From the NCBI GenBank assembly GCA_965178125.1, contig OZ237741.1, positions 496,001 through 560,000 on the forward strand: DNA of 64,000 nt. The letters are read 5' to 3'. Both the position numbers and the translations under genes were made by a program. This stretch comes from Bilabrum cf. latius (Eukaryota). The notes under the pieces were generated by a model. The model had not been told where the DNA came from. It saw only the letters and a program-made list of their open reading frames with translations, and did no database searches. This document shows positions 1 to 64,000 of the stretch, one piece after another (within the stretch, counting starts at the first letter, position 1; each line of letters opens with the position of its first letter).

Positions 1-248
1 CGGGCGGTTCGAGGATGCGGCGGATGCCTCTCGGGGTTCAGGATGCCTCTCGGCGCCACGACAGGGCTGTCTCCGGCGTCAAGCAGAGCCTAGCGCTGCT
101 CCTCCATATCCTACTCATGACCACAGAAAGACCCATCGGCATGCACGTGCGCATGTACCGACGCGAACGAGGCGAATGCAGCAATTACTGAAGCTAGCGT
201 CAGCATCGCTCTCTGCGTCCATCTCGTGAACAGGTCAAAAAGGGACAT
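1..248 (-). CDS. 5' part of a secreted protein (signal peptide, H..CGH motif reminiscent of a metalloprotease propeptide); runs off the window
   Basis: ATG at 248; MSLFDLFTRWTQRAMLTLASVIAAFASFASVHAHVHADGSFCGHE*DMEEQR*ALL...; open to base 1 if two TAGs are sense. Confidence 0.45.
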
Positions 249-1612
249 ATTATAGATACACAGGCCCATTATGACTAATCAATTGTTAAACGTGACTAAA
301 ATCGCAAGATCGCAGGCCGTTGCAATCTCAAAGCAAGAGCTGGGAGCCTGGTTCTGTGCAAGCGAGCACCACGGCATGATTCACGGTACACAGGCACGGG
401 CAGGTGTTTCTCGAATCCCAGACCGACCAGAAATGAACTTACAGATAGTAAGATGCGTGCTGTGGGACAGCTAGCCAGCAGAATTGATTATTGCCGTGCT
501 TGAGGCACTCAAGTTTTTGACGACCCGCCTGTTGAATGGTTGTACGAACTGTATTACAGCGGTTGCAACTGAGATGCAAAACAGCACGTAACCCACTCGC
601 GACTGCACGGTGCAGTGAGCAGTCTGCACCGCTTGCACCGCGGAAGTTCAACTCGAAACGCATCGTCTCAGTGAATCAAGCAGTTGGGACCTTAAAGCTG
701 CGTCTTCAGGGCCAGCCACTGGCGTCGATTACGGCAACCTCGCAGCGACCATGCAAGACCCTCAGCAGGACTCCGAGCCGCTCAGCCCCGCCATTGACGA
801 GATTGAACCCGCTGCCTGGGCGCTGATCATCGCCGCCGGGAGCGGTAGCGGCACCGTGCTGTCCGAGATGCGAGCAGGCCTGCAGCAGACTGCAGGCATC
901 AGCATGGACTACGTCGAGGACGGCAGGGGAAGAGCGCGGGGAAGGGTGCAGCGGTGGCCATTGCCCAGCCCCAGCCCCAGTCCGACTTCGAGCCCGAGCC
1001 CCACGGCCAGCAGCAGCATGCTGCCGCCGAGAGCGAGCAGAGCCCCGACCTCGCCTCGCCCTCGCCCTCGCCGCAATAAGGTCCTTGTCATATTTGCAGT
1101 CTCGTCAATAGTGATGAGCAACGGCTGGTGATTAATTCGGAGCAATACAAATCTATACATTTGAATGCACTGTGTTCAAGTGCCTTAACCAGGTTTCGCG
1201 GGCTTGCAATGTCCGGATCATCAGGGCAGCCCCATACTATAGTAGTAGCGGGGTCCTGAACAGGCTGGTCGCTTGCACAGTGTCGTGCACTCTGGCGATC
1301 TGCAGCAATCGCGAGGTTCAAAGCAAGCCGTAGAACACTCTAGTCGGAGGTCCTGCTTCGCATGAATTTGCCCAAAAGAGCAGCAGTGGGTTGGATGGTC
1401 GTGCGACCACGCCCGCTGTGTGCGACCCTCGAGTTGCCTGATGAGGGTCGGCTCCGATTCCACTGATCCGGTCCACGCTTGTAGCTTGCAAGCGCCATTC
1501 CTATCCCCTCATAGTTGTCGACGCACTCCTAGTGAAAACACTAATCACTGCTTGCACGCGCGGTCGTCGGTGATTGGCTCTGCAAAGCTGGCAGTGCAAG
1601 GTTCGGTTGAGC

Positions 1613-4600
1613 ATGAAGTCCGTTTCATGCGCGTTGCTTTGTCTGGGCATCGGGTTTGTGTTGGCCCAGGACAGCTGCACAGTATCTACTAGTAGTGTGG
1701 CATAGCTAGTGGTGACCGAAGCACGAATGTAGCAGTGTTTCGAAGCAATGCATAGGAATTACACCTCTTGGTCACAGTCCGCAGAAGCAATTGTGGCAAC
1801 CGCAAGCCAGCACGCATATATGGACCTGTAGCGGCAATCAGGGCCCCCATTCGTGTATAAGCTGTAGACGCTTAGGAGCCTACGAGCACTTGCATGTGCT
1901 GCTCGAGTGCTGGACGGTTCTGCCAGCGCTGCGTAGAGGCAATTCGCGCTAGATAATGGCGGGCTCTGTCGACAAGACTCATCTGCTTCACTCTAGCCTG
2001 GCCTCCCAACTCAATGCATTGATGCAACAACCTCGACTTTCCAGTTCTATGACGCTCTCTCGCGGGTGATTCAGCGCCTCGATGACGCGCACGCATCGGT
2101 TACCAAGCCGGCTTGCTTCGCGTTCCTGGCGTTTGTCCCTGCTCGCGCCACGCCGTTTCACGACGGCGAAACAGGAGAATTACGCATGTTTCTATCCCGC
2201 TACTCGACGTTTACGGAATCGCTGGCGCCCTAGCTGCTGTCGTACGTGCCTGCAGCGGCACCTCTGCCAGCCAGCGCAGGCACCTGGTAGTTCTACGAGA
2301 TCGCGGAGATAAACAATCAGTCGGCAGCAAGCTATGTCCTAGACCTCGTCGAGAGAGAATCCAGACCCCTCTCGGGATACGCGCACGACCGCGCCTCTCG
2401 GGTTTCAAACGCCGTGCAGGGGGGGAGTGCCTTCCTGCGGGACCTCAGGTTTGAGTCCATGCCATCGCCCAACGACAGCACCATGCATCTGGGACTCAGG
2501 CGGTGTCAGGGACCTGAAAGCATCGTAAGGAATGCCATCGGATCCAGCGGTTCCGCAGGCGACGGGCAGGCACCGCTCGACCAGAACAGCTTTCGGATCG
2601 GAGTCTAGTCCGGTGTGTCATGTGACGAGGAGGGTGCACAGCTGCAGCATGTGTCCGTTGAGTTCGTGTACTTGTTTACGGGCCAAGACATGCCTGCTGA
2701 TGTGACGGACTTGGACTCGATGTGCGCGGCGGGAGCGCCCTCCTCTGGGTTGGAACCAGCTCGAGTAGGAGCAGCGGAGAGCGGGGGCAGTGCCTTGCCT
2801 GCGAGCGGCAGCGACGATCGCGCGCAAGCTGCCACCAACTCGAGCGGCAGCCCGTCGCAGAGACAGCAGCCAAGCCTGCAGGGTAGCAAGAAGTGGTTGA
2901 GGCGGATTTCCATGGCGGCTCGCGAGCTGCAAGCCACAAGGGTCGCGTGTAGGCTGGACAGCAGCTGCCGGGGCGCGGTCTCAGCATCCTTGGCGGGGCG
3001 GGGGAGGAGACAGAGGAGGCACGCGACTGAGCTGGAGTGGCTGGTGGGAGGACGAGACGCGGCCCGTAGGACAGCACAACGGGTGCTGAGCAGACTGGAA
3101 GAAGCAGCTGCGTCGGCGCATCGGCAGGACTCAACGCGTGCAGAAAGGCGAGCTGCTCTATTGGACGACGCCGAGGATCCACCCGTTTCGGAATACGGCA
3201 TCGATGAGCTCCACGAGCTCTCCAGGATCCTCTCAGGGAGGGCCCCGCGCCACCCGGGAAGCTCGATGCTCCCAGCCGTGGTGAGGCGCATGAAGGCTGG
3301 GGCGACTCTTCGCGTCTCTGCTCTCCAAGCGAGGCAGCTGCAGCGCCGGGCAGGCAGGTCTGCAGGCATGCGCAGGCTCCAGTCGGAGTCGGAGTCGCCA
3401 AGCAGCAGCAGCAGCGGCGTGTCAGGAGGGCGCATCGATGTGCTTCGGAGCTTCAACGAGGACGATGGGCTGGGCGTGTACATGGTCACGCTTGAGATCC
3501 TCCCCCCCGCGCTGGCTGCGGTTTCGTCTCCTCTGCAGCAGCGGATCATCGTGCTGGATCTGACCACCTTCCTACCTGCAGGGGTGCTCGAGTGCCTGAA
3601 CGAAGAGTCGCTCCCGCAGGGGCAGACTGCCGACGAGTGCTTCAACAGCTTCATCGCAGGCTTCATCGCGGACGGTCCAAACCGCGCCCTCACAGAGATG
3701 GAGGAACAAGGGGCCGATGCGATCCTGGTAGATCTCTCCTCCAACGGCGGCGGGCTCATCGCACTCGCTCAGGCCACCGCCATTGCCCTGACACCCGTGC
3801 TGGGGAACAACCCCGCCCTCGCCGTGACCACCGTCGAGCTGCGGCCAACCGAGCTTCTGACGCTCGCGGCCAAGCGGTTTGAGGAGCAATCGGTGTCCAG
3901 CGATGACCTGGAGCACTTCCCCGGCGCTGGTCTCACAGACCCGTCCGACACGTCGCTAGCAGCATCCGAGGGCCAGCACGGATGGGGCTTCCTCTACGAT
4001 AACGAGGCTGGCACGAGGCTCCCAACTCGACGGCACGGGGGCTAGGGCTACAAGATGACCGTCCCTGTGTTTCCCGTGCCCCCAGCGGCCGCGGCTTCGC
4101 TGGCAGCGGACGAGGACGGCTTCATCCGGTATCCCGTGGTTCTAGACAGGTCGACTCTAACAGCTGTGACCGACGGCATGTGCGGGTCTGCATGCTCGCA
4201 GTTCCTCAGGGTGCTCAAGGACAACGGGCTAGCCACTGTGCTAGGGGGCAGTCCGGGGCGGCAGCTGTCTCTGTCATCGTCCTCGGCGTTCTGCGGAGGA
4301 TTCGTGACCTCTTCCGCCATTGCCGACACGATCGCGTGGCTGGAGGAGGCGGAAGAGGTGGCCGGGTTTGATCCCGGGACCGCTCTGTCGCAGGCGGGAG
4401 TGCCTTCCTTCGCTGACGACCCGGAATCAGGAGTCGTGTTCTCCATTGTGGCTCCGAATTCCACGCTGGAGCTGGGCATCACGATCGGAAGCTCGCTGAG
4501 CCCCTCGAGGCCAGCGTGGCCCATCCAATTCGATCCCGCGATTCCCGACGGGCAGGACGAGACTCCGTACTTGAATTCGCTGGCGGAACCGTTCGCCGCG

Positions 4601-5152
4601 CTTCGTATGGTAGCTAGCGCGGCCGAAACGCAGCCGGCGGGCGGCATGGGTGGGGCTGCTCGATTGCTGTGGGCGAGCGCTGGGATCGCCATGGAGGAGG
4701 CCCAGGCGGCGGGGAGGCAGGGTGGCATCGGTGATGCAGCGAGGGAGGATCGGCTGCAGGTGTGGGTGGTCGTCCTGGCGATCATGGTGGTGCTGCTGGG
4801 AATGGCAGTGATGTGGCTTGCGTGCGCGGCATGCACTGCTGGCCGCGCAGGTGTGGATCACCAAGCACTACCAACAGCCGGAGCAGCAGCTGGAGCAGGA
4901 GAAGGAGAAGGAGGAGAAGGAGGAGAAGGCAATCGATCGCAGGGAGTGCCGGTCGATGCGGGTCACCATCGCTAGGGGCATGGACATAATGGCAAGGGCA
5001 ATGGCAGTGAGGGTGTGGGGACGACGTCAGGCGCTAGTGGGCCAAGGCAGCCTCAGGTGGCTCCTTAGGGTGGCTACAGTGCCGGGCCACGCGGAGCATC
5101 AGGTGCTTCATCCACGGGCGGCGGTCGCAGCAAGCCTGCAGCATATGTTTGA
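1613..5152 (+). CDS. Secreted/membrane-anchored peptidase S41-family protein (~1179 aa)
   Basis: One frame from ATG 1613 (signal peptide MKSVSCALLCLGIGFVLAQ) to TGA 5150-5152 with ~12 in-frame TAG and no TAA/TGA. Motifs FYDALSRVIQRLDDAH, LVDLSSNGGG, VTDGMCGSACSQF; C-terminal TM helix. Joins track ORFs 2414, 2615 and 4055. Confidence 0.8.
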
Positions 5153-5339
5153 TTTATTTATCCTGGGACATGCATACTCACGGCGGCAAATGCAGGGGTA
5201 TGTATAAGAAATAGAGTGGAATGCAAGGCGCAAGTTCATTTTCGTCGCATATCGGCGAACGTTCGTTTTTGCGGTTTCGTCGTCAGTTGCTCGCGGGAGA
5301 TCCCAAGGTTCCATAACTTCAACTCAATTTGGACAAGAC

Positions 5340-7717
5340 ATGGCAGCAGCAGCCGGTAGCGGATCCGAGGTTGACGTGAAGAGTATCCCCACTGCTCCGG
5401 AAGCGGTACTTAAGTCGCTTGAACTGGAGCGTTGGGGGGTAAAGGTTGGCGCTGCGCGGGTGTTCCACAATCTGAATCATGCACAGATTCGCGCGATTAT
5501 GAAGGACAGAAAGGAAGCCGTGGCCATCGATAATGGAACAATGGTTGTAGATACCGGTGAGAAGTGCCTTTTTACATCCTGTACTTCAGATTGGCCCGAT
5601 ATACGTGCCCGCACCTTGTCGATTGATCCCTGATGGGTGCTCGATGTGGCGGTCAAATCACGACCGTTCTTTCTTAGGCGGATGCTAGATTCAGCTTAAT
5701 CATTAACTTTCATACTGCAGCCCCATTCTGCGGTCGAAGCCCCACGGATAGGTGAGTTGTATGCCTGAGCATTTATATCGTCCTGCTACATAGGAAGCAG
5801 GCAGATCCAAATGGCAGAGTGCGGGTATTTGGACGCCAATACACATCGCATTGGTTCAAGATGTGTCTTGGCAGTCATCCTGAGACAGTGTCGCACTTCC
5901 ACGTGGCTGCGCCCAGCTGCGTTATAATCGCTTTTGATTGGCGCAACGATAGTTTCGCCGAGTTTCTGTTAGCGCGAGATGGCCGATGGTATTGCAGGTT
6001 TTTGCCCCAATACGATGTGGTCAACAACTTTTGGCTTGTGTCCGCACGCCTAAAGCTCGCGCCTTGTCGCCTGCATCGTTCCTGCACACGTGTATCGATC
6101 GACCTGCCTCGGCATGACAACGCATCCGGTGATCTGCCCATCCTTTGCTCTGTAACGGCTCTCGCGCAAGTCCATTGATTTCACCGACGCGATCGCAGAT
6201 TCTGGGTAAAAGAAGGCCCCTCCGCGGAGCACATTGACTGGGGGAGCATCAACCAGCCCATCGAGCGGAGCAACTTTGACGCGCTGCACAAGCTCTCGCG
6301 CGAGTACCTGTCCAAGTCAGGCACGCTGTTCGTCTTTGACGGCTTCGTTGGCGCTTCTGAGGCCTCTCGCATCCATGTGCGGGTGGTGACCGAGCTCGTG
6401 TGGCAGCACCACTTCGTCACTAACATGTTCCGGCCGCCGTCGACGCCCGAGGCAGCTGCCGAGCTGGCCGCCGCCAAGCCGGACCTCGTCATCCTCAACT
6501 CGTGCGGCGTGACCGATCCGGACTGGAAATCCCACGGCCTCAACTCGGAGGTCTTCGTGGCCGTGCACGCCGACGAGGGCCTGGCCGTGATCGGGGGAAC
6601 AAGCTACGGGGGTGAGATGAAGAAGGGGGCCTTCTCCCTGATGAACCTTCGCTGCCCCCTCAAGGGGGTCCTCACCATGCACTGCTCGGCCAACAAGGAC
6701 CCGGAATCGGGGAACACGGCCCTGTTCTTCGGCCTCTCCGGCACGGGCAAGACCACCCTCTCGGCGGACCCCAAGCGCCTCCTCATCGGCGACGACGAGC
6801 ACGGCTGGGACGAGCACGGGATCTGGAACCTGGAGGGCGGCTGCTACGCCAAGACGCTCAACTTGGACCCGGAGGCCGAGCCCGACATCTACAACGCGAT
6901 CAAGCCTCCCGGGGCACTCCTGGAGAACATCAAGATCAACGAGGACGGCAGCCCCGACTACGCCGACGGGAGCAAGACCCAGAACGGGAGGGTCTCCTAT
7001 CCCCTGAACCACATCCGGAACGTGGACCCGGAATCGAAAGGCGAGCACCCCAGCGTGATTGTGTTCCTCACCTGCGACGCCACTGGCGTGCTCCCCCCCG
7101 TCAGCAAGCTCACGGCGGGACAGGCCCAGTACCACTTCCTGTCGGGGTACACGGCCAAGGTGGCCGGCACTGAGAGGGGCATCAAGGAGCCGGTTGCAAC
7201 CTTCTCGCACTGCTTCGGGGCGGCGTTCATGCCCCTGCACGCGACGGATTACGCTAAGCTCCTGGCCGAGAAGATGGAGAAGCACGGGGCCAAGGCCTAC
7301 CTGATCAACACGGGGTGGTCCGGGGGTGCCTACGGCGTGGGGCACCGGATGAAGATCAAGGTGACGAGGGCGTGCGTGGACGCCGTGCTCAACGGATCTA
7401 TTGAGAAGGCTCCCACAACAACGTTCCCCATCTTTGGGCTGCAGGTCCCCACCGAGCTGCCCGGTGTGGAGGGCAAGGTCCTGGACCCAAAGAGCACCTG
7501 GGCCGACGGTGCCGCCTTCGATGAGCAGCTGGCCAAGCTCGCCCTCAAGTTCAAGGAGAACTACAAGCAGTACCTCCGCGAGGACGTGCCCGATTTCTCC
7601 ATGCACGGGCCCCAGCTCGAGTCTGAGGGCGGCGTGGCGGGCGCGGGCAAGCCTGTGGATGGCGCCAAAGGAGGCATGCCGTCGGCGGGCGCTGCTACCG
7701 GCGGCGCGGGCCAGTGA
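5340..7717 (+). CDS. pckA: Phosphoenolpyruvate carboxykinase (ATP); exons 5340-5556, 5721-5751, 6199-7717
   Basis: Motifs GRSPTDR (across exons), YGGEMKK, MHCSAN, FFGLSGTGKTTLS, LIGDDEHGW, EGGCYAK. GT-AG introns keep phase; ends TGA TGA. Confidence 0.95.
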
Positions 7718-7972
7718 TGAGACCGGCAGGTTGAGCGCACTGAGGTGGCGTATCTCGGGGTGTGTGCCATGTGTTTCGGCGGTCGCGTCGTTGGAAATGG
7801 CGTTTAGGTGAACATGGAAAGAGAAAGAAAAGAGAGATAGTGGCGCGGCTCCGGTCCTGTGATTGGGATCGTAGTGAGCCGGACTGCGGCCGTTTGGTTG
7901 GCAGTCCTGTCGTCGAAGGTTGTTATGTTTGTAGCAGAGAACGCGACTGCCGACTGCCGCAGGGGGGGGGCA

Positions 7973-8332
7973 TAGCTTGCCCCCTCTCGCGGCATGGATG
8001 TCGGCACCAGAGCCTGGATTCTGTTGTGCTCGCACGGCGATCCAGTTTTGGTATGTCTTCGGACTGGTGCACGTGAATTGAACTCGATTGTAAAATGCTT
8101 CTATGTCATATCCCGAGATCCATTCTATGCAAACAGATCTTAATAGTTACACATAATGCAAAGCTTGCTGCGACGATCGAGCAGCTGCTCCGCCGGATCC
8201 TGGACTCCAACAGGACCTGGAGTCAACCATCGTCGCCCATGGCCTTCTTCATGTTCTCGAGGTTACGCAAGGACTTTCAAATCTCCTCTCGCTTTCTCTC
8301 CAAGCCGCTTCCGAGCTCGCGCACTTCAGCCG
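7973..8332 (-). repeat. Displaced, diverged copy of the 3' end and downstream region of the coiled-coil gene (partner 14841-15153)
   Basis: Alignable direct repeat from tagcttgc..ctctcgcggcatgg to gcacttcagccg, with substitutions and indels. Confidence 0.9.
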
Positions 8333-8897
8333 TGGCCTGATGATGCCTGGGATAGCCGTCTACGGGCAACTGTGTGTAGCGCAGACGCTGTGGCCCGGGG
8401 CGGATTGTGCTTTCTCTTCGAGCTGTGCATACTGGCATGGTGGACTTGACCTTTGTGTAGCCGTGCCGGATCGAAGGGAACCAGATCATCTATACCATGC
8501 ATCTGTATGGAGTGGTACTTGGGTGCCAAACACAATGAATCTCCCGAGTCGTGTGCCACCTTGCACCGTTCGAATCTCGCTTACTAGCGATACCCTGATC
8601 CGTCATGCGTGGATGCGGCTCGAACTGCCGTGAAAGCGAATAGTACACTTTGCAAGTACCCACCGTAGAAACTTGGCTACCCATAGCACATCCTGCCGTG
8701 CCCATCGACCTCCCTCCACAACTTCAGCCACAGCTGGGTGACTTGCGAATCAGCAGTGTCGGAGCAAGAGCAAGATCAATCGCATCGAAGGCTGACTTCG
8801 TCCAAGGTGGTGATGTACAACACAATAATGGAACAAAGTCTACGTGACGATCAAAGTGAGTCGTGAGCAAACATTCTGCAAGGCTTCTGCGACTCGA

Positions 8898-11800
8898 TCA
8901 CTGCCAGCGAGCTCTTTCCGCCAAGCAGGAGGGGTCTACAATCCTCCCGGCAGGCATCAGCTCGTCTCGGAGATCATGCTCAAGTTTTTTGGCTGCAGTA
9001 GATGCCGGCAAGCCTCCCCTTCCAGCCTCTCGTCTGGCTTTCATGCGCGCATCCAGCACACGAGCATCTGCAAAAAGGAACTACTGAAAGGCATCTCCGG
9101 TTAGAAGGTGCAGGTTGTCGTAGTCGATCACGAGTGGATTAGTTTTGGTCTTCTTTGTAGCCCCAGCGGCTGTACCTCCCGGTGCGTCTCCCCGGGAAGC
9201 CCTGTCGAAGACCCTTTCAACATCGTCTGCAAGGGGACGAGGAGTTGCCAGTAGACGGTGAGTGACCACCTGCGACTCATCCACGTCAAGCAACGCAGCA
9301 TATCGTCGGCGAGCCATGCTAGACTTGTTCTTGCCCAGAAAGGTCTTAAGATCAGCCATATTCACAGGGCTGTATCCGCTCTTCACCTGGATCCGAACCA
9401 CGTGATACTTGGGCACCGTGTCCGTCTGGCTTGCTTCTGGATCCTCTTTGAAGATCATAGTCAGATCTCCACCAAGCCTATCAGGCTCTTCCTTCAGGAC
9501 CTTATTTAGCAGCTCGTTTTTCTAGCTTGGCAGCTTGATGGCCTTGATCTTCGAAACAGCAGGCACCTTGGCTACGTAGTTGCCCTCGAAGCAGTTGCAC
9601 CGGTCGTGATCCACGGCGAACTCGTCCGTCTTCCAGACCGACTCTGGTAGTGACTTCAGAAGGTCTTTCTGCAGGACTTTCGACACAAAGTTGCGATGCA
9701 GCGACTCGGCAACCACAAGCTCGTAGTCATGACCTGGGATCATCATTGCCCAGAACTCGCGCCGAGTCAAGTAAATTCCCCGGCGAACATCGACGGCATG
9801 TGACAAGAACGCAAAAAATCCACTTAAGAACTCGAGCGAAGCAACTCCAATGGGGTTTTCCTGCGGATCACGAGGTACTTCGGCTGCGGTCCGATACCCG
9901 ATCAGTTGCTTGTTGCGCCACCCAGACAGCTTCATGAGAAACCCATCCTCAGTGAGCATGACCTCTTCTCTATGCTCTCGGATCATATTTTCCTTGTATC
10001 TGCGATGCACTGCATCCACCGAAACTTTCGGAGGAGCCTTGAAGGGGTTTTGCTCGAGCTCCTTGTACCAGTCAGGGTGCAACTCGTTCAGCTCGTCCAG
10101 CATTGCAAGCGTCACATCACGGAAGCCGTCCTCATTGTTAGACAGGCAATTCCTCCACTATTTCAGCGTATCGTGCAGGTCTGTCTCTCCACTTGATCTG
10201 TCGTTTATGCCGAGAAGGCTGCGAGCCAAGGACCCCGTCTGCCAGAGTCGGGCTTGCACCCTGGCTCTGGAACCGTATGCTGCGCGCCTCACCGAATCAT
10301 CGCTTAGCGCCCTGGCTGCTGATGCGAACGTTAGCCTGCTGGGTGTTTGCTGTGCCTGGTTTGGGTTACAGTCTCCAATACCCGCTGCCAGCTCATGTCC
10401 TTGGGCAGTATCTGAGCCAGAGGACAGAGGCTCGCCTGAGTCTGTAACTGCATCCTCATGCAATCGAACTACGCTACACACATACTCCACACTAGGATAC
10501 ACCATCTGTCCGATATCCGACCAAGTCGTGTTAGAGCTAGCTAAATCCTTCGGCACCTTGCTCAGTTCAAGCGCGAGTGCCAGCACCACGTCCTCTGGAT
10601 GCACCACGTCCACCTGAGCTGTCACTGATGCGAGAGATGGCTCATCATCTGATATTGCAAACGTCGGGACCCACTTAGAATCTAAGCTCTTGTTACTAGA
10701 CTCGAGCTGCCGGGTCATCATGAGCAGCATCTCTATATCCGTGTACTTGTACTCCAAAAATCTCGGTCGCATCTTTGACCGCTGCAAAGAGTATGCTGAC
10801 CTCTCGTAAACGACGTCCCCCAAGTGGGACGCAGTGCCGCTCAGCAACATCATTGGAAATGATGGAGTGAAAACGATGTCATCAACCGAATCCCAGAACA
10901 CTCTTTCTTGCGCAGTATAGTCGTGGGGATCCGAAATTGTCCTTTTGGCAGGACCTGAGCTCAACATTTCCTGGGCCTCATCGATGACGAGCGTGCAGTC
11001 GATCTATCGCGTACCTAGCCATTGCAAAGCATCTTTAGCTTTAAAGGCGCCTAGGGCTGGCACTGCCCAGTTCGGCAAGTCTGGATCCTACAGCAGGCCC
11101 TGCTGGTGCAGCCCTGCAGCAAGGATCGCGGTGGGTGGCGCTCTGGTCAAGGTGGTCTACATACCACCAGTCGGATTCTCCAATATCATCCCAATGTGTA
11201 TCTTGGAACCCATCGGGGCTTGGCCCTTGTAAGCCCACCCAATGAGTTGCCTGCAGAGCACCACGTTCAGCAACAACTGCGTCTTGCCAAACCCCTTGAA
11301 CCCCATCAAGACCCCGCCGCGCAGCAGCTTGGGGTTCTTTTCAAAGCTCTGCAATATGAGAGTTTGGAGCATGTCCTCTCGCTCCGAGCCAAGCCCAGTA
11401 TCAACGATTGGCAGGATTTGCAGTCCAGGCTAAGGCACCTTCGTGTCGGGTTCGACGGCATCCAAAAACACCAAGGCATCGCCAATGAGACGGAGGCAGT
11501 CCCGCAAAGCACACGCCATAGAATAACTGTGCAGCCCAGGCCCCGTCCTAACGATGTGCTGACGGACGGCCTCTTCCAGCGTGTCCGCCTTGAAGTAAGC
11601 TGGCACTTCGAAGCCTGCGTCGGTGACTAAACTGCTCACCTTAGAGACAAATTCACCTACGTTTGGGATAATTACATTGCTAGTGTCATCCAGGTAGTTC
11701 GAAGGAGGCATGCCTAGATTCTGCAGATTCTCCTCCGCTGCCTCTTTAACTCTGTGCATTGCGGCAGCGACCCTGCTCTTCAAGGCCTGCAGATCCTACA

Positions 11801-12401
11801 CAGCTTCTTTACTTTTCAGGTACATGAGCACATTCATATTCTCCAATGATGCTAGGATCCCGCTCTCCGCTACCCTCTATTCTCGAGGGCTGCGACTTCT
11901 CATGAACGCTGCAACGGACTTCTGCAACTGGTCTCGGATGTTCTCTTTCTAGGGATCGATTCGTCGAGCCACCGTAATTGCACCCCACTGGTATGCAACA
12001 ACCGAAATGTTGTCCACAGAAACGTCGGAGTTTTCTGCTAACTCCTCCTGTACAAGCTGACTGAAGTCCGATGCAAGCAATACATCGAGTGATCCGGTAT
12101 CCCACCCGAAGTGCAGGTCATGGATCAAATCAATGTCTGTTGAGGCCTCAAATGTGCACGATCTAGAAAAAGATAAGGTGCGATGTGAGCTTAAACGTTG
12201 CCTTGGATGGCAGATTTCATACACTGAAGAACGCAAGGGTTGCAGAAACGTTGCTCTCTCCAGCCTTGCCTTCGGAATCGCGGCGATTGATGCTCGACCA
12301 AACTGCATTCTAATGGAATGGTTCGACACAACTTCAGAAAATGGTTCTTGAATGCTTGAAACACCTTTCCAACCAGCCACATCAAAATAGGCTTCATGCA
12401 C
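8898..12401 (-). CDS. Crinkler(CR)-like P-loop NTPase + PD-(D/E)xK nuclease-fold protein (~1170 aa; start uncertain)
   Basis: Six track ORFs share one frame and are separated only by TAG (~10). Walker A GVLMGFKGFGKT, Walker B TLVIDEAQEM, C-terminal EPDRLGGDL...VRIQVKSG; ends TGA at 8898. Confidence 0.7.
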
Positions 12402-13839
12402 TCACCAAACGGGCATTACGATTACAAGAGGACCGCATGCCCTCCATCACACCAAGTCGAGATTGCCGAACAAGGGATGTTGACAATCTCGGCAACATGG
12501 TAGAGCAACGTGACAGGCTTCGAATGATTTTCTCGAAGTGGATCAGATCGGACCAGACCCCCGCGGGGGGCAGAGCCGGGTGGGGGGGGGTTGGGTGGGG
12601 GGAGGGGGTGAATGAGGGGGTGGAAATGGATTGCGACAGTCCACCCACTCCAAGCACAAATGTGCTATGGCAGCACCACATAGCAAAACGAAGCTGATTT
12701 TAACGCAGAAAAATAAATCGCTTTAAAGGAAGAAAAGGCACAAATGATCGCGACATCTAAGCATAGTACTCAGCGCCAAGGTGTACGAAAATCATCTGTA
12801 TCATCACGAGGACAAGTCTCCACTTACTGAATTGTCAAGCATTATGGGCACTGGAAGTACTCCTGCTGCATTAGGAGACAGTCCCGAGAGAAATCCGTAG
12901 ACTCACTATTCCGTCCATCACTGCATGACTCTCGGAGGCCCGGGGCGCGAAAACCTTTGGCAGTACCTGTGGCCCAGGCTGTGGGTAGAAAGGTTGGATT
13001 CGTTGTTGTCGAAAGGACAGTCACAACTGTGTGGGACCTGTATATCATAAATGAGAATTATATCATTAATGAGGCGAGCCTGGGCAAGACGAATTAGAAT
13101 TGATTTGAAATTTGTGAGAGCTTCCTAGCAAGACAATAGGACAAGATCAGTTGATCTAATCCGAATCTCTTCTTGCCTCTCTCACCGGCTCCTTGTTGTG
13201 TTTTTAACTCCCTGCGGCAGGGGCTGTGTGTTGCCAAACGGTGTTGCCAGATGCTTTTTGTGTGACGACATCATGCGATGCTGAACGGGGAGGGAGTAGA
13301 TGTGAAACGACGACTTGCATGCCTTCTGCTAGTTTATGGTTGAGGGAGCCCTACCGCCGAGCCTATTCGCGCGCCTGGGCCTGTTCCGAGTGCCAGTGGT
13401 CCCCATTCCGAAAGGGTAGGGGGGCTCGGAGCCTCAGTGGCATACATTCGTGAGCCGAGCGCTTCGGCCCGAATTGCTGCCGAAGGTGTAGCAAGCTTGC
13501 ATCCCTCACCAGATGGAAGTGCGGGATGGATGGAGAAATTGCAATGATCCAGGCTCTGCTCAGCGCCTGGTCGTCGCTGCACCGGGTGCTTCGGATGCGT
13601 ATGGCTTCATCCATCGCAGTACGACTTTGCAAGCTCTAGCGTCGCTGTCCACCGGAATGGGCACTTATGTGCACCATGTCTACAGCATGCAGCGCATGGT
13701 GTTGTGTCTGGCGAGGATGGAGCAGAGCTTGTGCAGAACCTGGACGGGTCGCCTTTGTCTCCGGCGCTGTTCTTCGCAGCCATTTCGGGCGCTCTGAAAG
13801 CGACAAATATTGCCCACATGGATGTGTAGTACCTAGTAT

Positions 13840-14700
13840 CGAACCTTAACGACGTGTTCCTGTTGGGAGAGTGAGATAAAGTCAGGGCAGTCATCGCCAC
13901 GTTGGAGGGGAAGTTGGGGGACGTCGGCCTCTCCCTCAACAAAAAGAAAACGTCGTTCTGTTCCCCCCCCCCCCCCCGAGCCACCTATGAGTACCTGATC
14001 CACCCGCAGGCACCAGACCAGGAGGATAGGCTCGAGGGAGCGGTCCACGAGCATGTACTGGGGATCCTTGGCGTACCGGTAGGGACAGAAGTCGGAGTGG
14101 CCGAACAAGTCTTGAAGGGACGCTTGGAAGAGACGGTGGTTCAGGCTCTTCGCCTGGCCTACCCGGACCCAATCAGTGCGCGCGCACTGTTTGCCCGGTG
14201 CGTTGTGCCGGCACGGACATGCGTGCACAGGAGCGGGTGCCTCTTGCCCGAGCTCAAGGACGGGGTGACACCCGATTTGAAGGAGGTACAGGGAGCGTTT
14301 CTGGAGTTCCTGACAGGGATGTGCGTAAGTGCGCTCTCACAGGCCCAGATACAGGTGTTGGACGTGCTGGGCCCGCTATCCGTTGCCCGTGGGGGTCTCG
14401 GAGTGGGACTCGTGCCTGCCGATTTAACCCGGGAGGCAATGTGCGTCGGGGGGTTGTGAGTTGTCGGGGGAGGTGATCTGGGACGGTGCAGCGGCAGATG
14501 CGGGGGTGCACCCCCTCTGCCGAACCCACTGCGAGGGCGCACCGCTCGCCTGAACTCCCTTGTGGACACTGTGATGACCGCAATTTTCAAGTACGGCTAG
14601 AGGAAAGCCGTGACAATTTCGGGATGGCTGGATTCCCGAGTCCGTTGCCTCCACTTGTTCCGGAGGCTGGCTCCCCCCACCCCCCGGGGCCACTGTCACC
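13840..14700 (+). pseudogene. Degenerate non-LTR retrotransposon reverse transcriptase fragment (CRE-like)
   Basis: Decayed YLDD (NLNDVFLLGE, then TGA), GLSLNKKKT, GILGVPVG, PLSVARGGLG; frame disrupted. Confidence 0.65.
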
Positions 14701-15043
14701 GTGCTGCAATGGTATGGTGTGGGACACAGCCGGCACTTCGGAACTCCTGGGCAGTTCAGCCGAAAGGGTAGCCCATCCCGAAATACGGATTATGGCTGCC
14801 CATGTGGAGCTGTTGCAGGATGATCCATCATGCAATAAGGTAGCTTGCTCCCTCTCGCGGCATGGTTGTCGGCACCAGAGCCTGGATTCTGTTGTCCTCG
14901 CACGGCGATCCAGTTTTGGTACGTCTTCGGACTGGTGCACGTGAATTGAACTCGATTGTAAAATGCTCAGTGTAGGCTTTCTTCATCAAGTCAATGCAAA
15001 GCTTGCTGCGACGACCGAGCAGCTGCTCCGCCTGATCCTGGAG

Positions 15044-16999
15044 TCAGCCATCGTCGCCCATGGCCTTCTTCATGTTCTCGAGGTCCCGCAAGGACTTTTG
15101 GATCTCCTCTCGCTTTCTCTCCAAGCCGCTTCCGAGCTCGCGCACTTCAGCCGCGATCCGGTGATGCTCGGCGGCGACGCTCACCCCGCCGAGCACCACG
15201 TCGTTGGGCGTGCTCTGCGCGAGGCCGCTGGCAGCGCCGTCCTCCACGGGCGGCTGTGGCGCAGCCTTGGTGGGCGCCGGCGGAGGGGACTCGACGGCCA
15301 GATCTCCTGCAGCCCCTCCCCCCTGCCCCTCCCCGCCCCCGTTGCTCTCCTGCCCTGCCTCCCCCCCACCCAGCTTGGGAGCCAGGGCAGGTGCTCCGAT
15401 CGAGTCGGCCACCGCGCCCATGTCGTTTCCGATGGACCGCACCATTGCCTGCATCTCTCGAACGAACTTGTCCGCGTCCTCCTGTGACAGCGCAGGGCCG
15501 CCATCGGCAGCCGCGGCCGCGGCTGCGGCCGCGCTCGAGTCGGTTGCTTGGCTCCGTGACCCTGTTTGGCCTTGGTTCTGGCCCTGCTGCTGGGAGGCAG
15601 CGGACACTGCATTCGGCGCAGCGTTGCTGCCATCGGTGCCAGCACCGGCACTGGAAGAGGCGTTTCCCGCTGGCTTGTTGCTGCTGCTGGCGGCCGTCGA
15701 AGAGGCCGACTTGTTGGTTGCAACCGGCGCCGAGCTGCGGGGCGGCGGGGGTTGTCCTTGCGCGGCGGCGGCCGTGCCCTTGTCCGTGCCCGCCTTCGAT
15801 CCACTCATGCCGGCTGCACCGCCACTCGCGGCGCTTGTTCCCTGGCCTCCTTGCTTCGGCTGCTCCTCGCGCGGGATGTACCCGGCTCCGCTTCTGCGGG
15901 CAGAGGCCAGAGCCGCAGCTGCCTCGCCTCTGGCAGCTGCAGCCGCCGCCAGCTGCTGCGTAATTCTCTCGCGCTTCTGCGCGGCGACTTGGAGGTCCTT
16001 CTGTGCCTGCTGGGCCTGCTGCCTGACGTGGTTTGCAACCAGCCGCAGCCTGGACACGGACTGCCTGCTTTTCCTGAGCGTCTTCGAGAAGGCGGTGTGC
16101 AGCCCCAGCGCATTTTGCGCGCTGAGTTTGCCCCTCAGTCGCGTGGCCTCCATGACGAGCGTCTCCCTGTCCTCGGCAGACTGCCTTAGGGAAGCCTCCT
16201 CCTCCTCGGACGCCTTGATGCTGCGGCGGGCGGAATCGATGTGCTCCTGGAGCTCCTTTTCCCTCGACTAGGAGGAGGACTGAAGGTCCGTAAGGACCTT
16301 GAGCGTGTTTTTCTCGAGCTCCGCTGCGGTCTTTCGTTCCTTCTCCGCTTCTTCGCGGAGCTTCTGCAGCTCTTGCCGGAGACTGGCGGTCTGCTCCTCG
16401 GCAGCCTCTGCCTCTGCCTCGGCCTTGCGCCGCTCCTCGGCTGCCGCGCGCGCGCGCTCCGCGACCGCGTCCTTCTTCTTCTGCGCGTCTTCGGCGGCGG
16501 CACGGGCGGAGTCGCGGCGGCCCGCCGCGGCCACGAGGGCTGCCATGGCCGCCTAGTTCGAGGCCTGGACCGCTCCGACCGAGGCGGTCAGCTCCTCAAG
16601 AACCTGCCTGCGCTCCTGCAGCAGCTCGGCAACGGTTTGGCCCTGCTCTGCAGCAGCCGTTTGGGCGGCCGTGAATGGGCTCAGTGCATCGGCTGCGCCG
16701 CCCTTGCTGCTCGTCTGGGCTGGGGAGGCCGAGGCGTCAGGTGGGTGGCTTCCAGGTTCGTCCACGCTCTGTCGCGCCGTGTGAGAGGCTCCCGGAGGAG
16801 AAGCAAAGTGATCGGCTGTTTTCTACGGCGCAGACCGCTTGCGGGCTTCTGCTTCGCGGGCGCGAGCTGCCGCGAGGGCGGCTCGTCTTGCTTCGCCAGC
16901 TCGAGCAGCGGCGTCGTCTCTCGGTGCAGCAGGAGGCTTCCCTGCCGGCGAGTCTTTCCTCCTCTCGATTCGTTGCAAAAAATCAGCAGCAGATGCCAT
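15044..16999 (-). CDS. Low-complexity coiled-coil protein of unknown function
   Basis: Track ORFs 16823, 16553, 16268 and 15044 are in one frame joined by TAG; A/E/K/Q-rich heptads; TGA stop. Start MASAADFL inferred. Confidence 0.7.
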
Positions 17000-17880
17000 C
17001 CTTATCTTCTGCTCAAGACCTGCGCGGTGGAGACGAATGAAGCAAGTGTAGCAAGCACCGATGCCATCTCCCTCGCTACCGACAACGACGAGGGCAAGCC
17101 TCTGCATAGGTAATGCAAAGACTATACGCGACGTGCGAGCGAGGACGGGGCAGGACAACAAGTAAACACCAAGGATCTCTTCAAGATCGCCGGAGCAGAC
17201 CCGAACGGACCGCGCCTCACAACGATTTCTTGCGCGTTGAAGGTCTCGTGCACCTGAGTGATGAAGTCCAATGAACTTTTATACTACCAGAGACTTCAAC
17301 AGCACAACCACTCAGCCGGCCCTCTTCAGAATGGTGGCTCCGCACCGGGTCCAAGGCGGCTGCGCCAACACTTGGAGTGGTCGCAAGTGCTTCGTGCGTG
17401 CTTTTGCCAAGAACAGATACAAAGGCTGGTGGTGCGTTGCTGCTTATTGATGGGTGAATGTAGTATGTGACTGCTTGGTTGCGCCGACTGCGCGACAAGA
17501 CCACAAGACTGGAACGGTCTAGTCGCGTCTACGATGACTTAGGCGTCTGCATGTCAAGGTTCGCTTGGGACGCGCTAAACACAGAGTGGCTTGTTTTTCA
17601 TGTTGTAAGGACCGATTCGTGGCCTTTTCGCGAGCTGCGGTGTTGAGGTGGAGTGTCCCACCCGACGTGCCAAAACACGCCCCACTTGCGGCGACGGCAC
17701 CAATCATGCTGTCATTCGCATTCGTTGGTACTAGCATATGAACCACTACGGCATAGACTGCGGGGTGGGAAGAGCAGGGTGCAAAAAGAACGGATGTGGG
17801 GCGGGCAGTAGCCAGAGAACTAAGCAGAATCACCTATCTCGGTTCACAAGCGTGCACTCATACAATAAATCGATCTTTTT

Positions 17881-17935
17881 GCATCAGCATAGTCGAAACC
17901 TAAGACTGACGTGCAAAGTAGTTGAATCATAGTGC
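17881..17935 (-). ncRNA. Possible small box C/D snoRNA
   Basis: GCA-CT-ATGATTC ... TTTGCACGTCAG-T-CTTA ... CTGA-TGC. The 12-nt element is antisense to conserved LSU rRNA CUGACGUGCAAA. Boxes are degenerate and the RNA is short. Confidence 0.25.
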
Positions 17936-18279
17936 TGAAGTCACTGGCAATGGATCACTGTCCGCTGCACAGTCTCACCTATCGATGCTTGACCCAGTTT
18001 ATCGCTGATTTCATCAGATACGTGTCCATGTTCCTTCGGAGACTCTTTGATATACACGAAAATAACTACAGCGACATATCATGCGTTGCAAGATAGCATC
18101 GTCGCTCGTACAATGACGGGTTCGACAAGCTGCGCAGATCCCTCTTTTTACTCCGAGTTATACCCGAACAACACGCTACAACATCTCAAAGACGAGCCGA
18201 ATTATTTTGGTATTCTGGTACACTGAGCCCAGGGGGGGGGAAGTTGAGCTGCGAATCGAGCGTACTAGCCCCGCGCGCA

Positions 18280-19218
18280 TCACCCCTCTGCGCCCATGCG
18301 CCTCCGATGCCGATACGCCACGAATGCCACGAACGCCAGCAGCACCAGCAGCACGAGAGCATCGTCCAGCAGGCCAAACACCCCAAACAAACCCTCCGGC
18401 ACGATATCCAGAGGAGACAGAATGTAGAGGAGCAGAACCCCAAGAATGAGCAACCGCCTACAAGTTAGGATGGCCTGTACCACCAGGTGCGGGTGTTGCA
18501 GCGCTTGGAATGCCACGTGGGGCAGCTCGGCTGCTGCCCGGTGCCAGGGCCGGCCGTCCAGCAGGTGCTCGTGGCGCCGGTTGAAGTCTCTCAGCCTCTG
18601 CATCACAGCCTCCCCCTCTCCCCCCTGATCGTTCTTCTCCTCTTCCGTGAATTCTTCGACGAGAGAGTGCACGACACTGCGGCACATCGGGCATGTTGGC
18701 CTTCTGAGATTCTCCCCGTCCACGTGTTCAAATACCGCCAAGATGCAGTTGGTACAGTAAACGTGGCCGCAGTTGGTGATTGCAGCAAAGTTTGGCTGGT
18801 CCAGGCATATCGGGCAGTCTCCGCCTTCGTTGAATCGCTGCCGAACGCCCTCGCGTTGCTCAGCAGCATCCTGCTCGTCCTGCTCGTGCTCGTCCTGCTC
18901 GCCGCCTTGGCCAGCACCGCGGTCTGCGTGAGACCCCGCCCTGCGGCGTCTTGCTCCGTTATTAGAATCATATCTCGCATCATAGGCGCCTTCCTCATCG
19001 CCGAGCTAGCCGGGTTCCTCCGCCTCGTTGATTGGTTCGTGTCCACGTTGCTGCTCTGCGCCATGCTGTTCTGCCTGGTCGTTCTCGGGCCGGTGTGGCG
19101 GTCTTGCGATGAAGCGACTCGCCATGACCAGGGCTGCAACCAGTATGATGCCAAAGACTGATATTGCTGGTAAAGCTGCGACGGATAGAAGAAGGCAAGT
19201 GACAGATGTCTGGACCAT
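18280..19218 (-). CDS. RNF170: RNF170-like membrane RING E3 ligase (N-terminal TM, C3HC4 RING, DUF1232)
   Basis: CPICLD..CGHVYCTNC..CPMCR; YILSPLDIVPEGLFGVFGLLDD; one in-frame TAG at 19006; TGA stop. Confidence 0.85.
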
Positions 19219-19443
19219 GCAATGCTACGTTTCTATCAATTGCCATGTCGTCCTGGTGTGTGCGTGCTCTCACCGTTTAGGACGTCCTCCCCCAAGCCAA
19301 AGTGACTTTCAATAATCGTGGCCTTTATCTGTGCTTCATGTTGCATGCGAAGTATGAAAACAGCGCAAAGCTGGTCTTGATATCGACAAGACCCGGAATT
19401 CGTGGCCAGAATACAAGCCCCGTACCGTTCACAACGAGCACGA

Positions 19444-21072
19444 ATGGTCGAATGCATAGCAGCATCAAGCTTATAGACATGCTCTCTACGTGTTGCGTAG
19501 CAATTAAAGCCCGGGGATGGACTTGCCATCATCGCATGTCCGCAAAGAGCCTCTGCTGAGGTCGTTGCTGCCACCACTGCAGCTGTTGTGCCAACATATG
19601 CACTCTAGGGTGGAAGTAGCAGTGATTATGATGTCAAACAGATGCATTCTAGCGGGCTCGTCATTGTTGGTACCCCAGAGCGGCTGTGGCATGCGTTGCA
19701 GCACGCAAAGTCTTTATCGCCTGTACAGTCTGTCGCAGTTCTCAACCCCTCAGAGTGCGAAGAGGTCGGGCACGGCAAGGCCGTGCGCGGCATTATATCA
19801 TTGCTACTGTCGTCGGGCACTTTAAAGGGCGGCGTACGCAGCATTACAGCCCTTGCGCTCACAGAAGCAGGGGTTGGAACCGAGGAGACCGTTCGAGCAG
19901 AAACTGCGGCAAAACTAGAACAATTGATTGCACCAGACGCTGGATCAACCCAGACAATAAGACCCAGCGCCACAGTTTCTGGCAGCGGGCCTACCGTTGC
20001 CACGGCCGCCGCAATGCTGCCACCGCCTGCTCCCACCCGCTCGCGGTCCGCGAGTGCAGCTGCCCTAGGGTCCCCGACCGACCGAGAGGGCGCCCGGAGG
20101 ATGCGGCACTTCTTCGTCCTGCCGAAGACGTCTGCAGAAGGTACTGTATCGGCAGACGGCGTGCCGACGACGAAGTCGAAGATGGAGAGTGCGATGCACC
20201 CGGCGTGGGCCAAGGCAAGGCTTGCTGGCCTCGGCGCCGTCAGGCCGCACCACCCAGAGGCCCTGGTGGCAGGACCCGGAGCGAAAAGGATTGATTTCTC
20301 CAGCGGGGGCGCGGGTCACCATGCTGCCAGCGAGAGCGGTGGGCTGCATCGCACTGTGGCGGAGAGCGCTGCGATTTCCGCCCGCATGATTGCTGCACTG
20401 TGGGACCAGCTGTCCATGGCTCAGACCGTCGTCTTCGCCGCCAGCAGGCGATAGCTCGTGCTGATCGCCGATGAGCTGGCGGCCATGGAGATCGACTGCC
20501 AGGCGTGGTCACCGGACTTGGAAGAAAAAGAAAAAGAAGCAGCGCTCTCCCGGTATCGAACCGGGGAGTGTCGAGTGCTGCTCGCTACAGACGCGCTGGT
20601 TCGAGACCCCCAGGTCCCGTCTGCCGGTTGCGTGTTGCACTGCGGTGTCCCGCTCGCACCGGAGGTTATGCGGAAGCGGATTTCTGTGCTTCGTCCCAAG
20701 GAGGACGGGGAGGCGGCCAGCGTGCTGCTGCTGGCGGCGGGGGCCGGCGATTAGGGCTCAGAAGAGGCCGAGGCCGCGCGCGCGGTGGAGATCGTCAGGG
20801 CGTGCGTGGGCTTCGGAGGAATCGCGCTGGCGAGGGGCAAGGGCTTGCGATCGGTGCGCACCGCGCTTGAGATATTGGAAGAGGAAGAGGAAGAGGAAGA
20901 GGAAGAGGAGGAGGATGAAGAGGATGGGGATATGGGCGATGGCAGAACGGAGCGCAACGCAGAGGGCAGCTTGCGGTCGGATGCGAGCGAGGAGGACCTG
21001 GCAGCCTGCTGCATGGACAACGGGCTGATCGCGCCGCTGCCTGCCAACGGTTCAGCTTGGATTGTGGTATGA
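19444..21072 (+). CDS. Degenerate DEAD-box (eIF4A-like) helicase-fold protein
   Basis: IVGTPERL, QTVVFAASRR, YRTGECRVLLATDAL. Track ORFs 19642, 20458 and 20785 are joined by TAG; TGA stop. No recognisable Walker A or DEAD motif; start uncertain. Confidence 0.65.
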
Positions 21073-21206
21073 CGGGACGGTAGCAAGAACCCGATCGGAT
21101 CGGGGGGCGGCTGAGCTTCCGGTTTGTGTCTGCAGGGAGCGCGAGGGTGGAACGTTCATCTCTGCCCGGTATTTTGCGCCCAGAAAGAGTACTCGGATCC
21201 ATTTGA

Positions 21207-23315
21207 ATGAATATATCCACGTACTCGCTTTTATATTGCGCTGCTGGGGCCGCTCTTTCGTTTATTTCGGCTAGCTCCATATCGGTACAGATTCAGGCAA
21301 GACCAGGGTTGCACTCGTACGGCGTCGTTGGTCAGGCTCTCACCTCTGGCTTCTCGAAATTGAAGGATATTTCATTTCATCTAGAACGTAACCATGAGGC
21401 AAACGAGCTAGCAAGTTTATACGTTTCGCTCCCGTGGACGGAGCTATCAAGATTGGAGCAGGTTCTCAGGACAAACTCAGTCACGTCAGCAGGGCTTGGT
21501 AGTGCTGGCAATACAAAGGCAGACAACTGTCCTCATATTTTTGTTAGATCTACCATGCCTCTCGACCTCAGGGTTCCACCAGGATGCAACAGCACAGTTG
21601 TGCTCGTCCACGCAACTACAGAGTAGCTCGTTGCCCCGGAGCGACGCCTCCAAAGAACCGATTCCTATACTCCTTGGAGTAACATGGATTCCAGAGTATA
21701 GATCGTGTCTCCTTCCCGGTGGTCCTGTCGCGGCTTCCAGCTGGGAGGCATGAAGCGTTGTATTGTCGTGCCGCACGGCGTTCACGATAGCTGGATTCAA
21801 CCAAAGGGAATCCATAATACATCAGAAGTAGACATGCCTGGGATGCAGTAGACCACTGGCACGCCTATGTTTTCCCGGCTTGCGGCTTTGCGAAGGTTAG
21901 CAGGGTTGGCAGGCGCAAGCACCCGGGGGCTGCGGCGGCCCGCGCCTATACACTGGGGTCCCCCGCCGGTCGTCCGTGCCGATTTGATTCTCGGTGCAGA
22001 AGAAAATGGCACGTTTGAAGGGTTCGACAAGCCGGAAGGAGTCAAGCGAAGGTCGCATCATGCAGGGCTGCTTCGAAAGGTCGGGCTAGGCAAGTGCTCC
22101 GTGCTCGCACACGTGAGCGCAATATCAGAGAACAAGCTAGTCTACTTCCAGCTGCTTGCTCTGCATTCAGCACTGTCAGCCATTGACGCCGCTGTGGTGG
22201 CAGTACAAGCTGTATTCCGCGGCAGCGCAGCGGGCTCGTATTTGCACGGTAATTCTGGCTTCAGGGTGCGCAGCAAACTTGAAGAGACGCTCGGTGCCTC
22301 GGGCGTCCCGGACGACCACGGGTGGTTCGGAACGGGGTCAGTGGGCTACAGCCCGTCGCGCTCAACGGACTTGTTCGACATTGACGCACCGTGCGTTGCA
22401 TTCGTGCTGAAGGGGCTCGCATCCGTGTACGACAGCAAGCAGGCACTCCGCGTCGCAGTCCAGCAAGCCGTTGAGCAGATTCGGCTGGCGGTTCGCGGCA
22501 ATCGTTTCCAAGCCAGTCGAAACTCGTCATTGTTCCGCGGTCCAATGGCGGGTCAGATACCAGGGCACATTGAAAGGTTCGTGGCCACAGTGCACCGGCA
22601 CGTCCTCTACTCGGACGAATCGGTTTCGGCAGAGCAGCTGCGCGATATCCTGCACGGTTCCGACGTGTACTTGGCCCCGTATTCCGCGGAGGGCTTCAAT
22701 CTTCCGGTGCTAGAAGCAGTGGCTGTTGGGACCCCAGTGATTACCACGTCGGGCGGGCCAACGGATGAGTTCTTGCCCGAGGGAGCTGCGCGTGCGGCCC
22801 CGTCCATGCTGCAGCGAGCGTACAACGACGAGTTCGAGATGAACGTGAGCGTACTGCAGCCAAGCTTTCCATTCATTGCTAGACATATCGTGACGAGCAT
22901 ACTGTCGTCTCCTGCCATGCAAAGCCACACCGATCGCTTGCTTGAGGGCTTGGGTCGAGCTTGCGAGGCGTCAGCCAGGGCAGGTACCATGATCCGGTCC
23001 GGCAGTCCGTCGCAGCAAGACCAGCTCGAATGCACGCAGTGGCTCGCCAGCCACATAGAACGACACCCATCGTACATGGGCTTCGCAGCCCCGAGCTACC
23101 TGGCTGTAGCTTTTGATCGCGAACAAGTAGGCGAGGGCCGGGCTTGGCTGGAGAAAGCAGGCACGCTGGGCCCACATTCCGTGGCAGAGAAGAAGCTGAC
23201 GTGGTCTGAAGCTGCTGCAAAGTGGGTCGAAATCGGGCGGCTGATTATGCGCGAGAACGGGATCCCAGACCCAGGCACAGATCCGGATCCTTCCAGCGGG
23301 CCGATAGACTTGTGA
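21207..23315 (+). CDS. Glycosyltransferase family 4 (GT-B) with N-terminal signal/anchor
   Basis: IVSPSRWS..IVVPHGV; SDVYLAPYSAEGFNLPVLEAVAVGTPVITT; three in-frame TAG; TGA stop. Confidence 0.85.
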
Positions 23316-23391
23316 CATCCTGGATCGCGGCCGTTGCACGGCCTGTGCATAGCTTGAGGGTCCAACACATAATCATCCGATCAGTGTATAG

Positions 23392-23701
23392 TACTACAGT
23401 CATGTATTTGAATCAACCTAGCCCGGCAAACTGGCCCTGCGCTGCTCCGATTCCGCATCCCCCGGGCCGCTCCTCTCCATCACGAGCCTAGCAGTGAGGC
23501 TCGGGTCGGCAGAGGAAGGCCCCCCCTCCGATCCGAGCCGCATCATGCGCGGCGGCACGTCACCTCCTTCGCCCCCAGCAGCAGTGGCCCCTGCCCCTGC
23601 GCCTGCCTTGGCCACGTCGCCCAGCGTGTGCCCCAATGAGGCGGCCCTGAGGTCTGTGGCGTGCTGCGGTTTCACCGCGGCTGCCTCGCCGCCCGCCGTG
23701 T
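23392..23701 (-). repeat. Displaced 310-bp copy of the 3' end of the MDR-CDPK gene (partner 34896-35205)
   Basis: Ungapped direct repeat with about 4 substitutions. Confidence 0.95.
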
Positions 23702-23771
23702 GACTCCATCGTCTTTTCACATACGCAAGTCACAAAGACCTTCTTTTCGACTCCTGTGGGCGGCTCCTTAC

Positions 23772-26700
23772 TCACTACCCACCTGCGGCTCCTCCACTCG
23801 CAGCACCGCCGCTGGCAGCTCCCCGTGCTGCATCTTTGCAGCGCAGCCGAACCCGATCACCTTGTTCCTTCAACGAAATGACTACGCAGATGGAGGGACG
23901 CTCATCTCGTAAGTACTCCGCAATAATTGGTTTGTCAGAGATCCAAAATGTTCCTTCGTCGCTCCACTCGGCGTACGAAATGCTACCCGCGATCAACGAT
24001 GAATGATTGAGGTCGACCCTCATCATCACAGTTTTCCCACTCAGCGAGTCCTTCTTAAGCTGGTTCTCACCGATAGCGTTTCTTTCGTTTCCACCAACCA
24101 CAGTTTTGTGCTCCCCAATATGATATCCCCAGCCAGTATTCTTGTCAGATCCAATTCGCCTCGTTGAATGCGTCCCCGACTGCCAACTGCTGGTCAGATC
24201 TACTCCAAGAACGATATTCCCAGACGCAGCCACTGCTTCCATGCTTAAGTAAAAATCGTAAACGAAGGCTTCTCCATCACCCCATTCCATGTCCTTTGTT
24301 GAGCACACAGTCAACCACTGCGCGGCTGCAGCGTGCTTGTGCACGGTGCACATGTCATTGCTGGTCGCCAGCATGCTCGCTTCCGTGCCGAACGTCAGAC
24401 GGCATCCCTCACTGGACTCGAGCTTGAACTTGTCGGGGATCGTGGGCACCGTGCTGGGCCGGCGGCACTGCACGCAGGCCCCAGGTCCCTGCAAGCTCAC
24501 TGCAACACGATACGTATCCACTGATCGCAAAACGTCAGCGAACAGACGCCCCATCCACTCGACCTTCTCGTCGCCTGCGGCTCGCTTCCCGTACATGATG
24601 CTGCCACGCCCGGCAGAGTCAGCGCGCAGATCCACCAGCATGCACAGCGTGTCGCCTTGCGCGAATGGCTTCTCTGGCTAGGTGTACTTGTCGAGCTTCT
24701 GGGCCTTGCCGTTACAGTGCAACTGGTGCTTCTATGGACAATAGCCCCAGCCGGTGCCCGCAGAGGCTCCGATGAAGTTCTTCGAACTGTCCGGTGAGCC
24801 GTGGAACATGGCGCTACCCTTGTCAACCACCCCGAATATCACATCGTTTGGTGCTGTCCCAAGCTCGACCAGCTCCAGCTCATAATAGATCTAGCGTCCT
24901 AGCCTATCCGTGTTGATGTGATCAGACGAGCCTATCGTTAACCACTGCGCGGCTGCAGCGTGCTTGTGCACGGTGCACATGTCATTGCTGGTCGCCAGCA
25001 TGCTCGCTTCCGTGCCGAACGTCAGACGGCATCCCTCACTGGACTCGAGCTTGAACTTGTCGGGGATCGTGGGCACCGTGCTGGGCCGGCGGCACTGCAC
25101 GCAGGCCCCAGGTCCCTGCAAGCTCACTGCAATACAGTACCTGGGCCCAGTGCGCAAAACGTCAGCGAACAGACGCCCCATCCACTCGACCTTCTCGTCG
25201 CCTGCGGCTCGCTTCCCGTACATGATGCTGCCACGCCCGGCAGAGTCAGCGCGCAGATCCACCAGCATGCACAGCGTGTCGCCTTGCGCGAATGGCTTCT
25301 CTGGCTAGGTGTACTTGTCGAGCTTCTGGGCCTTGCCGTTACAGTGCAACTGGTGCTTCTATGGACAATAGCCCCAGCCGGTGCCCGCAGAGGCTCCGAT
25401 GAAGTTCTTCGAACTGTCCGGTGAGCCGTGGAACATGGCGCTACCCTTGTCAACCACCCCGAATATCACATCGTTTGGTGCTGTCCCAAGCTCGACCAGC
25501 TCCAGCTCGAAGTATTGAACCTAAGCTGTAGGCAGTTGCGAAGACCGTGCCGTCAACCACTGCGCGGCTGCAGCGTGCTTGTGCACGGTGCACATGTCAT
25601 TGCTGGTCGCCAGCATGCTCGCTTCCGTGCCGAACGTCAGACGGCATCCCTCACTGGACTCGAGCTTGAACTTGTCGGGGATCGTGGGCACCGTGCTGGG
25701 CCGGCGGCACTGCACGCAGGCCCCAGGTCCCTGCAAGCTCACTGCAACACGATACGTATCCACTGATCGCAAAACGTCAGCGAACAGACGCCCCATCCAC
25801 TCGACCTTCTCGTCGCCTGCGGCTCGCTTCCCGTACATGATGCTGCCACGCCCGGCAGAGTCAGCGCGCAGATCCACCAGCATGCACAGCGTGTCGCCTT
25901 GCGCGAATGGCTTCTCTGGCTAGGTGTACTTGTCGAGCTTCTGGGCCTTGCCGTTACAGTGCAACTGGTGCTTCTATGGACAATAGCCCCAGCCGGTGCC
26001 CGCAGAGGCTCCGATGAAGTTCTTCGAACTGTCCGGTGAGCCGTGGAACATGGCGCTACCCTTGTCAACCACCCCGAATATCACATCGTTTGGTGCTGTC
26101 CCAAGCTCGACCAGCTCCAGCTCGAAGTATTGAACCTAAGCTGTAGGCAGTTGCGAAGACCGTGCCGTCAACCACTGCGCGGCTGCAGCGTGCTTGTGCA
26201 CGGTGCACATGTCATTGCTGGTCGCCAGCATGCTCGCTTCCGTGCCGAACGTCAGACGGCATCCCTCACTGGACTCGAGCTTGAACTTGTCGGGGATCGT
26301 GGGCACCGTGCTGGGCCGGCGGCACTGCACGCAGGCCCCAGGTCCCTGCAAGCTCACTGCAACACGATACGTATCCACTGATCGCAAAACGTCAGCGAAC
26401 AGACGCCCCATCCACTCGACCTTCTCGTCGCCTGCGGCTCGCTTCCCGTACATGATGCTGCCACGCCCGGCAGAGTCAGCGCGCAGATCCACCAGCATGC
26501 ACAGCGTGTCGCCTTGCGCGAATGGCTTCTCTGGCTAGGTGTACTTGTCGAGCTTCTGGGCCTTGCCGTTACAGTGCAACTGGTGCTTCTATGGACAATA
26601 GCCCCAGCCGGTGCCCGCAGAGGCTCCGATGAAGTTCTTCGAACTGTCCGGTGAGCCGTGGAACATGGCGCTACCCTTGTCAACCACCCCGAATATCACA

Positions 26701-39408: not shown

Positions 39409-42400
39409 TCATGACATCACGCATCCATCAAGCTGCGGCTGCTGCCTCCCAGGGATCTCCTTGCCCTACCTTGCACCGCAGCATGGAATTTCGCACGCAC
39501 AAGGCGGTCTGGAATCCTTGGATTCCAGTTCTGTGCGGTTCTTACGCGCCTAATCGGATTTGGGCTCAGACGACGCTGCCGCACCCTACTTCACGTGGGA
39601 GGCATCCGCCGGCCCGGGGTGGTTGACATCGTCCTGCTCTGCTGCCGCAAGCACAGCCGCGAGCACATCCGGGTCTAAGCCATCGTGGCTGCTTGCTGCC
39701 CGCGCACCCGCACCACCCGGTCCGTTGTCCTGCCCATGCTCCCGCGCGATCGACTCCCACCCCAACCGAAGGAGCATTGTCTCCCTCGCCGCGGCATTAC
39801 TGGGCACGGCCCCGCACCAACCGAGCACGCCCTCCGCCCCCACCACGGGGTCCTCCAGCGGGGCATCCCCGTGCTTGCCGTCCTAATCCTGGTGTGACGA
39901 GTGACGAGCGCCCGCCCCCGCCCCCGCCCCCGCACCGTGGTGCACCCGCGCCATCCAGTCGTACAGCACGCTGGCCGGGACGCCGTGCTCGCCTCCCCCG
40001 AGCAAGTGCTCAAGGCCGCAGGTGCCCGCAGCGCGAATCGCCGCCCGCCCCGCCTCCCTGGCCATCTCAGCGCACAGAGTTGCGAAAGCTTCCGCGCCCC
40101 GCAAGGGACCATCGGAACAGGGCACGTCGATTCCCTCCGGGTCCTCAGCGTCGGAAGCGGGGCCGGTCCCGGGATCGATCCCCGGCAACGACCGCAAGAG
40201 ACCCTGCCCCCCAGCATCTGCACCGCCATGCCCTGCACCCACCCATTGTTCCCTGGCCTTCTGGTCCCTCTCCCCCAGCCCGAACAGCAGCGCCACCAGG
40301 GGCGCCGCGTCGCACCTCACCCACCTGTCGTCCACCTCGGCGCACAGGAAGGCCCTCCCCGGGTCCTCGGCCAATGGACCCAGCACCCTTGACTCGCACG
40401 CCAGTCGATCGGACGGCCAGGGACCGAACTCTGGGTTATCTGCCGAGCTGCTCCCGCTGCTGGAGTGGGAGCCGGTCTCCATACCAATCCCCTTCGATGC
40501 TGACGATGGCGGCAGGGGGGAGGACGAGGTGGAGCCCTTGCCTGTGCCCGGCTGGGATGGCGCTCGCGGCGATGCATCCAGGTCGACTGGAGGCTGCCTC
40601 ACGGGAGGCTGCTTTGAACTCTGCAGAGCCTGCAGCCTCGCCCACGCCGCTTCCGCCGTGCACTCGTGGCCAGGCACGCGCTCCATCTGGCTGCTGTACG
40701 CAAGGTACCGAGGCAGTCCGTCTGTGCTGGCGTCCTAGATGACGCCCTCGCGTGTTCCCTGGGGAACAACACGCCTTCCGTTGCTCTCCAGGACGTCGTG
40801 CAGGTGGTCTCGGAGCCGTGCCTCCCTGAGGCACAGGGAACAGGCTCGCGACAGGCGCAAACTCCGCACCACGTCATGCAGCGCCTTCGAGTCACCTACC
40901 GCCGGAATGGCCGCAATCCCGTGGGTGCCGTCCTACACCGATTCCACCTCGATGATCTCCCCGTGGTCTCGCAGCTTCCTCCGCGCGTGCTCCACGGCCA
41001 TGGCACCGCGGGCCAGCAGGGTACAGCACAGAATTAGATCGGCGCACGCGGCCCGCTTGCGCACCACCACGGATCTCCTACTTGCTTCGTCCTCTTCCCC
41101 GTCCGTACCAGCAGCCCCAGCCCCAGCCCCAGCCCCAGCAGCCCCGCCCTTGCCCAGGTCATCACCGGGACCATCCTGCATGCCTGGCTCCATCGTCCCC
41201 GGGGTGGCAATAGACTCGAAGGAGAACAGGAGAGGGCCGCTGTAGCCGTCCTTGTTGCCGCTGCTTCTTCGCGGTGGAGTGCGTTCCGGGGATTGGCTGT
41301 GGTGATCGAGGTGATCGCCGCTGCTGTTGCTGTTGCTGCTTGCAGACCCCGATGCCGTCGTAGTGGCAGTGTCGCTCGTGCTTGCGCCTGCTTCCGAGAA
41401 GCTGGACCGCCCGCTGCCCCCGCGCCTCGGAGACGACGGCAGCGACCTGCTGGGCCGGAACCCCCTCTTCTGACTCCGGATGAACTTCCTCAGCGCCTCC
41501 CCCAGCAGCTCCCTCCCGACCCCCCCGAGCTCGCACACCCTCCTCTCCTTTGCAAGGGGCTTGAACTCACCCGCGCCCGAGTGGAAGCTCTGGGAGCGCA
41601 TGAAGGGGGACCCCTTCTTCTCCTATTCCTCCTGCTTTCTCTCCCCGTTTTCCCTCTGATCAGGAGGCAAAGATCCAGAGTCCCTGGAGCCGCCCTTGGA
41701 GGTGCCGACTTGCCCGCTGCCATGCTGCACGGGCCGCAGCGCGTCCAGGAGCAGATCCACCCAGGCGAGGGCCAGGCCAGCCAGCTGCATGCCGTCGCTG
41801 TCGAGGCGCCTCGACCACTGTGTCTGTCGAAATCGCAGCTCGCCCCTTGCGTCGTCGCCCGTGCCCGCGCATGTCCCGGGGACGCGCATCACGCAGGCAG
41901 GCAGCTCCAGGTCGAGGGCCCCTTCGCTGGCGCTAGACGGCAAAATTGCGTTGGAAAGGGCTCGAAAACACGCGCTCGCGAGGGCTAGTTCGCTTGGAAG
42001 TATACCAGAGTAGCCGCGGCGGCCCACATCGGGAAACCGGTCTGGCTGCAGCGACCGCCTGACGCCGGACAGACGATACGGCTGGTACAACCCAAACGAT
42101 AGGCGCGAGCCACCTAGGGCACAGTCGAGCGAGATCCTGTGTCTAGGGTTCGGCTGCTCTATTTCCAATAGCAAATTTCGCGCGTGGCCATCCGACCGAA
42201 GCGACTCGGCGGCGCTGGTTGGGTCTGGCAGCGAGGCCAGTGCCCGTTTCCGGAATTTGTCGTCGCCTGGCAGCTCATGCGCCGCAGCCGTCCGCAGTGG
42301 CAGGTACAGCTGATGTGTAATAATCCATGGTAGTTGTGCAATGCTTTTCCCGAACAAATGATAGCAAAGCAGGCTGGAGAGGTTTGGCTGCTGGGGCTCC

Positions 42401-42648
42401 GAGGCTGGTGTCGCCGGCCTGAACGAAAATGATGCGCTGCGCGACAGCCTACGCTTGCCTGTCCCGTGGCTACTAGCTGGCAGTTCACCTGAATCCGGCT
42501 ACAATGCCCCGCTAGCCGTACCAACCTGCTCTGACGATGAGTTCGATCGAGCCGAGTGTGCGCTTGCGGGGGACTCCGAGTTGGATTGCCTGGACGGTGG
42601 CAGCGGCCCCATGTTGGAGGGATCATAGTATGATTGCTATTCAGCCAT
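39409..42648 (-). CDS. Hypothetical ~1080 aa protein
   Basis: Track ORFs 41623, 40933, 39883 and 39586 are in one frame joined by TAG; ATG at 42648, TGA at 39409; no family recognised. Confidence 0.6.
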
Positions 42649-42870
42649 GTTTATGCGCTGGACCAACGAGCGAAGTGAAGTTCTGGAGCAAGCAATCATT
42701 GAATTCAGCTCTGGCTTCAATTTAACCAAATGTGCACGCCACAAATCGTGCAAGTGGCCAAATCGCTCCATCGGATCTTGTGTGCCAACACATGAACACT
42801 CATGGGTTCGAAATGAATGGTTTCTTGTTCTTCCACAACCGAGCTCTGGCCCTACCCCACCGTAGAGTCA

Positions 42871-44442
42871 TTACCTGCTCGCGGCATCCGCCAGCGCCAC
42901 GCTCGGAACCATCGGCGATGTCTCGGACTAGCCTGCATACTCGCCGTCCAAATGCGGGGCGTGGCAGTCCAGGTCTCGCGAGTGGAGCGTGCTCAATGAG
43001 TCGCTCGTGCCATCCACGCACTTGCTCCAGTTCCCCGCCACGGACCATCCGGCCGGCACGGTGGGCCCGTTCCCCCTCGACGCGTCGAAGACCAGAGCCA
43101 CGCTCGACAGCGTCGTGTCCAGCGCATGCTCCAAGTACACGCCGCTCTACGGCCGCGCGATCAGACCGGGGTGTCCGGGGAGCGAGGGGCGGTAGTCGAT
43201 CCCCAGGGGCCAGTAGATGCCCCCCGGGCGCCTGACCCCAGACGGGGGGACCAGGGTGAGGCTGACGTTCTGCATCGACACACGCTCGATGGGGTACTGG
43301 GTGGTGCTGCTCACGACCGCACTGTTCACCGCGGCGCGGGAGCGAACGTTCACGAACCTGATGTCGCTGACCCGCCCCACGACGGATCCAGGAGACCGCT
43401 GCACACTCGAGATCCAAATGGATTCCGAGGCGCCCCACCACCTCGCCGGGTACATGTCCGTCGAGTCTATCTCGATGTCCCTGAACTCCACGTCAGAGAT
43501 GTTCCCCTGGTCCCTGTGCTGGATCCCGAGAGCCCGGTTGGTCCCGCCCAGCACCTGCAGCCCGGCGATGAGGATGTGCCGCATGTTGGCCTGTGTGGAG
43601 GACCCGAACTTCACCGCGCTGCTCCGTGATCTGGCTGCGTTGTTCTCTGCCAGGACGTTGTAGAGATCCATGGCACCCTCGGTGGATTTGAGGCAGATGG
43701 CATCGTCGCCAGTTTCTAGGATGGTGTCTCGCAAGGTGACGTTCTGGCTGGAATCGATGTCGATGGCGTCGCAGTTGGGCCATCGCTGGTCTCCAAATAT
43801 GGTAACGTTTTCGACAAGGGCGCTCGTCGTGTTAAAGAGGTGAAACGTCCAGTCGGGGCTGTTCCGGAGGTAGACGTCGCGGACCACAACCCGGTGGCTG
43901 TTCTTGATCTGAAGGAGCCGGGGCCTGCACTCGCCCTCACACCCTGCATGCTGCGGTCCAGTCCATGTGTGAGGCATGAGCTGGTCGAAATCCCTGCGGT
44001 ACTCGCGCAGGAATCCCGGGATCGCGTTCCCATCGAGCACCCCACCGCCGATGATTGCGGTGTTGCGCACTCCATCTGCCAGAACCACGCGCCAAAGCGA
44101 AGAATCGTTCTATGGATAGTCATCAGGCCGATTCGAGCCCAGGATAATTCCATCACCGGCCACATTTAAGACCATGTTAGATCGTAGTCGGACGAGCCCA
44201 GTCAAGTAAGATCCGTTCCGCACCAAAACCTGCGCGCTACCGCTAGGATGCGCCGAGGCAGCATCGATGGCTTTTTGGATGGCTGCAGTATCGACCGTCC
44301 TGCCGTCTCCAATTGCGCCAAAGTCCCTGATGTCGAAACTTGTTCTTGCTTCGGATGGAAAGTATTGGCACGTCTCCCCGCAACCTGTAGGATCTTTGGC
44401 CGCGACGATGCCAGCAATAGCAGCAATCGTAAGTATATACAT
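42871..44442 (-). CDS. Secreted glycoside hydrolase family 28 (polygalacturonase-like)
   Basis: Signal peptide; DIRDFGAIGDGRTVDTAAIQKAID, PNCDAIDIDSS, TGDDAICLKS; three in-frame TAG; ends TAA TGA. Confidence 0.9.
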
Positions 44443-44558
44443 GATCAAGAGTAGCTACAACGAAATTCTGATCGAGTAGTGGCAAATTGAGCCGTTGCAA
44501 GCCGCAATCGTCACGTCCGGATGCAGCATTTCTCGTTCGAACATGCATTTATATTCGA

Positions 44559-46812
44559 ATGCAGGCGAAACTTGACAGGTGTAGTTTCCTTTTGCGGATC
44601 CTCTGGAGCAAGTACGAGGCTGGTGATGAAGACGGTACGGATCGATCGAGAGAAGCCGTGCTACGAGCGCTTCAAAATGAGTTTCCCGAGCCCAAGCACG
44701 ATCCCGCGGTCGCCATTGCAGACAGCGACCCGCAGGGTAGCCCCGCTTCGCGAAGATTAAATCCTGACTTTGAATCTGTTCCTGAACTCCCGGCCGAAGT
44801 GCAAGCCAGGATATCATACATTCGAGGCAAGGCACTGTATGTATCCGACCATCCGCCGGCTGCTGCTGACGTTGCCCTAGAGGATGCGGTGCGGGCAGAC
44901 CCCACCCAATGGGATGCCTGGCGTTGTTTGGCCGATCTAAAATTGCTGCGAAGGGACTTTGTGGGTGCCCGGGACGCCTGCCTGGCAGGGCTCCGTTGGG
45001 GACCGAGGGAGGCCAGGCTCTGGATGCAGCTCAGCCAGGTGCTTCGATCGTCGCCCCCATCGTCCGCCAGCAGGGGCGCAGCTCTCGCGCAACAAAGCGT
45101 TGATTGTGCCAACAAGGCGGTCGGGCTTGCCCCTAGTAGCGCCGAGGCCCACTGTGAGGAAGCAACCGAGCAATACCCGAGCAATAACCGAGCACCTGCT
45201 CCCTTGCTCAGCGTCCCCGTGGCGGTTGTGAGCCTTTGCCATCGCTGCTGGCTTCCTCTTTTTTCCATCAACAAGTTCTTATCGCGCAGATAATTTGGGC
45301 ATGGCTCACCTTAGCCTTTGTTTTCGGTCCTAGGTGCAGGTTCCCGCTCTAAAGCTGGCCATCGGAGCATACGAGCAAGCAGCTGCTCTGCAGGCGAAAT
45401 CTGAAGCGGAGGCGGCTGCCGCTTCGATTGATAGCGCCAAAGCTATAATGTCTCAATCGCCTGCCAGTGGTGCCACACCAAGCAGCAGACGGTTGTCCCC
45501 GCGGCCGGACAAGCCCGAACTCGACGCGGAAAGGGCCGGCCGAATGGGCGTGGTGCGCATGCGGGAGATGCACTTCAACAGAGGCATCGCGCTTCGGTTC
45601 GACGGAAGATTTGACCAGGCACTGGCGGCCTTCAGGCTCGCGCAGCTGGACCCGCGGCTGCCCGTCAAGGCCGAGATCGCGACCACGAAGAGGAGGGTGG
45701 TGCAGATCTCCACGGCGCTGAAACGAGCGTCCAGGTCTCGGGCTGCGAAACTGGACTCGGTGCGCGGGTCCATCGATGCGTTTGTGCAAGCCATTTACAG
45801 CTGCAGAGCAAGCAATGGATCCGACGGTACAGCAGCCAGCATCAAGGAGGCAGGTAACGCCACTGCCGATAGCAGAACCGACAGCAGTGCAGGCTGTGCA
45901 TCGGCAAGGAGCAAAGGAAGCACCGATAAGCCAAGCAGCGAGGAAATCCGCAACCCACATTCCACCGATGCTCCAAAGCAGTCGATTTCGAAACCTAGCA
46001 CGGATGCATTGCAGCAGCAGGCAAAGCCGGGCACTGGGAGCAGCGCCCCATCCGGAAACGAGGAGTAGCCCCTGCCCCTGCCGCTGCCCCCCCAGGAGGA
46101 GGTGGAGCGCACCGCGAGCGCGGTTGGATCTCGTCGGTTCGTGACCCTTGCAGAGCTGCGCCCAGGCTCGAATCCCGGTGTGGCAGTGGTCGTGTGCCCA
46201 GTGGCATGCCAGACATTCGCTGAGCAGCCCCCGCCAGTGCTCGTCTGCTGCGATGCGTCCGGCGCGGTGGGGAGGGCGTCTGACCCCGGCATTTTACCGT
46301 CTACAGCGCAAGACAAGGCCGGTGTTCTCGAATCCAGCTGCAGCACCATGAGCGAGAGCAAGGCGAGCGAGCAGGAGGGCGCGAGCGGAGCACTTGCCCG
46401 GGGGATCCGGATCGCCGAGGCTAGCGGTGACGAGCACGGCAATCTAGTAGAGTTTCCGGACGACCCGCAGATGCTCTGGCTCGACGGGTGCGTCGCGGTT
46501 GCCGCCTACGCCGCACCCACCACGGCTGCGTCTGGCTTGGCCTCTGCAAAGCTGGCCGTGCTCATCGATCCCGTGCTCACAGTAGCCAGCTTGCACAAAG
46601 AGAAGGCGGTCGCAGCTGCAAAATCAAAGGCGGTGGGTTCCACAGTATCAGGTCGCGGCACTACTGAAAGAGTTTCTCGTCGCGGTGGCATGGTGATTGG
46701 CTTCCCACTGGTGCGAGCCGAGAGCGCCGAGCACTTGCTCGTGCAAGGCCGGCCGGCTGGAGGGTACGGAGCAACGCAGGACGAGGCCAAGATTGGGAGT
46801 GCGTGGCAATGA
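44559..46812 (+). CDS. TTC5: TPR protein with C-terminal OB-like domain, TTC5-like; intron 45154-45289
   Basis: YIRGKAL, AVRADPTQWDAWRCL, AEAHY|NLGMAHLSL, EMHFNRG; two in-frame TAG; TGA stop. Confidence 0.65.
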
Positions 46813-46906
46813 CCGCAACACGAAACGTATATACAATTGCAGTATGGACAGCCCACGTTCACTTTACATTCAAATCCTGGATCCTTGCAATACAACGCTG
46901 CTGTCC

Positions 46907-49198
46907 TCAGACGGCGTCCCAGATCTCGCAATACAAGTCGATAATGTCTCCCAATCGCATAGGCCTGGGCAGCGTGTAGGTCCGCTGCAACTTAGCCAGC
47001 TCCTCCACGATTTCGTCGATGTCGTCGTCCGATAGCGGCGGGGCGTCGGGTTCCTGCGTCAAGGGTCGGATGAGCCAGGCAGACCGAGTGGCGTGCCAGT
47101 TCAGCAAGCCGGCGTTGAAGAAGCCACCCTTCGTGCCATGCGGGTACCAAGGATCCCTCACGGCCCCGATTGCCTGCTGCGCGAGCTCCAACGATGCAAT
47201 CTTCATCTGCGGGGGCACAACCGTGCTCGGCTTCTTCGCCTTCCCAGCATCGCCACCCTCCCCCGCCTTGTCCCCGTCTGCCACGGGGCTCCCAGGGGCG
47301 ACCCCCTTGGGCGCCCCCGGCGCTGTCGTAACCGCAACGGGCCCTCCCCCGAAGTTGTATCCGTCGTCCGCTTGCTGGGAGGCCAGCTCCACGATCTGCC
47401 CCTGCCCCGTGCCCGTGAAGGATCCCCAAGTACCCCGCATCGTGCGGTAGAAAGCCCTCTCGTCCTCCTCCGCGCTCTCCGCGCCTTTGGCCAGGGCTGC
47501 CGCTTTGGCCATGGTCCAATCGCCCGCCTCCTTCCCGCTGTAGACACCCCCCTTGTGCGCAGCCTCGCTCCCCCCGGCACCCGCACCTGCGCCGCTGCCA
47601 CCCGCCTTGCTCTTCCCAGCGCCCGCGCCCGCGCCGGCCTCCAGCTCTGCGTCGTCCTCGCTATCCGCGTCAGCCACTGCCGCAACCAGCGGCATGCCTC
47701 GCTCGATCCCGGCCAGCGCTGCCAGCATGAGCTGCCTCACCATGCGCCGGTCGCCCGCAGGCTCGATGGCCGGCCTCGCCAGGGCGGCGGGAAGGACCGG
47801 AAGCACGGGGGAGAGGCCGTCTCCGTGCTCCGTCCAGAACTTCACCAAGTCGTCCCTGAAGTACTTGGCTGGCGTGCCCGCTGCAGCAGCGTCCCCATCG
47901 TTCCCTTCTCCAGACTCGGCCGGCTTGGCACCGATGGCTGGCTCGATGGCACGCGCTGCCACCACGACGGGGTCCTGGGGCTCTAGCTTCACGCAGCAGA
48001 TGGCGTGCAGGGGCGTGTGCACCAGCACCGGCCCGCTATCAAACCCGTCTCCCCCGAGCGAGTGGTCGCACAGCTCTTCCACCACGTGCTCCATGAGCTC
48101 GGCGTCCTGCTGGGCGAGCTGCTGGACGTCCACACCCAGCACGAGGCCAAGGGCCCTGGCAGCGTCCACCGAAAGCTCCTCCCCCACCGAATCCGTGATG
48201 TCCACCTGGCTGTCCACGCGCTCCACCCAGGGAACAGCCATGCCTTGGTCGCAAATCTCCCTGGCCAGGGGCACCCCCCCTGGCTCCAAGTCGCTGGGGT
48301 GCACACGGTGCCCGTTCCGCTCGTACAGGACCGCATGGAGCCTGGCTCTAAGGTCAAACACGCCAGACGCGGCGTTCCGAAACAAGAGCATGGTGCCCCG
48401 TGGCCTTGTCAGGCTGAGCAGGAGCTGCGCGCAGCTGAGCTCCTGCGCCTTCCTGAGCGGCCCCGGCTGCCACGTCTCAGCTGCCACTTTGAGCGCGGGC
48501 GCACTTGCTCCGTTGCCCGCTTTCTCGGCATCTTTCTAATCGCCCTTAGGACCACCCCCTCCCTCCCCGCTATCGTCTTCTTCCCCGGTCGCGGCGTCGG
48601 GCACGAAGCACCTCGACAGACGCCAGAGCGACGAGTGCACGAGGTCGAACCGACCCAGCGCGCTGGCAGGGTCACCCCCTGGAGAGGCGGAGGAAGAGGG
48701 CGCCGCGTCTCCGGCCCGCGAGCCGGTAGCGCTCGAATCCGCTCCTTCAGATCCAGGCGACCCCCAGTCCTCCGGCAGCTCCGGCAGCTTGCCGTCCCAG
48801 CTCTCAAACGCCTTTTGCACTACGACCACGCAGTCTGCCAAATCTGGATTCTTCTGCATCATTTTCTGATAAATCCGGGCTCCACTCACGACTACGTATC
48901 GCAGGTTGGGCCGACGCGACCTGAGTAGCCGAGCAATCTTGGCATCGTACTCGGGGCTGCCATTTTCAATCGCCAACACCCACAGGGGGTCTCCGCCATC
49001 CTTCATCTGCTGTACCTTGGACCTAAACCATTCCAGCTGAGCATAGTAGGCTGCGGAGCGACGAAAAGCATGAAAATCTATCCACGACATGAGCGACAAG
49101 CACGCAATGACCGCAGTTGCAACAAGCAGTGCCCCCCCCAACACATGGCCGCGTGCGATACAAGACGGACATTTGCAGGAGCACATCGTCCATACCAT
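46907..49198 (-). CDS. Protein with N-terminal TM and C-terminal DUF4050/Gag1-like clamp domain
   Basis: FFNAGLLNWHATRSAW...LPRPMRLGDIIDLYCEIW; track ORFs 48536 and 46907 are joined by one TAG; TGA stop. Confidence 0.7.
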
Positions 49199-49520
49199 GG
49201 TGATAGATAGTATGATGCCTGCAACTACGGTGCTCAGGCAACATTAAGTCATGCGGACGGACGCCGCGGCGAAGTGGCCTGCTCACATGATACTTGCAAA
49301 TTTGTTGACACGGGCACCTCCGGTGGCTTTGGCGGCTCGCCGGGAGAAGGTACAGTAGACATGGACAAAATTAAACCAAACCTTCCAAAAAGGATGTGAT
49401 AAGCACCCTCTTGGAAGCAGTATCTTTGAATTTACAGCGCCGTGATCCACCAATTCGAGACTGGTTTTTGTTTGTAAGGTGTAGTTGCAGTCGCAACAAT
49501 AAATTTATCACAATTGCTCC

Positions 49521-50421
49521 ATGTTTTAGACTATGATTGGCGTTCTGTTCGCATCCTTCCTATTTGCTGTAAATGGATAGAGCGATGAGCGCAAAGCTGT
49601 CGAAGAACCGTCCAGGTTTGAGCTTGTTGTGCGTCACGCTGTCGCCGGCTCGTTTTATGATAGGGCAACTGGCGACCTGCGCAAATCCAGTGCGGGCTGG
49701 ACCGCGTCAATTGGCAAAGCTAGCTTAGATGTTGCGCAGCTGGAGCAGCTGGCAGCGGCTGTGTAGCATGGAGGCTATTATCGCACTGAAGCTTTCGTCC
49801 GAGACAGGAACACCGGCGAAACACTGTCGCCAACAGTCCGGGGCTCGACAAGCGCGGTGAGACGAGATTATATGCTTGTACGGCACTCGTAAGTACTGAA
49901 TGCCTGCCGGCAGCCATCTACTGCTCCTCTGCCTACTTTGCGACGCACCTCACTTGCCGCAGTGCCTCCTCGCGGCATCGGATTTCTAGCACGAGCTGGG
50001 CATTCACGTGGTAGAGGGAGACTTGCAGGCTGTGGAGGTACGGCTTCCCAAGCAGGCCGGGGAGGTGGTGTGCGATGAATCGGTACGCACTAGGCTGTCG
50101 GGGCTGCTCCGCAAAGCGGCTGCCGCAGGAAAATCCGCCCCGCTCGGGAACAAGATCAAGGTTTACGAGCCGAAAGAAGGAAGAACTCTGAAGATTGCGG
50201 AGCCAGGGGCAGCGCAGGCCTATCTTGGGCAGAAGGCACACGCAGCCGCTGCCAAGGAGGACGGGCGGGAGCTGACGGACGAAGAGAAGGCAAAGCAGCA
50301 GCCCCAGGGATTGATGGCATACGCGCCATACGTTATGCCAGCCCTGGTGATCTACATGTGCCTCTCCAGATTTACTGATGATGCCAGCGGTGGAAAGGGT
50401 GGCAAGCCTGCAGCAAAATAA
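49521..50421 (+). CDS. EMC10: ER membrane protein complex subunit 10-like; intron 49857-49962
   Basis: Signal peptide, LVVRHAV..FYDRA, GGYYRT, GSTSA|CLLAASDF*HELGIHV, C-terminal TM YAPYVMPALVIYM; four TAG; TAA stop. Confidence 0.7.
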
Positions 50422-50537
50422 GTGATTACATGAAGGCTTCTCTCTGGCATGAATTATCACGACAAAGATTAGAGGACAAGACTTGTTATGGGTATATATT
50501 AATATCTTCGAACAAATCGCGGCTAAGCGCTGCTGCA

Positions 50538-50824
50538 TCAGCCTCTTCTTGGCGGCTTGGCCCTGCTTATTCGAACTTCCTTGAACACCACGTGTCTTCG
50601 CACAATGGGGTCATATTTCTTGAAGGCTAACTTGTGCTAGATGGAGGTAGGATTCTTCCTAGACACGTAGAAGAAACTGCGGTGAGCAAACACTAGTGTG
50701 CAGTATTGGAAGTGGTAGTTGCCCTGATTGCCTGAACGGGTCCATCCAGCCCGCCAGCCGCTCACCCAGTGTTGGCAGTAGATACAAGCTTAATCATGAG
50801 CTTCTTGACCTTAGATTTCGCCAT
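50538..50824 (-). CDS. MRPL33: Mitochondrial ribosomal protein bL33m; intron 50677-50765
   Basis: MAKSKVKKLMIKLVSTANTG|FFYVSRKNPTSI*HKLAFKKYDPIVRRHVVFKE; TAG at 50637-50639 mid-domain; TGA stop. Confidence 0.9.
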
Positions 50825-50898
50825 GACGTGGCGAATGCGGGACGGCTGCAGCGCATTTGTCTGGTCTGGTATTCGCAACAGAAACAACTCCTTACTAT

Positions 50899-51622
50899 AT
50901 GCTCTTGACGCGACTGGCGACACCGGGCGAGCAACCCAGTCGCCAGCGACCGCGATTCGACCGGGACAAACAGCAAAACTTGTCAAACATAGAAGTAGCC
51001 AGACCACGCGTGGTGGCATGCCAGTTGACACAGCCAGGAGAGGCCCTGATGCACGGCCACCACCAGAAGCCACTGAGGCACGAAGGCCTGGCCCCTCTTC
51101 ATCGATTTCACCCAGCTGGCTTCAGTAGCGTACATCCACAGTATCCTGCCAGCGACTGATCGACTCGATCGACCCGTTCGGGGTGAATGACAGCGGCGCC
51201 ATGTAGCTGAAATCGTGAGCCTTAATCCGGTCAGGTGCGCTCTACCACCTGTCCCCGAACAGCACCCAGTCACTCCCAGTGTGCCAAATAGTGCCCGTCT
51301 GTGCCATCCAAATACTGGATCCATTCCCTGGGTATCTAGCGATCTGACCCCTGTACTCGTAGTCCCCCATCGGAGACTCAGACGTGTACACCTCCACGCC
51401 CGTGCCGGCACCGCAGAAACAGCAGCACTGCCCGATTATGACGTAGTACAGCCCCCCACGCTTGAACATAGCGACTCCTTCTAGGTTCCCAGGTCCGATG
51501 GTTGGAGACACGGCGGCAGGAGCTGCTGGTCCTAGCAGGTCCGGGGTCAGCTTCTGGACGTGATTCACGTGAGTCGTCTCGTGGGTGAACGCGACGTACC
51601 CTCCCCATCATCGTCTGCAAAG
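50899..51622 (-). pseudogene. Displaced, truncated copy of the GH43 gene 3' end plus downstream region (partner 61451-62090)
   Basis: Direct repeat; FADDDGE/YVAF carries a 1-nt frameshift near 51600; no 5' half recognisable. Confidence 0.8.
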
Positions 51623-52587
51623 TACACAGAAAAGGATACGTGTATACGATATGGGCTCGTGATAGCGGATGCGCACTGGTGTGTTTACCTGTGTTTAGGG
51701 TAGGTGGTTGCACTTTTTCCCCTGGCAATCTCACGATGGCTACACGGGCCAGGCCACGGCAATCCACTGCAGCGCCATGACTGAGCAGTACTTTATTACA
51801 GTTATTGGAATTGTATCGCGCCGTGTATCCTAGAGTGACATGGTCGAATAGCCTGTAGTCAATAAGTAGTCGGTGTGGCTTCGATTCATCCTCAAGGAGA
51901 GCTTGAGGATGCAATCAGGACCGACACTCCCCTCCTCTGCGCATACCGACACAGCTACTCGAATCGAAACCCACGAAGCAAGCCGCTTCCAGGAGATCGT
52001 CTGCGGTAGCGCCGTTTCAGCTATTTGTGCTATCGATCACATCTCGCGGACAGCGGAAGAGTTGAGATTGAGATGGTTGCGGCATCGTGGTAATGGTGGT
52101 GCATCGAATCACTGGGCGCGGCGCCGACCAGGTTCCGCTACTCCGCGATTTTAATACGGAATTTGAAACGAGCTGGCAGGCCAGGACGATTCAGCTGATA
52201 CAGCTTCTGAGCGGTCCCACCCCAAGCCCCTCGCAACATCTAGCCTCGTACGTGAGATGATGCATCTTACTAGTACTCCATATACCACGCGTTCTGATGC
52301 CGTTTGGCAATCGTATCGTTGGTCCATGGACGCCAACTGGTGGACTGCAGTGAAGAGCCAGGACGCATCTACACTTCCCGCAAGACTTGTCGGTATAGCC
52401 TAGCGCCACGAATCAAACACGACCCACCAAATGTTTCATGGCAGTTGCACACTGCCAGCTCCAAGCATGGTATCCTGCGAGTGCCGCCAGGCTTGTTCCT
52501 TCACTGCTCCGACTCGATGTTGCTCCATTCACTTGAGTCATGCCCTTCGAAGCATCGCAGCTGGAAAAACCGCATATTAACAAAAAA

Positions 52588-55218
52588 ATGCCTTCAACGT
52601 TTGGCGCGAAGGCATGCCTGTGAGGATAACGATTGGACTGTGAATCGCGCGCAGCGGCGTACACCCGTCTTATCTCGCGCACCTGACAGCATTGCTAGGC
52701 AAAGCCATGCATCAAAACCGTATGTTGTGAATCCTCTCTATTTGCTTGTCGCAGCATCCTTGCGGCGGCCATGGTGGCTGCCCCAACTGCATTCGCTGCG
52801 AGCGGGTCCAACGCGTCTCTAGCTCGAAGGCCGGACCTCGAAACGGCTGTGGCAGCAGAGCGCTCTTTGATGCAAGTGCTGAGTACGACAGTAGCTAACT
52901 TTACTGTCAAATCTCACCAGAAGATCTCCAATACGGAAGGCGGCTTCACCGGCGAGCTGATCAGTGGTGACGAGTTCGGATCTTCCGTGGCATCCCTGGG
53001 CGACCTGGACGGAGATGGCACCACCGACCTCGCAGTGGGGGCAGCCTACCATGGTGATGGATTCATCAACCGCGGGGCAACTTGGATCCTCTTCTTGAAC
53101 ACCAACGGCACCGTCAAGTCTCACCAGAAGATCTCCAATACGGAAGGCGGCTTCACCGGCGAGCTGGACAGAACTGACTACTTCGGATCTTCCGTGGCAT
53201 CCCTGGGCGACCTGGACGGAGATGGCACCACCGCCCTCGCAGTGGGGGCAATGGGTGGTGGTGATGGAGGGCCTATGCGCGGGGCAACTTGGATCCTCTT
53301 CTTGAACACCAACGGCACCGTCAAGTCCCACCAGAAGATCTCCAATACGGAAGGCGGCTTCACCGGCGAGCTGGACGATTATGACTAGTTCGGATCTTCC
53401 GTGGCATCCCTGGGCGACCTGGACGGAGATGGCACCACCGCCCTCGCAGTGGGGGCACGCCAAGATGATGATGCGTAGAGTGCCAGCGGGGCAACTTGGA
53501 TCCTCTTCTTGAACACCAACGGCACCGTCAAGTCCCACCAGAAGATCTCCAATACGGAAGGCGGCTTCACCGGCGAGCTGGACAGAAATGACTACTTCGG
53601 ATCTTCCGTGGCATCCCTGGGCGACCTGGATGGAGATGGCACCACCGCCCTCGCAGTGGGGGCAATCGGTGATATTGATGGTGGAAACAATATGCGCGGG
53701 GCAACTTGGATCCTCTTCTTGAACACCAACGGCACCGTCAAGTCCCACCAGAAGATCTCCAATACGGAAGGCGGCTTCACCGGCGAGCTGGACGATTATG
53801 ACTAGTTCGGATCTTCCGTGGCATCCCTGGGCGACCTGGATGGAGATGGCACCACCGACCTCGCAGTGGGGGCAACTCGAGATGATGATGGACGGGACGA
53901 TCGCGGGGCAACTTGGATCCTCTTCTTGAACACCAACGGCACCGTCAAGTCCCACCAGAAGATCTCCAATACGGAAGGCGGCTTCACCGGCGAGCTGGAC
54001 GATTATGACTACTTCGGATCTTCCGTGGCATCCCTGGGCGACCTGGATGGAGATGGCACCACCGCCCTCGCAGTGGGGGCACGCCAAGATAATGATGGGG
54101 GGGATAAGAGTGGGGCTACTTGGATCCTGTTTAATGACGTAGTATTGCCGTCGCCGTCGCCGTCGCCCACCCCAAGCAGCAGTCCGACCCCGAGTAGCAG
54201 CCCCAGCACCTCGCCCACGCCGAGCACCACCAGCAGTCCCAGCACCTCGCCCACGCCGAGCACCACAAGCAGTCCCAGCACCTCGCCCACGCCGAGCACC
54301 ACAAGCAGTCCCAGCACCTCGCCCACGCCGAGCACCACCAGCAGTCCCAGCACCTCGCCCACGCCGAGCATCGCCAGCACCGATAGTGTCACGGGATTGA
54401 CATGCAGTGACGGCGAGACCAACTTCCAGGAGACCGATATTGACTGCGGGGACGCGTCTGCTGGTGACTGTCCCTTGTGCTCCCAGGGCAGGACCTGCAT
54501 TGTCACAGCCAACTGCGCAAGTGGACTCGTGTGCTCGGCCAGCAGCAACACGTGCACTGCTCCTATGAGGCCCAGGGGCAGGCGCATCACGGTGTCCAGG
54601 ACCAAGGTGTCGAGCGTGACCACGCCCATCTTCCAGTCGAACCTTCTGGCTCCCTTCGTCACGGCGATCGGGGATGTCGCCAGAAGTGATGATGTAGTCA
54701 TCGACCGGCTGACCACGTCTTCGACCAGCAGGGGCCGCTCCCTTCAGGCCTCGGGCTCAGAGGAAAATGGCGTTTCCGCCACCGAGCTGGACTTCACCGT
54801 AACAATTCCGCTGGAGCGCACCGACGTGGATCAGACGAGGCAGGACATCCTGGCCTTCCTGCGGGGCATTATGACCACGTCCGAAGATGATACGCTGGTG
54901 GAGGTGCTCAGAATGGCTGCGCCCGCCGAGATGGCCCCGCTACTGGCGGTTGATACGACCAGTATTGCCGTGGAGGTCACTGTACAAGAAGAGGACCTGC
55001 AAGTGGAGGAGGCTGTAGCTCCTTCTACGGACGAAGATGACGACGAGGGAGGGGCCAGCATGGTCATCATCATCGTGGTGGTGGTCGTCGTCATTGCCGT
55101 CATTGTGGGAGCAGTCACCTACTTCTTCAAGTGCAGGAACACCAAGCCAGGGATTGCCAAGAAGGACGACAAGGCGGTCGATGCGAAGGAAGAGCATCAG
55201 GTAGCCGAGGCCGTGTGA
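52588..55218 (+). CDS. Type I membrane protein: FG-GAP (integrin-alpha-like) repeats, PST stalk, Cys-rich module, TM; intron 52620-52754
   Basis: Spliced signal peptide MPSTFGAKACL|ILAAAMVAA; six FGSSVASLGDLDGDG..LAVGA repeats of 207/210 bp; three in-frame TAG; ETDIDCG module; TGA stop. Confidence 0.85.
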
Positions 55219-55503
55219 ATTGGCCTTAGCCAAAACTCGAAACCCCGCTGCTCGGAAGAAGGTGGCGCTGGTCATCAGTGCTGCCCCGCAAACACGCTTG
55301 GTGCATCGGGCATTTCGTTATACGCCACACCACATGGAATGGGCCGTACGGGGAGGCGCTGGTGGCGACGGAGTACCGTCGGAAGGTTCTGTTTCAAATT
55401 GGGAGTCGGAGCGCGCGGAGAGTTCCGGTTTGATCGGACCGTGGAGATCCGTCGGTTGTAACTTGCCGCGATACTTTCGTCACACCAAATTTGGCAAGCA
55501 ACG

Positions 55504-57311
55504 ATGCGCAACAGTTTCAAAATATCCATGCACCGGACTAGAAAGAGAAAGCGAGCGGCCCCAGCAGACCGTCTAGGTCGAGTTGTTCGATCAACTCGCC
55601 TGGGGAAAGCGTGGGAGGATGCCAACGTGCTTGCACACAGTATCAGGACGGCGCTGCACGAAGAAGTTCAAACGGTGTGCGATGCCAAAGCGATTAGTGC
55701 ACCTGTTTCAGACAAAGCACTGCCCGGTTTTCTTGAGGGTGAAAAGTATAGAGACTTTGCATGGCAATTCTGCAAAACTTGGAGGGAAAAATCTATTTCG
55801 GGGACGAACTGGGGGGTGCAGGCACGGCTTCGTGAGATGGCTGCGACTTCCGCGGATAGCATAGTACCGAACCCTTCGACCCTGTACAGGTGGAGAGACA
55901 AATTCAATGAGGCACGGCTTTATGGATATTGTGAGGTGGGGACAAGGAAGCTTTGTTGGCCAGCTGAGGTTCTGTTCGCGGAAACTGTACGACGCCGTGC
56001 AGTTGCACGTCAATCTATGACAATGCGGGAGCGTGGTCAAACACTGGAACGTTTGCTCGTCTGATGCAGGAGGTAGGTGAATCTGTATTGGCTACCCGAA
56101 GAAGGCTTGCCAAGGCCGCTCGCGATGCGAAGGACGAGGCCAGAGCTCTGAAGATCGAGGACCCGAGCAAGTGCCCCGCCGTGCTGATCATGGACAACCT
56201 CGGCATCCACTGCACTGAGATAGCAAAGCGAGTTGCTAAGAAGTACGGAATAAGGCTTGTGTTCCTTCCCGCAGGACTGACTGACCAGATGCAGGTGCTT
56301 GATACGCACATCTTTGCGGCCTTCAAGCGTAAGCTCAGGGCGAGTGTGCGCTCCTTCCAGCGAGCTCTGCGCAAGGTCAACACGAGGAGGATCCGCAAGC
56401 TACAGGCCAAGTACCAAGGTGCTCCAGTTCCAGAGAGTGAAAAGCCTCCTCGAGTGAATCTTGACGAGTCGCTAGCCCCAGCCATCGTGTACGAGGCCTG
56501 CCACGGCGCAATCCTGAACAGCACCAACGCGAGCAAGGGGTTCGAGGACAACGGCCAGTTCCCGCTTGACCCGACCAAGCTGATCAGCCCTGCAGACTGG
56601 ATCCACCTACAGGAGAAAAAGGTGCTGCCGACCCAGGCAGACAGGCTTATTTCTCCAATTCTTTTGCTTGCAAGACGAGAGGCCGGGGCGCAAGCGGCGG
56701 AGGGGGTGGATGTCCTGTCTGCCGATGACATTGTTGGATCCTCGACAGTGCTGAGCGCAGCCGCGTCATCCAGCAGCAGCAGCAGCAGCAGCAGCAGTGC
56801 AGCGGCAGAAGAAGCAGCAGAAAGTGCGTCTGAATTGACGAGCCCCTTTGCTCAAGCTATACTTGGGCTGGAAGTCGACACAGATGATGAGACAGATGAG
56901 GATGAGGACCGACCATCTCAGGCGAAGAGGCCCCGCAGTGGAACTGGAGCCGTCGTTGATCGAATCGTAGGTGGGACTGTGGCAAAGGAAGTCATGCCAA
57001 TCATGGAGAAGGAGATGCTATCCTAGCCGGTGCCTGCATCTGTGGTAGATACCAGGAACAGGTAGGGTGGCTTTGTTGGGGGGGTTCGAGAGCGGCTGCT
57101 ACAGCACCGCGCATTGGCCCCTGGGACGATGCGCTCCGCCTTGGCAAAGGCAGAGACGAAGGCGAAAGCTCTACAGACTGGAGTTACGTTTCTTGAGGCA
57201 TATGTGTCTGCCTACATGGGTGCAGATGCGGCTGCGCCGATCCTCGCGCAGGCACGCCAAGCCATGGACGACATTGATGGAGGCGATCGGGTGAAGGAGG
57301 GAAGACAATGA
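55504..57311 (+). mobile_element. Defective pogo/Tc5-like DDE_1 transposase
   Basis: HTH-like PSTLYRWRDK; frame change at 56064; VLIMDNLGIH..LVFLPAGLTDQMQVLD..FAAFK. First catalytic Asp region not seen; TIRs not identified. Confidence 0.7.
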
Positions 57312-60072
57312 TAATAGATCAAACATATTTCAATTAATAGACAAACCATATCGTCTAAGGCACCTTAAATATCGATTTGTGAAACTGTTGCACATCGTTG
57401 CTACACTCATCACACAATTGCGGCGCCGCGCAATCCCCCCCAGGGCCCTGCTAAAGCTAATACTTTGAATTCACTGTTTACCCTCTTACTGAGCTGCTCT
57501 GGCGACGAGAGCCGCCGCGATGGATTCGCAAGCGTCGAATTAGCCGGATTGTGTTGATAATGGACTCCGAATCCCTTTTGTCGCCGCGCAAATCTCTGAT
57601 CCGGAACCGGCAAAAACCAGAAAAAAGTGTTGCGTTCCGTTACATCCGACGGATGTGGCGCTGGAATCGTGGCACCTTGTTGGAAGCACGCGCACCAACC
57701 AGCGCAGAAAGAGAGACGCCTGCAGCACAAAGTAACATACACTGAGTGCAGAAGGCGTACAACATAAGTTGAGTTATAGCTGACATCTGAACCTCCTCTT
57801 CGTCGAGGAAGCCACGGGTGGAAAAAATCACCTTCTGAAGTATGCATCTGTACGGTCTTAGCTGAACTCCGAAATCGCCGATTGGGCCCTCCTCGCGGGG
57901 CCTTGTACAAAGTACCAGTGAGCATTTTCGAGTATTTGATGACGTTTATTGATAAATATATGGTTTTATATCATGAATATGTGGTCTAATTTTGCCAGAA
58001 ACGTCTAGAACGCGAGATATATGGGCCCAAAGAGAACTGTTTTGGCCTCGACCGCCGTTGGTGAGGCCAGCAAGGTCTCTGAGATTGAGGTCGCGCGGTG
58101 GGCGCAGGACCCGCTCGAGGTGCAGGAGCAGATGCGACGTAGCGATGCGAGGAGTGAGAGAGAAAGAAAGCGGCTAGGGATGCAGACCAGGAGAGGCGGC
58201 GACGCGGGGTGGGCGACGGATGGAAAGGGGGGTGGTGTGGGTGGAGCAGAGAGAGAGGGCGAGGGATGGGGGGGGGGCGGAGCAGAGAGAGAAGGCGATA
58301 GATGGGCGGGGGGGCAAAGCAGGGAGGAGGGGGGGGCGGCGGTTCACCAAGTGGGGAGGAAGCAGTGGAGGAGAAGATGAGTGGTGGGGTCATCGGGTTG
58401 ATACGGCGGATACAAAGGGGGAGGCACAGGCCGGGCAGGTGGGGGTTTGGGCATGTGGGGGACGAGTGACTCGGGTCAGGGGGGATCGGATCACCGACCA
58501 CATGCGGATGTGGAAGTTGAGAGGTCACAATTAGACTCGTGCGGCAATCAAGCCGCGTGCTATTCGGGCGCTGAGGGGCAGCGCTCGCCAGTTTTCTTTT
58601 TGGTAACTTTGAGGATGGGCTCTCGGAGGAAACCAACTGCAACCATGTGTGACTGTCTGCGAGATTAGGGTGCTGTGTACAACGTGTGATCTCAGAATCT
58701 GAAGCGAACCTCTTGGGAGTCCCATTGTTCGCCCCATTTCTTGTCTGTTTATGGGATTGAGCCTCCAATTTTCACGCAGTTATTAGATAAAGGGTCAAAT
58801 ATTCATGTCAGCAATTGTTGATACATGTACGGTCGTCAGAGCCCATCCACATTCCTTGCCCGGTCAGTCAGAATGCGCCGCCGCTTTCCGGGTCGATCCA
58901 CGACCTTACTTTCCGCTTTCTTGCCCCGTGCAACACAACCAGAATAATGTCCTTCTATTTTGCTTGTATTTCTTTCCCCCGCTTTCTGCTCGACCGACCT
59001 AGTCGGTGTCCAGCCCATTTTCTCGCACACGGCTCTTCAGTGCCCGGACCATTGCGCGCTGCCCCCACAGCTCTGCCTGCGCCTATTCACGCGGTTCAAT
59101 GCTGGACACTTTCCTTTCCTCTTGCCCTCAAACTGTTCTCGCAGCTCCTTCATATACTAGTCATTAAATGCCTTTTTGCCCTCTTTCGATGCTGAACTCG
59201 CCTACTTCCTGTCAGCCCTCTCCTGGATCGCTTTTCGCTGGCTCAATACAGTACTCTCGGCCGCGTGTAACTCATAAGCCCCCATATCTTCCATTTTTTG
59301 GCGAGAGCTAGCGCGGTTGATGAAGTGCCGCGCACCCTCTGCCGCTGTAAATGCAGTAGCGATGGCACCAGCCTGCATCGTCTGAACATCATCCCACGTA
59401 GCTCATCTGCTCCTTTGAAGAACTTACTACCATGAGTCCGCCTGGATACACTATCCTATGCTACTGCCTCACTCAGAAAGTGACCAGAATTCAGACTAGC
59501 ACCCAGATCGCCCAAATTCATGCTGAGGCCTGCCCTGCCCCCCCGGTGCATTGCCAAGTGGCTGTCGATCCGACCCGTGGGGTAGTCCTGCTGGCATGCT
59601 TCCCGCTGACGCTGGGTGAAGGACTGCTTGATACAGTGATGGGTGGCCTTTCTATCGACCCAATTCTCGCCTCTTTGCCCATGATTGTATCTTTTAAGCT
59701 GACGAAGCTACGCGGAGGTTGGGTTCTGGGTCAAAGAGTTGAGTCGGTGCTTCTGGATCTCGACCACCTCCAGCTGCCGCCTTATACACAGCGCCTCTCG
59801 GGTCCTTTTGAGCGCCTTCCAATCTTTGCCGATCGCCTCCGCCTCCCCCTCCTCCTGCTTGTTCTTGAGCCGCCTGGACTTGGTCACGACGTTATGCTTG
59901 GCCTCCCCGGTCGCACGGAGCACCAGCTTGAGTATCTCGAACACCCCCACTCCGTTTCGTTCAACAGTCTATCCTCTCCTTGCTCCTTGTCCCCGATAGG
60001 CTTGGTATTCGGCGATCACCTGGGCAGCCAAGCTGCAGCCACATCCTGCTGACCAGCAGCACTGGAACAGCA

Positions 60073-60465
60073 GGAGGAGGAGGAGGAGGAGGAGGAGGAG
60101 GAGGAGGAGGAGGAGGAGGAGGAGGAGGAGGAGGAGGAGGAGGAGGAGGAGGAGGAGGAGGAGGAGGAGGAGGAGGAGGAGGAGGAGGAAGAGGAGGAGG
60201 AGGAGGAGGAGGAGGAGGAGGAGGAGGAGGAGGAGGAGGAGGAGGAGGAGGAGGAGGAGGAGGAGGAGGAGGAGGAGGAGGAGGAGGAGGAGGAAGAGGA
60301 GGAGGAGGAGGAGGAGGAGGAGGAGGAGGAGGAGGAGGAGGAGGAGGAGGAGGAGGAGGAGGAGGAGGAGGAGGAGGAGGAGGAGGAGGAGGAGGAGGAG
60401 GAGGAGGAGGAGGAGGAGGAGGAGGAGGAGGAGGAGGAGGAGGAGGAGGAGGAGGAGGAGGAGGA
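60073..60465 (+). repeat. (GGA)~131 microsatellite
   Basis: Pure GGA run with two AGA interruptions at 60190 and 60295. Confidence 0.98.
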
Positions 60466-61675
60466 GCAGCTACCCCCCTTCAGACATGTCCTGCTCTCCG
60501 GTAGCCCTCAGTTGCGCGATAGCATGTCCCTACGACCTAGTGGCCTCCTCTGCGGCTGCAGCAACATTTGCTTCGGCAGCTGCAGCTTGCTCACTCTTCC
60601 TCTTTGTCACTTCTTCGCCAGCCTAGAATATAAGTACACTCATGGCTATTAATCAAGCGGCGCTCACGATCGGGAGGAAAGTAGCAGTTTGTTCCAGTCC
60701 GGCCGGTTCCCGTTCACTTGGGACAGCTCCTTCCCGCAGATGGCCGCGGCCAACGAGCGGTACAGTTGGAGCATGGTCTGATCAGATTAAGATTAATTCT
60801 AGATCTACTTTACCTTCCTTGCCAATTTTTACCCGGCCGGTCATTGGTTTCACAGTGGTGACCATGCCCAGCCCGGCCGTTGTCACAACGGCGTTGTGAG
60901 GACCGTGAACCATAGTGAGGCACATACCGTCTCGACAGACAGTTTCGGCTGCCCTTGCCAAAAATTACGAATCTCTGTATACATTGATGCCCAATGATGC
61001 TGCAAAATGATATCCTCGCACCATTTCTGCGTCACTTCGAACAGACGTACACATTCGACGTGGGCCTCGGCTGCCGCCACAACACGCCTCAACTTAGCAT
61101 CTCTCGTGCCTACACAGGCAAAGAATTTTTAAACTACTTTTTACTGTTGTAGCATAGTTGGACTCCCAATTCACTCGAAATTTATGGAGGTATTCGGCGA
61201 TAAAGTCAGAGTTCAGCTATGCCGCCTACATAGTTATGCCGCCTACATAGTTGGTATTAAGGAGACAGAGTCTGATTCGTTGTTGACGTCAAATGAGATG
61301 ATAAGCGTCTGTGCGATGAGAATGGCTCTGCGAAGAAGGAGAACGCGGCAACACCTTGTCGAACGAACGAACGAATCTTGATTTGTCCGTAGGTGGGAAG
61401 AGGAATTGTAGCGTTAGACATCGTAATCTGATTAACGGAAGAGGCAGACCATGCTCTAGTCGCGACTGGCGACACCGAGCGAGCAACCCAGTCGCCGGCG
61501 ACCGCGATTCGACCGGGACAAACAGCAATACGTGTCAAATACAGAAGTGACCAGTCTACGCGTGGCGGCATGCCAGTTGGCACAGCCAGGAGAGGCCCTG
61601 ATGCACGGCCACCACCACAAGCCACCGAGGCACGAAGGCCCCTGGGCCCTCTTCATCGAGTTCACCCAGCTGACT

Positions 61676-62090
61676 TCAGTAGCGTACATCCACAGTATCC
61701 TGCCAGCGACTGATCGACTCGATCGACCCGTTCGGGGTGAATGACAGCGGCACCATGTAGCTGAAATCGTGAGCCTTAATCCGGTCAGGTGCGCTCTACC
61801 ACCTGTCCCCGAACAGCACCCAGTCACTCCCAGTGTGCCAAATAGTGCCCGTCTGTGCCATCCAAATACTGGATCCATTCCCTGGGTATCTAGCGATCTG
61901 ACCCCTGTACTCGTAGTCCCCCATCGGAGACTCAGACGTGTACACCTCCACGCCCGTGCCGGCACCGCAGAAACAGCAGCACTACCCGATGATGACGTAG
62001 TACAGCCCCTCACGCTTGAACATAGCGACTCCTTCTAGGTTCCCAGGTCCGATGGTTGGAGACACGGCGGCAGGAGCTGCTGGTCCTAGC
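61676..62090 (-). CDS. 3' part of a GH43-like glycoside hydrolase gene, interrupted by the AT-rich insertion
   Basis: NLEGVAMFKREGLYYVIIG*CCCFC, AQTG, FGDRW*SAPDRIKAHDFSYMAPLSF; TGA at 61676. Confidence 0.75.
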
Positions 62091-62553
62091 CCCCCCCGCT
62101 ACGGTAATAAATAAATTTATTCCCTTCGGTTAAGGATGATTAACATCATCAATAGTTCCAGTCCATCAGAGCTAAAGCTCTTCAGTCCGTTCCACTCCTT
62201 TTGGAGCTAGTCGCTCCAAAAGTCAAGGTGAGCCTCTTCATACTGCTACTTCATATAACTGCTTTATCCTTCTAATTATATAAAATCAATTATATATAAA
62301 ACTCTATACGATGACCATATCCATACTTTGGGTATATATTATAGTAAGTTCTAATCAAAACGTGGATGTAGCCCTCTTGTGAAGGTGTTCTGGGACTCTA
62401 GCCATTTTCTAGCCAAAAGTTCCATCACTTTATGGGACTCCATTATTCAACCTTCTAAACTACCTTCATTATACCCCCTTATCCTCGCTTATACCTTCAC
62501 AAATGGAACAAACGCGCTTTTATTTTTAAATTGTTATAGAGCGTTTAAATTGA

Positions 62554-62587
62554 CTTAAAAAATATATTTATTATAGGTATATACAGA
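62554..62587 (+). promoter_or_regulatory. Conserved upstream motif of the element's genes (second copy 63663-63696)
   Basis: CTTAAA(A/T)AATATATTTATTATAGGTATATACAGA directly precedes both ATGs, 33/34 identical. Confidence 0.55.
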
Positions 62588-63607
62588 ATGGAATTATTAA
62601 AATGGGAAAATGGAACCTTGAAAGCTACACAACCAAAAGAATATTATGAACGAAATGGATTTTAGGTTAATTTTGAAGGGAAAACCTATCATATAGCAAT
62701 GGATAAAGATTATATAAGATGGTTTTTGAAGGACTATAAACCTTATGAAATAATAACAACATTCATAACAGATATGAGTGAAGTATTCAATGGATAGGAT
62801 AAATTTAATGAACCTTTGAATACTTGGGATGTTTCAAATGTTAAGGATATGAGTTTAATGTTTCAAAGTTGTAGAAGCTTTAATCAACCATTGAGCAATT
62901 GGGATGTTTCTAAGGTTGAAAAAATGTCGTCTATGTTCTATTTTTGTTCTAAATTCAATCAATCATTGAACGATTGGAATGTTAGTAATGTTAGGGATAT
63001 GAGTGGTATGTTTGGTTCTTGTTCAAGATTCAATCAACCATTGGATAATTGGGATGTTTCTAAGGTTGAAAATATGTCCTCTATGTTTAATGGATGTTGG
63101 AACTTCAATCAACCATTGGATAATTGGGATGTTTCTAACGTTGAAAATATGTCCTCTATGTTCCATTATTCTGAATTCAATCAATCATTGAACGATTGGA
63201 ATGTTAGTAATGTTAGGGATATGAGTGGTATGTTTGGTTCTTGTTCAAGATTCAATCAACCATTGGGTAATTGGGATGTTTCTAACGTTGAATATATATC
63301 CTCTATGTTTAATGGATGTTAGAACTTCAATCAACCATTGGATAATTGGGATGTTTCCAATGTCTAGAGTAAGTTTTAGATGTTAAAAGATTGTGAAAGT
63401 TTCAATCATTTAGAGAACGGTATTAAGGGTATAAGAATTGATTATTCTACAACATTGATACCGTTGTTAGAAAGACGAAAACATAAAACCATTAAAAAAA
63501 CAAAGAAATATAGAGAGGAATTAATTGCTAAAGCGTGGCACCCTTCAAGATTAGATTGGGTATTGGATAACGAGGAGCGAGACGAGATAGAGGATAATTT
63601 TAATTAA
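62588..63607 (+). CDS. DUF285/BspA-like leucine-rich-repeat protein (339 aa)
   Basis: Repeats FNQPLDNWDVSNVENMSSMF; five in-frame TAG (62663, 62795, 63320, 63365, 63377); TAA stop; C-terminal REELIAKAWHPSRL. Confidence 0.85.
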
Positions 63608-63696
63608 TAGAATTTTAATAATATTAATGATTATTTAATATTATAGTGTGAGTTTAAAAAGGCTTAAATAATATATTTATTATAGGTATATACAGA

Positions 63697-64000
63697 ATGG
63701 AAGTTTTAAAATGGGAAAATGGAACCTTGAAAGCTACAAAACCAAAAGAATATTATTTTAGAAAAGATAATTATATTGTGAAATTTGAAGGTAAAACATA
63801 TTACGTAGCTAAAGATACAGATTTTCTTCTTCACGCATTGTAGTTTTTGAAACCTGAATTATTAGTAACAACATTTATTACGAATATGTTAAACCTATTT
63901 GATAATATGATAATTGAATCACCAATAAATTCATGGGATGTTTCAAATGTTAAAGATATGACCGATATGTTTTATGGGTGTCATTCGTTTAATCAACCTT
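63697..64000 (+). CDS. Second DUF285/BspA-like paralog (partial)
   Basis: MEVLKWENGTLKATKPKEYY matches the paralog N-terminus; TAG at 63841; INSWDVSNVKDMTDMF. Confidence 0.85.

Follow-up and report, generated by a model that had tools for sequence, protein, structure and literature searches.

UAG has been reassigned to a sense codon in the 64-kb stretch of DNA analyzed here, hereafter called the window, and this reassignment is confirmed. The window is a real case of a known rare type of genetic code wherein UAG specifies glutamine (Gln) and UAA and UGA serve as stops. With high probability, the window comes from the nuclear genome of an intron-poor eukaryote of high GC content (~58%) that reads UAG as sense, most probably as Gln, uses UGA as its main stop, and does not use UAA as sense, UAA being a likely terminator. 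The lineage carrying this code is probably new, and a search of the literature yielded no report of a UAG=Gln code for the present case. As a result of the reassignment, almost all genes are broken into pieces when the standard code is used to annotate this genome or its environmental relatives.

Reading frames and transcripts that retain TAG

Read with the standard code, the window holds no stop-to-stop frame of 800 amino acids (aa) or more, the longest being 645 aa. When TAG is read as sense, eight frames of at least 800 aa emerge (2537, 1282, 1192, 1167, 1152, 900, 843 and 822), and none is found when TAA or TGA is treated as sense instead. Shuffling stop labels within frames never produced eight such frames in 500 attempts (mean 1.05, maximum 5).

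The initial annotation had stated that nearly every gene is split in frame only at TAG, which is borne out by the gene models: 16 of 17 carry at least one in-frame TAG, the PEPCK gene being the exception with none, and a subset of 14 models (12,913 codons) contains 85 in-frame TAG, whereas TAA and TGA never occur in frame. Off-frame counts for the same 14 models are 97 and 72 for TAG, 39 and 64 for TAA, and 229 and 245 for TGA, and thus TAG is equally common in frame and off frame. TAG makes up approximately 16% of the Gln codons in the models counted. The features of the window are as follows.

1613..5152, + strand: S41-like peptidase gene; 12 in-frame TAG, TGA end; PF03572 spans TAG
6179..7717, + strand: ATP-dependent PEPCK frame; no TAG, ends TGA TGA; PF01293 homologues (best 65% identity), no NCBI-named close homologue among the matches
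8898..12401, - strand: P-loop-like protein, no Pfam family; 10 in-frame TAG, TGA end
15044..17002, - strand: coiled-coil, low-complexity protein, no Pfam family; 3 in-frame TAG, TGA end
19381..21072, + strand: divergent eIF4A-like helicase with PDB eIF4A matches; 5 in-frame TAG, one inside Helicase_C (PF00271); TGA end
21207..23315, + strand: GT4 glycosyltransferase (PF13692, PF00534); 3 in-frame TAG, TGA end
23772..31385, - strand: AAA ATPase (PF00004) with ~200-aa C-terminal repeats, 2537-codon frame; 23 in-frame TAG; ends TAG TGA
31577..34045, + strand: protein with internal duplication, no Pfam family; 9 in-frame TAG, TGA end
34904..38752, - strand: quinone-oxidoreductase-like domain, protein kinase and EF hands in one frame (PF08240, PF00069, PF13499); 3 in-frame TAG (34922, 35945, 37361), TGA end
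39409..42867, - strand: protein, no Pfam family; 9 in-frame TAG, TGA end
42871..44430, - strand: GH28 polygalacturonase-like gene (PF00295, 18 PDB matches); 3 in-frame TAG; ends TAA TGA
45290..46812, + strand: protein, no Pfam family; 2 in-frame TAG, TGA end
46907..49050, - strand: protein, no Pfam family; 1 in-frame TAG (48536-48538), TGA end
49503..50421, + strand: two-exon gene, both frames joined in phase by intron 49856-49961; 3-4 in-frame TAG; TAA end, TGA 3 codons later
50538..50830, - strand: ribosomal protein L33, two exons, intron 50677-50765; PF00471 (E = 4.6e-10) spans TAG; TGA end
51122..51607, - strand: GH43-like fragment; TAG within GDRW-X-SAPD, CAG at 51428-51430; weak PF04616 match, below cut-off
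52687..55218, + strand: FG-GAP repeat protein (PF01839, PF14312), tandem repeat with a period of 207 nt; TAG at 53386, 53476 and 53803 inside repeats; TGA end
55968..57311, + strand: DDE_1 transposase-like frame (PF03184); 2 in-frame TAG; ends TGA TAA
61451..62090, - strand: second GH43-like copy, 96.4% identical to 50899-51536; TAG at 61982-61984 versus CAG in the first copy
62549..63999, + strand: two tandem DUF285 genes (PF03382), GC 26-30%, giant-virus-like; 5 and 1 in-frame TAG, no in-frame TAA or TGA

Pfam matches to L33, Helicase_C, FG-GAP and S41 cross TAG. Several features singled out at the start were recovered: the TAG claimed to interrupt L33 (50637-50639, minus strand) lies within the Pfam match, TAG at 35945-35947 separates the kinase from the EF hands, and a frame described as 7.4 kb with some 20 TAG spans 7.6 kb (23772-31385) and holds 23. 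Some details were not confirmed. The TAG placed mid-domain in GH28 is located 10 residues before the PF00295 match, and therefore outside of it, and the name EMC10 given to the gene at 49503..50421 has no Pfam or PDB match behind it.

Contigs from three public runs of two studies (X5, X6 and X7) lack seven GT..AG introns that are retained in the DNA-like run X1. The run labels identify X5-X7 as RNA by guess only, and X5 as 'probably DNA'; we take their contigs as cDNA because the joints are intron-less. These joints correspond to the following introns.

36727..36843, - strand: 117-nt GT..AG intron inside the kinase domain
38658-38876, 38949-39056, 49051-49286 and 50677-50765, - strand: further introns
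45154-45289 and 49856-49961, + strand: further introns

The models between 34000 and 52000 contain 18 TAG codons, and every one is found, unchanged and unspliced, in the listed X5-X7 contig pieces. The gene at 34904..38752 is covered by spliced contigs of all three runs, and for the gene at 39409..42867 all nine TAG are located in pieces of X5, X6 or X7. None of the joints in these contigs (34000-52000) removes a TAG, and their sole base difference from the window at 34-52 kb, 34993 C>T, falls outside any TAG. For 34-52 kb, this largely answers the question, raised with the original claim, of whether TAG is spliced or edited out.

Environmental relatives add to this picture. Metagenome locus L001 (GC 0.58) carries an S41-like and PEPCK gene pair that is syntenic with the window, and its PEPCK is 87% identical to that of the window. 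The L001 S41-like frame of 888 codons contains five TAG, no TAA and no TGA, ends with TGA, and has its TAG at positions that differ from those of the window gene, to which relatives P0121-P0123 and P0153 also align. For the P-loop-like protein, relatives P0154-P0158 (49-87% identity) cross four TAG sites with local identity of at least 0.4. For the 2537-codon frame, fragments P0159-P0161 from a relative (93-97% identity) break at window TAG 833, 964 and 1092, and so the public protein fragments of the relatives look just like standard-code miscuts. ORF statistics, Pfam domains spanning TAG, spliced contigs that keep TAG, and the syntenic gene of a relative all support the assignment of TAG as a sense codon.

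The probable amino acid at TAG and the roles of TGA and TAA

Sequence comparisons indicate that TAG most likely encodes Gln, as the initial annotation had proposed. Our comparison covers 15 sites and 28 site-relative pairs, several of which lie in poorly conserved stretches. Gln faces TAG in six of the 28 pairs overall and in five of 12 well-aligned pairs (local identity of at least 0.6; P = 9e-5 given a 4.3% background), and Gln/CAG is the commonest partner in relatives. Two L001 TAG codons face CAG in the window, and the GH43-like copies do have CAG (51428-51430) and TAG (61982-61984) in the same column of a 638-column alignment with 96.4% identity, as had been noticed earlier. The GDRWQSAPD motif named earlier for this family found no backing, given that the GH43 match is below the Pfam cut-off and that neither a PDB match nor a relative in genome_contigs was obtained.

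With a simple BLOSUM62 likelihood model, the posterior for Gln is ~0.99. This value is stable across three thresholds and does not change when each site contributes a single observation or when two PDB columns are included. The runner-up is Glu, 7-9 bits below Gln, and at least 10 bits separate Gln from Ser (12), Lys, Arg, His and Asn; Leu lies further down than Ser. When Pfam scores were computed with 10 trial codes, Gln reached the top score, alone or tied, for L33 (41.1), Helicase_C (36.8) and FG-GAP_2 (58.9). In the total for L33, Helicase_C, S41 and FG-GAP, Leu, Tyr and Trp fall 4.5-7 bits under Gln, whereas Lys, Arg and Glu are within ~1 bit and are not separated from it.

TGA is clearly a stop, ending 14 of the 17 models, and TAA ends the other three, in agreement with the original observation that genes end with one or the other. 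UAA is not used as sense: in-frame TAA is absent from the 12,913 codons of the window models and from the 888 codons of L001, whereas ~29 would be expected from CAA/GAA/AAA usage (A/G-ending ratio 0.34) if it were sense. At 18 sites TAA has at least 100 open codons on both sides, and the 15 most open of these were inspected; none shares both strand and frame with the gene model at that place. No gene frames are joined by reading TAA as sense, either alone or beside TAG. UAA most likely still terminates, and the TAA ends are confined to three models, with TGA 0 codons later in the GH28 gene and 3 codons later in the two-exon gene. The earlier claim that both codons remain stops holds for TGA; TAA is not used as sense and is a likely terminator in those three genes.

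If decoding follows the route that passages of PMC11687900 and PMC5304391 propose for other UAG-only codes, then a tRNA-Gln with anticodon CUA would read UAG and not UAA, and eRF1 would have lost recognition of UAG. No tRNA genes were found in the window or in relative loci L001 and L002, and Pfam scans revealed no eRF1 gene in the window.

Alternative readings

It is unlikely that TAG is sense and encodes an amino acid other than Gln, be it Glu, Lys or Arg, or Tyr, Leu, Ser or Trp. Among the changed TAG sites, the closest relative (P0159-P0161) has Glu at 288 and Tyr at 845, Tyr occupies, in paralogous FG-GAP repeats, the position at which two of the repeats carry TAG, and in the eIF4A-like helicase X76 faces an Ile that is conserved in PDB eIF4A, while X356 faces Lys. 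Paralogous DUF285 repeats likewise pair TAG with Trp/Cys. UAG=Leu and UAG=Ser codes do exist (PMC11687900, in part), and the near-equal Pfam scores of Lys, Arg and Glu also leave room for such an assignment. Against these observations stand the rank of Gln as commonest partner, the TAG/CAG pairs (two with L001, one between GH43-like copies), the likelihood deficits of Glu, Ser, Lys, Arg, His and Asn, and the poorer Pfam sums of Leu, Tyr and Trp. A UAG=Leu code in particular was rejected, with few hydrophobic partners of TAG (one Leu, one Met and one Phe in 28 pairs, plus one Ile PDB column) and a Pfam sum for Leu that is 4.5 bits below that of Gln.

Even less probable is a code in which UAA and UAG both specify Gln, UGA is the sole stop, and TAA is simply rare in a GC-rich genome. 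This UAR=Gln code is the commonest variant code according to passages of PMC5304391 and PMC11687900, and since TGA follows two of the three TAA 'stops' after 0 and 3 codons, readthrough of TAA there would alter almost nothing. However, a code of this type (NCBI table 6) conflicts with the absence of in-frame TAA from the window models and L001 and with the failure of any of the 15 inspected TAA to join a gene frame. We assign only a very slight chance to the idea that TAG goes undecoded, through pseudogenes, assembly errors or removal by splicing or editing, or that it is a context-dependent dual stop/sense codon. Five genes have TAG within 30 codons of their end, and so TAG could still terminate there, and the GH43-like fragments and DUF285 genes may be decaying copies. 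Context-dependent codes (Condylostoma, karyorelicts, Blastocrithidia) are marked by scarcity of the ambiguous codon close to genuine gene ends and by the use of several or all of the stops as sense codons as well. In the window, by contrast, the five TAG near gene ends compare with 3.3 expected (P = 0.24), which is neither a depletion nor a significant enrichment, TGA and TAA never occur in frame, and the base 3' of TAG resembles that 3' of CAG. The excess of in-frame TAG over TAA and TGA and the differing TAG positions in an independent relative also argue against undecoded TAG, and the retention of all 18 TAG in spliced contigs largely refutes it for 34-52 kb.

Known codes and giant-virus-like genes

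Among the few codes that separate UAG from UAA, which test the idea that the two are mechanistically coupled (passages of PMC5304391 and PMC11687900), that of the fornicate Iotanema spirale is similar to the present one. According to parts of PMC5304391, this non-ciliate protist reads UAG as Gln and terminates at UAA and UGA; as in the window, UAG is the one reassigned codon, Gln is its meaning, and UAA is not sense. Unlike Iotanema, for which the same passages describe UAA as primary terminator and UAG as ~8% of Gln codons, TGA ends 14 of 17 models here and TAG is ~16% of Gln codons; the genome of the window is also GC-rich, with a PEPCK that groups elsewhere. The ciliates Hartmannula sinica, Trochilia petrani and Protocruzia tuzeti also reassign UAG alone to Gln with UAA as a stop (PMC11687900, in part). 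UAA constitutes 87-98% of their stops and a suppressor tRNA(CUA) has been proposed (same passages), whereas TGA dominates the window, whose GC content is 58% and whose spliceosomal introns measure 89-236 nt. Amoeboaphelidium protococcarum is another non-ciliate with stop-to-Gln reassignment, wherein both TAG and TAA apparently stand for Gln (parts of PMC6299283 and PMC5304391). Published Amoeboaphelidium genomes are ~40% GC (Table 1 of PMC10608142); TAA is never in frame in the 58% GC window. UAG is likewise uncoupled from UAA in the rhizarian exLh and phyllopharyngean ciliates (UAG=Leu) and in Scotinosphaera (UAG=Ser), as given in passages of PMC5304391 and PMC11687900, whereas Leu and Ser fit the window data poorly. 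A GC-rich non-ciliate whose main stop is UGA would be one more independent case, its stop economy being unlike that of the UAA-terminating codes.

A broader hypothesis, which we offer tentatively and consider somewhat doubtful, is that an undescribed protist clade comprising this organism and its relatives (50-97% protein identity, S41-PEPCK synteny, in-frame TAG) independently uncoupled UAG, with UAG=Gln and UGA as main stop, and that the DUF285 giant-virus-like genes residing in the genome (GC 26-30%) bear the same signature, in which in-frame TAG is accepted and TAA and TGA are kept out. If true, nucleocytovirus-derived genes would be evolving under, or be adapted to, a variant host code, and such TAG-bearing genes would bear on how viruses cope with a change in the code of their host. 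Homologues of the DUF285 genes were found at 73 loci on IMG/VR contigs (41-59% identity), many of them named giant-virus MAGs (GVMAG), and in these 73 viral homologues the TAG of the DUF285 genes faces Ala/Cys, Thr or Ser.

Reading frames and codon counts under alternative codes

When the standard code is applied to the window, the longest stop-to-stop frame spans 645 amino acids and no frame reaches 800. If TAG is instead treated as a sense codon, eight frames of at least 800 amino acids emerge (2537, 1282, 1192, 1167, 1152, 900, 843 and 822 amino acids). Treating either TAA or TGA as sense yields none of this length, despite TGA being the commonest stop triplet. Shuffling the stop labels inside each of the six frames never produced eight such frames in 500 attempts (mean 1.05, maximum 5), and no shuffle gave a frame longer than 1322 amino acids.

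Codon counts lead to the same distinction among the three triplets. Fourteen gene models totaling 12,913 codons carry 85 in-frame TAG codons and no TAA or TGA, whereas the two off-frames of the same stretches hold 97 and 72 TAG, 39 and 64 TAA, and 229 and 245 TGA triplets. Thus, the coding frame does not avoid TAG but excludes TAA and TGA. At least one TAG is present in 16 of all 17 models, the exception being the gene for PEPCK, and Pfam matches run across TAG codons in L33, Helicase_C, FG-GAP repeats and S41. We regard it as almost certain that TAG is a sense codon in the window. The initial annotation had proposed this reading from sequence alone, and it is borne out by the frame lengths, the in-frame TAG codons and the Pfam spans, as well as by the spliced contigs and relatives described below. 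Individual sites that it had singled out are likewise found: a TAG lies at 50637-50639 within L33, another separates a kinase from its EF hands, and the long frame noted for its many TAG codons covers 7.6 kb, in which we count 23.

Pfam identifies eukaryotic genes for an ATP-dependent PEPCK, an AAA ATPase, GH28, GT4, an S41-like peptidase, FG-GAP repeat proteins, ribosomal protein L33 and a DDE transposase, and one frame combines a quinone-oxidoreductase-like domain with a protein kinase and EF hands. Comparison with intron-less contigs of public sequencing runs delimits seven short GT..AG introns of 89-236 nt. These genes and introns identify the window as nuclear DNA from a eukaryote with few introns and a high GC content. 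Its GC content is 54-64% across the first 60 kb and 44% in the last 4 kb. The gene that had been named EMC10 has no Pfam and no PDB match. The AAA ATPase protein has at its C-terminus five near-identical repeats of about 200 amino acids (23772-27700, minus strand). All of them show TAG at the same two or three sites, and TAG TGA closes the frame; no SPRY or other Pfam family matches these repeats at E <=0.01.

The claim that TAA and TGA both remain stops stands for TGA, which ends 14 of the 17 models. For TAA, which ends three, it holds only in that the triplet is not sense. No in-frame TAA was found, versus approximately 29 expected if this codon were read like TAG (using the A/G-ending ratio of 0.34 for Gln, Glu and Lys codons). 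Among 18 TAAs with at least 100 open codons on each side, we inspected the 15 most open, and every one is either antisense to the local gene model or out of frame with it. Both observations indicate that TAA is not a regular sense codon and that a code in which UAR specifies Gln does not fit. No gene frame runs across the inspected TAAs, and a sense role for TAA is very improbable. In those three models TAA is likely a terminator, although a putative one; TGA follows immediately in the GH28 gene and three codons later in a two-exon gene.

Five TAG codons fall within 30 codons of a gene end, compared to 3.3 expected (P = 0.24), which is neither a significant enrichment nor a depletion. We therefore set aside the idea that C-terminal TAG codons are enriched as relics of old stops. 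The nucleotide following TAG is similar to that following CAG. Given the lack of end bias and this CAG-like next base, nothing suggests that TAG switches between stop and sense according to its context.

Spliced contigs and relatives

Contigs from four public sequencing runs (X1, X5, X6 and X7) were compared with positions 34000-52000 of the window. X1, which is DNA-like, is colinear with the window and shows none of the joints found in the other three. In the contigs of X5, X6 and X7, which come from two studies, seven segments are missing, all bounded by GT..AG in the orientation of the gene. We take these contigs to be derived from cDNA because of the joints, as the RNA labels of the runs are guesses (X5 is given as 'probably DNA'). 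All 18 model TAG codons in this interval fall inside the listed contig pieces of X5-X7; among those pieces, seven TAG codons are present in all three runs, and X5, X6 and X7 contain 13, 11 and 9, respectively. The sole base difference is 34993 C>T in X7, outside any TAG. No joint removes a TAG, and in both the L33 gene and the two-exon gene (49503-50421) the intron links TAG-bearing frames in phase. Since every TAG is kept, the possibility raised in the initial annotation that these codons are spliced or edited out fails for these genes. Positions 50828-52000, with the GH43-like fragment, lie outside X5-X7 coverage, and the comparison has no bearing on expression there.

The oxidoreductase-like domain and the kinase with EF hands share a single unbroken frame (34904-38752, minus strand), and spliced contigs in X5, X6 and X7 carry them together. 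Unlike in canonical CDPKs, about 250 residues lie between kinase and EF hands. The frame may encode one fusion protein, or a pair of genes may share a contig.

With the S41-like protein as query, a full HMMER search recovered fragments at 58-96% identity, some of them from metagenome contigs. A metagenome scan yielded a contig of a relative (L001; 4709 bp, 58% GC) on which, as in the window, an S41-like gene precedes a PEPCK gene; the two PEPCK proteins are 87% identical (313/358 positions). The S41-like frame of L001 has 888 open codons with five TAG, no TAA and no TGA, ends in TGA, and places its TAG codons at positions that differ from those in the window. Moreover, fragments of the AAA protein from a relative that is 93-97% identical break off exactly ahead of TAG codons 833, 964 and 1092 of the window gene, as expected from a standard-code gene caller if the relative shares those TAGs. 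Together, L001 and these fragments argue that in-frame TAG is a property of a clade rather than an assembly artefact. A second locus, L002, is only a distant S41 relative (35%) and was left out.

The best homologue of the PEPCK protein is a EukProt transcriptome entry, GECG01016700, at 65% identity, followed by others at 57-61%. In a PEPCK tree, the sequences of the window (6179-7717), L001 (3363-4709) and GECG01016700 form a clade with support of 0.998, which nests among bacterial PEPCKs (including those of Geothermobacter and Hydrogenimonas) and not with oomycete or brown-algal sequences. This placement suggests a possible old gene transfer, and a tree of one gene with such a possible history does not place the organism.

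The residue read at TAG

Residues opposite TAG were tabulated in both directions from pairwise alignments with all relatives retrieved. The resulting 28 site-relative pairs, from at least 15 sites, comprise Q (6), E (3), N (3), H, S, G and P (2 each), and single cases of T, D, R, M, L, A, Y and F. Where local identity is at least 0.6, Q occupies 5 of 12 pairs (binomial P = 9e-5 against a background of 4.3%), and two TAG codons of L001 in well-aligned stretches are opposite CAG in the window. Under a likelihood model that takes its conditional probabilities from BLOSUM62 and uses a flat prior, the posterior for Gln is 0.99 whichever of three identity thresholds is applied. This result persists when each site is counted once (n=15) and when two PDB-derived columns are added. 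Glu follows 7-9 bits behind, and Ser, Lys, Arg, His and Asn trail by at least 10 bits. PDB alignments of GH28 are uninformative, since the column facing TAG is not conserved.

In a test resembling Codetta, four domain-bearing stretches were scored against Pfam with TAG set to each of ten residues.

Table. Pfam bit scores with TAG set to each residue.
Domain: Q, E, K, R, S, G, A, L, Y, W
L33: 41.1, 40.7, 40.9, 40.2, 41.0, 40.0, 40.6, 38.8, 38.7, 38.4
Helicase_C: 36.8, 36.7, 36.6, 36.8, 36.4, 35.5, 36.1, 35.8, 35.9, 35.1
FG-GAP_2: 58.9, 58.5, 58.1, 58.8, 54.4, 54.1, 53.6, 54.4, 57.3, 57.2
FG-GAP: 108.2, 108.4, 109.0, 108.8, 107.6, 107.5, 107.2, 107.2, 107.1, 105.9
S41: 31.1, 31.1, 31.2, 31.1, 31.1, 31.3, 31.0, 30.9, 31.0, 30.9

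Leu, Tyr and Trp were rejected because their summed scores are 4.5-7 bits worse, and this scoring leaves Gln inseparable from Lys, Arg and Glu. The S41 scores are flat because its TAG falls in an insert.

Several alignments could be read as favoring a residue other than Gln. In the closest relative, two differing TAG sites read Glu (codon 288) and Tyr (845), the helicase TAG at codon 76 aligns weakly with an Ile that is conserved in eIF4A, Tyr occupies the FG-GAP position at which two of the repeats carry TAG, and the DUF285 repeats have Trp or Cys at the TAG position. However, these residues occur at variable positions or are single-base neighbors of TAG, as would be expected if mutation creates new TAG codons where the protein tolerates change. 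If TAG is sense, we consider glutamine the probable residue by a good margin, albeit on a small sample. The original proposal of Gln is thus supported by the well-aligned pairs, the likelihood model and the TAG/CAG pairs. The latter include the duplicated segment in which CAG at 51428-51430 corresponds to TAG at 61982-61984, the copies (50899-51536 and 61451-62090) being 96.4% identical over 638 columns.

Known codes and neighboring elements

Codes in which UAG specifies Gln while UAA remains a stop are described for Iotanema spirale (PMC5304391) and for the ciliates Hartmannula sinica, Trochilia petrani and Protocruzia tuzeti (PMC11687900), and variants with UAG as Leu or Ser also exist (PMC5304391, PMC11687900). 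UAA is the principal stop in Iotanema and those ciliates, whereas TGA dominates in the window; such reliance on TGA is unusual for a UAG-only code. Besides Iotanema, the literature searched yielded no GC-rich non-ciliate with UAG as Gln and UAA and UGA as stops, although supplements may list further UAG-only taxa. Amoeboaphelidium protococcarum, in which TAG and TAA are both reported to encode Gln (PMC6299283), was rejected as a candidate on its genome GC of ~40% (PMC10608142, Table 1) and for want of an NCBI-named close PEPCK match. The code here is a new case of a kind that is known but rare, and relatives from the environment share the TAG signature.

A tRNA-Gln with anticodon CUA would decode UAG and not UAA, and an eRF1 that no longer recognizes UAG would complete the reassignment, a combination discussed for other UAG-only codes (PMC11687900). 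The window holds neither gene; tRNA gene and Rfam scans of the window returned no match, and a tRNA scan of L001 and L002 found no tRNA gene.

The duplicated segment holds the GH43-like fragment, for which no PDB match and no relative in a search of genome contigs were found; the GDRWQSAPD family motif that the initial annotation had cited in favor of Gln thus gains no support from these searches. Mismatches between the copies affect 4 of 415 coding columns versus 19 of 223 flanking columns. The second copy sits between a pure (AGG)n microsatellite (60072-60466; 132 copies, 98% match, all six frames open) and virus-like genes. The latter are two tandem DUF285 genes (62549-63999) with 26-30% GC, apparently set in a 58% GC genome, the GC content falling from ~60900. 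They are most closely related to 73 loci (41-59% identity) on IMG/VR contigs, many of which are named giant-virus MAGs (GVMAG). The two genes contain five and one in-frame TAG, respectively, without TAA or TGA, versus 10-28 TAA in the other frames, indicating that they share the TAG-tolerant signature. In the viral homologues these TAGs are opposite Ala/Cys, Thr or Ser, not Gln. A DDE_1 (pogo/Tc5-like) transposase frame (55968-57311, plus strand) has two in-frame TAG codons and ends in TGA TAA; the same code apparently serves this mobile element.

Follow-up and report, generated by a model that had tools for sequence, protein, structure and literature searches.

Analyses of a 64-kb window of DNA from the eukaryote Bilabrum cf. 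latius (assembly GCA_965178125.1, contig OZ237741.1, positions 496,001-560,000) suggest that three pairs of long direct repeats within it arose by three separate, old, short-range duplications at the DNA level rather than as a class of mobile islands, a tentative reading to which we assign a probability of roughly 40%. Under this reading, a piece of 0.31 to 0.64 kb, comprising the last codons of a minus-strand gene, its TGA, and some downstream flank, would in each pair have been copied, with its orientation kept, to a position 6.8 to 11.5 kb away, with the copies inserted at boundaries between sequence blocks. The most likely origin would be break repair or replication template switching that used a nearby stretch as filler; the orphan copies would not have been maintained as coding sequence, and parts of them may have been rehomogenized with the parent copy by gene conversion.

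All three pairs named in the original prediction are present as direct repeats by alignment and self-BLAST (Table 1), and none has an inverted partner in the window. Pair 1 (374 and 327 bp) is 80.1% identical, with 24 mismatches and 51 gap columns in an alignment of 376 columns; pair 2 (313 bp, with sharp ends) is 98.1% identical, with 6 mismatches in 313; and pair 3 is 96.1% identical, with 23 mismatches and 2 gap columns in 640. Alignment places the end of the left copy of pair 3 at 51536, not at 51622 as had been claimed. The copies are spaced 6.8 kb (pair 1), 11.5 kb (pair 2), and 10.55 kb (pair 3) apart. Past the repeat ends no homology was found at the DNA or protein level in any pair, and the flanks of the two copies are mutually unrelated on both sides in all three.

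Table 1. Repeat copies, genes, and other features of the window (window coordinates)
Feature	Position	Strand	Description
PEPCK (ATP) gene	6425..7717	+	convergent with pair 1 left copy
Pair 1 left copy (orphan)	7973..8346	-	last 40 codons, TGA, and ~250 bp of downstream flank of coiled-coil gene
Block 1 gene, 1136 aa	8898..12308	-	10 in-frame TAG
Pair 1 right copy	14841..15167	-	true 3' end of coiled-coil gene
Coiled-coil gene, 687 aa	15044-17107	-	stop TGA at 15044-15046
GT4 glycosyltransferase gene	21207..23315	+	convergent with pair 2 left copy
Pair 2 left copy (orphan)	23390..23702	-	last 99 codons, TGA, and 10 bp of kinase gene
Block 2 gene, 2454 aa	23772..31136	-	22 in-frame TAG
Block 2 second gene, 805 aa	31628..34045	+	9 in-frame TAG
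High-copy dispersed element	34117..34533	.	~28-48x depth of surroundings (bin 33841-34507, loose ends)
Pair 2 right copy	34894..35206	-	true C-terminal tail and TGA of calcium-dependent protein kinase
Alcohol-dehydrogenase-like + calcium-dependent kinase frame	34904..38581	-	joined in frame by TAG codons
Pair 3 left copy (parent side)	50899..51536	-	GH43 residues ~217-351, stop, and 220 bp of flank
FG-GAP repeat membrane protein gene	52771..55218	+	inside split GH43 pseudogene
GH43 remnant	55290..55375	-	residues ~154-188, frameshift
Partial DDE_1 (pogo-like) transposase frame	55968..57311	+	window's only transposase-like match
High-copy element, opposite orientation	61252..61435	.	ends ~15 bp before pair 3 right copy
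Pair 3 right copy (orphan)	61451..62090	-	same GH43 3' piece, truncated at 62090
31% GC block, tandem DUF285 genes	62091..64000	+	in-frame TAG codons present

Throughout the genes of the window TAG is a sense codon for glutamine, so that gene ends differ from those first read. With TAG read as glutamine, the claim that each repeat spans the stop codon of a minus-strand gene holds for all three pairs, each with a TGA inside the repeat, but the stop of pair 2 had been misplaced: the apparent stop at 34922 is a TAG that is read through, and the true TGA (34904-34906) lies within the repeat. The host gene of this pair corresponds to the kinase and EF-hand parts of the longer joined frame. By rough arithmetic, with ~20 gene ends per 64 kb, the chance of a stop codon in all three copied pieces is ~0.1 x 0.1 x 0.2 = 0.002. 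The orphan of pair 1 lies at the boundary between the PEPCK gene and block 1, 256 bp from the PEPCK stop; that of pair 2 at the boundary between the GT4 gene and block 2, 75 bp past the GT4 stop and 70 bp past the stop of the 2454-aa gene; and that of pair 3 where a repeat element meets an AT-rich block. In pairs 1 and 2, for which we infer the direction of copying, the right copy belongs to an intact gene and the left copy is the orphan, as proposed; in pair 3 the arrangement is reversed and the host gene is dead, and the architecture thus occurs twice, not three times.

The host in pair 3 is a fragmented GH43 pseudogene, split by a 3.7-kb block, as seen by tblastn with 5 of 69 homologues as queries. 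From the left copy GH43 extends to 51601 (residues ~195-216), and a further remnant lies beyond the block. Because these upstream pieces lie between the two copies, the left copy sits at the parental locus, from which the right copy was duplicated. A reading of pair 3 as cargo placed into a target is thus excluded, and one process, the copying of fragments, then covers all three pairs. The 31% GC block begins exactly where the right copy ends. The high-copy element that precedes this copy also lies 360 bp to the left of the right copy of pair 2, with 34344-34450 matching the reverse of 61252-61360 at 96% by self-BLAST. The 3.7-kb block carries the gene for the FG-GAP membrane protein (six 69-aa units, 3 in-frame TAG), and no long duplication was found to flank it within GH43, which indicates that block insertion does not always produce a long one here.

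Identity between the copies is patchy. Differences in pair 3 fall in 18 of 220 bases of the 3' flank versus 5 of 418 coding bases (Fisher p = 1.6e-5), and the same split in pair 1 gave 4/127 versus 20/247 (p = 0.08). The left copy of pair 1 has decayed, with an in-frame TAA and indels of 21, 5, 2, 6, and 17 bp; the changes in pair 2 comprise 3 nonsynonymous and 1 synonymous, and those in the coding part of pair 3 comprise 2 of each. The TAA and these substitution counts indicate that no coding constraint acts on the orphans.

Age and gene conversion are argued from a single relative, through the ends, depths, and two variant sites of its short k-mer contigs. Runs X2, X3, and X4, which belong to one study, are probably the assembly's own data, and run X1, from another study, represents the relative; the read-contig test was applied at pair 2. 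In X2 contigs the depth was 25.9 to 29.8 in the left flank, 30.3 to 31 in block 2, and 30.1 in the kinase gene, showing that block 2 is single-copy at flank depth. The relative (~7-10% diverged) carries most of block 2, its contigs being 7.1 to 8.6% diverged in the block and 7.3 to 10.6% in the flanks. Equal depth and presence in a relative at flank-like divergence indicate that block 2 is old and fixed. The repeat is apparently duplicated in the relative too; X1 contigs end inside it, at 23428 and near 35121-35142, and among the contigs listed, four have in common variants at 34994 and 34999, with a summed depth of 37.8 versus ~12. Both window copies lack these variants, a pattern that would be expected for concerted evolution.

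Plain filler copying does not explain the bias towards stop codons, and the junctions, inspected by eye, showed neither microhomology nor any other sign of repair. For pairs 1 and 2, moreover, insertion of a block accompanied by a long target duplication would leave the same final structure, and the window gives no order of events. A rather unlikely explanation, confined to these two pairs, is that two blocks, of 6.5 and 11.2 kb, entered between convergent genes by way of a break with nicks 0.31 to 0.37 kb apart, or of a replicative template switch that restarted behind the point it had left, and that fill-in duplicated the target; the survivors would be events that kept the ends of both genes intact, which would explain the 3'-end bias. 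Joining the left flank, one repeat, and the right gene would rebuild a compact convergent pair in both cases, with the GT4 and kinase stops 85 bp apart, compared with 95 bp in the g45/g46 pair, and the intervening DNA is 4 to 6 points lower in GC (54.2 and 55.8% versus 60.1 to 61.6%). Insert-flanking duplications of hundreds of bases are also documented (PMC9977147, PMC5488345). However, insertion leaves pair 3 unexplained, the searched frames within the blocks encode no LINE or other enzyme, block 2 is single-copy and hence has no visible donor, and the only demonstrable insertion, that of the FG-GAP block into GH43, made no long duplication. Large non-transposon insertions are, in general, rarer than small duplications. 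Since any distant copy can be drawn as an insert plus a target duplication, geometry alone is no evidence for an insertion route.

The content of the blocks bears on whether they are mobile. Homology searches with 256 stop-to-stop open reading frames (100 aa or longer) and with 22 long frames translated with TAG as glutamine found no integrase, recombinase, reverse transcriptase, or HUH enzyme between any pair; the partial DDE_1 frame in pair 3 was the sole mobility-type exception among these frames. Self-BLAST found no sequence common to different blocks except pieces of the high-copy element, and a scan of one block junction region showed no terminal inverted repeats. Genes between the repeats are native, with 3.7 to 11.2 TAG per 1000 codons versus 0 to 10.2 in flanking genes; this similar density inside and outside the blocks indicates that they have long been under this organism's code. 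The blocks contain lineage-specific, repeat-rich genes, encoding a P-loop protein, an AAA ATPase, and the FG-GAP membrane protein. The 1136-aa protein of block 1 has P-loop-like GFGKT and DEAQ motifs (identified by eye), matches no Pfam, PADLOC, or PDB family, and is a member of an unnamed diversified family otherwise seen only as short fragments; in block 2, the AAA ATPase domain of the 2454-aa protein precedes five near-identical 207-aa units, and no family match was found for the 805-aa protein.

It is improbable that the blocks are integrase-free islands moved by homologous recombination of the host, a more specific form of the original proposal, in which a circle bearing the 3' end of a gene would enter by a single crossover to give repeat, block, and repeat, and the repeats would permit loop-out. 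One crossover could give the geometry of every pair, that of pair 3 requiring a circle with somewhat more of GH43; the length and identity of the repeats suffice for recombination, of which repeats of such length are in principle capable; signs of gene conversion would mean that the copies interact; and the block genes belong to fast-evolving families. Nonetheless, the expected empty allele left no sign at pair 2, where depth in the sequenced strain is not halved and the relative carries the block at flank-like divergence. The blocks have no common ends or genes, identity in pair 1 has fallen to 80%, with indels, and the first acquisition of its target's 3' end by each circle would go unexplained.

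There is likewise little likelihood that each pair is the leftover of a larger tandem duplication starting at the left end of the repeat, with most of one copy lost or interrupted. In pair 3 the unit would be at least 10.55 kb, its second copy cut at 62090 by the AT-rich block; the cut does coincide exactly with the start of 31% GC, the remainder could lie beyond the window, and this genome makes and homogenizes tandem repeats, as in the five 615- to 627-bp units (94 to 100% identity) that encode the 207-aa units. Pairs 1 and 2, however, have no second segment of homology in the window at the DNA or protein level, and the DNA to the left of each right copy is unlike the region upstream of the parent gene. 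An assembly artefact, with one piece shared by haplotypes or overlapping contig ends shown twice after a false join, is very improbable, even though the right copy of pair 3 sits at a misjoin-prone place between the high-copy element and a sharp GC break. Contigs of X2, X3, and X4 cross all four junctions of pair 2 (23390, 23702, 34894, and 35206) at equal and not half depth, which speaks against a haplotype misjoin there; the unrelated flanks in all three pairs are unlike allelic sequence; and TAG is read as sense in the AT-rich block, as it is elsewhere in the window.

Duplication at the DNA level, our preferred reading, can be set beside several known systems. The repeats had been described as far longer than transposon target duplications; precedents exist, as Dualen LINE insertions in Chlamydomonas have flanking duplications with a median of 900 bp (PMC9977147, which also cites 126 bp for R9), and HERV-K has one of 250 bp (PMC5488345). 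As with those insertions, the duplications in the window are direct, hundreds of bases long, variable in length, and different in sequence at each site; there the insert is the retroelement itself, whereas the repeats here enclose no reverse transcriptase or endonuclease but large single-copy genes (by depth, for block 2). Templated filler insertions of the FoSTeS/MMBIR type share the use of a few hundred bases from a nearby template, the sharp ends, the lack of an enzyme of their own, and the one-off nature of events with different sequences; they have no known preference for gene 3' ends, whereas all three pieces here contain a stop codon, and no microhomology is shown.

Certain prokaryotic integrative islands rebuild the 3' end of the gene they enter, which may be a tRNA, tmRNA, or in some cases a protein gene. 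Pairs 1 and 2 share this geometry, with a direct repeat of the target's 3' end that leaves the gene intact at one end of the block and an orphan copy at the opposite end, whereas pair 3 does not; the host is also eukaryotic, no integrase was found, the repeats are longer, and there is no sign of presence/absence variation. Mobile open reading frames of fungal mitochondria bring a replacement 3' end, leaving the old end as a downstream pseudogene, and a gene with its attached 3' end, a foreign frame, and then an orphan 3' end follow one another similarly here; those elements are organellar and use a homing endonuclease, whereas the blocks are nuclear, span 6 to 11 kb, and have no such enzyme identified. 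Concerted evolution usually concerns gene families and rDNA rather than a functional 3' end and a nonfunctional orphan 7 to 11 kb away, yet the copies resemble such paralogous segments in that they are more alike than their inferred age allows, are patchy in identity, and appear to have two variants in common within each lineage.

Comparison of the repeated sequences confirmed that the three pairs of repeats exist and that all are direct; permissive blastn and tblastx searches of about 2 kb of flanks revealed no homology beyond the repeat ends, which are sharp on both sides, and no inverted repeats of at least 100 bp were found in the window. The left copy of pair 3 had been thought to end at 51622, which is 86 bp too far. 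Each repeat contains the true stop of its gene, in agreement with the original prediction: TGA at 15044 in pair 1, TGA at 34904 in pair 2, and the end of the GH43 glycosidase frame in pair 3. For pair 2, the stop does lie inside the repeat, but the codon previously taken for it was probably a TAG, and the true TGA lies 18 bp beyond. The idea that the 3' end of a target forms the repeat while the gene stays intact on one side holds for pairs 1 and 2. It fails for pair 3: that gene is a pseudogene in fragments, and its orphan (the copy without an attached parent gene) lies on the other side. All copies lie within 11.5 kb of their parents, in the same orientation. A layout of repeat, block, and repeat can be drawn for any direct copy that lies at a distance, so this geometry alone is no proof that the block was inserted.

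Positions of the repeat copies, GH43 pieces, and in-frame TAG codons in the window
Feature	Position	Strand	Description
Pair 1, left copy	7973-8346		Flanked by the stops of PEPCK (7717) and the 1136-aa gene (8898); 24 mismatches and 51 gap columns of 376 against the right copy (80.1% identity)
Pair 1, right copy	14841-15167		End of the 687-aa coiled-coil gene (15044-17107)
Pair 2, left copy	23390-23702		75 bp past the GT4 stop (23315) and 70 bp past the stop of the 2454-aa gene (23772); 6 differences of 313 against the right copy (98.1% identity)
Pair 2, right copy	34894-35206		Kinase tail
Pair 3, left copy	50899-51536		23 mismatches and 2 gap columns of 640 against the right copy (96.1% identity)
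Pair 3, right copy	61451-62090
GH43 piece	51125-51601		Residues ~195-351; left copy of pair 3 and 65 bp more
GH43 piece	55290-55375		Residues ~154-188; frameshift; combined E = 5e-5
GH43 piece	61679-62089		Residues ~217-351; right copy of pair 3
TAG joint, kinase to EF-hand	35945-35947	-	ORF-boundary codon
TAG joint in GH28 gene	44110-44112	-	ORF-boundary codon
TAG joint in FG-GAP gene	53803-53805	+	ORF-boundary codon
In-frame TAG in GH43	51242-51244	-	Sense-codon example

All gene ends are given with TAG read as glutamine. The eukaryotic genes of the window (ATP-dependent PEPCK, an EF-hand calcium-dependent protein kinase, a GH28 polygalacturonase, a RING protein, a GT4 glycosyltransferase, and an AAA ATPase) stand in a stretch in which nearly all genes look fragmented under the standard code, and every codon that joins two in-frame pieces of one gene, among 26 ORF-boundary codons examined, is TAG. 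Taking TAG as sense yields long frames of 312 to 2454 aa and makes the domains continuous; treating TAA as sense joined no additional gene pieces. The 17 gene models (14,107 codons) hold 94 in-frame TAG codons and stop at TGA (15 models) or TAA (2 models). In the GH43 motif GDRW-TAG-SAPD, the TAG column is Q in all 23 aligned homologues, out of 69 found, and TAG is therefore very probably read as glutamine in this genome. The code is a rare one: PMC11687900 gives UAG-only reassignment to glutamine as known from a few ciliates and Iotanema. Amoebophrya sp. ex Karlodinium, described in PMC12005148 as having in-frame stops, does not fit, since that genome is 65% AT with all three stops read. The genome here is GC-rich, at about 57%. 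The correction is relevant to any annotation of this genome.

Several further features of the genes were noted under this reading. An alcohol-dehydrogenase-like region and the kinase form a single frame on the minus strand (34904-38581) through one TAG at 37361-37363, and neither TGA nor TAA separates the two; either the product is a fusion protein or TAG serves as a stop in some contexts as well. Within the kinase domain, at about 36500-36650 on the minus strand, the HRDLKxxN catalytic motif is split in frame by about 40 codons (AHR ... DLKLEN), probably a small in-frame intron, and Pfam likewise divides the domain into two stretches. The stops of the convergent genes g45 (plus strand) and g46 (minus strand), at 46812-46907, are separated by only 95 bp; in this genome, gene ends are closely packed. 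No tRNA genes and no Rfam matches at the gathering score were found in the whole window, and thus no known RNA gene lies in the repeats.

The left copies of pairs 1 and 2 each adjoin two gene stops, so both lie at the meeting point of convergent genes. Neither orphan is maintained as coding sequence: that of pair 1 carries five indels and a TAA in frame, and in the 99 codons of that of pair 2 there are three nonsynonymous changes and one synonymous change. Other remnants of the kinase, coiled-coil, GT4, and PEPCK proteins were not detected in the window by tblastn. A common poly(A) signal downstream of 20 stops, sought by eye to identify the native 3' untranslated region of the kinase gene, gave nothing convincing, and a metagenome scan with PEPCK for a relative with an empty site returned 80 loci at no more than 62% identity, with no close relative.

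Pair 3 is of a different kind. What is repeated here is the C-terminal portion of a GH43 glycosidase, whose full-length relatives (69 hits) have about 340 to 350 aa. A tblastn search of the window with five of these relatives recovered partial pieces, one of them with a frameshift, from which the gene is a pseudogene; the first ~150 residues are absent everywhere in the window. A 3.7-kb block (51602-55289) with an FG-GAP gene on the opposite strand splits GH43 between residues ~188 and ~195 and has no long flanking duplication. Because remnants of the upstream part of GH43 are found between the copies, the locus of origin is on the left and the orphan is the right copy, which reverses the original assignment. 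Reading pair 3 as an insert with a target duplication is impossible; the pair has to be either a fragment that was copied or the beginning of a second tandem unit. Differences between the copies are unevenly spread, 18 of them falling in the 220 flank bases and 5 in the 418 coding bases (P = 1.6e-5), and synonymous changes in the coding part show no clear excess; this patchy identity points the same way as copies that would be evolving in concert.

The right copy of pair 3 is bounded on its left by a copy of a high-copy element, a dispersed repeat of which 34344-34450 matches the reverse of 61252-61360 at 96%; a consensus of loose ends from run contigs matches the reverse of about 61396-61425. 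Copies at 34117-34533, 61252-61435, and 58055-58131 have some 28 to 48 times single-copy depth in runs of two studies. The element resembles a mosaic of subparts (loose ends at 34117, 34187, 34328/9, and 34533), with neither coding capacity nor clear terminal repeats seen in it. On the right, the copy is bounded by an abrupt drop to 30.6% GC (62091-64000), in DNA that holds tandem DUF285 (BspA-like repeat) genes; their five in-frame TAG codons place this AT-rich block in the same organism or in a source that has the same code. A viral origin of the block was considered and set aside, none of nine pattern matches in viral contigs having been confirmed.

Sequencing reads bear on the pair 2 locus: a search found five runs, and for four of them contigs were compared with 18500-38499. 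Contigs from X2, X3, and X4, three runs of one study that are probably the assembly's own data, cross all four pair 2 junctions; they break inside the repeat, as k-mer contigs necessarily do. Depth in X2 is 25.9 and 29.8 over the left flank, 30.3 and 31 over block 2 (the DNA between the pair 2 copies), and 30.1 over the kinase gene, and this equality means that block 2 is single-copy and not hemizygous. A haplotype misjoin at pair 2 was rejected on the crossed junctions and equal depths, and assembly artefact, which is excluded for pair 2 at the one locus that the read check covered, is very improbable as an explanation of the repeats as a whole.

A relative is present in X1, a metagenome from another study, the contigs of which differ by 9.4 to 10.6% over the left flank, 7.1 to 8.6% over 27517-32523 in block 2, and 7.3 to 7.6% over the kinase and dehydrogenase genes. 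X1 depth bins span most of block 2, including 23836-24502, and among the contigs listed, ends of X1 contigs fall inside the repeat (23428 and near 35121-35142). Two variants, at 34994 and 34999, are common to at least four X1 contigs, with a summed depth of 37.8 against a single-copy depth of about 12; both window copies of pair 2 lack these variants and are identical to each other there. From these contig ends, depths, and two sites, we read indirectly that the X1 relative has block 2 and probably also the duplication, and that the pair 2 copies evolve in concert. Two X1 joints, 23607 to 37558 and 20272 to 29605, were set aside because of short sides or low-complexity sequence.

Block 1, between the pair 1 copies, encodes a protein of 1136 aa (8898-12308, minus strand) with no Pfam, PADLOC, or PDB match and no homologue of near length. 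An exhaustive search gave 36 relatives in public assemblies, all fragments of 96 to 575 aa at 31 to 87% identity; six that were looked up are unnamed and on short contigs, and 19 of 20 scanned have no Pfam family, the other having a weak P-loop-type hit. The protein belongs to a lineage-specific, diversified family, unnamed and known only as these short fragments. By eye, it has a putative P-loop (GFGKT), a DEAQ motif, and possibly a nuclease-like C-terminal part. In block 2, the 2454-aa protein has an AAA domain and is also matched by the IetA and TRIP13 models of PADLOC. Five tandem units of 615 to 627 bp (24298-27087, minus strand) encode its 207-aa units, which look SPRY-like by eye and have no match in Pfam; the DNA copies are 94 to 100% identical, four of them at 100% over 300 bp, which reflects very recent amplification or strong homogenization. 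The second protein of block 2 has 805 aa and no family. The pair 3 interval holds an FG-GAP membrane protein with six near-identical 69-aa units, simple repeats, and, in its middle, a partial DDE_1 frame that is the sole transposase-like frame. At 60072-60466 there is an (AGG)n microsatellite of about 132 units and 98% purity, with long poly-amino-acid runs in all frames. Apart from pieces of the high-copy element, the blocks have no sequence in common. Searches of 256 ORFs of at least 100 aa and of 22 long frames read with TAG as glutamine revealed no integrase, recombinase, reverse transcriptase, or HUH enzyme. GC content is 54.2, 55.8, and 56.2% in the three blocks versus 60.1 to 61.6% in the flanks, and TAG occurs at 3.7 to 11.2 per 1,000 codons in block genes versus 0 to 10.2 in flank genes; the block genes are slightly apart in composition, yet they evolved under this genetic code.

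The three pairs are most simply covered by one account, short-range copying followed by gene conversion, to which we tentatively assign a probability of about 0.4: through break repair or template switching, a piece of 0.3 to 0.64 kb would have been copied to a block boundary close by, and the copies would then have been homogenized. What this account leaves aside is the stop codon in all three pieces, expected by chance at about 0.002 by rough arithmetic with some 20 gene ends in 64 kb. Such a 3'-end bias is accounted for if, at pairs 1 and 2, blocks were inserted with long target duplications and filtered by selection for intact convergent gene ends. There are precedents for long flanking duplications, with a median of 900 bp for Dualen LINEs (PMC9977147), 250 bp for HERV-K (PMC5488345), and target-site duplications of variable length for Replitron-1 insertions (PMC10288648). 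Block insertion fails for pair 3, however, and is without any enzyme or donor copy, and we regard it as possible but unlikely. Remnants of tandem duplications, mainly a reading of pair 3, are improbable overall, and for pairs 1 and 2 they were rejected, blastn, tblastx, and tblastn having found no second stretch of homology in the window. In the case of pair 3, the remainder of the duplicated unit could be located past base 64000.

Islands moved by homologous recombination are likewise a slim prospect. A slightly slimmer one is that the repeats mark integrase-free islands, in which circles of fast-evolving, lineage-specific genes would enter and leave chromosomes by one homologous crossover, a resident gene's 3' end being the partner, with the gene always kept whole and the repeats kept competent for recombination by gene conversion. 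Block 2 is present at flank depth in X2 to X4 and also in the 7 to 10% diverged X1, in contigs that are blind to rare empty alleles or circles. If true, the island idea would provide a eukaryotic counterpart of bacterial islands without an integrase and would bear on the spread of accessory genes in protists. The original description is partly right, but the new insertion route delivering conflict genes, as originally proposed, is unsupported by any test made here; as a structural feature the repeats are of an ordinary kind, apart from a bias towards 3' ends that is unexplained.

The evidence supports a more modest picture: the genome is compact, its convergent genes being separated by less than 100 bp, and short 3'-end pieces have been copied to nearby block boundaries and partly kept identical by gene conversion. 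The preference for 3' ends could reflect repair events linked to transcription termination, or it could stem from selection that keeps both ends of convergent gene pairs whole.

The repeats were also compared with known classes of elements. Neither an integrase nor a tyrosine or serine recombinase was present in the 256 ORFs and 22 long frames, as would mark an integrase-mediated genomic island, and no ORF between the repeats belongs to an RVT, rve, or gag family of LTR retrotransposons. For Starship-type or other cargo-mobilizing eukaryotic elements, no captain tyrosine recombinase or transposase family was found at an end. Helitron-like and terminal-inverted-repeat elements were rejected, no matching ends having been seen by eye or in an inverted-repeat scan, which covered one junction region and showed no terminal inverted repeats. 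Partial retrocopies derived from RNA were also rejected, as no orphan showed an A-run at its distal end by eye, and the copies are linked and in the same orientation. A Dualen-like non-LTR insertion differs in that its insert is a retroelement, often 5' truncated, whereas the blocks here hold large single-copy genes, and no reverse transcriptase or endonuclease family was found in them. The likeness to Dualen lies in the flanking duplications themselves, which in both cases are of variable length and hundreds of bases long, here 327 to 374 bp for pair 1, 313 bp for pair 2, and 640 bp for pair 3.

What the first reader, a model, noticed from the sequence alone, without database searches (positions are those of the whole stretch)
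62091..64000. AT-rich endogenous virus-like element whose genes use the host's reassigned TAG codon
Seen: the two DUF285 paralogs hold six in-frame TAG but no internal TAA or TGA. Random decay of such AT-rich DNA should give TAA at least as often. Frames, upstream motifs and the TAA terminator are intact. Inference: the element is adapted to this host's code, which would restrict its host range and argues against contamination. Established: AT-rich provirophages in GC-rich flagellate genomes are known (mavirus/EMALEs in Cafeteria). I am not aware of a recoded one being described.
Basis: partly seen in the sequence, partly recalled or inferred. Interest (0 to 1): 0.9.

Follow-up and report, generated by a model that had tools for sequence, protein, structure and literature searches.

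The report
Virus-type genes written in host's TAG code
At the end of this window an AT-rich, repeated foreign DNA element sits in the GC-rich genome of a Cafeteria-like flagellate that reads TAG as an amino acid, and its two giant-virus-type repeat-protein genes use TAG in frame but never TAA or TGA, so they can be read in full only under the host's unusual genetic code.

Summary
Observation confirmed. Gene 1 (62588-63607) has five in-frame TAG and gene 2 (63697-64000, cut by the window end) has one. Neither has an in-frame TAA or TGA, although the other five frames hold 8-28 TAA and 6-12 TGA.

The host reads TAG as sense, most likely Gln. TAA is not reassigned. Its closest named relatives are Cafeteria proteins.

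A paralogous host copy fixes the break at 62090|62091, and contigs of four public runs end there. No listed contig bridges it.

Both genes are DUF285 (BspA-like) repeat proteins. Gene 1 ends in a C-terminal "WHP" module that otherwise caps repeat proteins on giant-virus contigs and is nearly absent from prokaryote genomes.

Interpretation partly supported. The code match and the foreign, virus-type, repeated nature hold. "Provirophage" is untested, because no capsid, ATPase, protease, integrase or polymerase gene lies in the 1.9 kb held. The terminal DUF285 gene arrays of the giant virus AaV are at least as close an analogue.

A recoded endogenous viral element and giant-virus genomes with predicted alternative codes are already in print.

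The parts
61451..62090 (.). Host flank: a partial second copy of a host segment whose other copy lies at 50899-51536. It carries the 3' part of a minus-strand host ORF and is cut off at 62090.
   Evidence: The two copies are 96.1% identical over 640 nt. The paralogue runs on after ...CCTAGC as AGGTCCGGGG..., whereas here CCCCCCCGCTACGG... follows. ORF 61676-62116(-) matches ORF 51122-51607(-) up to the break. The Pfam GH43 match is weak, E 0.0097 and below the cut-off.
62091..62520 (+). Non-coding terminal module of the element (38% GC). It is repeated and occurs with other inner neighbours. It is a possible terminal repeat.
   Evidence: GC is 0.384 and there is no ORF of 70 aa or more. A contig of run X7 starts at 62091. 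Contig depth here is 2.0-3.6 times that of the gene contigs in X1, X3 and X5. Loose ends at 62517/62518 lead into other sequence. X7 holds this part without the genes. One-base indels and a 147-148 nt deletion variant occur among copies. No Rfam match and no notable internal repeat.
62561..62587 (+). Upstream motif of gene 1, 27 nt, identical to the one before gene 2.
   Evidence: For comparison, 62 of 72 nt are identical in the first 24 codons and 75% over 313 nt.
62588..63607 (+). Gene 1: DUF285/BspA-like repeat protein of 339 aa plus TAA stop. It has an N-terminal lead-in, about eight 24-25-residue repeats and a C-terminal WHP module. It is open only if TAG is read as a residue.
   Evidence: (PF03382, E 1.1e-86).
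62663..62665 (+). In-frame TAG, codon 26 of gene 1.
   Evidence: Identical in a contig of run X5 and of X1 (records 20 and 5).
62795..62797 (+). In-frame TAG, codon 70 of gene 1. It sits where the sister repeats have Cys.
   Evidence: Covered without differences by X5 record 20 and X1 record 5.
63320..63322 (+). In-frame TAG, codon 245 of gene 1. The sister repeat has TGG (Trp) here.
   Evidence: Covered without differences by X5 record 21.
63365..63367 (+). In-frame TAG, codon 260 of gene 1.
   Evidence: Covered without differences by X5 record 22 and X1 record 6.
63377..63379 (+). In-frame TAG, codon 264 of gene 1.
   Evidence: Covered without differences by X5 record 22 and X1 record 6.
63407..63604 (+). 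C-terminal 'WHP' module of gene 1 (consensus ...KYKEELI.K.WHPSR..DW.LDNEE...). It matches no Pfam family.
   Evidence: 24 proteins at E<=1e-3 among 1.84 billion representatives. 24 loci on viral contigs of 6-548 kb, where it caps other repeat proteins. 2 of 2 searchable records carry the NCLDV capsid family. Only 2 marginal matches in prokaryote genomes. No consistent Pfam hit among 12 members.
63670..63696 (+). Upstream motif of gene 2, identical to 62561-62587.
63697..64000 (+). Gene 2: a paralogue of gene 1, of which the first 101 codons are held. It is cut by the window end.
   Evidence: PF03382, E 6.3e-10. 58% amino-acid identity to gene 1 over 96 codons.
63841..63843 (+). In-frame TAG, codon 49 of gene 2. 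Gene 1 has Lys at the aligned place.
   Evidence: Covered without differences by X5 record 24 and X1 record 8.

Best explanation
Position 62091 is the exact left end of an AT-rich, repeated, foreign DNA element. It is inserted in the nuclear DNA of a bicosoecid-like (Cafeteria-related) stramenopile that decodes TAG as an amino acid, most likely Gln, and terminates at TGA or TAA.

The visible part holds a roughly 430-nt non-coding terminal module and two tandem paralogous genes. These encode DUF285/BspA-like leucine-rich-repeat proteins that end in a C-terminal 'WHP' module typical of repeat proteins of giant viruses (Nucleocytoviricota).

The genes are kept free of TAA and TGA but hold TAG about as often as the other frames do. 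They have therefore evolved under the host's code and can be made full-length only under it. Under AT pressure CAG has vanished, and TAG is the only G-ending candidate Gln codon (CAA 10, CAG 0, TAG 6).

Inferred, not shown:
- The element is the end of an integrated virus or virus-dependent mobile element. It could be a giant-virus fragment with a terminal DUF285 gene array as in AaV, or a virophage or polinton-like element that borrows such genes.
- The code locks it to hosts that read TAG as sense. In a standard-code cell gene 1 would stop after 25 residues.
- The proteins probably act as repeat-scaffold binding proteins, possibly carried in particles, as two DUF285 proteins are in AaV.
For: Host code:
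- Reading TAG as a residue raises the longest frame from 645 to 2537 aa and gives five frames over 1150 aa.
- 11 host frames (11,437 codons) hold 84 internal TAG and 0 internal TAA. Ten end in TGA and one in TAA. CAA:CAG is 111:285, so about 33 TAA would be expected if TAA were also Gln.
- At TAG sites, a 76%-identical orthologue has Q. A 50%-identical homologue has Q, E, E, S, R, Q, N at seven sites.
- The best named relatives of the host kinase are Cafeteria proteins, at 48% and 43% identity.

Element genes:
- 6 TAG, 0 TAA, 0 TGA in 440 codons. P(no TAA/TGA) is about 4e-14. P(6 of 6 TAG under decay) is 4e-4 to 9e-4.
- dN/dS is 0.57 and 0.49.
- Both indels listed among copies inside the coding part are 3 nt. 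The four listed in the terminal module are 1 nt (table 4).
- All six TAG lie in contigs of run X5 (another organism label and study) with no differences (table 8).

Boundary and repetition:
- The paralogue comparison fixes the break at 62090|62091, and contigs of four runs end there.
- Gene contigs have 3.9, 5.8 and 29 times the depth of the host contig at 60700-60880 or 60811-61227 in X3, X5 and X1.

Virus type:
- The literature analogue is AaV, with 38 DUF285 genes in terminal regions, a conserved upstream motif and two of the proteins found in virions (passages read).
Against: - No hallmark viral gene (capsid, packaging ATPase, protease, integrase, polymerase) is in the 1.9 kb held, and the other end is unseen.
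- By overall score the closest DUF285 proteins are bacterial BspA-like proteins, at 35-59% identity over 46-81% of the query. Only the short C-terminal module ties the gene to viruses.
- No close relative was found on viral contigs for gene 1, P0125 or P0131.
- TAG never sits at a conserved Gln. It aligns with Tyr/Ile, Cys, Trp, Glu, Ser and Lys of sister repeats or the paralogue. So the element gives no evidence of its own on what TAG encodes.
- dN/dS near 0.5 shows only modest constraint.
- No listed contig bridges 62090/62091. The tool warns that contig depth is not copy number, and AT/GC library bias could inflate the ratios.
- The nearest C-terminal relatives P0125-P0127 (454 codons) hold no TAG. 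However, they were called under the standard code, so they are a biased sample.
- A TAG-only pattern would arise equally in a host-owned gene family.
Confidence: 0.6

Rival explanations
1. It is specifically an endogenous virophage (mavirus/EMALE-like provirophage). That would mean a 15-30 kb element with terminal inverted repeats, an integrase, a protein-primed polymerase and capsid genes, reactivated by a giant virus.
For: - The host is Cafeteria-like.
- EMALEs are AT-rich, multi-copy, TIR-flanked elements in the GC-rich Cafeteria genome with type-specific promoter motifs (abstract and passages of PMC8547959).
- The terminal module has about 2-3.6 times the depth of the genes and a second inner junction at 62518, as a terminal repeat would.
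- Gene contigs have several-fold host depth.
- Virophages share gene modules and promoters with their giant viruses (my recollection, not tested here).
Against: - None of the defining virophage genes is visible.
- Gene 1 found no relative on viral contigs, a collection that I recall includes virophages.
- DUF285 arrays are documented for a giant virus, AaV. I found no mention of them for EMALEs in the passages I read.
Confidence: 0.25
2. It is the end of an integrated (or assembly-joined, persistently replicating) giant virus genome of the Imitervirales type. In that case terminal multigene families of DUF285 proteins sit next to a terminal repeat.
For: - The WHP module occurs on contigs of up to 548 kb. 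2 of 2 searchable ones encode the NCLDV capsid family. One 152-kb contig has three WHP-capped paralogues, one of them at the contig end.
- AaV has terminal DUF285 regions with a conserved upstream motif.
- The depth ratio differs 7-fold between two samples of the same organism label, 29 against 3.9. A replicating virus would do that, but so would library bias.
Against: - No core gene is seen.
- Several-fold depth, deletion variants of the terminal module and its presence without the genes in run X7 look more like a family of small mobile elements.
Confidence: 0.3
3. It is not viral. It would be a host transposon or an AT-rich host island carrying a DUF285 gene family that the host owns (perhaps once acquired from a virus or bacterium) and translates normally under its own code.
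For: - The TAG-only pattern shows translation under the host code, not viral ownership.
- The AaV host genome is reported to hold DUF285 at 90 places (passage of PMC7507832).
- Another host mobile-element gene, the DDE_1 transposase-like frame at 55968-57311, also carries 2 in-frame TAG.
Against: - GC falls by 20-30 points at a single base, unlike every other gene in the 62 kb of host DNA.
- The C-terminal module is found on giant-virus contigs.
- Codon use is wholly unlike the host's: CAG 0 against CAA 10, where the host has CAG 285 against CAA 111.
Confidence: 0.12
4. The genes are decaying pseudogenes of a standard-code source (virus, bacterial prey or organelle), or the AT-rich part is joined to host DNA by an assembly error. 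In that case the six TAG are ordinary nonsense mutations.
For: - No listed contig bridges the junction.
- The best overall DUF285 matches are bacterial.
- TAG aligns with unrelated residues in the sister repeats. One TAG differs from TGG of the sister repeat by a single G-to-A change.
Against: - P(6 of 6 TAG) is 4e-4 to 9e-4, and there are no frameshifts.
- Both indels listed among copies in the coding part are multiples of three.
- The WHP module is nearly absent from 185,579 prokaryote species genomes, with 2 marginal matches.
- There is no excess of bacterial promoter-like sites and no terminator-like site.
- All 13 Trp of gene 1 are TGG and TGA is never in frame. As I recall, Cafeteria mitochondria read TGA as Trp, so an AT-rich mitochondrial gene should use it.
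- Contigs of four runs break at exactly 62090/62091, as at the end of a real repeated element.
Confidence: 0.05

Closest known systems
Terminal DUF285 gene arrays of Aureococcus anophagefferens virus (Kratosvirus quantuckense), a giant virus of a stramenopile alga
   Same: Both have many paralogous DUF285 genes next to the genome or element ends, with a conserved motif upstream of the genes, in an AT-rich virus of a stramenopile host. Two of the AaV proteins are found in virions (passages of PMC10720644, PMC5917014 and PMC7507832).
   Different: AaV is a free virus described under the standard code, whereas this element is joined to host DNA and uses TAG in frame. Sequence kinship to AaV proteins could not be tested because no AaV sequence was reachable. 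I do not know whether AaV proteins carry the WHP module.
EMALEs and mavirus provirophages of Cafeteria burkhardae
   Same: Both are AT-rich, multi-copy elements with sharp GC boundaries in the GC-rich nuclear genome of a bicosoecid flagellate. EMALEs have terminal repeats and type-specific promoter motifs (abstract and passages of PMC8547959; search listing of PMC10945749).
   Different: None of the virophage core genes is visible here. The host is only 43-48% identical to Cafeteria in a conserved kinase and uses another code. EMALEs are described under the standard code.
Recoded tombus-like endogenous viral element of Blastocrithidia triatomae
   Same: It is a virus-derived insert in a protist nuclear genome whose frame uses the host's reassigned stop codons. 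The authors read this as the virus adopting the code and becoming locked to such hosts (passages of PMC11108086).
   Different: That is a single RNA-virus polymerase fragment in a trypanosomatid with all three stops reassigned. This is DNA of giant-virus type, repeated, in a stramenopile where only TAG is reassigned.
Giant-virus metagenome genomes with predicted alternative codes (GVMAGs V2)
   Same: Giant viruses whose genes are called better with a single reassigned stop, including TAG, are proposed to reflect hosts with variant codes (passages of PMC13524828).
   Different: Those are computational calls without a host. Here host DNA with the same reassignment is physically adjacent.
Bacterial BspA-like / DUF285 surface proteins
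   Same: They share the 24-25-residue repeat (PF03382, E 1.1e-86) and the N-terminal lead-in.
   Different: The bacterial proteins end in secretion or cell-surface domains such as PF18962. This one ends in the virus-type WHP module, has no such domain and carries in-frame TAG.

Membership tests
DUF285 / BspA-like leucine-rich repeat proteins (Pfam PF03382) | Match to the family profile above the curated cut-off of 25 bits | tested here: met
   Gene 1 scores 287 bits, E 1.1e-86, in 3 stretches. Gene 2 scores 39.3 bits, E 6.3e-10.
Virus or endogenous viral element written in a variant nuclear code | The host reads the codon as sense | tested here: met
   84 internal TAG in 11,437 host codons. 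Frames reach 2537 aa only with TAG as sense.
Virus or endogenous viral element written in a variant nuclear code | The element's frames hold the reassigned codon in frame, and the codons that remain stops are excluded | tested here: met
   6 TAG, 0 TAA and 0 TGA in 440 codons.
Virus or endogenous viral element written in a variant nuclear code | The reassigned codon aligns with the encoded residue (Gln) in standard-code homologues | tested here: not met
   0 of 6 TAG sit at a conserved Gln. The conserved Gln of the repeat is CAA in 7 of 7 repeats. All six TAG are at variable positions, so this neither supports nor contradicts Gln.
Virophage / EMALE (mavirus-like provirophage) | Double-jelly-roll major capsid protein, penton protein, FtsK-HerA ATPase and cysteine protease | not testable with these tools
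   The window ends 1.9 kb into the element, no genome is held, and the look-up of encoding contigs is closed.
Virophage / EMALE (mavirus-like provirophage) | Terminal inverted repeats and a short target-site duplication | tested here: inconclusive
   The terminal module has 2.0-3.6 times the depth of the genes and a second inner junction at 62517/62518. The other end is not seen.
Nucleocytoviricota-derived element (giant endogenous viral element) | Core genes: major capsid protein, family B polymerase, A32 ATPase, VLTF3, D5 primase-helicase | not testable with these tools
   They would lie beyond the window end.
Nucleocytoviricota-derived element (giant endogenous viral element) | Genes or domains otherwise restricted to giant viruses | tested here: met
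   The WHP module is found at 24 loci on viral contigs, two of them named GVMAG, where it caps other repeat proteins. The capsid family PF04451 is present in 2 of 2 searchable records, and 3 records were not held. Prokaryote genomes gave 2 marginal matches. Look-alike clusters of the homologue P0148 are 92-100% viral.
Organellar (mitochondrial) DNA insert | Organelle gene content and organelle code (TGA as Trp, as I recall for Cafeteria mitochondria) | tested here: not met
   There are 0 in-frame TGA, and all Trp are TGG. No tRNA or RNA family was found. The genes are DUF285.
Bacterial contaminant or prey DNA | Standard bacterial code and bacterial gene signals | tested here: not met
   There are six in-frame TAG. 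No terminator-like site was found, and promoter-like sites number 17 against 11.2 +/- 3.3 in shuffles. The C-terminal module is nearly absent from prokaryote genomes.

The most novel reading that the evidence does not exclude
This is the integrated end of a DNA virus lineage, either a giant virus or its virophage/polinton-like satellite, that has co-evolved with a stramenopile flagellate clade reading TAG as Gln. That code is itself not reported for stramenopiles in the library I searched. It would be the first DNA virus of a eukaryote physically linked to a host with the same variant nuclear code. TAG would have replaced CAG under AT pressure, so the code now works as a two-way host-range lock.
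Probability: 0.45. Interest if true: 0.8.

Novelty: new variant of a known kind. Interest (0 to 1): 0.6.

Why it matters
Variant genetic codes are often proposed to act as barriers to viruses and gene transfer, but few natural virus-host pairs allow this to be tested. Here host DNA and virus-type DNA lie on one molecule and share one reassignment, TAG as sense with TAA and TGA as stops.

If the rest of the element proves viral, four things follow:
- It gives a host for the so far host-less "recoded" giant-virus genomes.
- It shows that large DNA viruses or their satellites can cross or follow a code change.
- It offers a culturable Cafeteria-like system for asking how a code change reshapes virus host range.
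- It flags a practical problem. Standard gene callers would break such elements into fragments, so they would be missed in virus surveys.

Tried and rejected
- **Whole genome:** none is held.
- **Extending the element through relatives:**
  - Gene 1 on viral contigs: 9 pattern matches, 0 confirmed.
  - The 32-nt upstream motif on viral contigs: 0 matches.
  - P0125 and P0131 on viral contigs: 18 and 6 pattern matches, 0 confirmed.
  - Cluster look-up of ten C-terminal relatives: no names beyond "hypothetical protein".
- **RNA evidence:** no RNA holder is listed among the 10 runs.
- **Junction:** no listed contig bridges 62090/62091, and 296 records are not shown. Run X7's continuation AGGTCCGGGG... 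after 62090 equals the paralogue at 51537 onward. It therefore cannot be counted as an empty allele.
- **Gaps in cover:** X3 has no cover at 63697-63807 and X5 none at 61477-62031. I draw nothing from these.
- **Skipping joint:** a joint 62647 to 63863 (skips 1215) has a side of 26 letters and unknown letters between. I did not interpret it.
- **TAG as Tyr:** sister FG-GAP repeats have TAC where two have TAG, and a DEAD-box "AL#GG" site often has Tyr (family habit recalled). Eight orthologue sites outweigh this (Q, Q, E, E, S, R, Q, N). TAG sites in the kinase and GH28 frames fall in unconserved stretches.
- **Terminal module:** no Rfam match, no tRNA in the window, only short chance-like repeats.
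- **C-terminal module:** no consistent Pfam family among 12 members.
- **Atlas:**
  - It does not hold the part of P0125 that I asked for.
- **Structure:** the job on alignment A1 had not finished after 16 polls (last was), so there is no fold result.
- **Upstream motif:** 27 identical nt is only mildly more than the 62/72 identity of the adjoining coding start. With two genes this is an observation, not proof of a promoter.
Full report
**1. The observation**

Read with the standard bacterial table, the frame from ATG 62588 shows five internal stops, all TAG. It ends TAA followed by TAG at 63605-63610. The second frame, from ATG 63697 to the window end, shows one TAG. The TAG codons of gene 1 are codons 26, 70, 245, 260 and 264 (coordinates).

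In 440 codons there is no TAA and no TGA. The other five frames of gene 1 hold 8-28 TAA and 6-12 TGA. Base composition predicts 19 TAA, 10 TGA and 10 TAG. None of 5000 shuffles lacked both TAA and TGA. The in-frame TAG count (5 in gene 1) lies inside the range of the other frames (0-12).

So the frame is protected against two stop codons and indifferent to the third. If the six TAG were random nonsense hits on the present codons, only 27-31% of hits would give TAG. Six of six then has P = 4e-4 to 9e-4 over a range of mutation biases.

Both frames match Pfam DUF285. The 27 nt before the two ATGs are identical.

**2. The host and its code**

With TAG as a stop, the longest frame in the window is 645 aa. 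With TAG as a residue, frames of 2537, 1282, 1192, 1167 and 1152 aa appear. They carry eukaryotic domains:
- an AAA ATPase;
- a calcium-dependent kinase with EF hands, split by an in-frame intron-like insert;
- FG-GAP repeats;
- GH28;
- peptidase S41.

In 11 such frames (11,437 codons) there are 84 internal TAG and no internal TAA. Ten end in TGA and one in TAA. CAA:CAG is 111:285, so about 33 TAA would be expected if TAA shared TAG's meaning. Only TAG is reassigned.

On what TAG encodes:
- A 76%-identical orthologue has Gln at the one TAG site it covers.
- A 50%-identical homologue has Q, E, E, S, R, Q, N at seven sites.
- By my own BLOSUM62 sum, Gln fits best (20), Glu next (16) and Tyr badly (-13).
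- Two hints for Tyr are outweighed.

The best named relatives of the kinase are Cafeteria roenbergensis proteins at 48% and 43% identity. The host is therefore a stramenopile near the bicosoecids but not Cafeteria itself. Three literature searches listed no stramenopile with TAG as a nuclear sense codon.

**3. The boundary**

The host stretch 61451-62090 is 96% identical to 50899-51536 in the same window. Both copies read ...GCTGCTGGTCCTAGC. The paralogue then continues AGGTCCGGGGTCAGC..., inside a minus-strand host frame. The copy here continues CCCCCCCGCTACGGTAATAAATAAA....

GC falls from 0.585 to 0.384 (62091-62520) and 0.284 (62521-64000).

Contigs of four public runs were laid on 60700-64000:
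- A host-side contig stops at 62090.
- A contig of run X7 starts at 62091.
- No listed record bridges the place.
- X7's continuation after 62090 equals the paralogue, so it is not evidence for an empty allele.

The join itself therefore rests on the assembly. Its position is what the end of a repeated element would give.

**4. Repetition and spread**

Depths below are contig k-mer depths. The tool warns that these are not copy numbers, and AT/GC library bias may matter.

| Run | Gene contigs | Host contig | Ratio | Contig over 62377-62629 (terminal module) |
|---|---|---|---|---|
| X1 | 603-731 | 20.9 | 29 | 1727 |
| X3 | 273-290 | 70.1 | 3.9 | 535 |
| X5 | 10.6-11.5 | 2 | 5.8 | 41.5 |

- The terminal-module contigs are 2.0-3.6 times the gene contigs.
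- Loose ends at 62517/62518 lead into other sequence.
- A 147-148-nt deletion variant exists.
- Run X7 holds 62091-62523 without the genes.

This fits a terminal repeat, or a module shared by a family of elements.

Run X5 (another organism label and study) covers all six TAG with contigs that show no difference. Its only host-side contig differs at 27 letters and 14 gap positions over about 400 nt.

Both indels listed among copies inside the coding part are 3 nt. The four listed in the terminal module are 1 nt.

**5. The genes**

Gene 1 has three parts:
- an N-terminal lead-in;
- about eight 24-25-residue DUF285 repeats;
- a 60-residue C-terminal module with the invariant pattern L..W.P.R..W..D.

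The whole protein finds thousands of DUF285 proteins. The named ones are mostly bacterial BspA-like surface proteins, and they cover only 46-81% of it.

The C-terminal module alone finds 24 proteins at E<=1e-3 among 1.84 billion representatives:
- P0125-P0127 are the closest at 49-73% identity. The last 23 residues of P0125 are identical to ours.
- P0131 has the same three-part architecture as gene 1.
- Several others are proteins of "NPNIT...WDW" repeats.

Look-alike clusters of one of these repeat proteins are 92-100% viral, and the commonest phylum is Nucleocytoviricota.

On viral contigs the module occurs at 24 loci. The contigs are 6-548 kb with 19-53% GC, and two are named GVMAG. The module always sits at the C-terminus of a repeat or other protein that is open under the standard code.

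The two records that could be searched both encode the giant-virus capsid family above its cut-off. Three records were not held. In one genome for each of 185,579 prokaryote species, only two marginal matches came back. The module matches no Pfam family.

dN/dS is 0.57 between the two genes (96 codons) and 0.49 between repeat blocks (126 codons). That is modest constraint.

Codon use is unlike the host's: CAA 10, CAG 0, TAG 6. If TAG is Gln, AT pressure turning CAG into TAG by a silent C-to-T change would give this picture. That is an inference.

TAG never sits at the conserved Gln of the repeat, which is CAA in 7 of 7 repeats.

**6. What it most likely is**

Shown:
- The DNA is foreign in composition.
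- It is repeated and sharply bounded.
- Its genes fit the host's variant code and no other.
- One protein module is of giant-virus type.

Inferred: it is the end of an integrated virus or virus-dependent mobile element.

Passages I read on the giant virus AaV, which infects a stramenopile alga, describe:
- 38 DUF285 genes concentrated in the terminal regions;
- a highly conserved motif upstream of them;
- two of the proteins in virions;
- DUF285 at 90 places in the host genome.

That matches the visible anatomy at least as well as the Cafeteria provirophages (EMALEs) do. EMALEs share the AT-rich, multi-copy, terminal-repeat features and the host kinship.

I therefore keep "virus-type, code-locked element" as the main reading (0.6) and leave its class open. 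Within or beside that reading I put giant-virus fragment at about 0.3 and virophage or polinton-like element at about 0.25. A non-viral host element is about 0.12. Decay or artefact is about 0.05.

**7. Comparison with what is known, and novelty**

Three precedents are in print:
- A recoded endogenous element of an RNA virus in Blastocrithidia, read by its authors as host lock-in (passages).
- Giant-virus metagenome genomes that are called better with single-stop reassignments, including TAG (passages).
- A virophage clade with an ochre suppressor tRNA (one passage).

The principle is therefore known. What is new is the combination:
- DNA of giant-virus type;
- physical linkage to a host with the same TAG-only reassignment;
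- a stramenopile host for which I found no report of such a code.

I rate it a new variant of a known kind, with interest 0.6. The limit is that only 1.9 kb of the element can be seen.

Noticed in passing
window 1-62090 (for example 23772-31385 minus strand): The host nuclear code reassigns TAG only. There are 84 internal TAG and 0 internal TAA in 11,437 codons. Stops are TGA in 10 of 11 frames and TAA in 1 of 11. Orthologue sites point to Gln. The host is Cafeteria-like. Three literature searches listed no stramenopile with such a code.
   Followed up: partly
window 23772-31385, minus strand: One 2537-aa frame (23 TAG) holds an AAA ATPase domain followed by five nearly identical tandem modules of about 205 aa. 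The modules share TAG at the same places.
   Followed up: no
window 52687-55218, plus strand: In an FG-GAP repeat protein, two repeats read DDYD-TAG-FGSS where three sister repeats have Tyr. This is a one-base TAC/TAG difference.
   Followed up: partly
window 34904-38752, minus strand: The frame of a calcium-dependent protein kinase with EF hands is interrupted, between the HR and DLKxEN motifs, by an insert of about 39 residues without stops. The insert is absent from solved homologues and is probably an in-frame intron. A VAT-1/ADH-like domain lies upstream in the same open frame.
   Followed up: no
window 55968-57311, plus strand: A DDE_1 transposase-like frame (E 1.8e-6) carries 2 in-frame TAG. 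It is a second mobile-element gene written in the host code.
   Followed up: no
window 61252-61360 and 34344-34450: A 109-nt repeat, 96% identical in inverted orientation, has very high contig depth in all four runs (up to 5887). It lies just left of the duplicated host flank.
   Followed up: no
   Followed up: no
window 62547-62553: AAATTGA lies 34 nt before the ATG of gene 1. As I recall, it resembles the AAAATTGA early promoter motif of mimivirus-like viruses. The matching place before gene 2 reads differently, so this is a lead only.
   Followed up: no
L018, L021 and L023 (one 151,878-nt viral contig): Three paralogous leucine-rich-repeat proteins capped by the WHP module lie on one giant-virus-sized contig. 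One of them is at the contig end.
   Followed up: no
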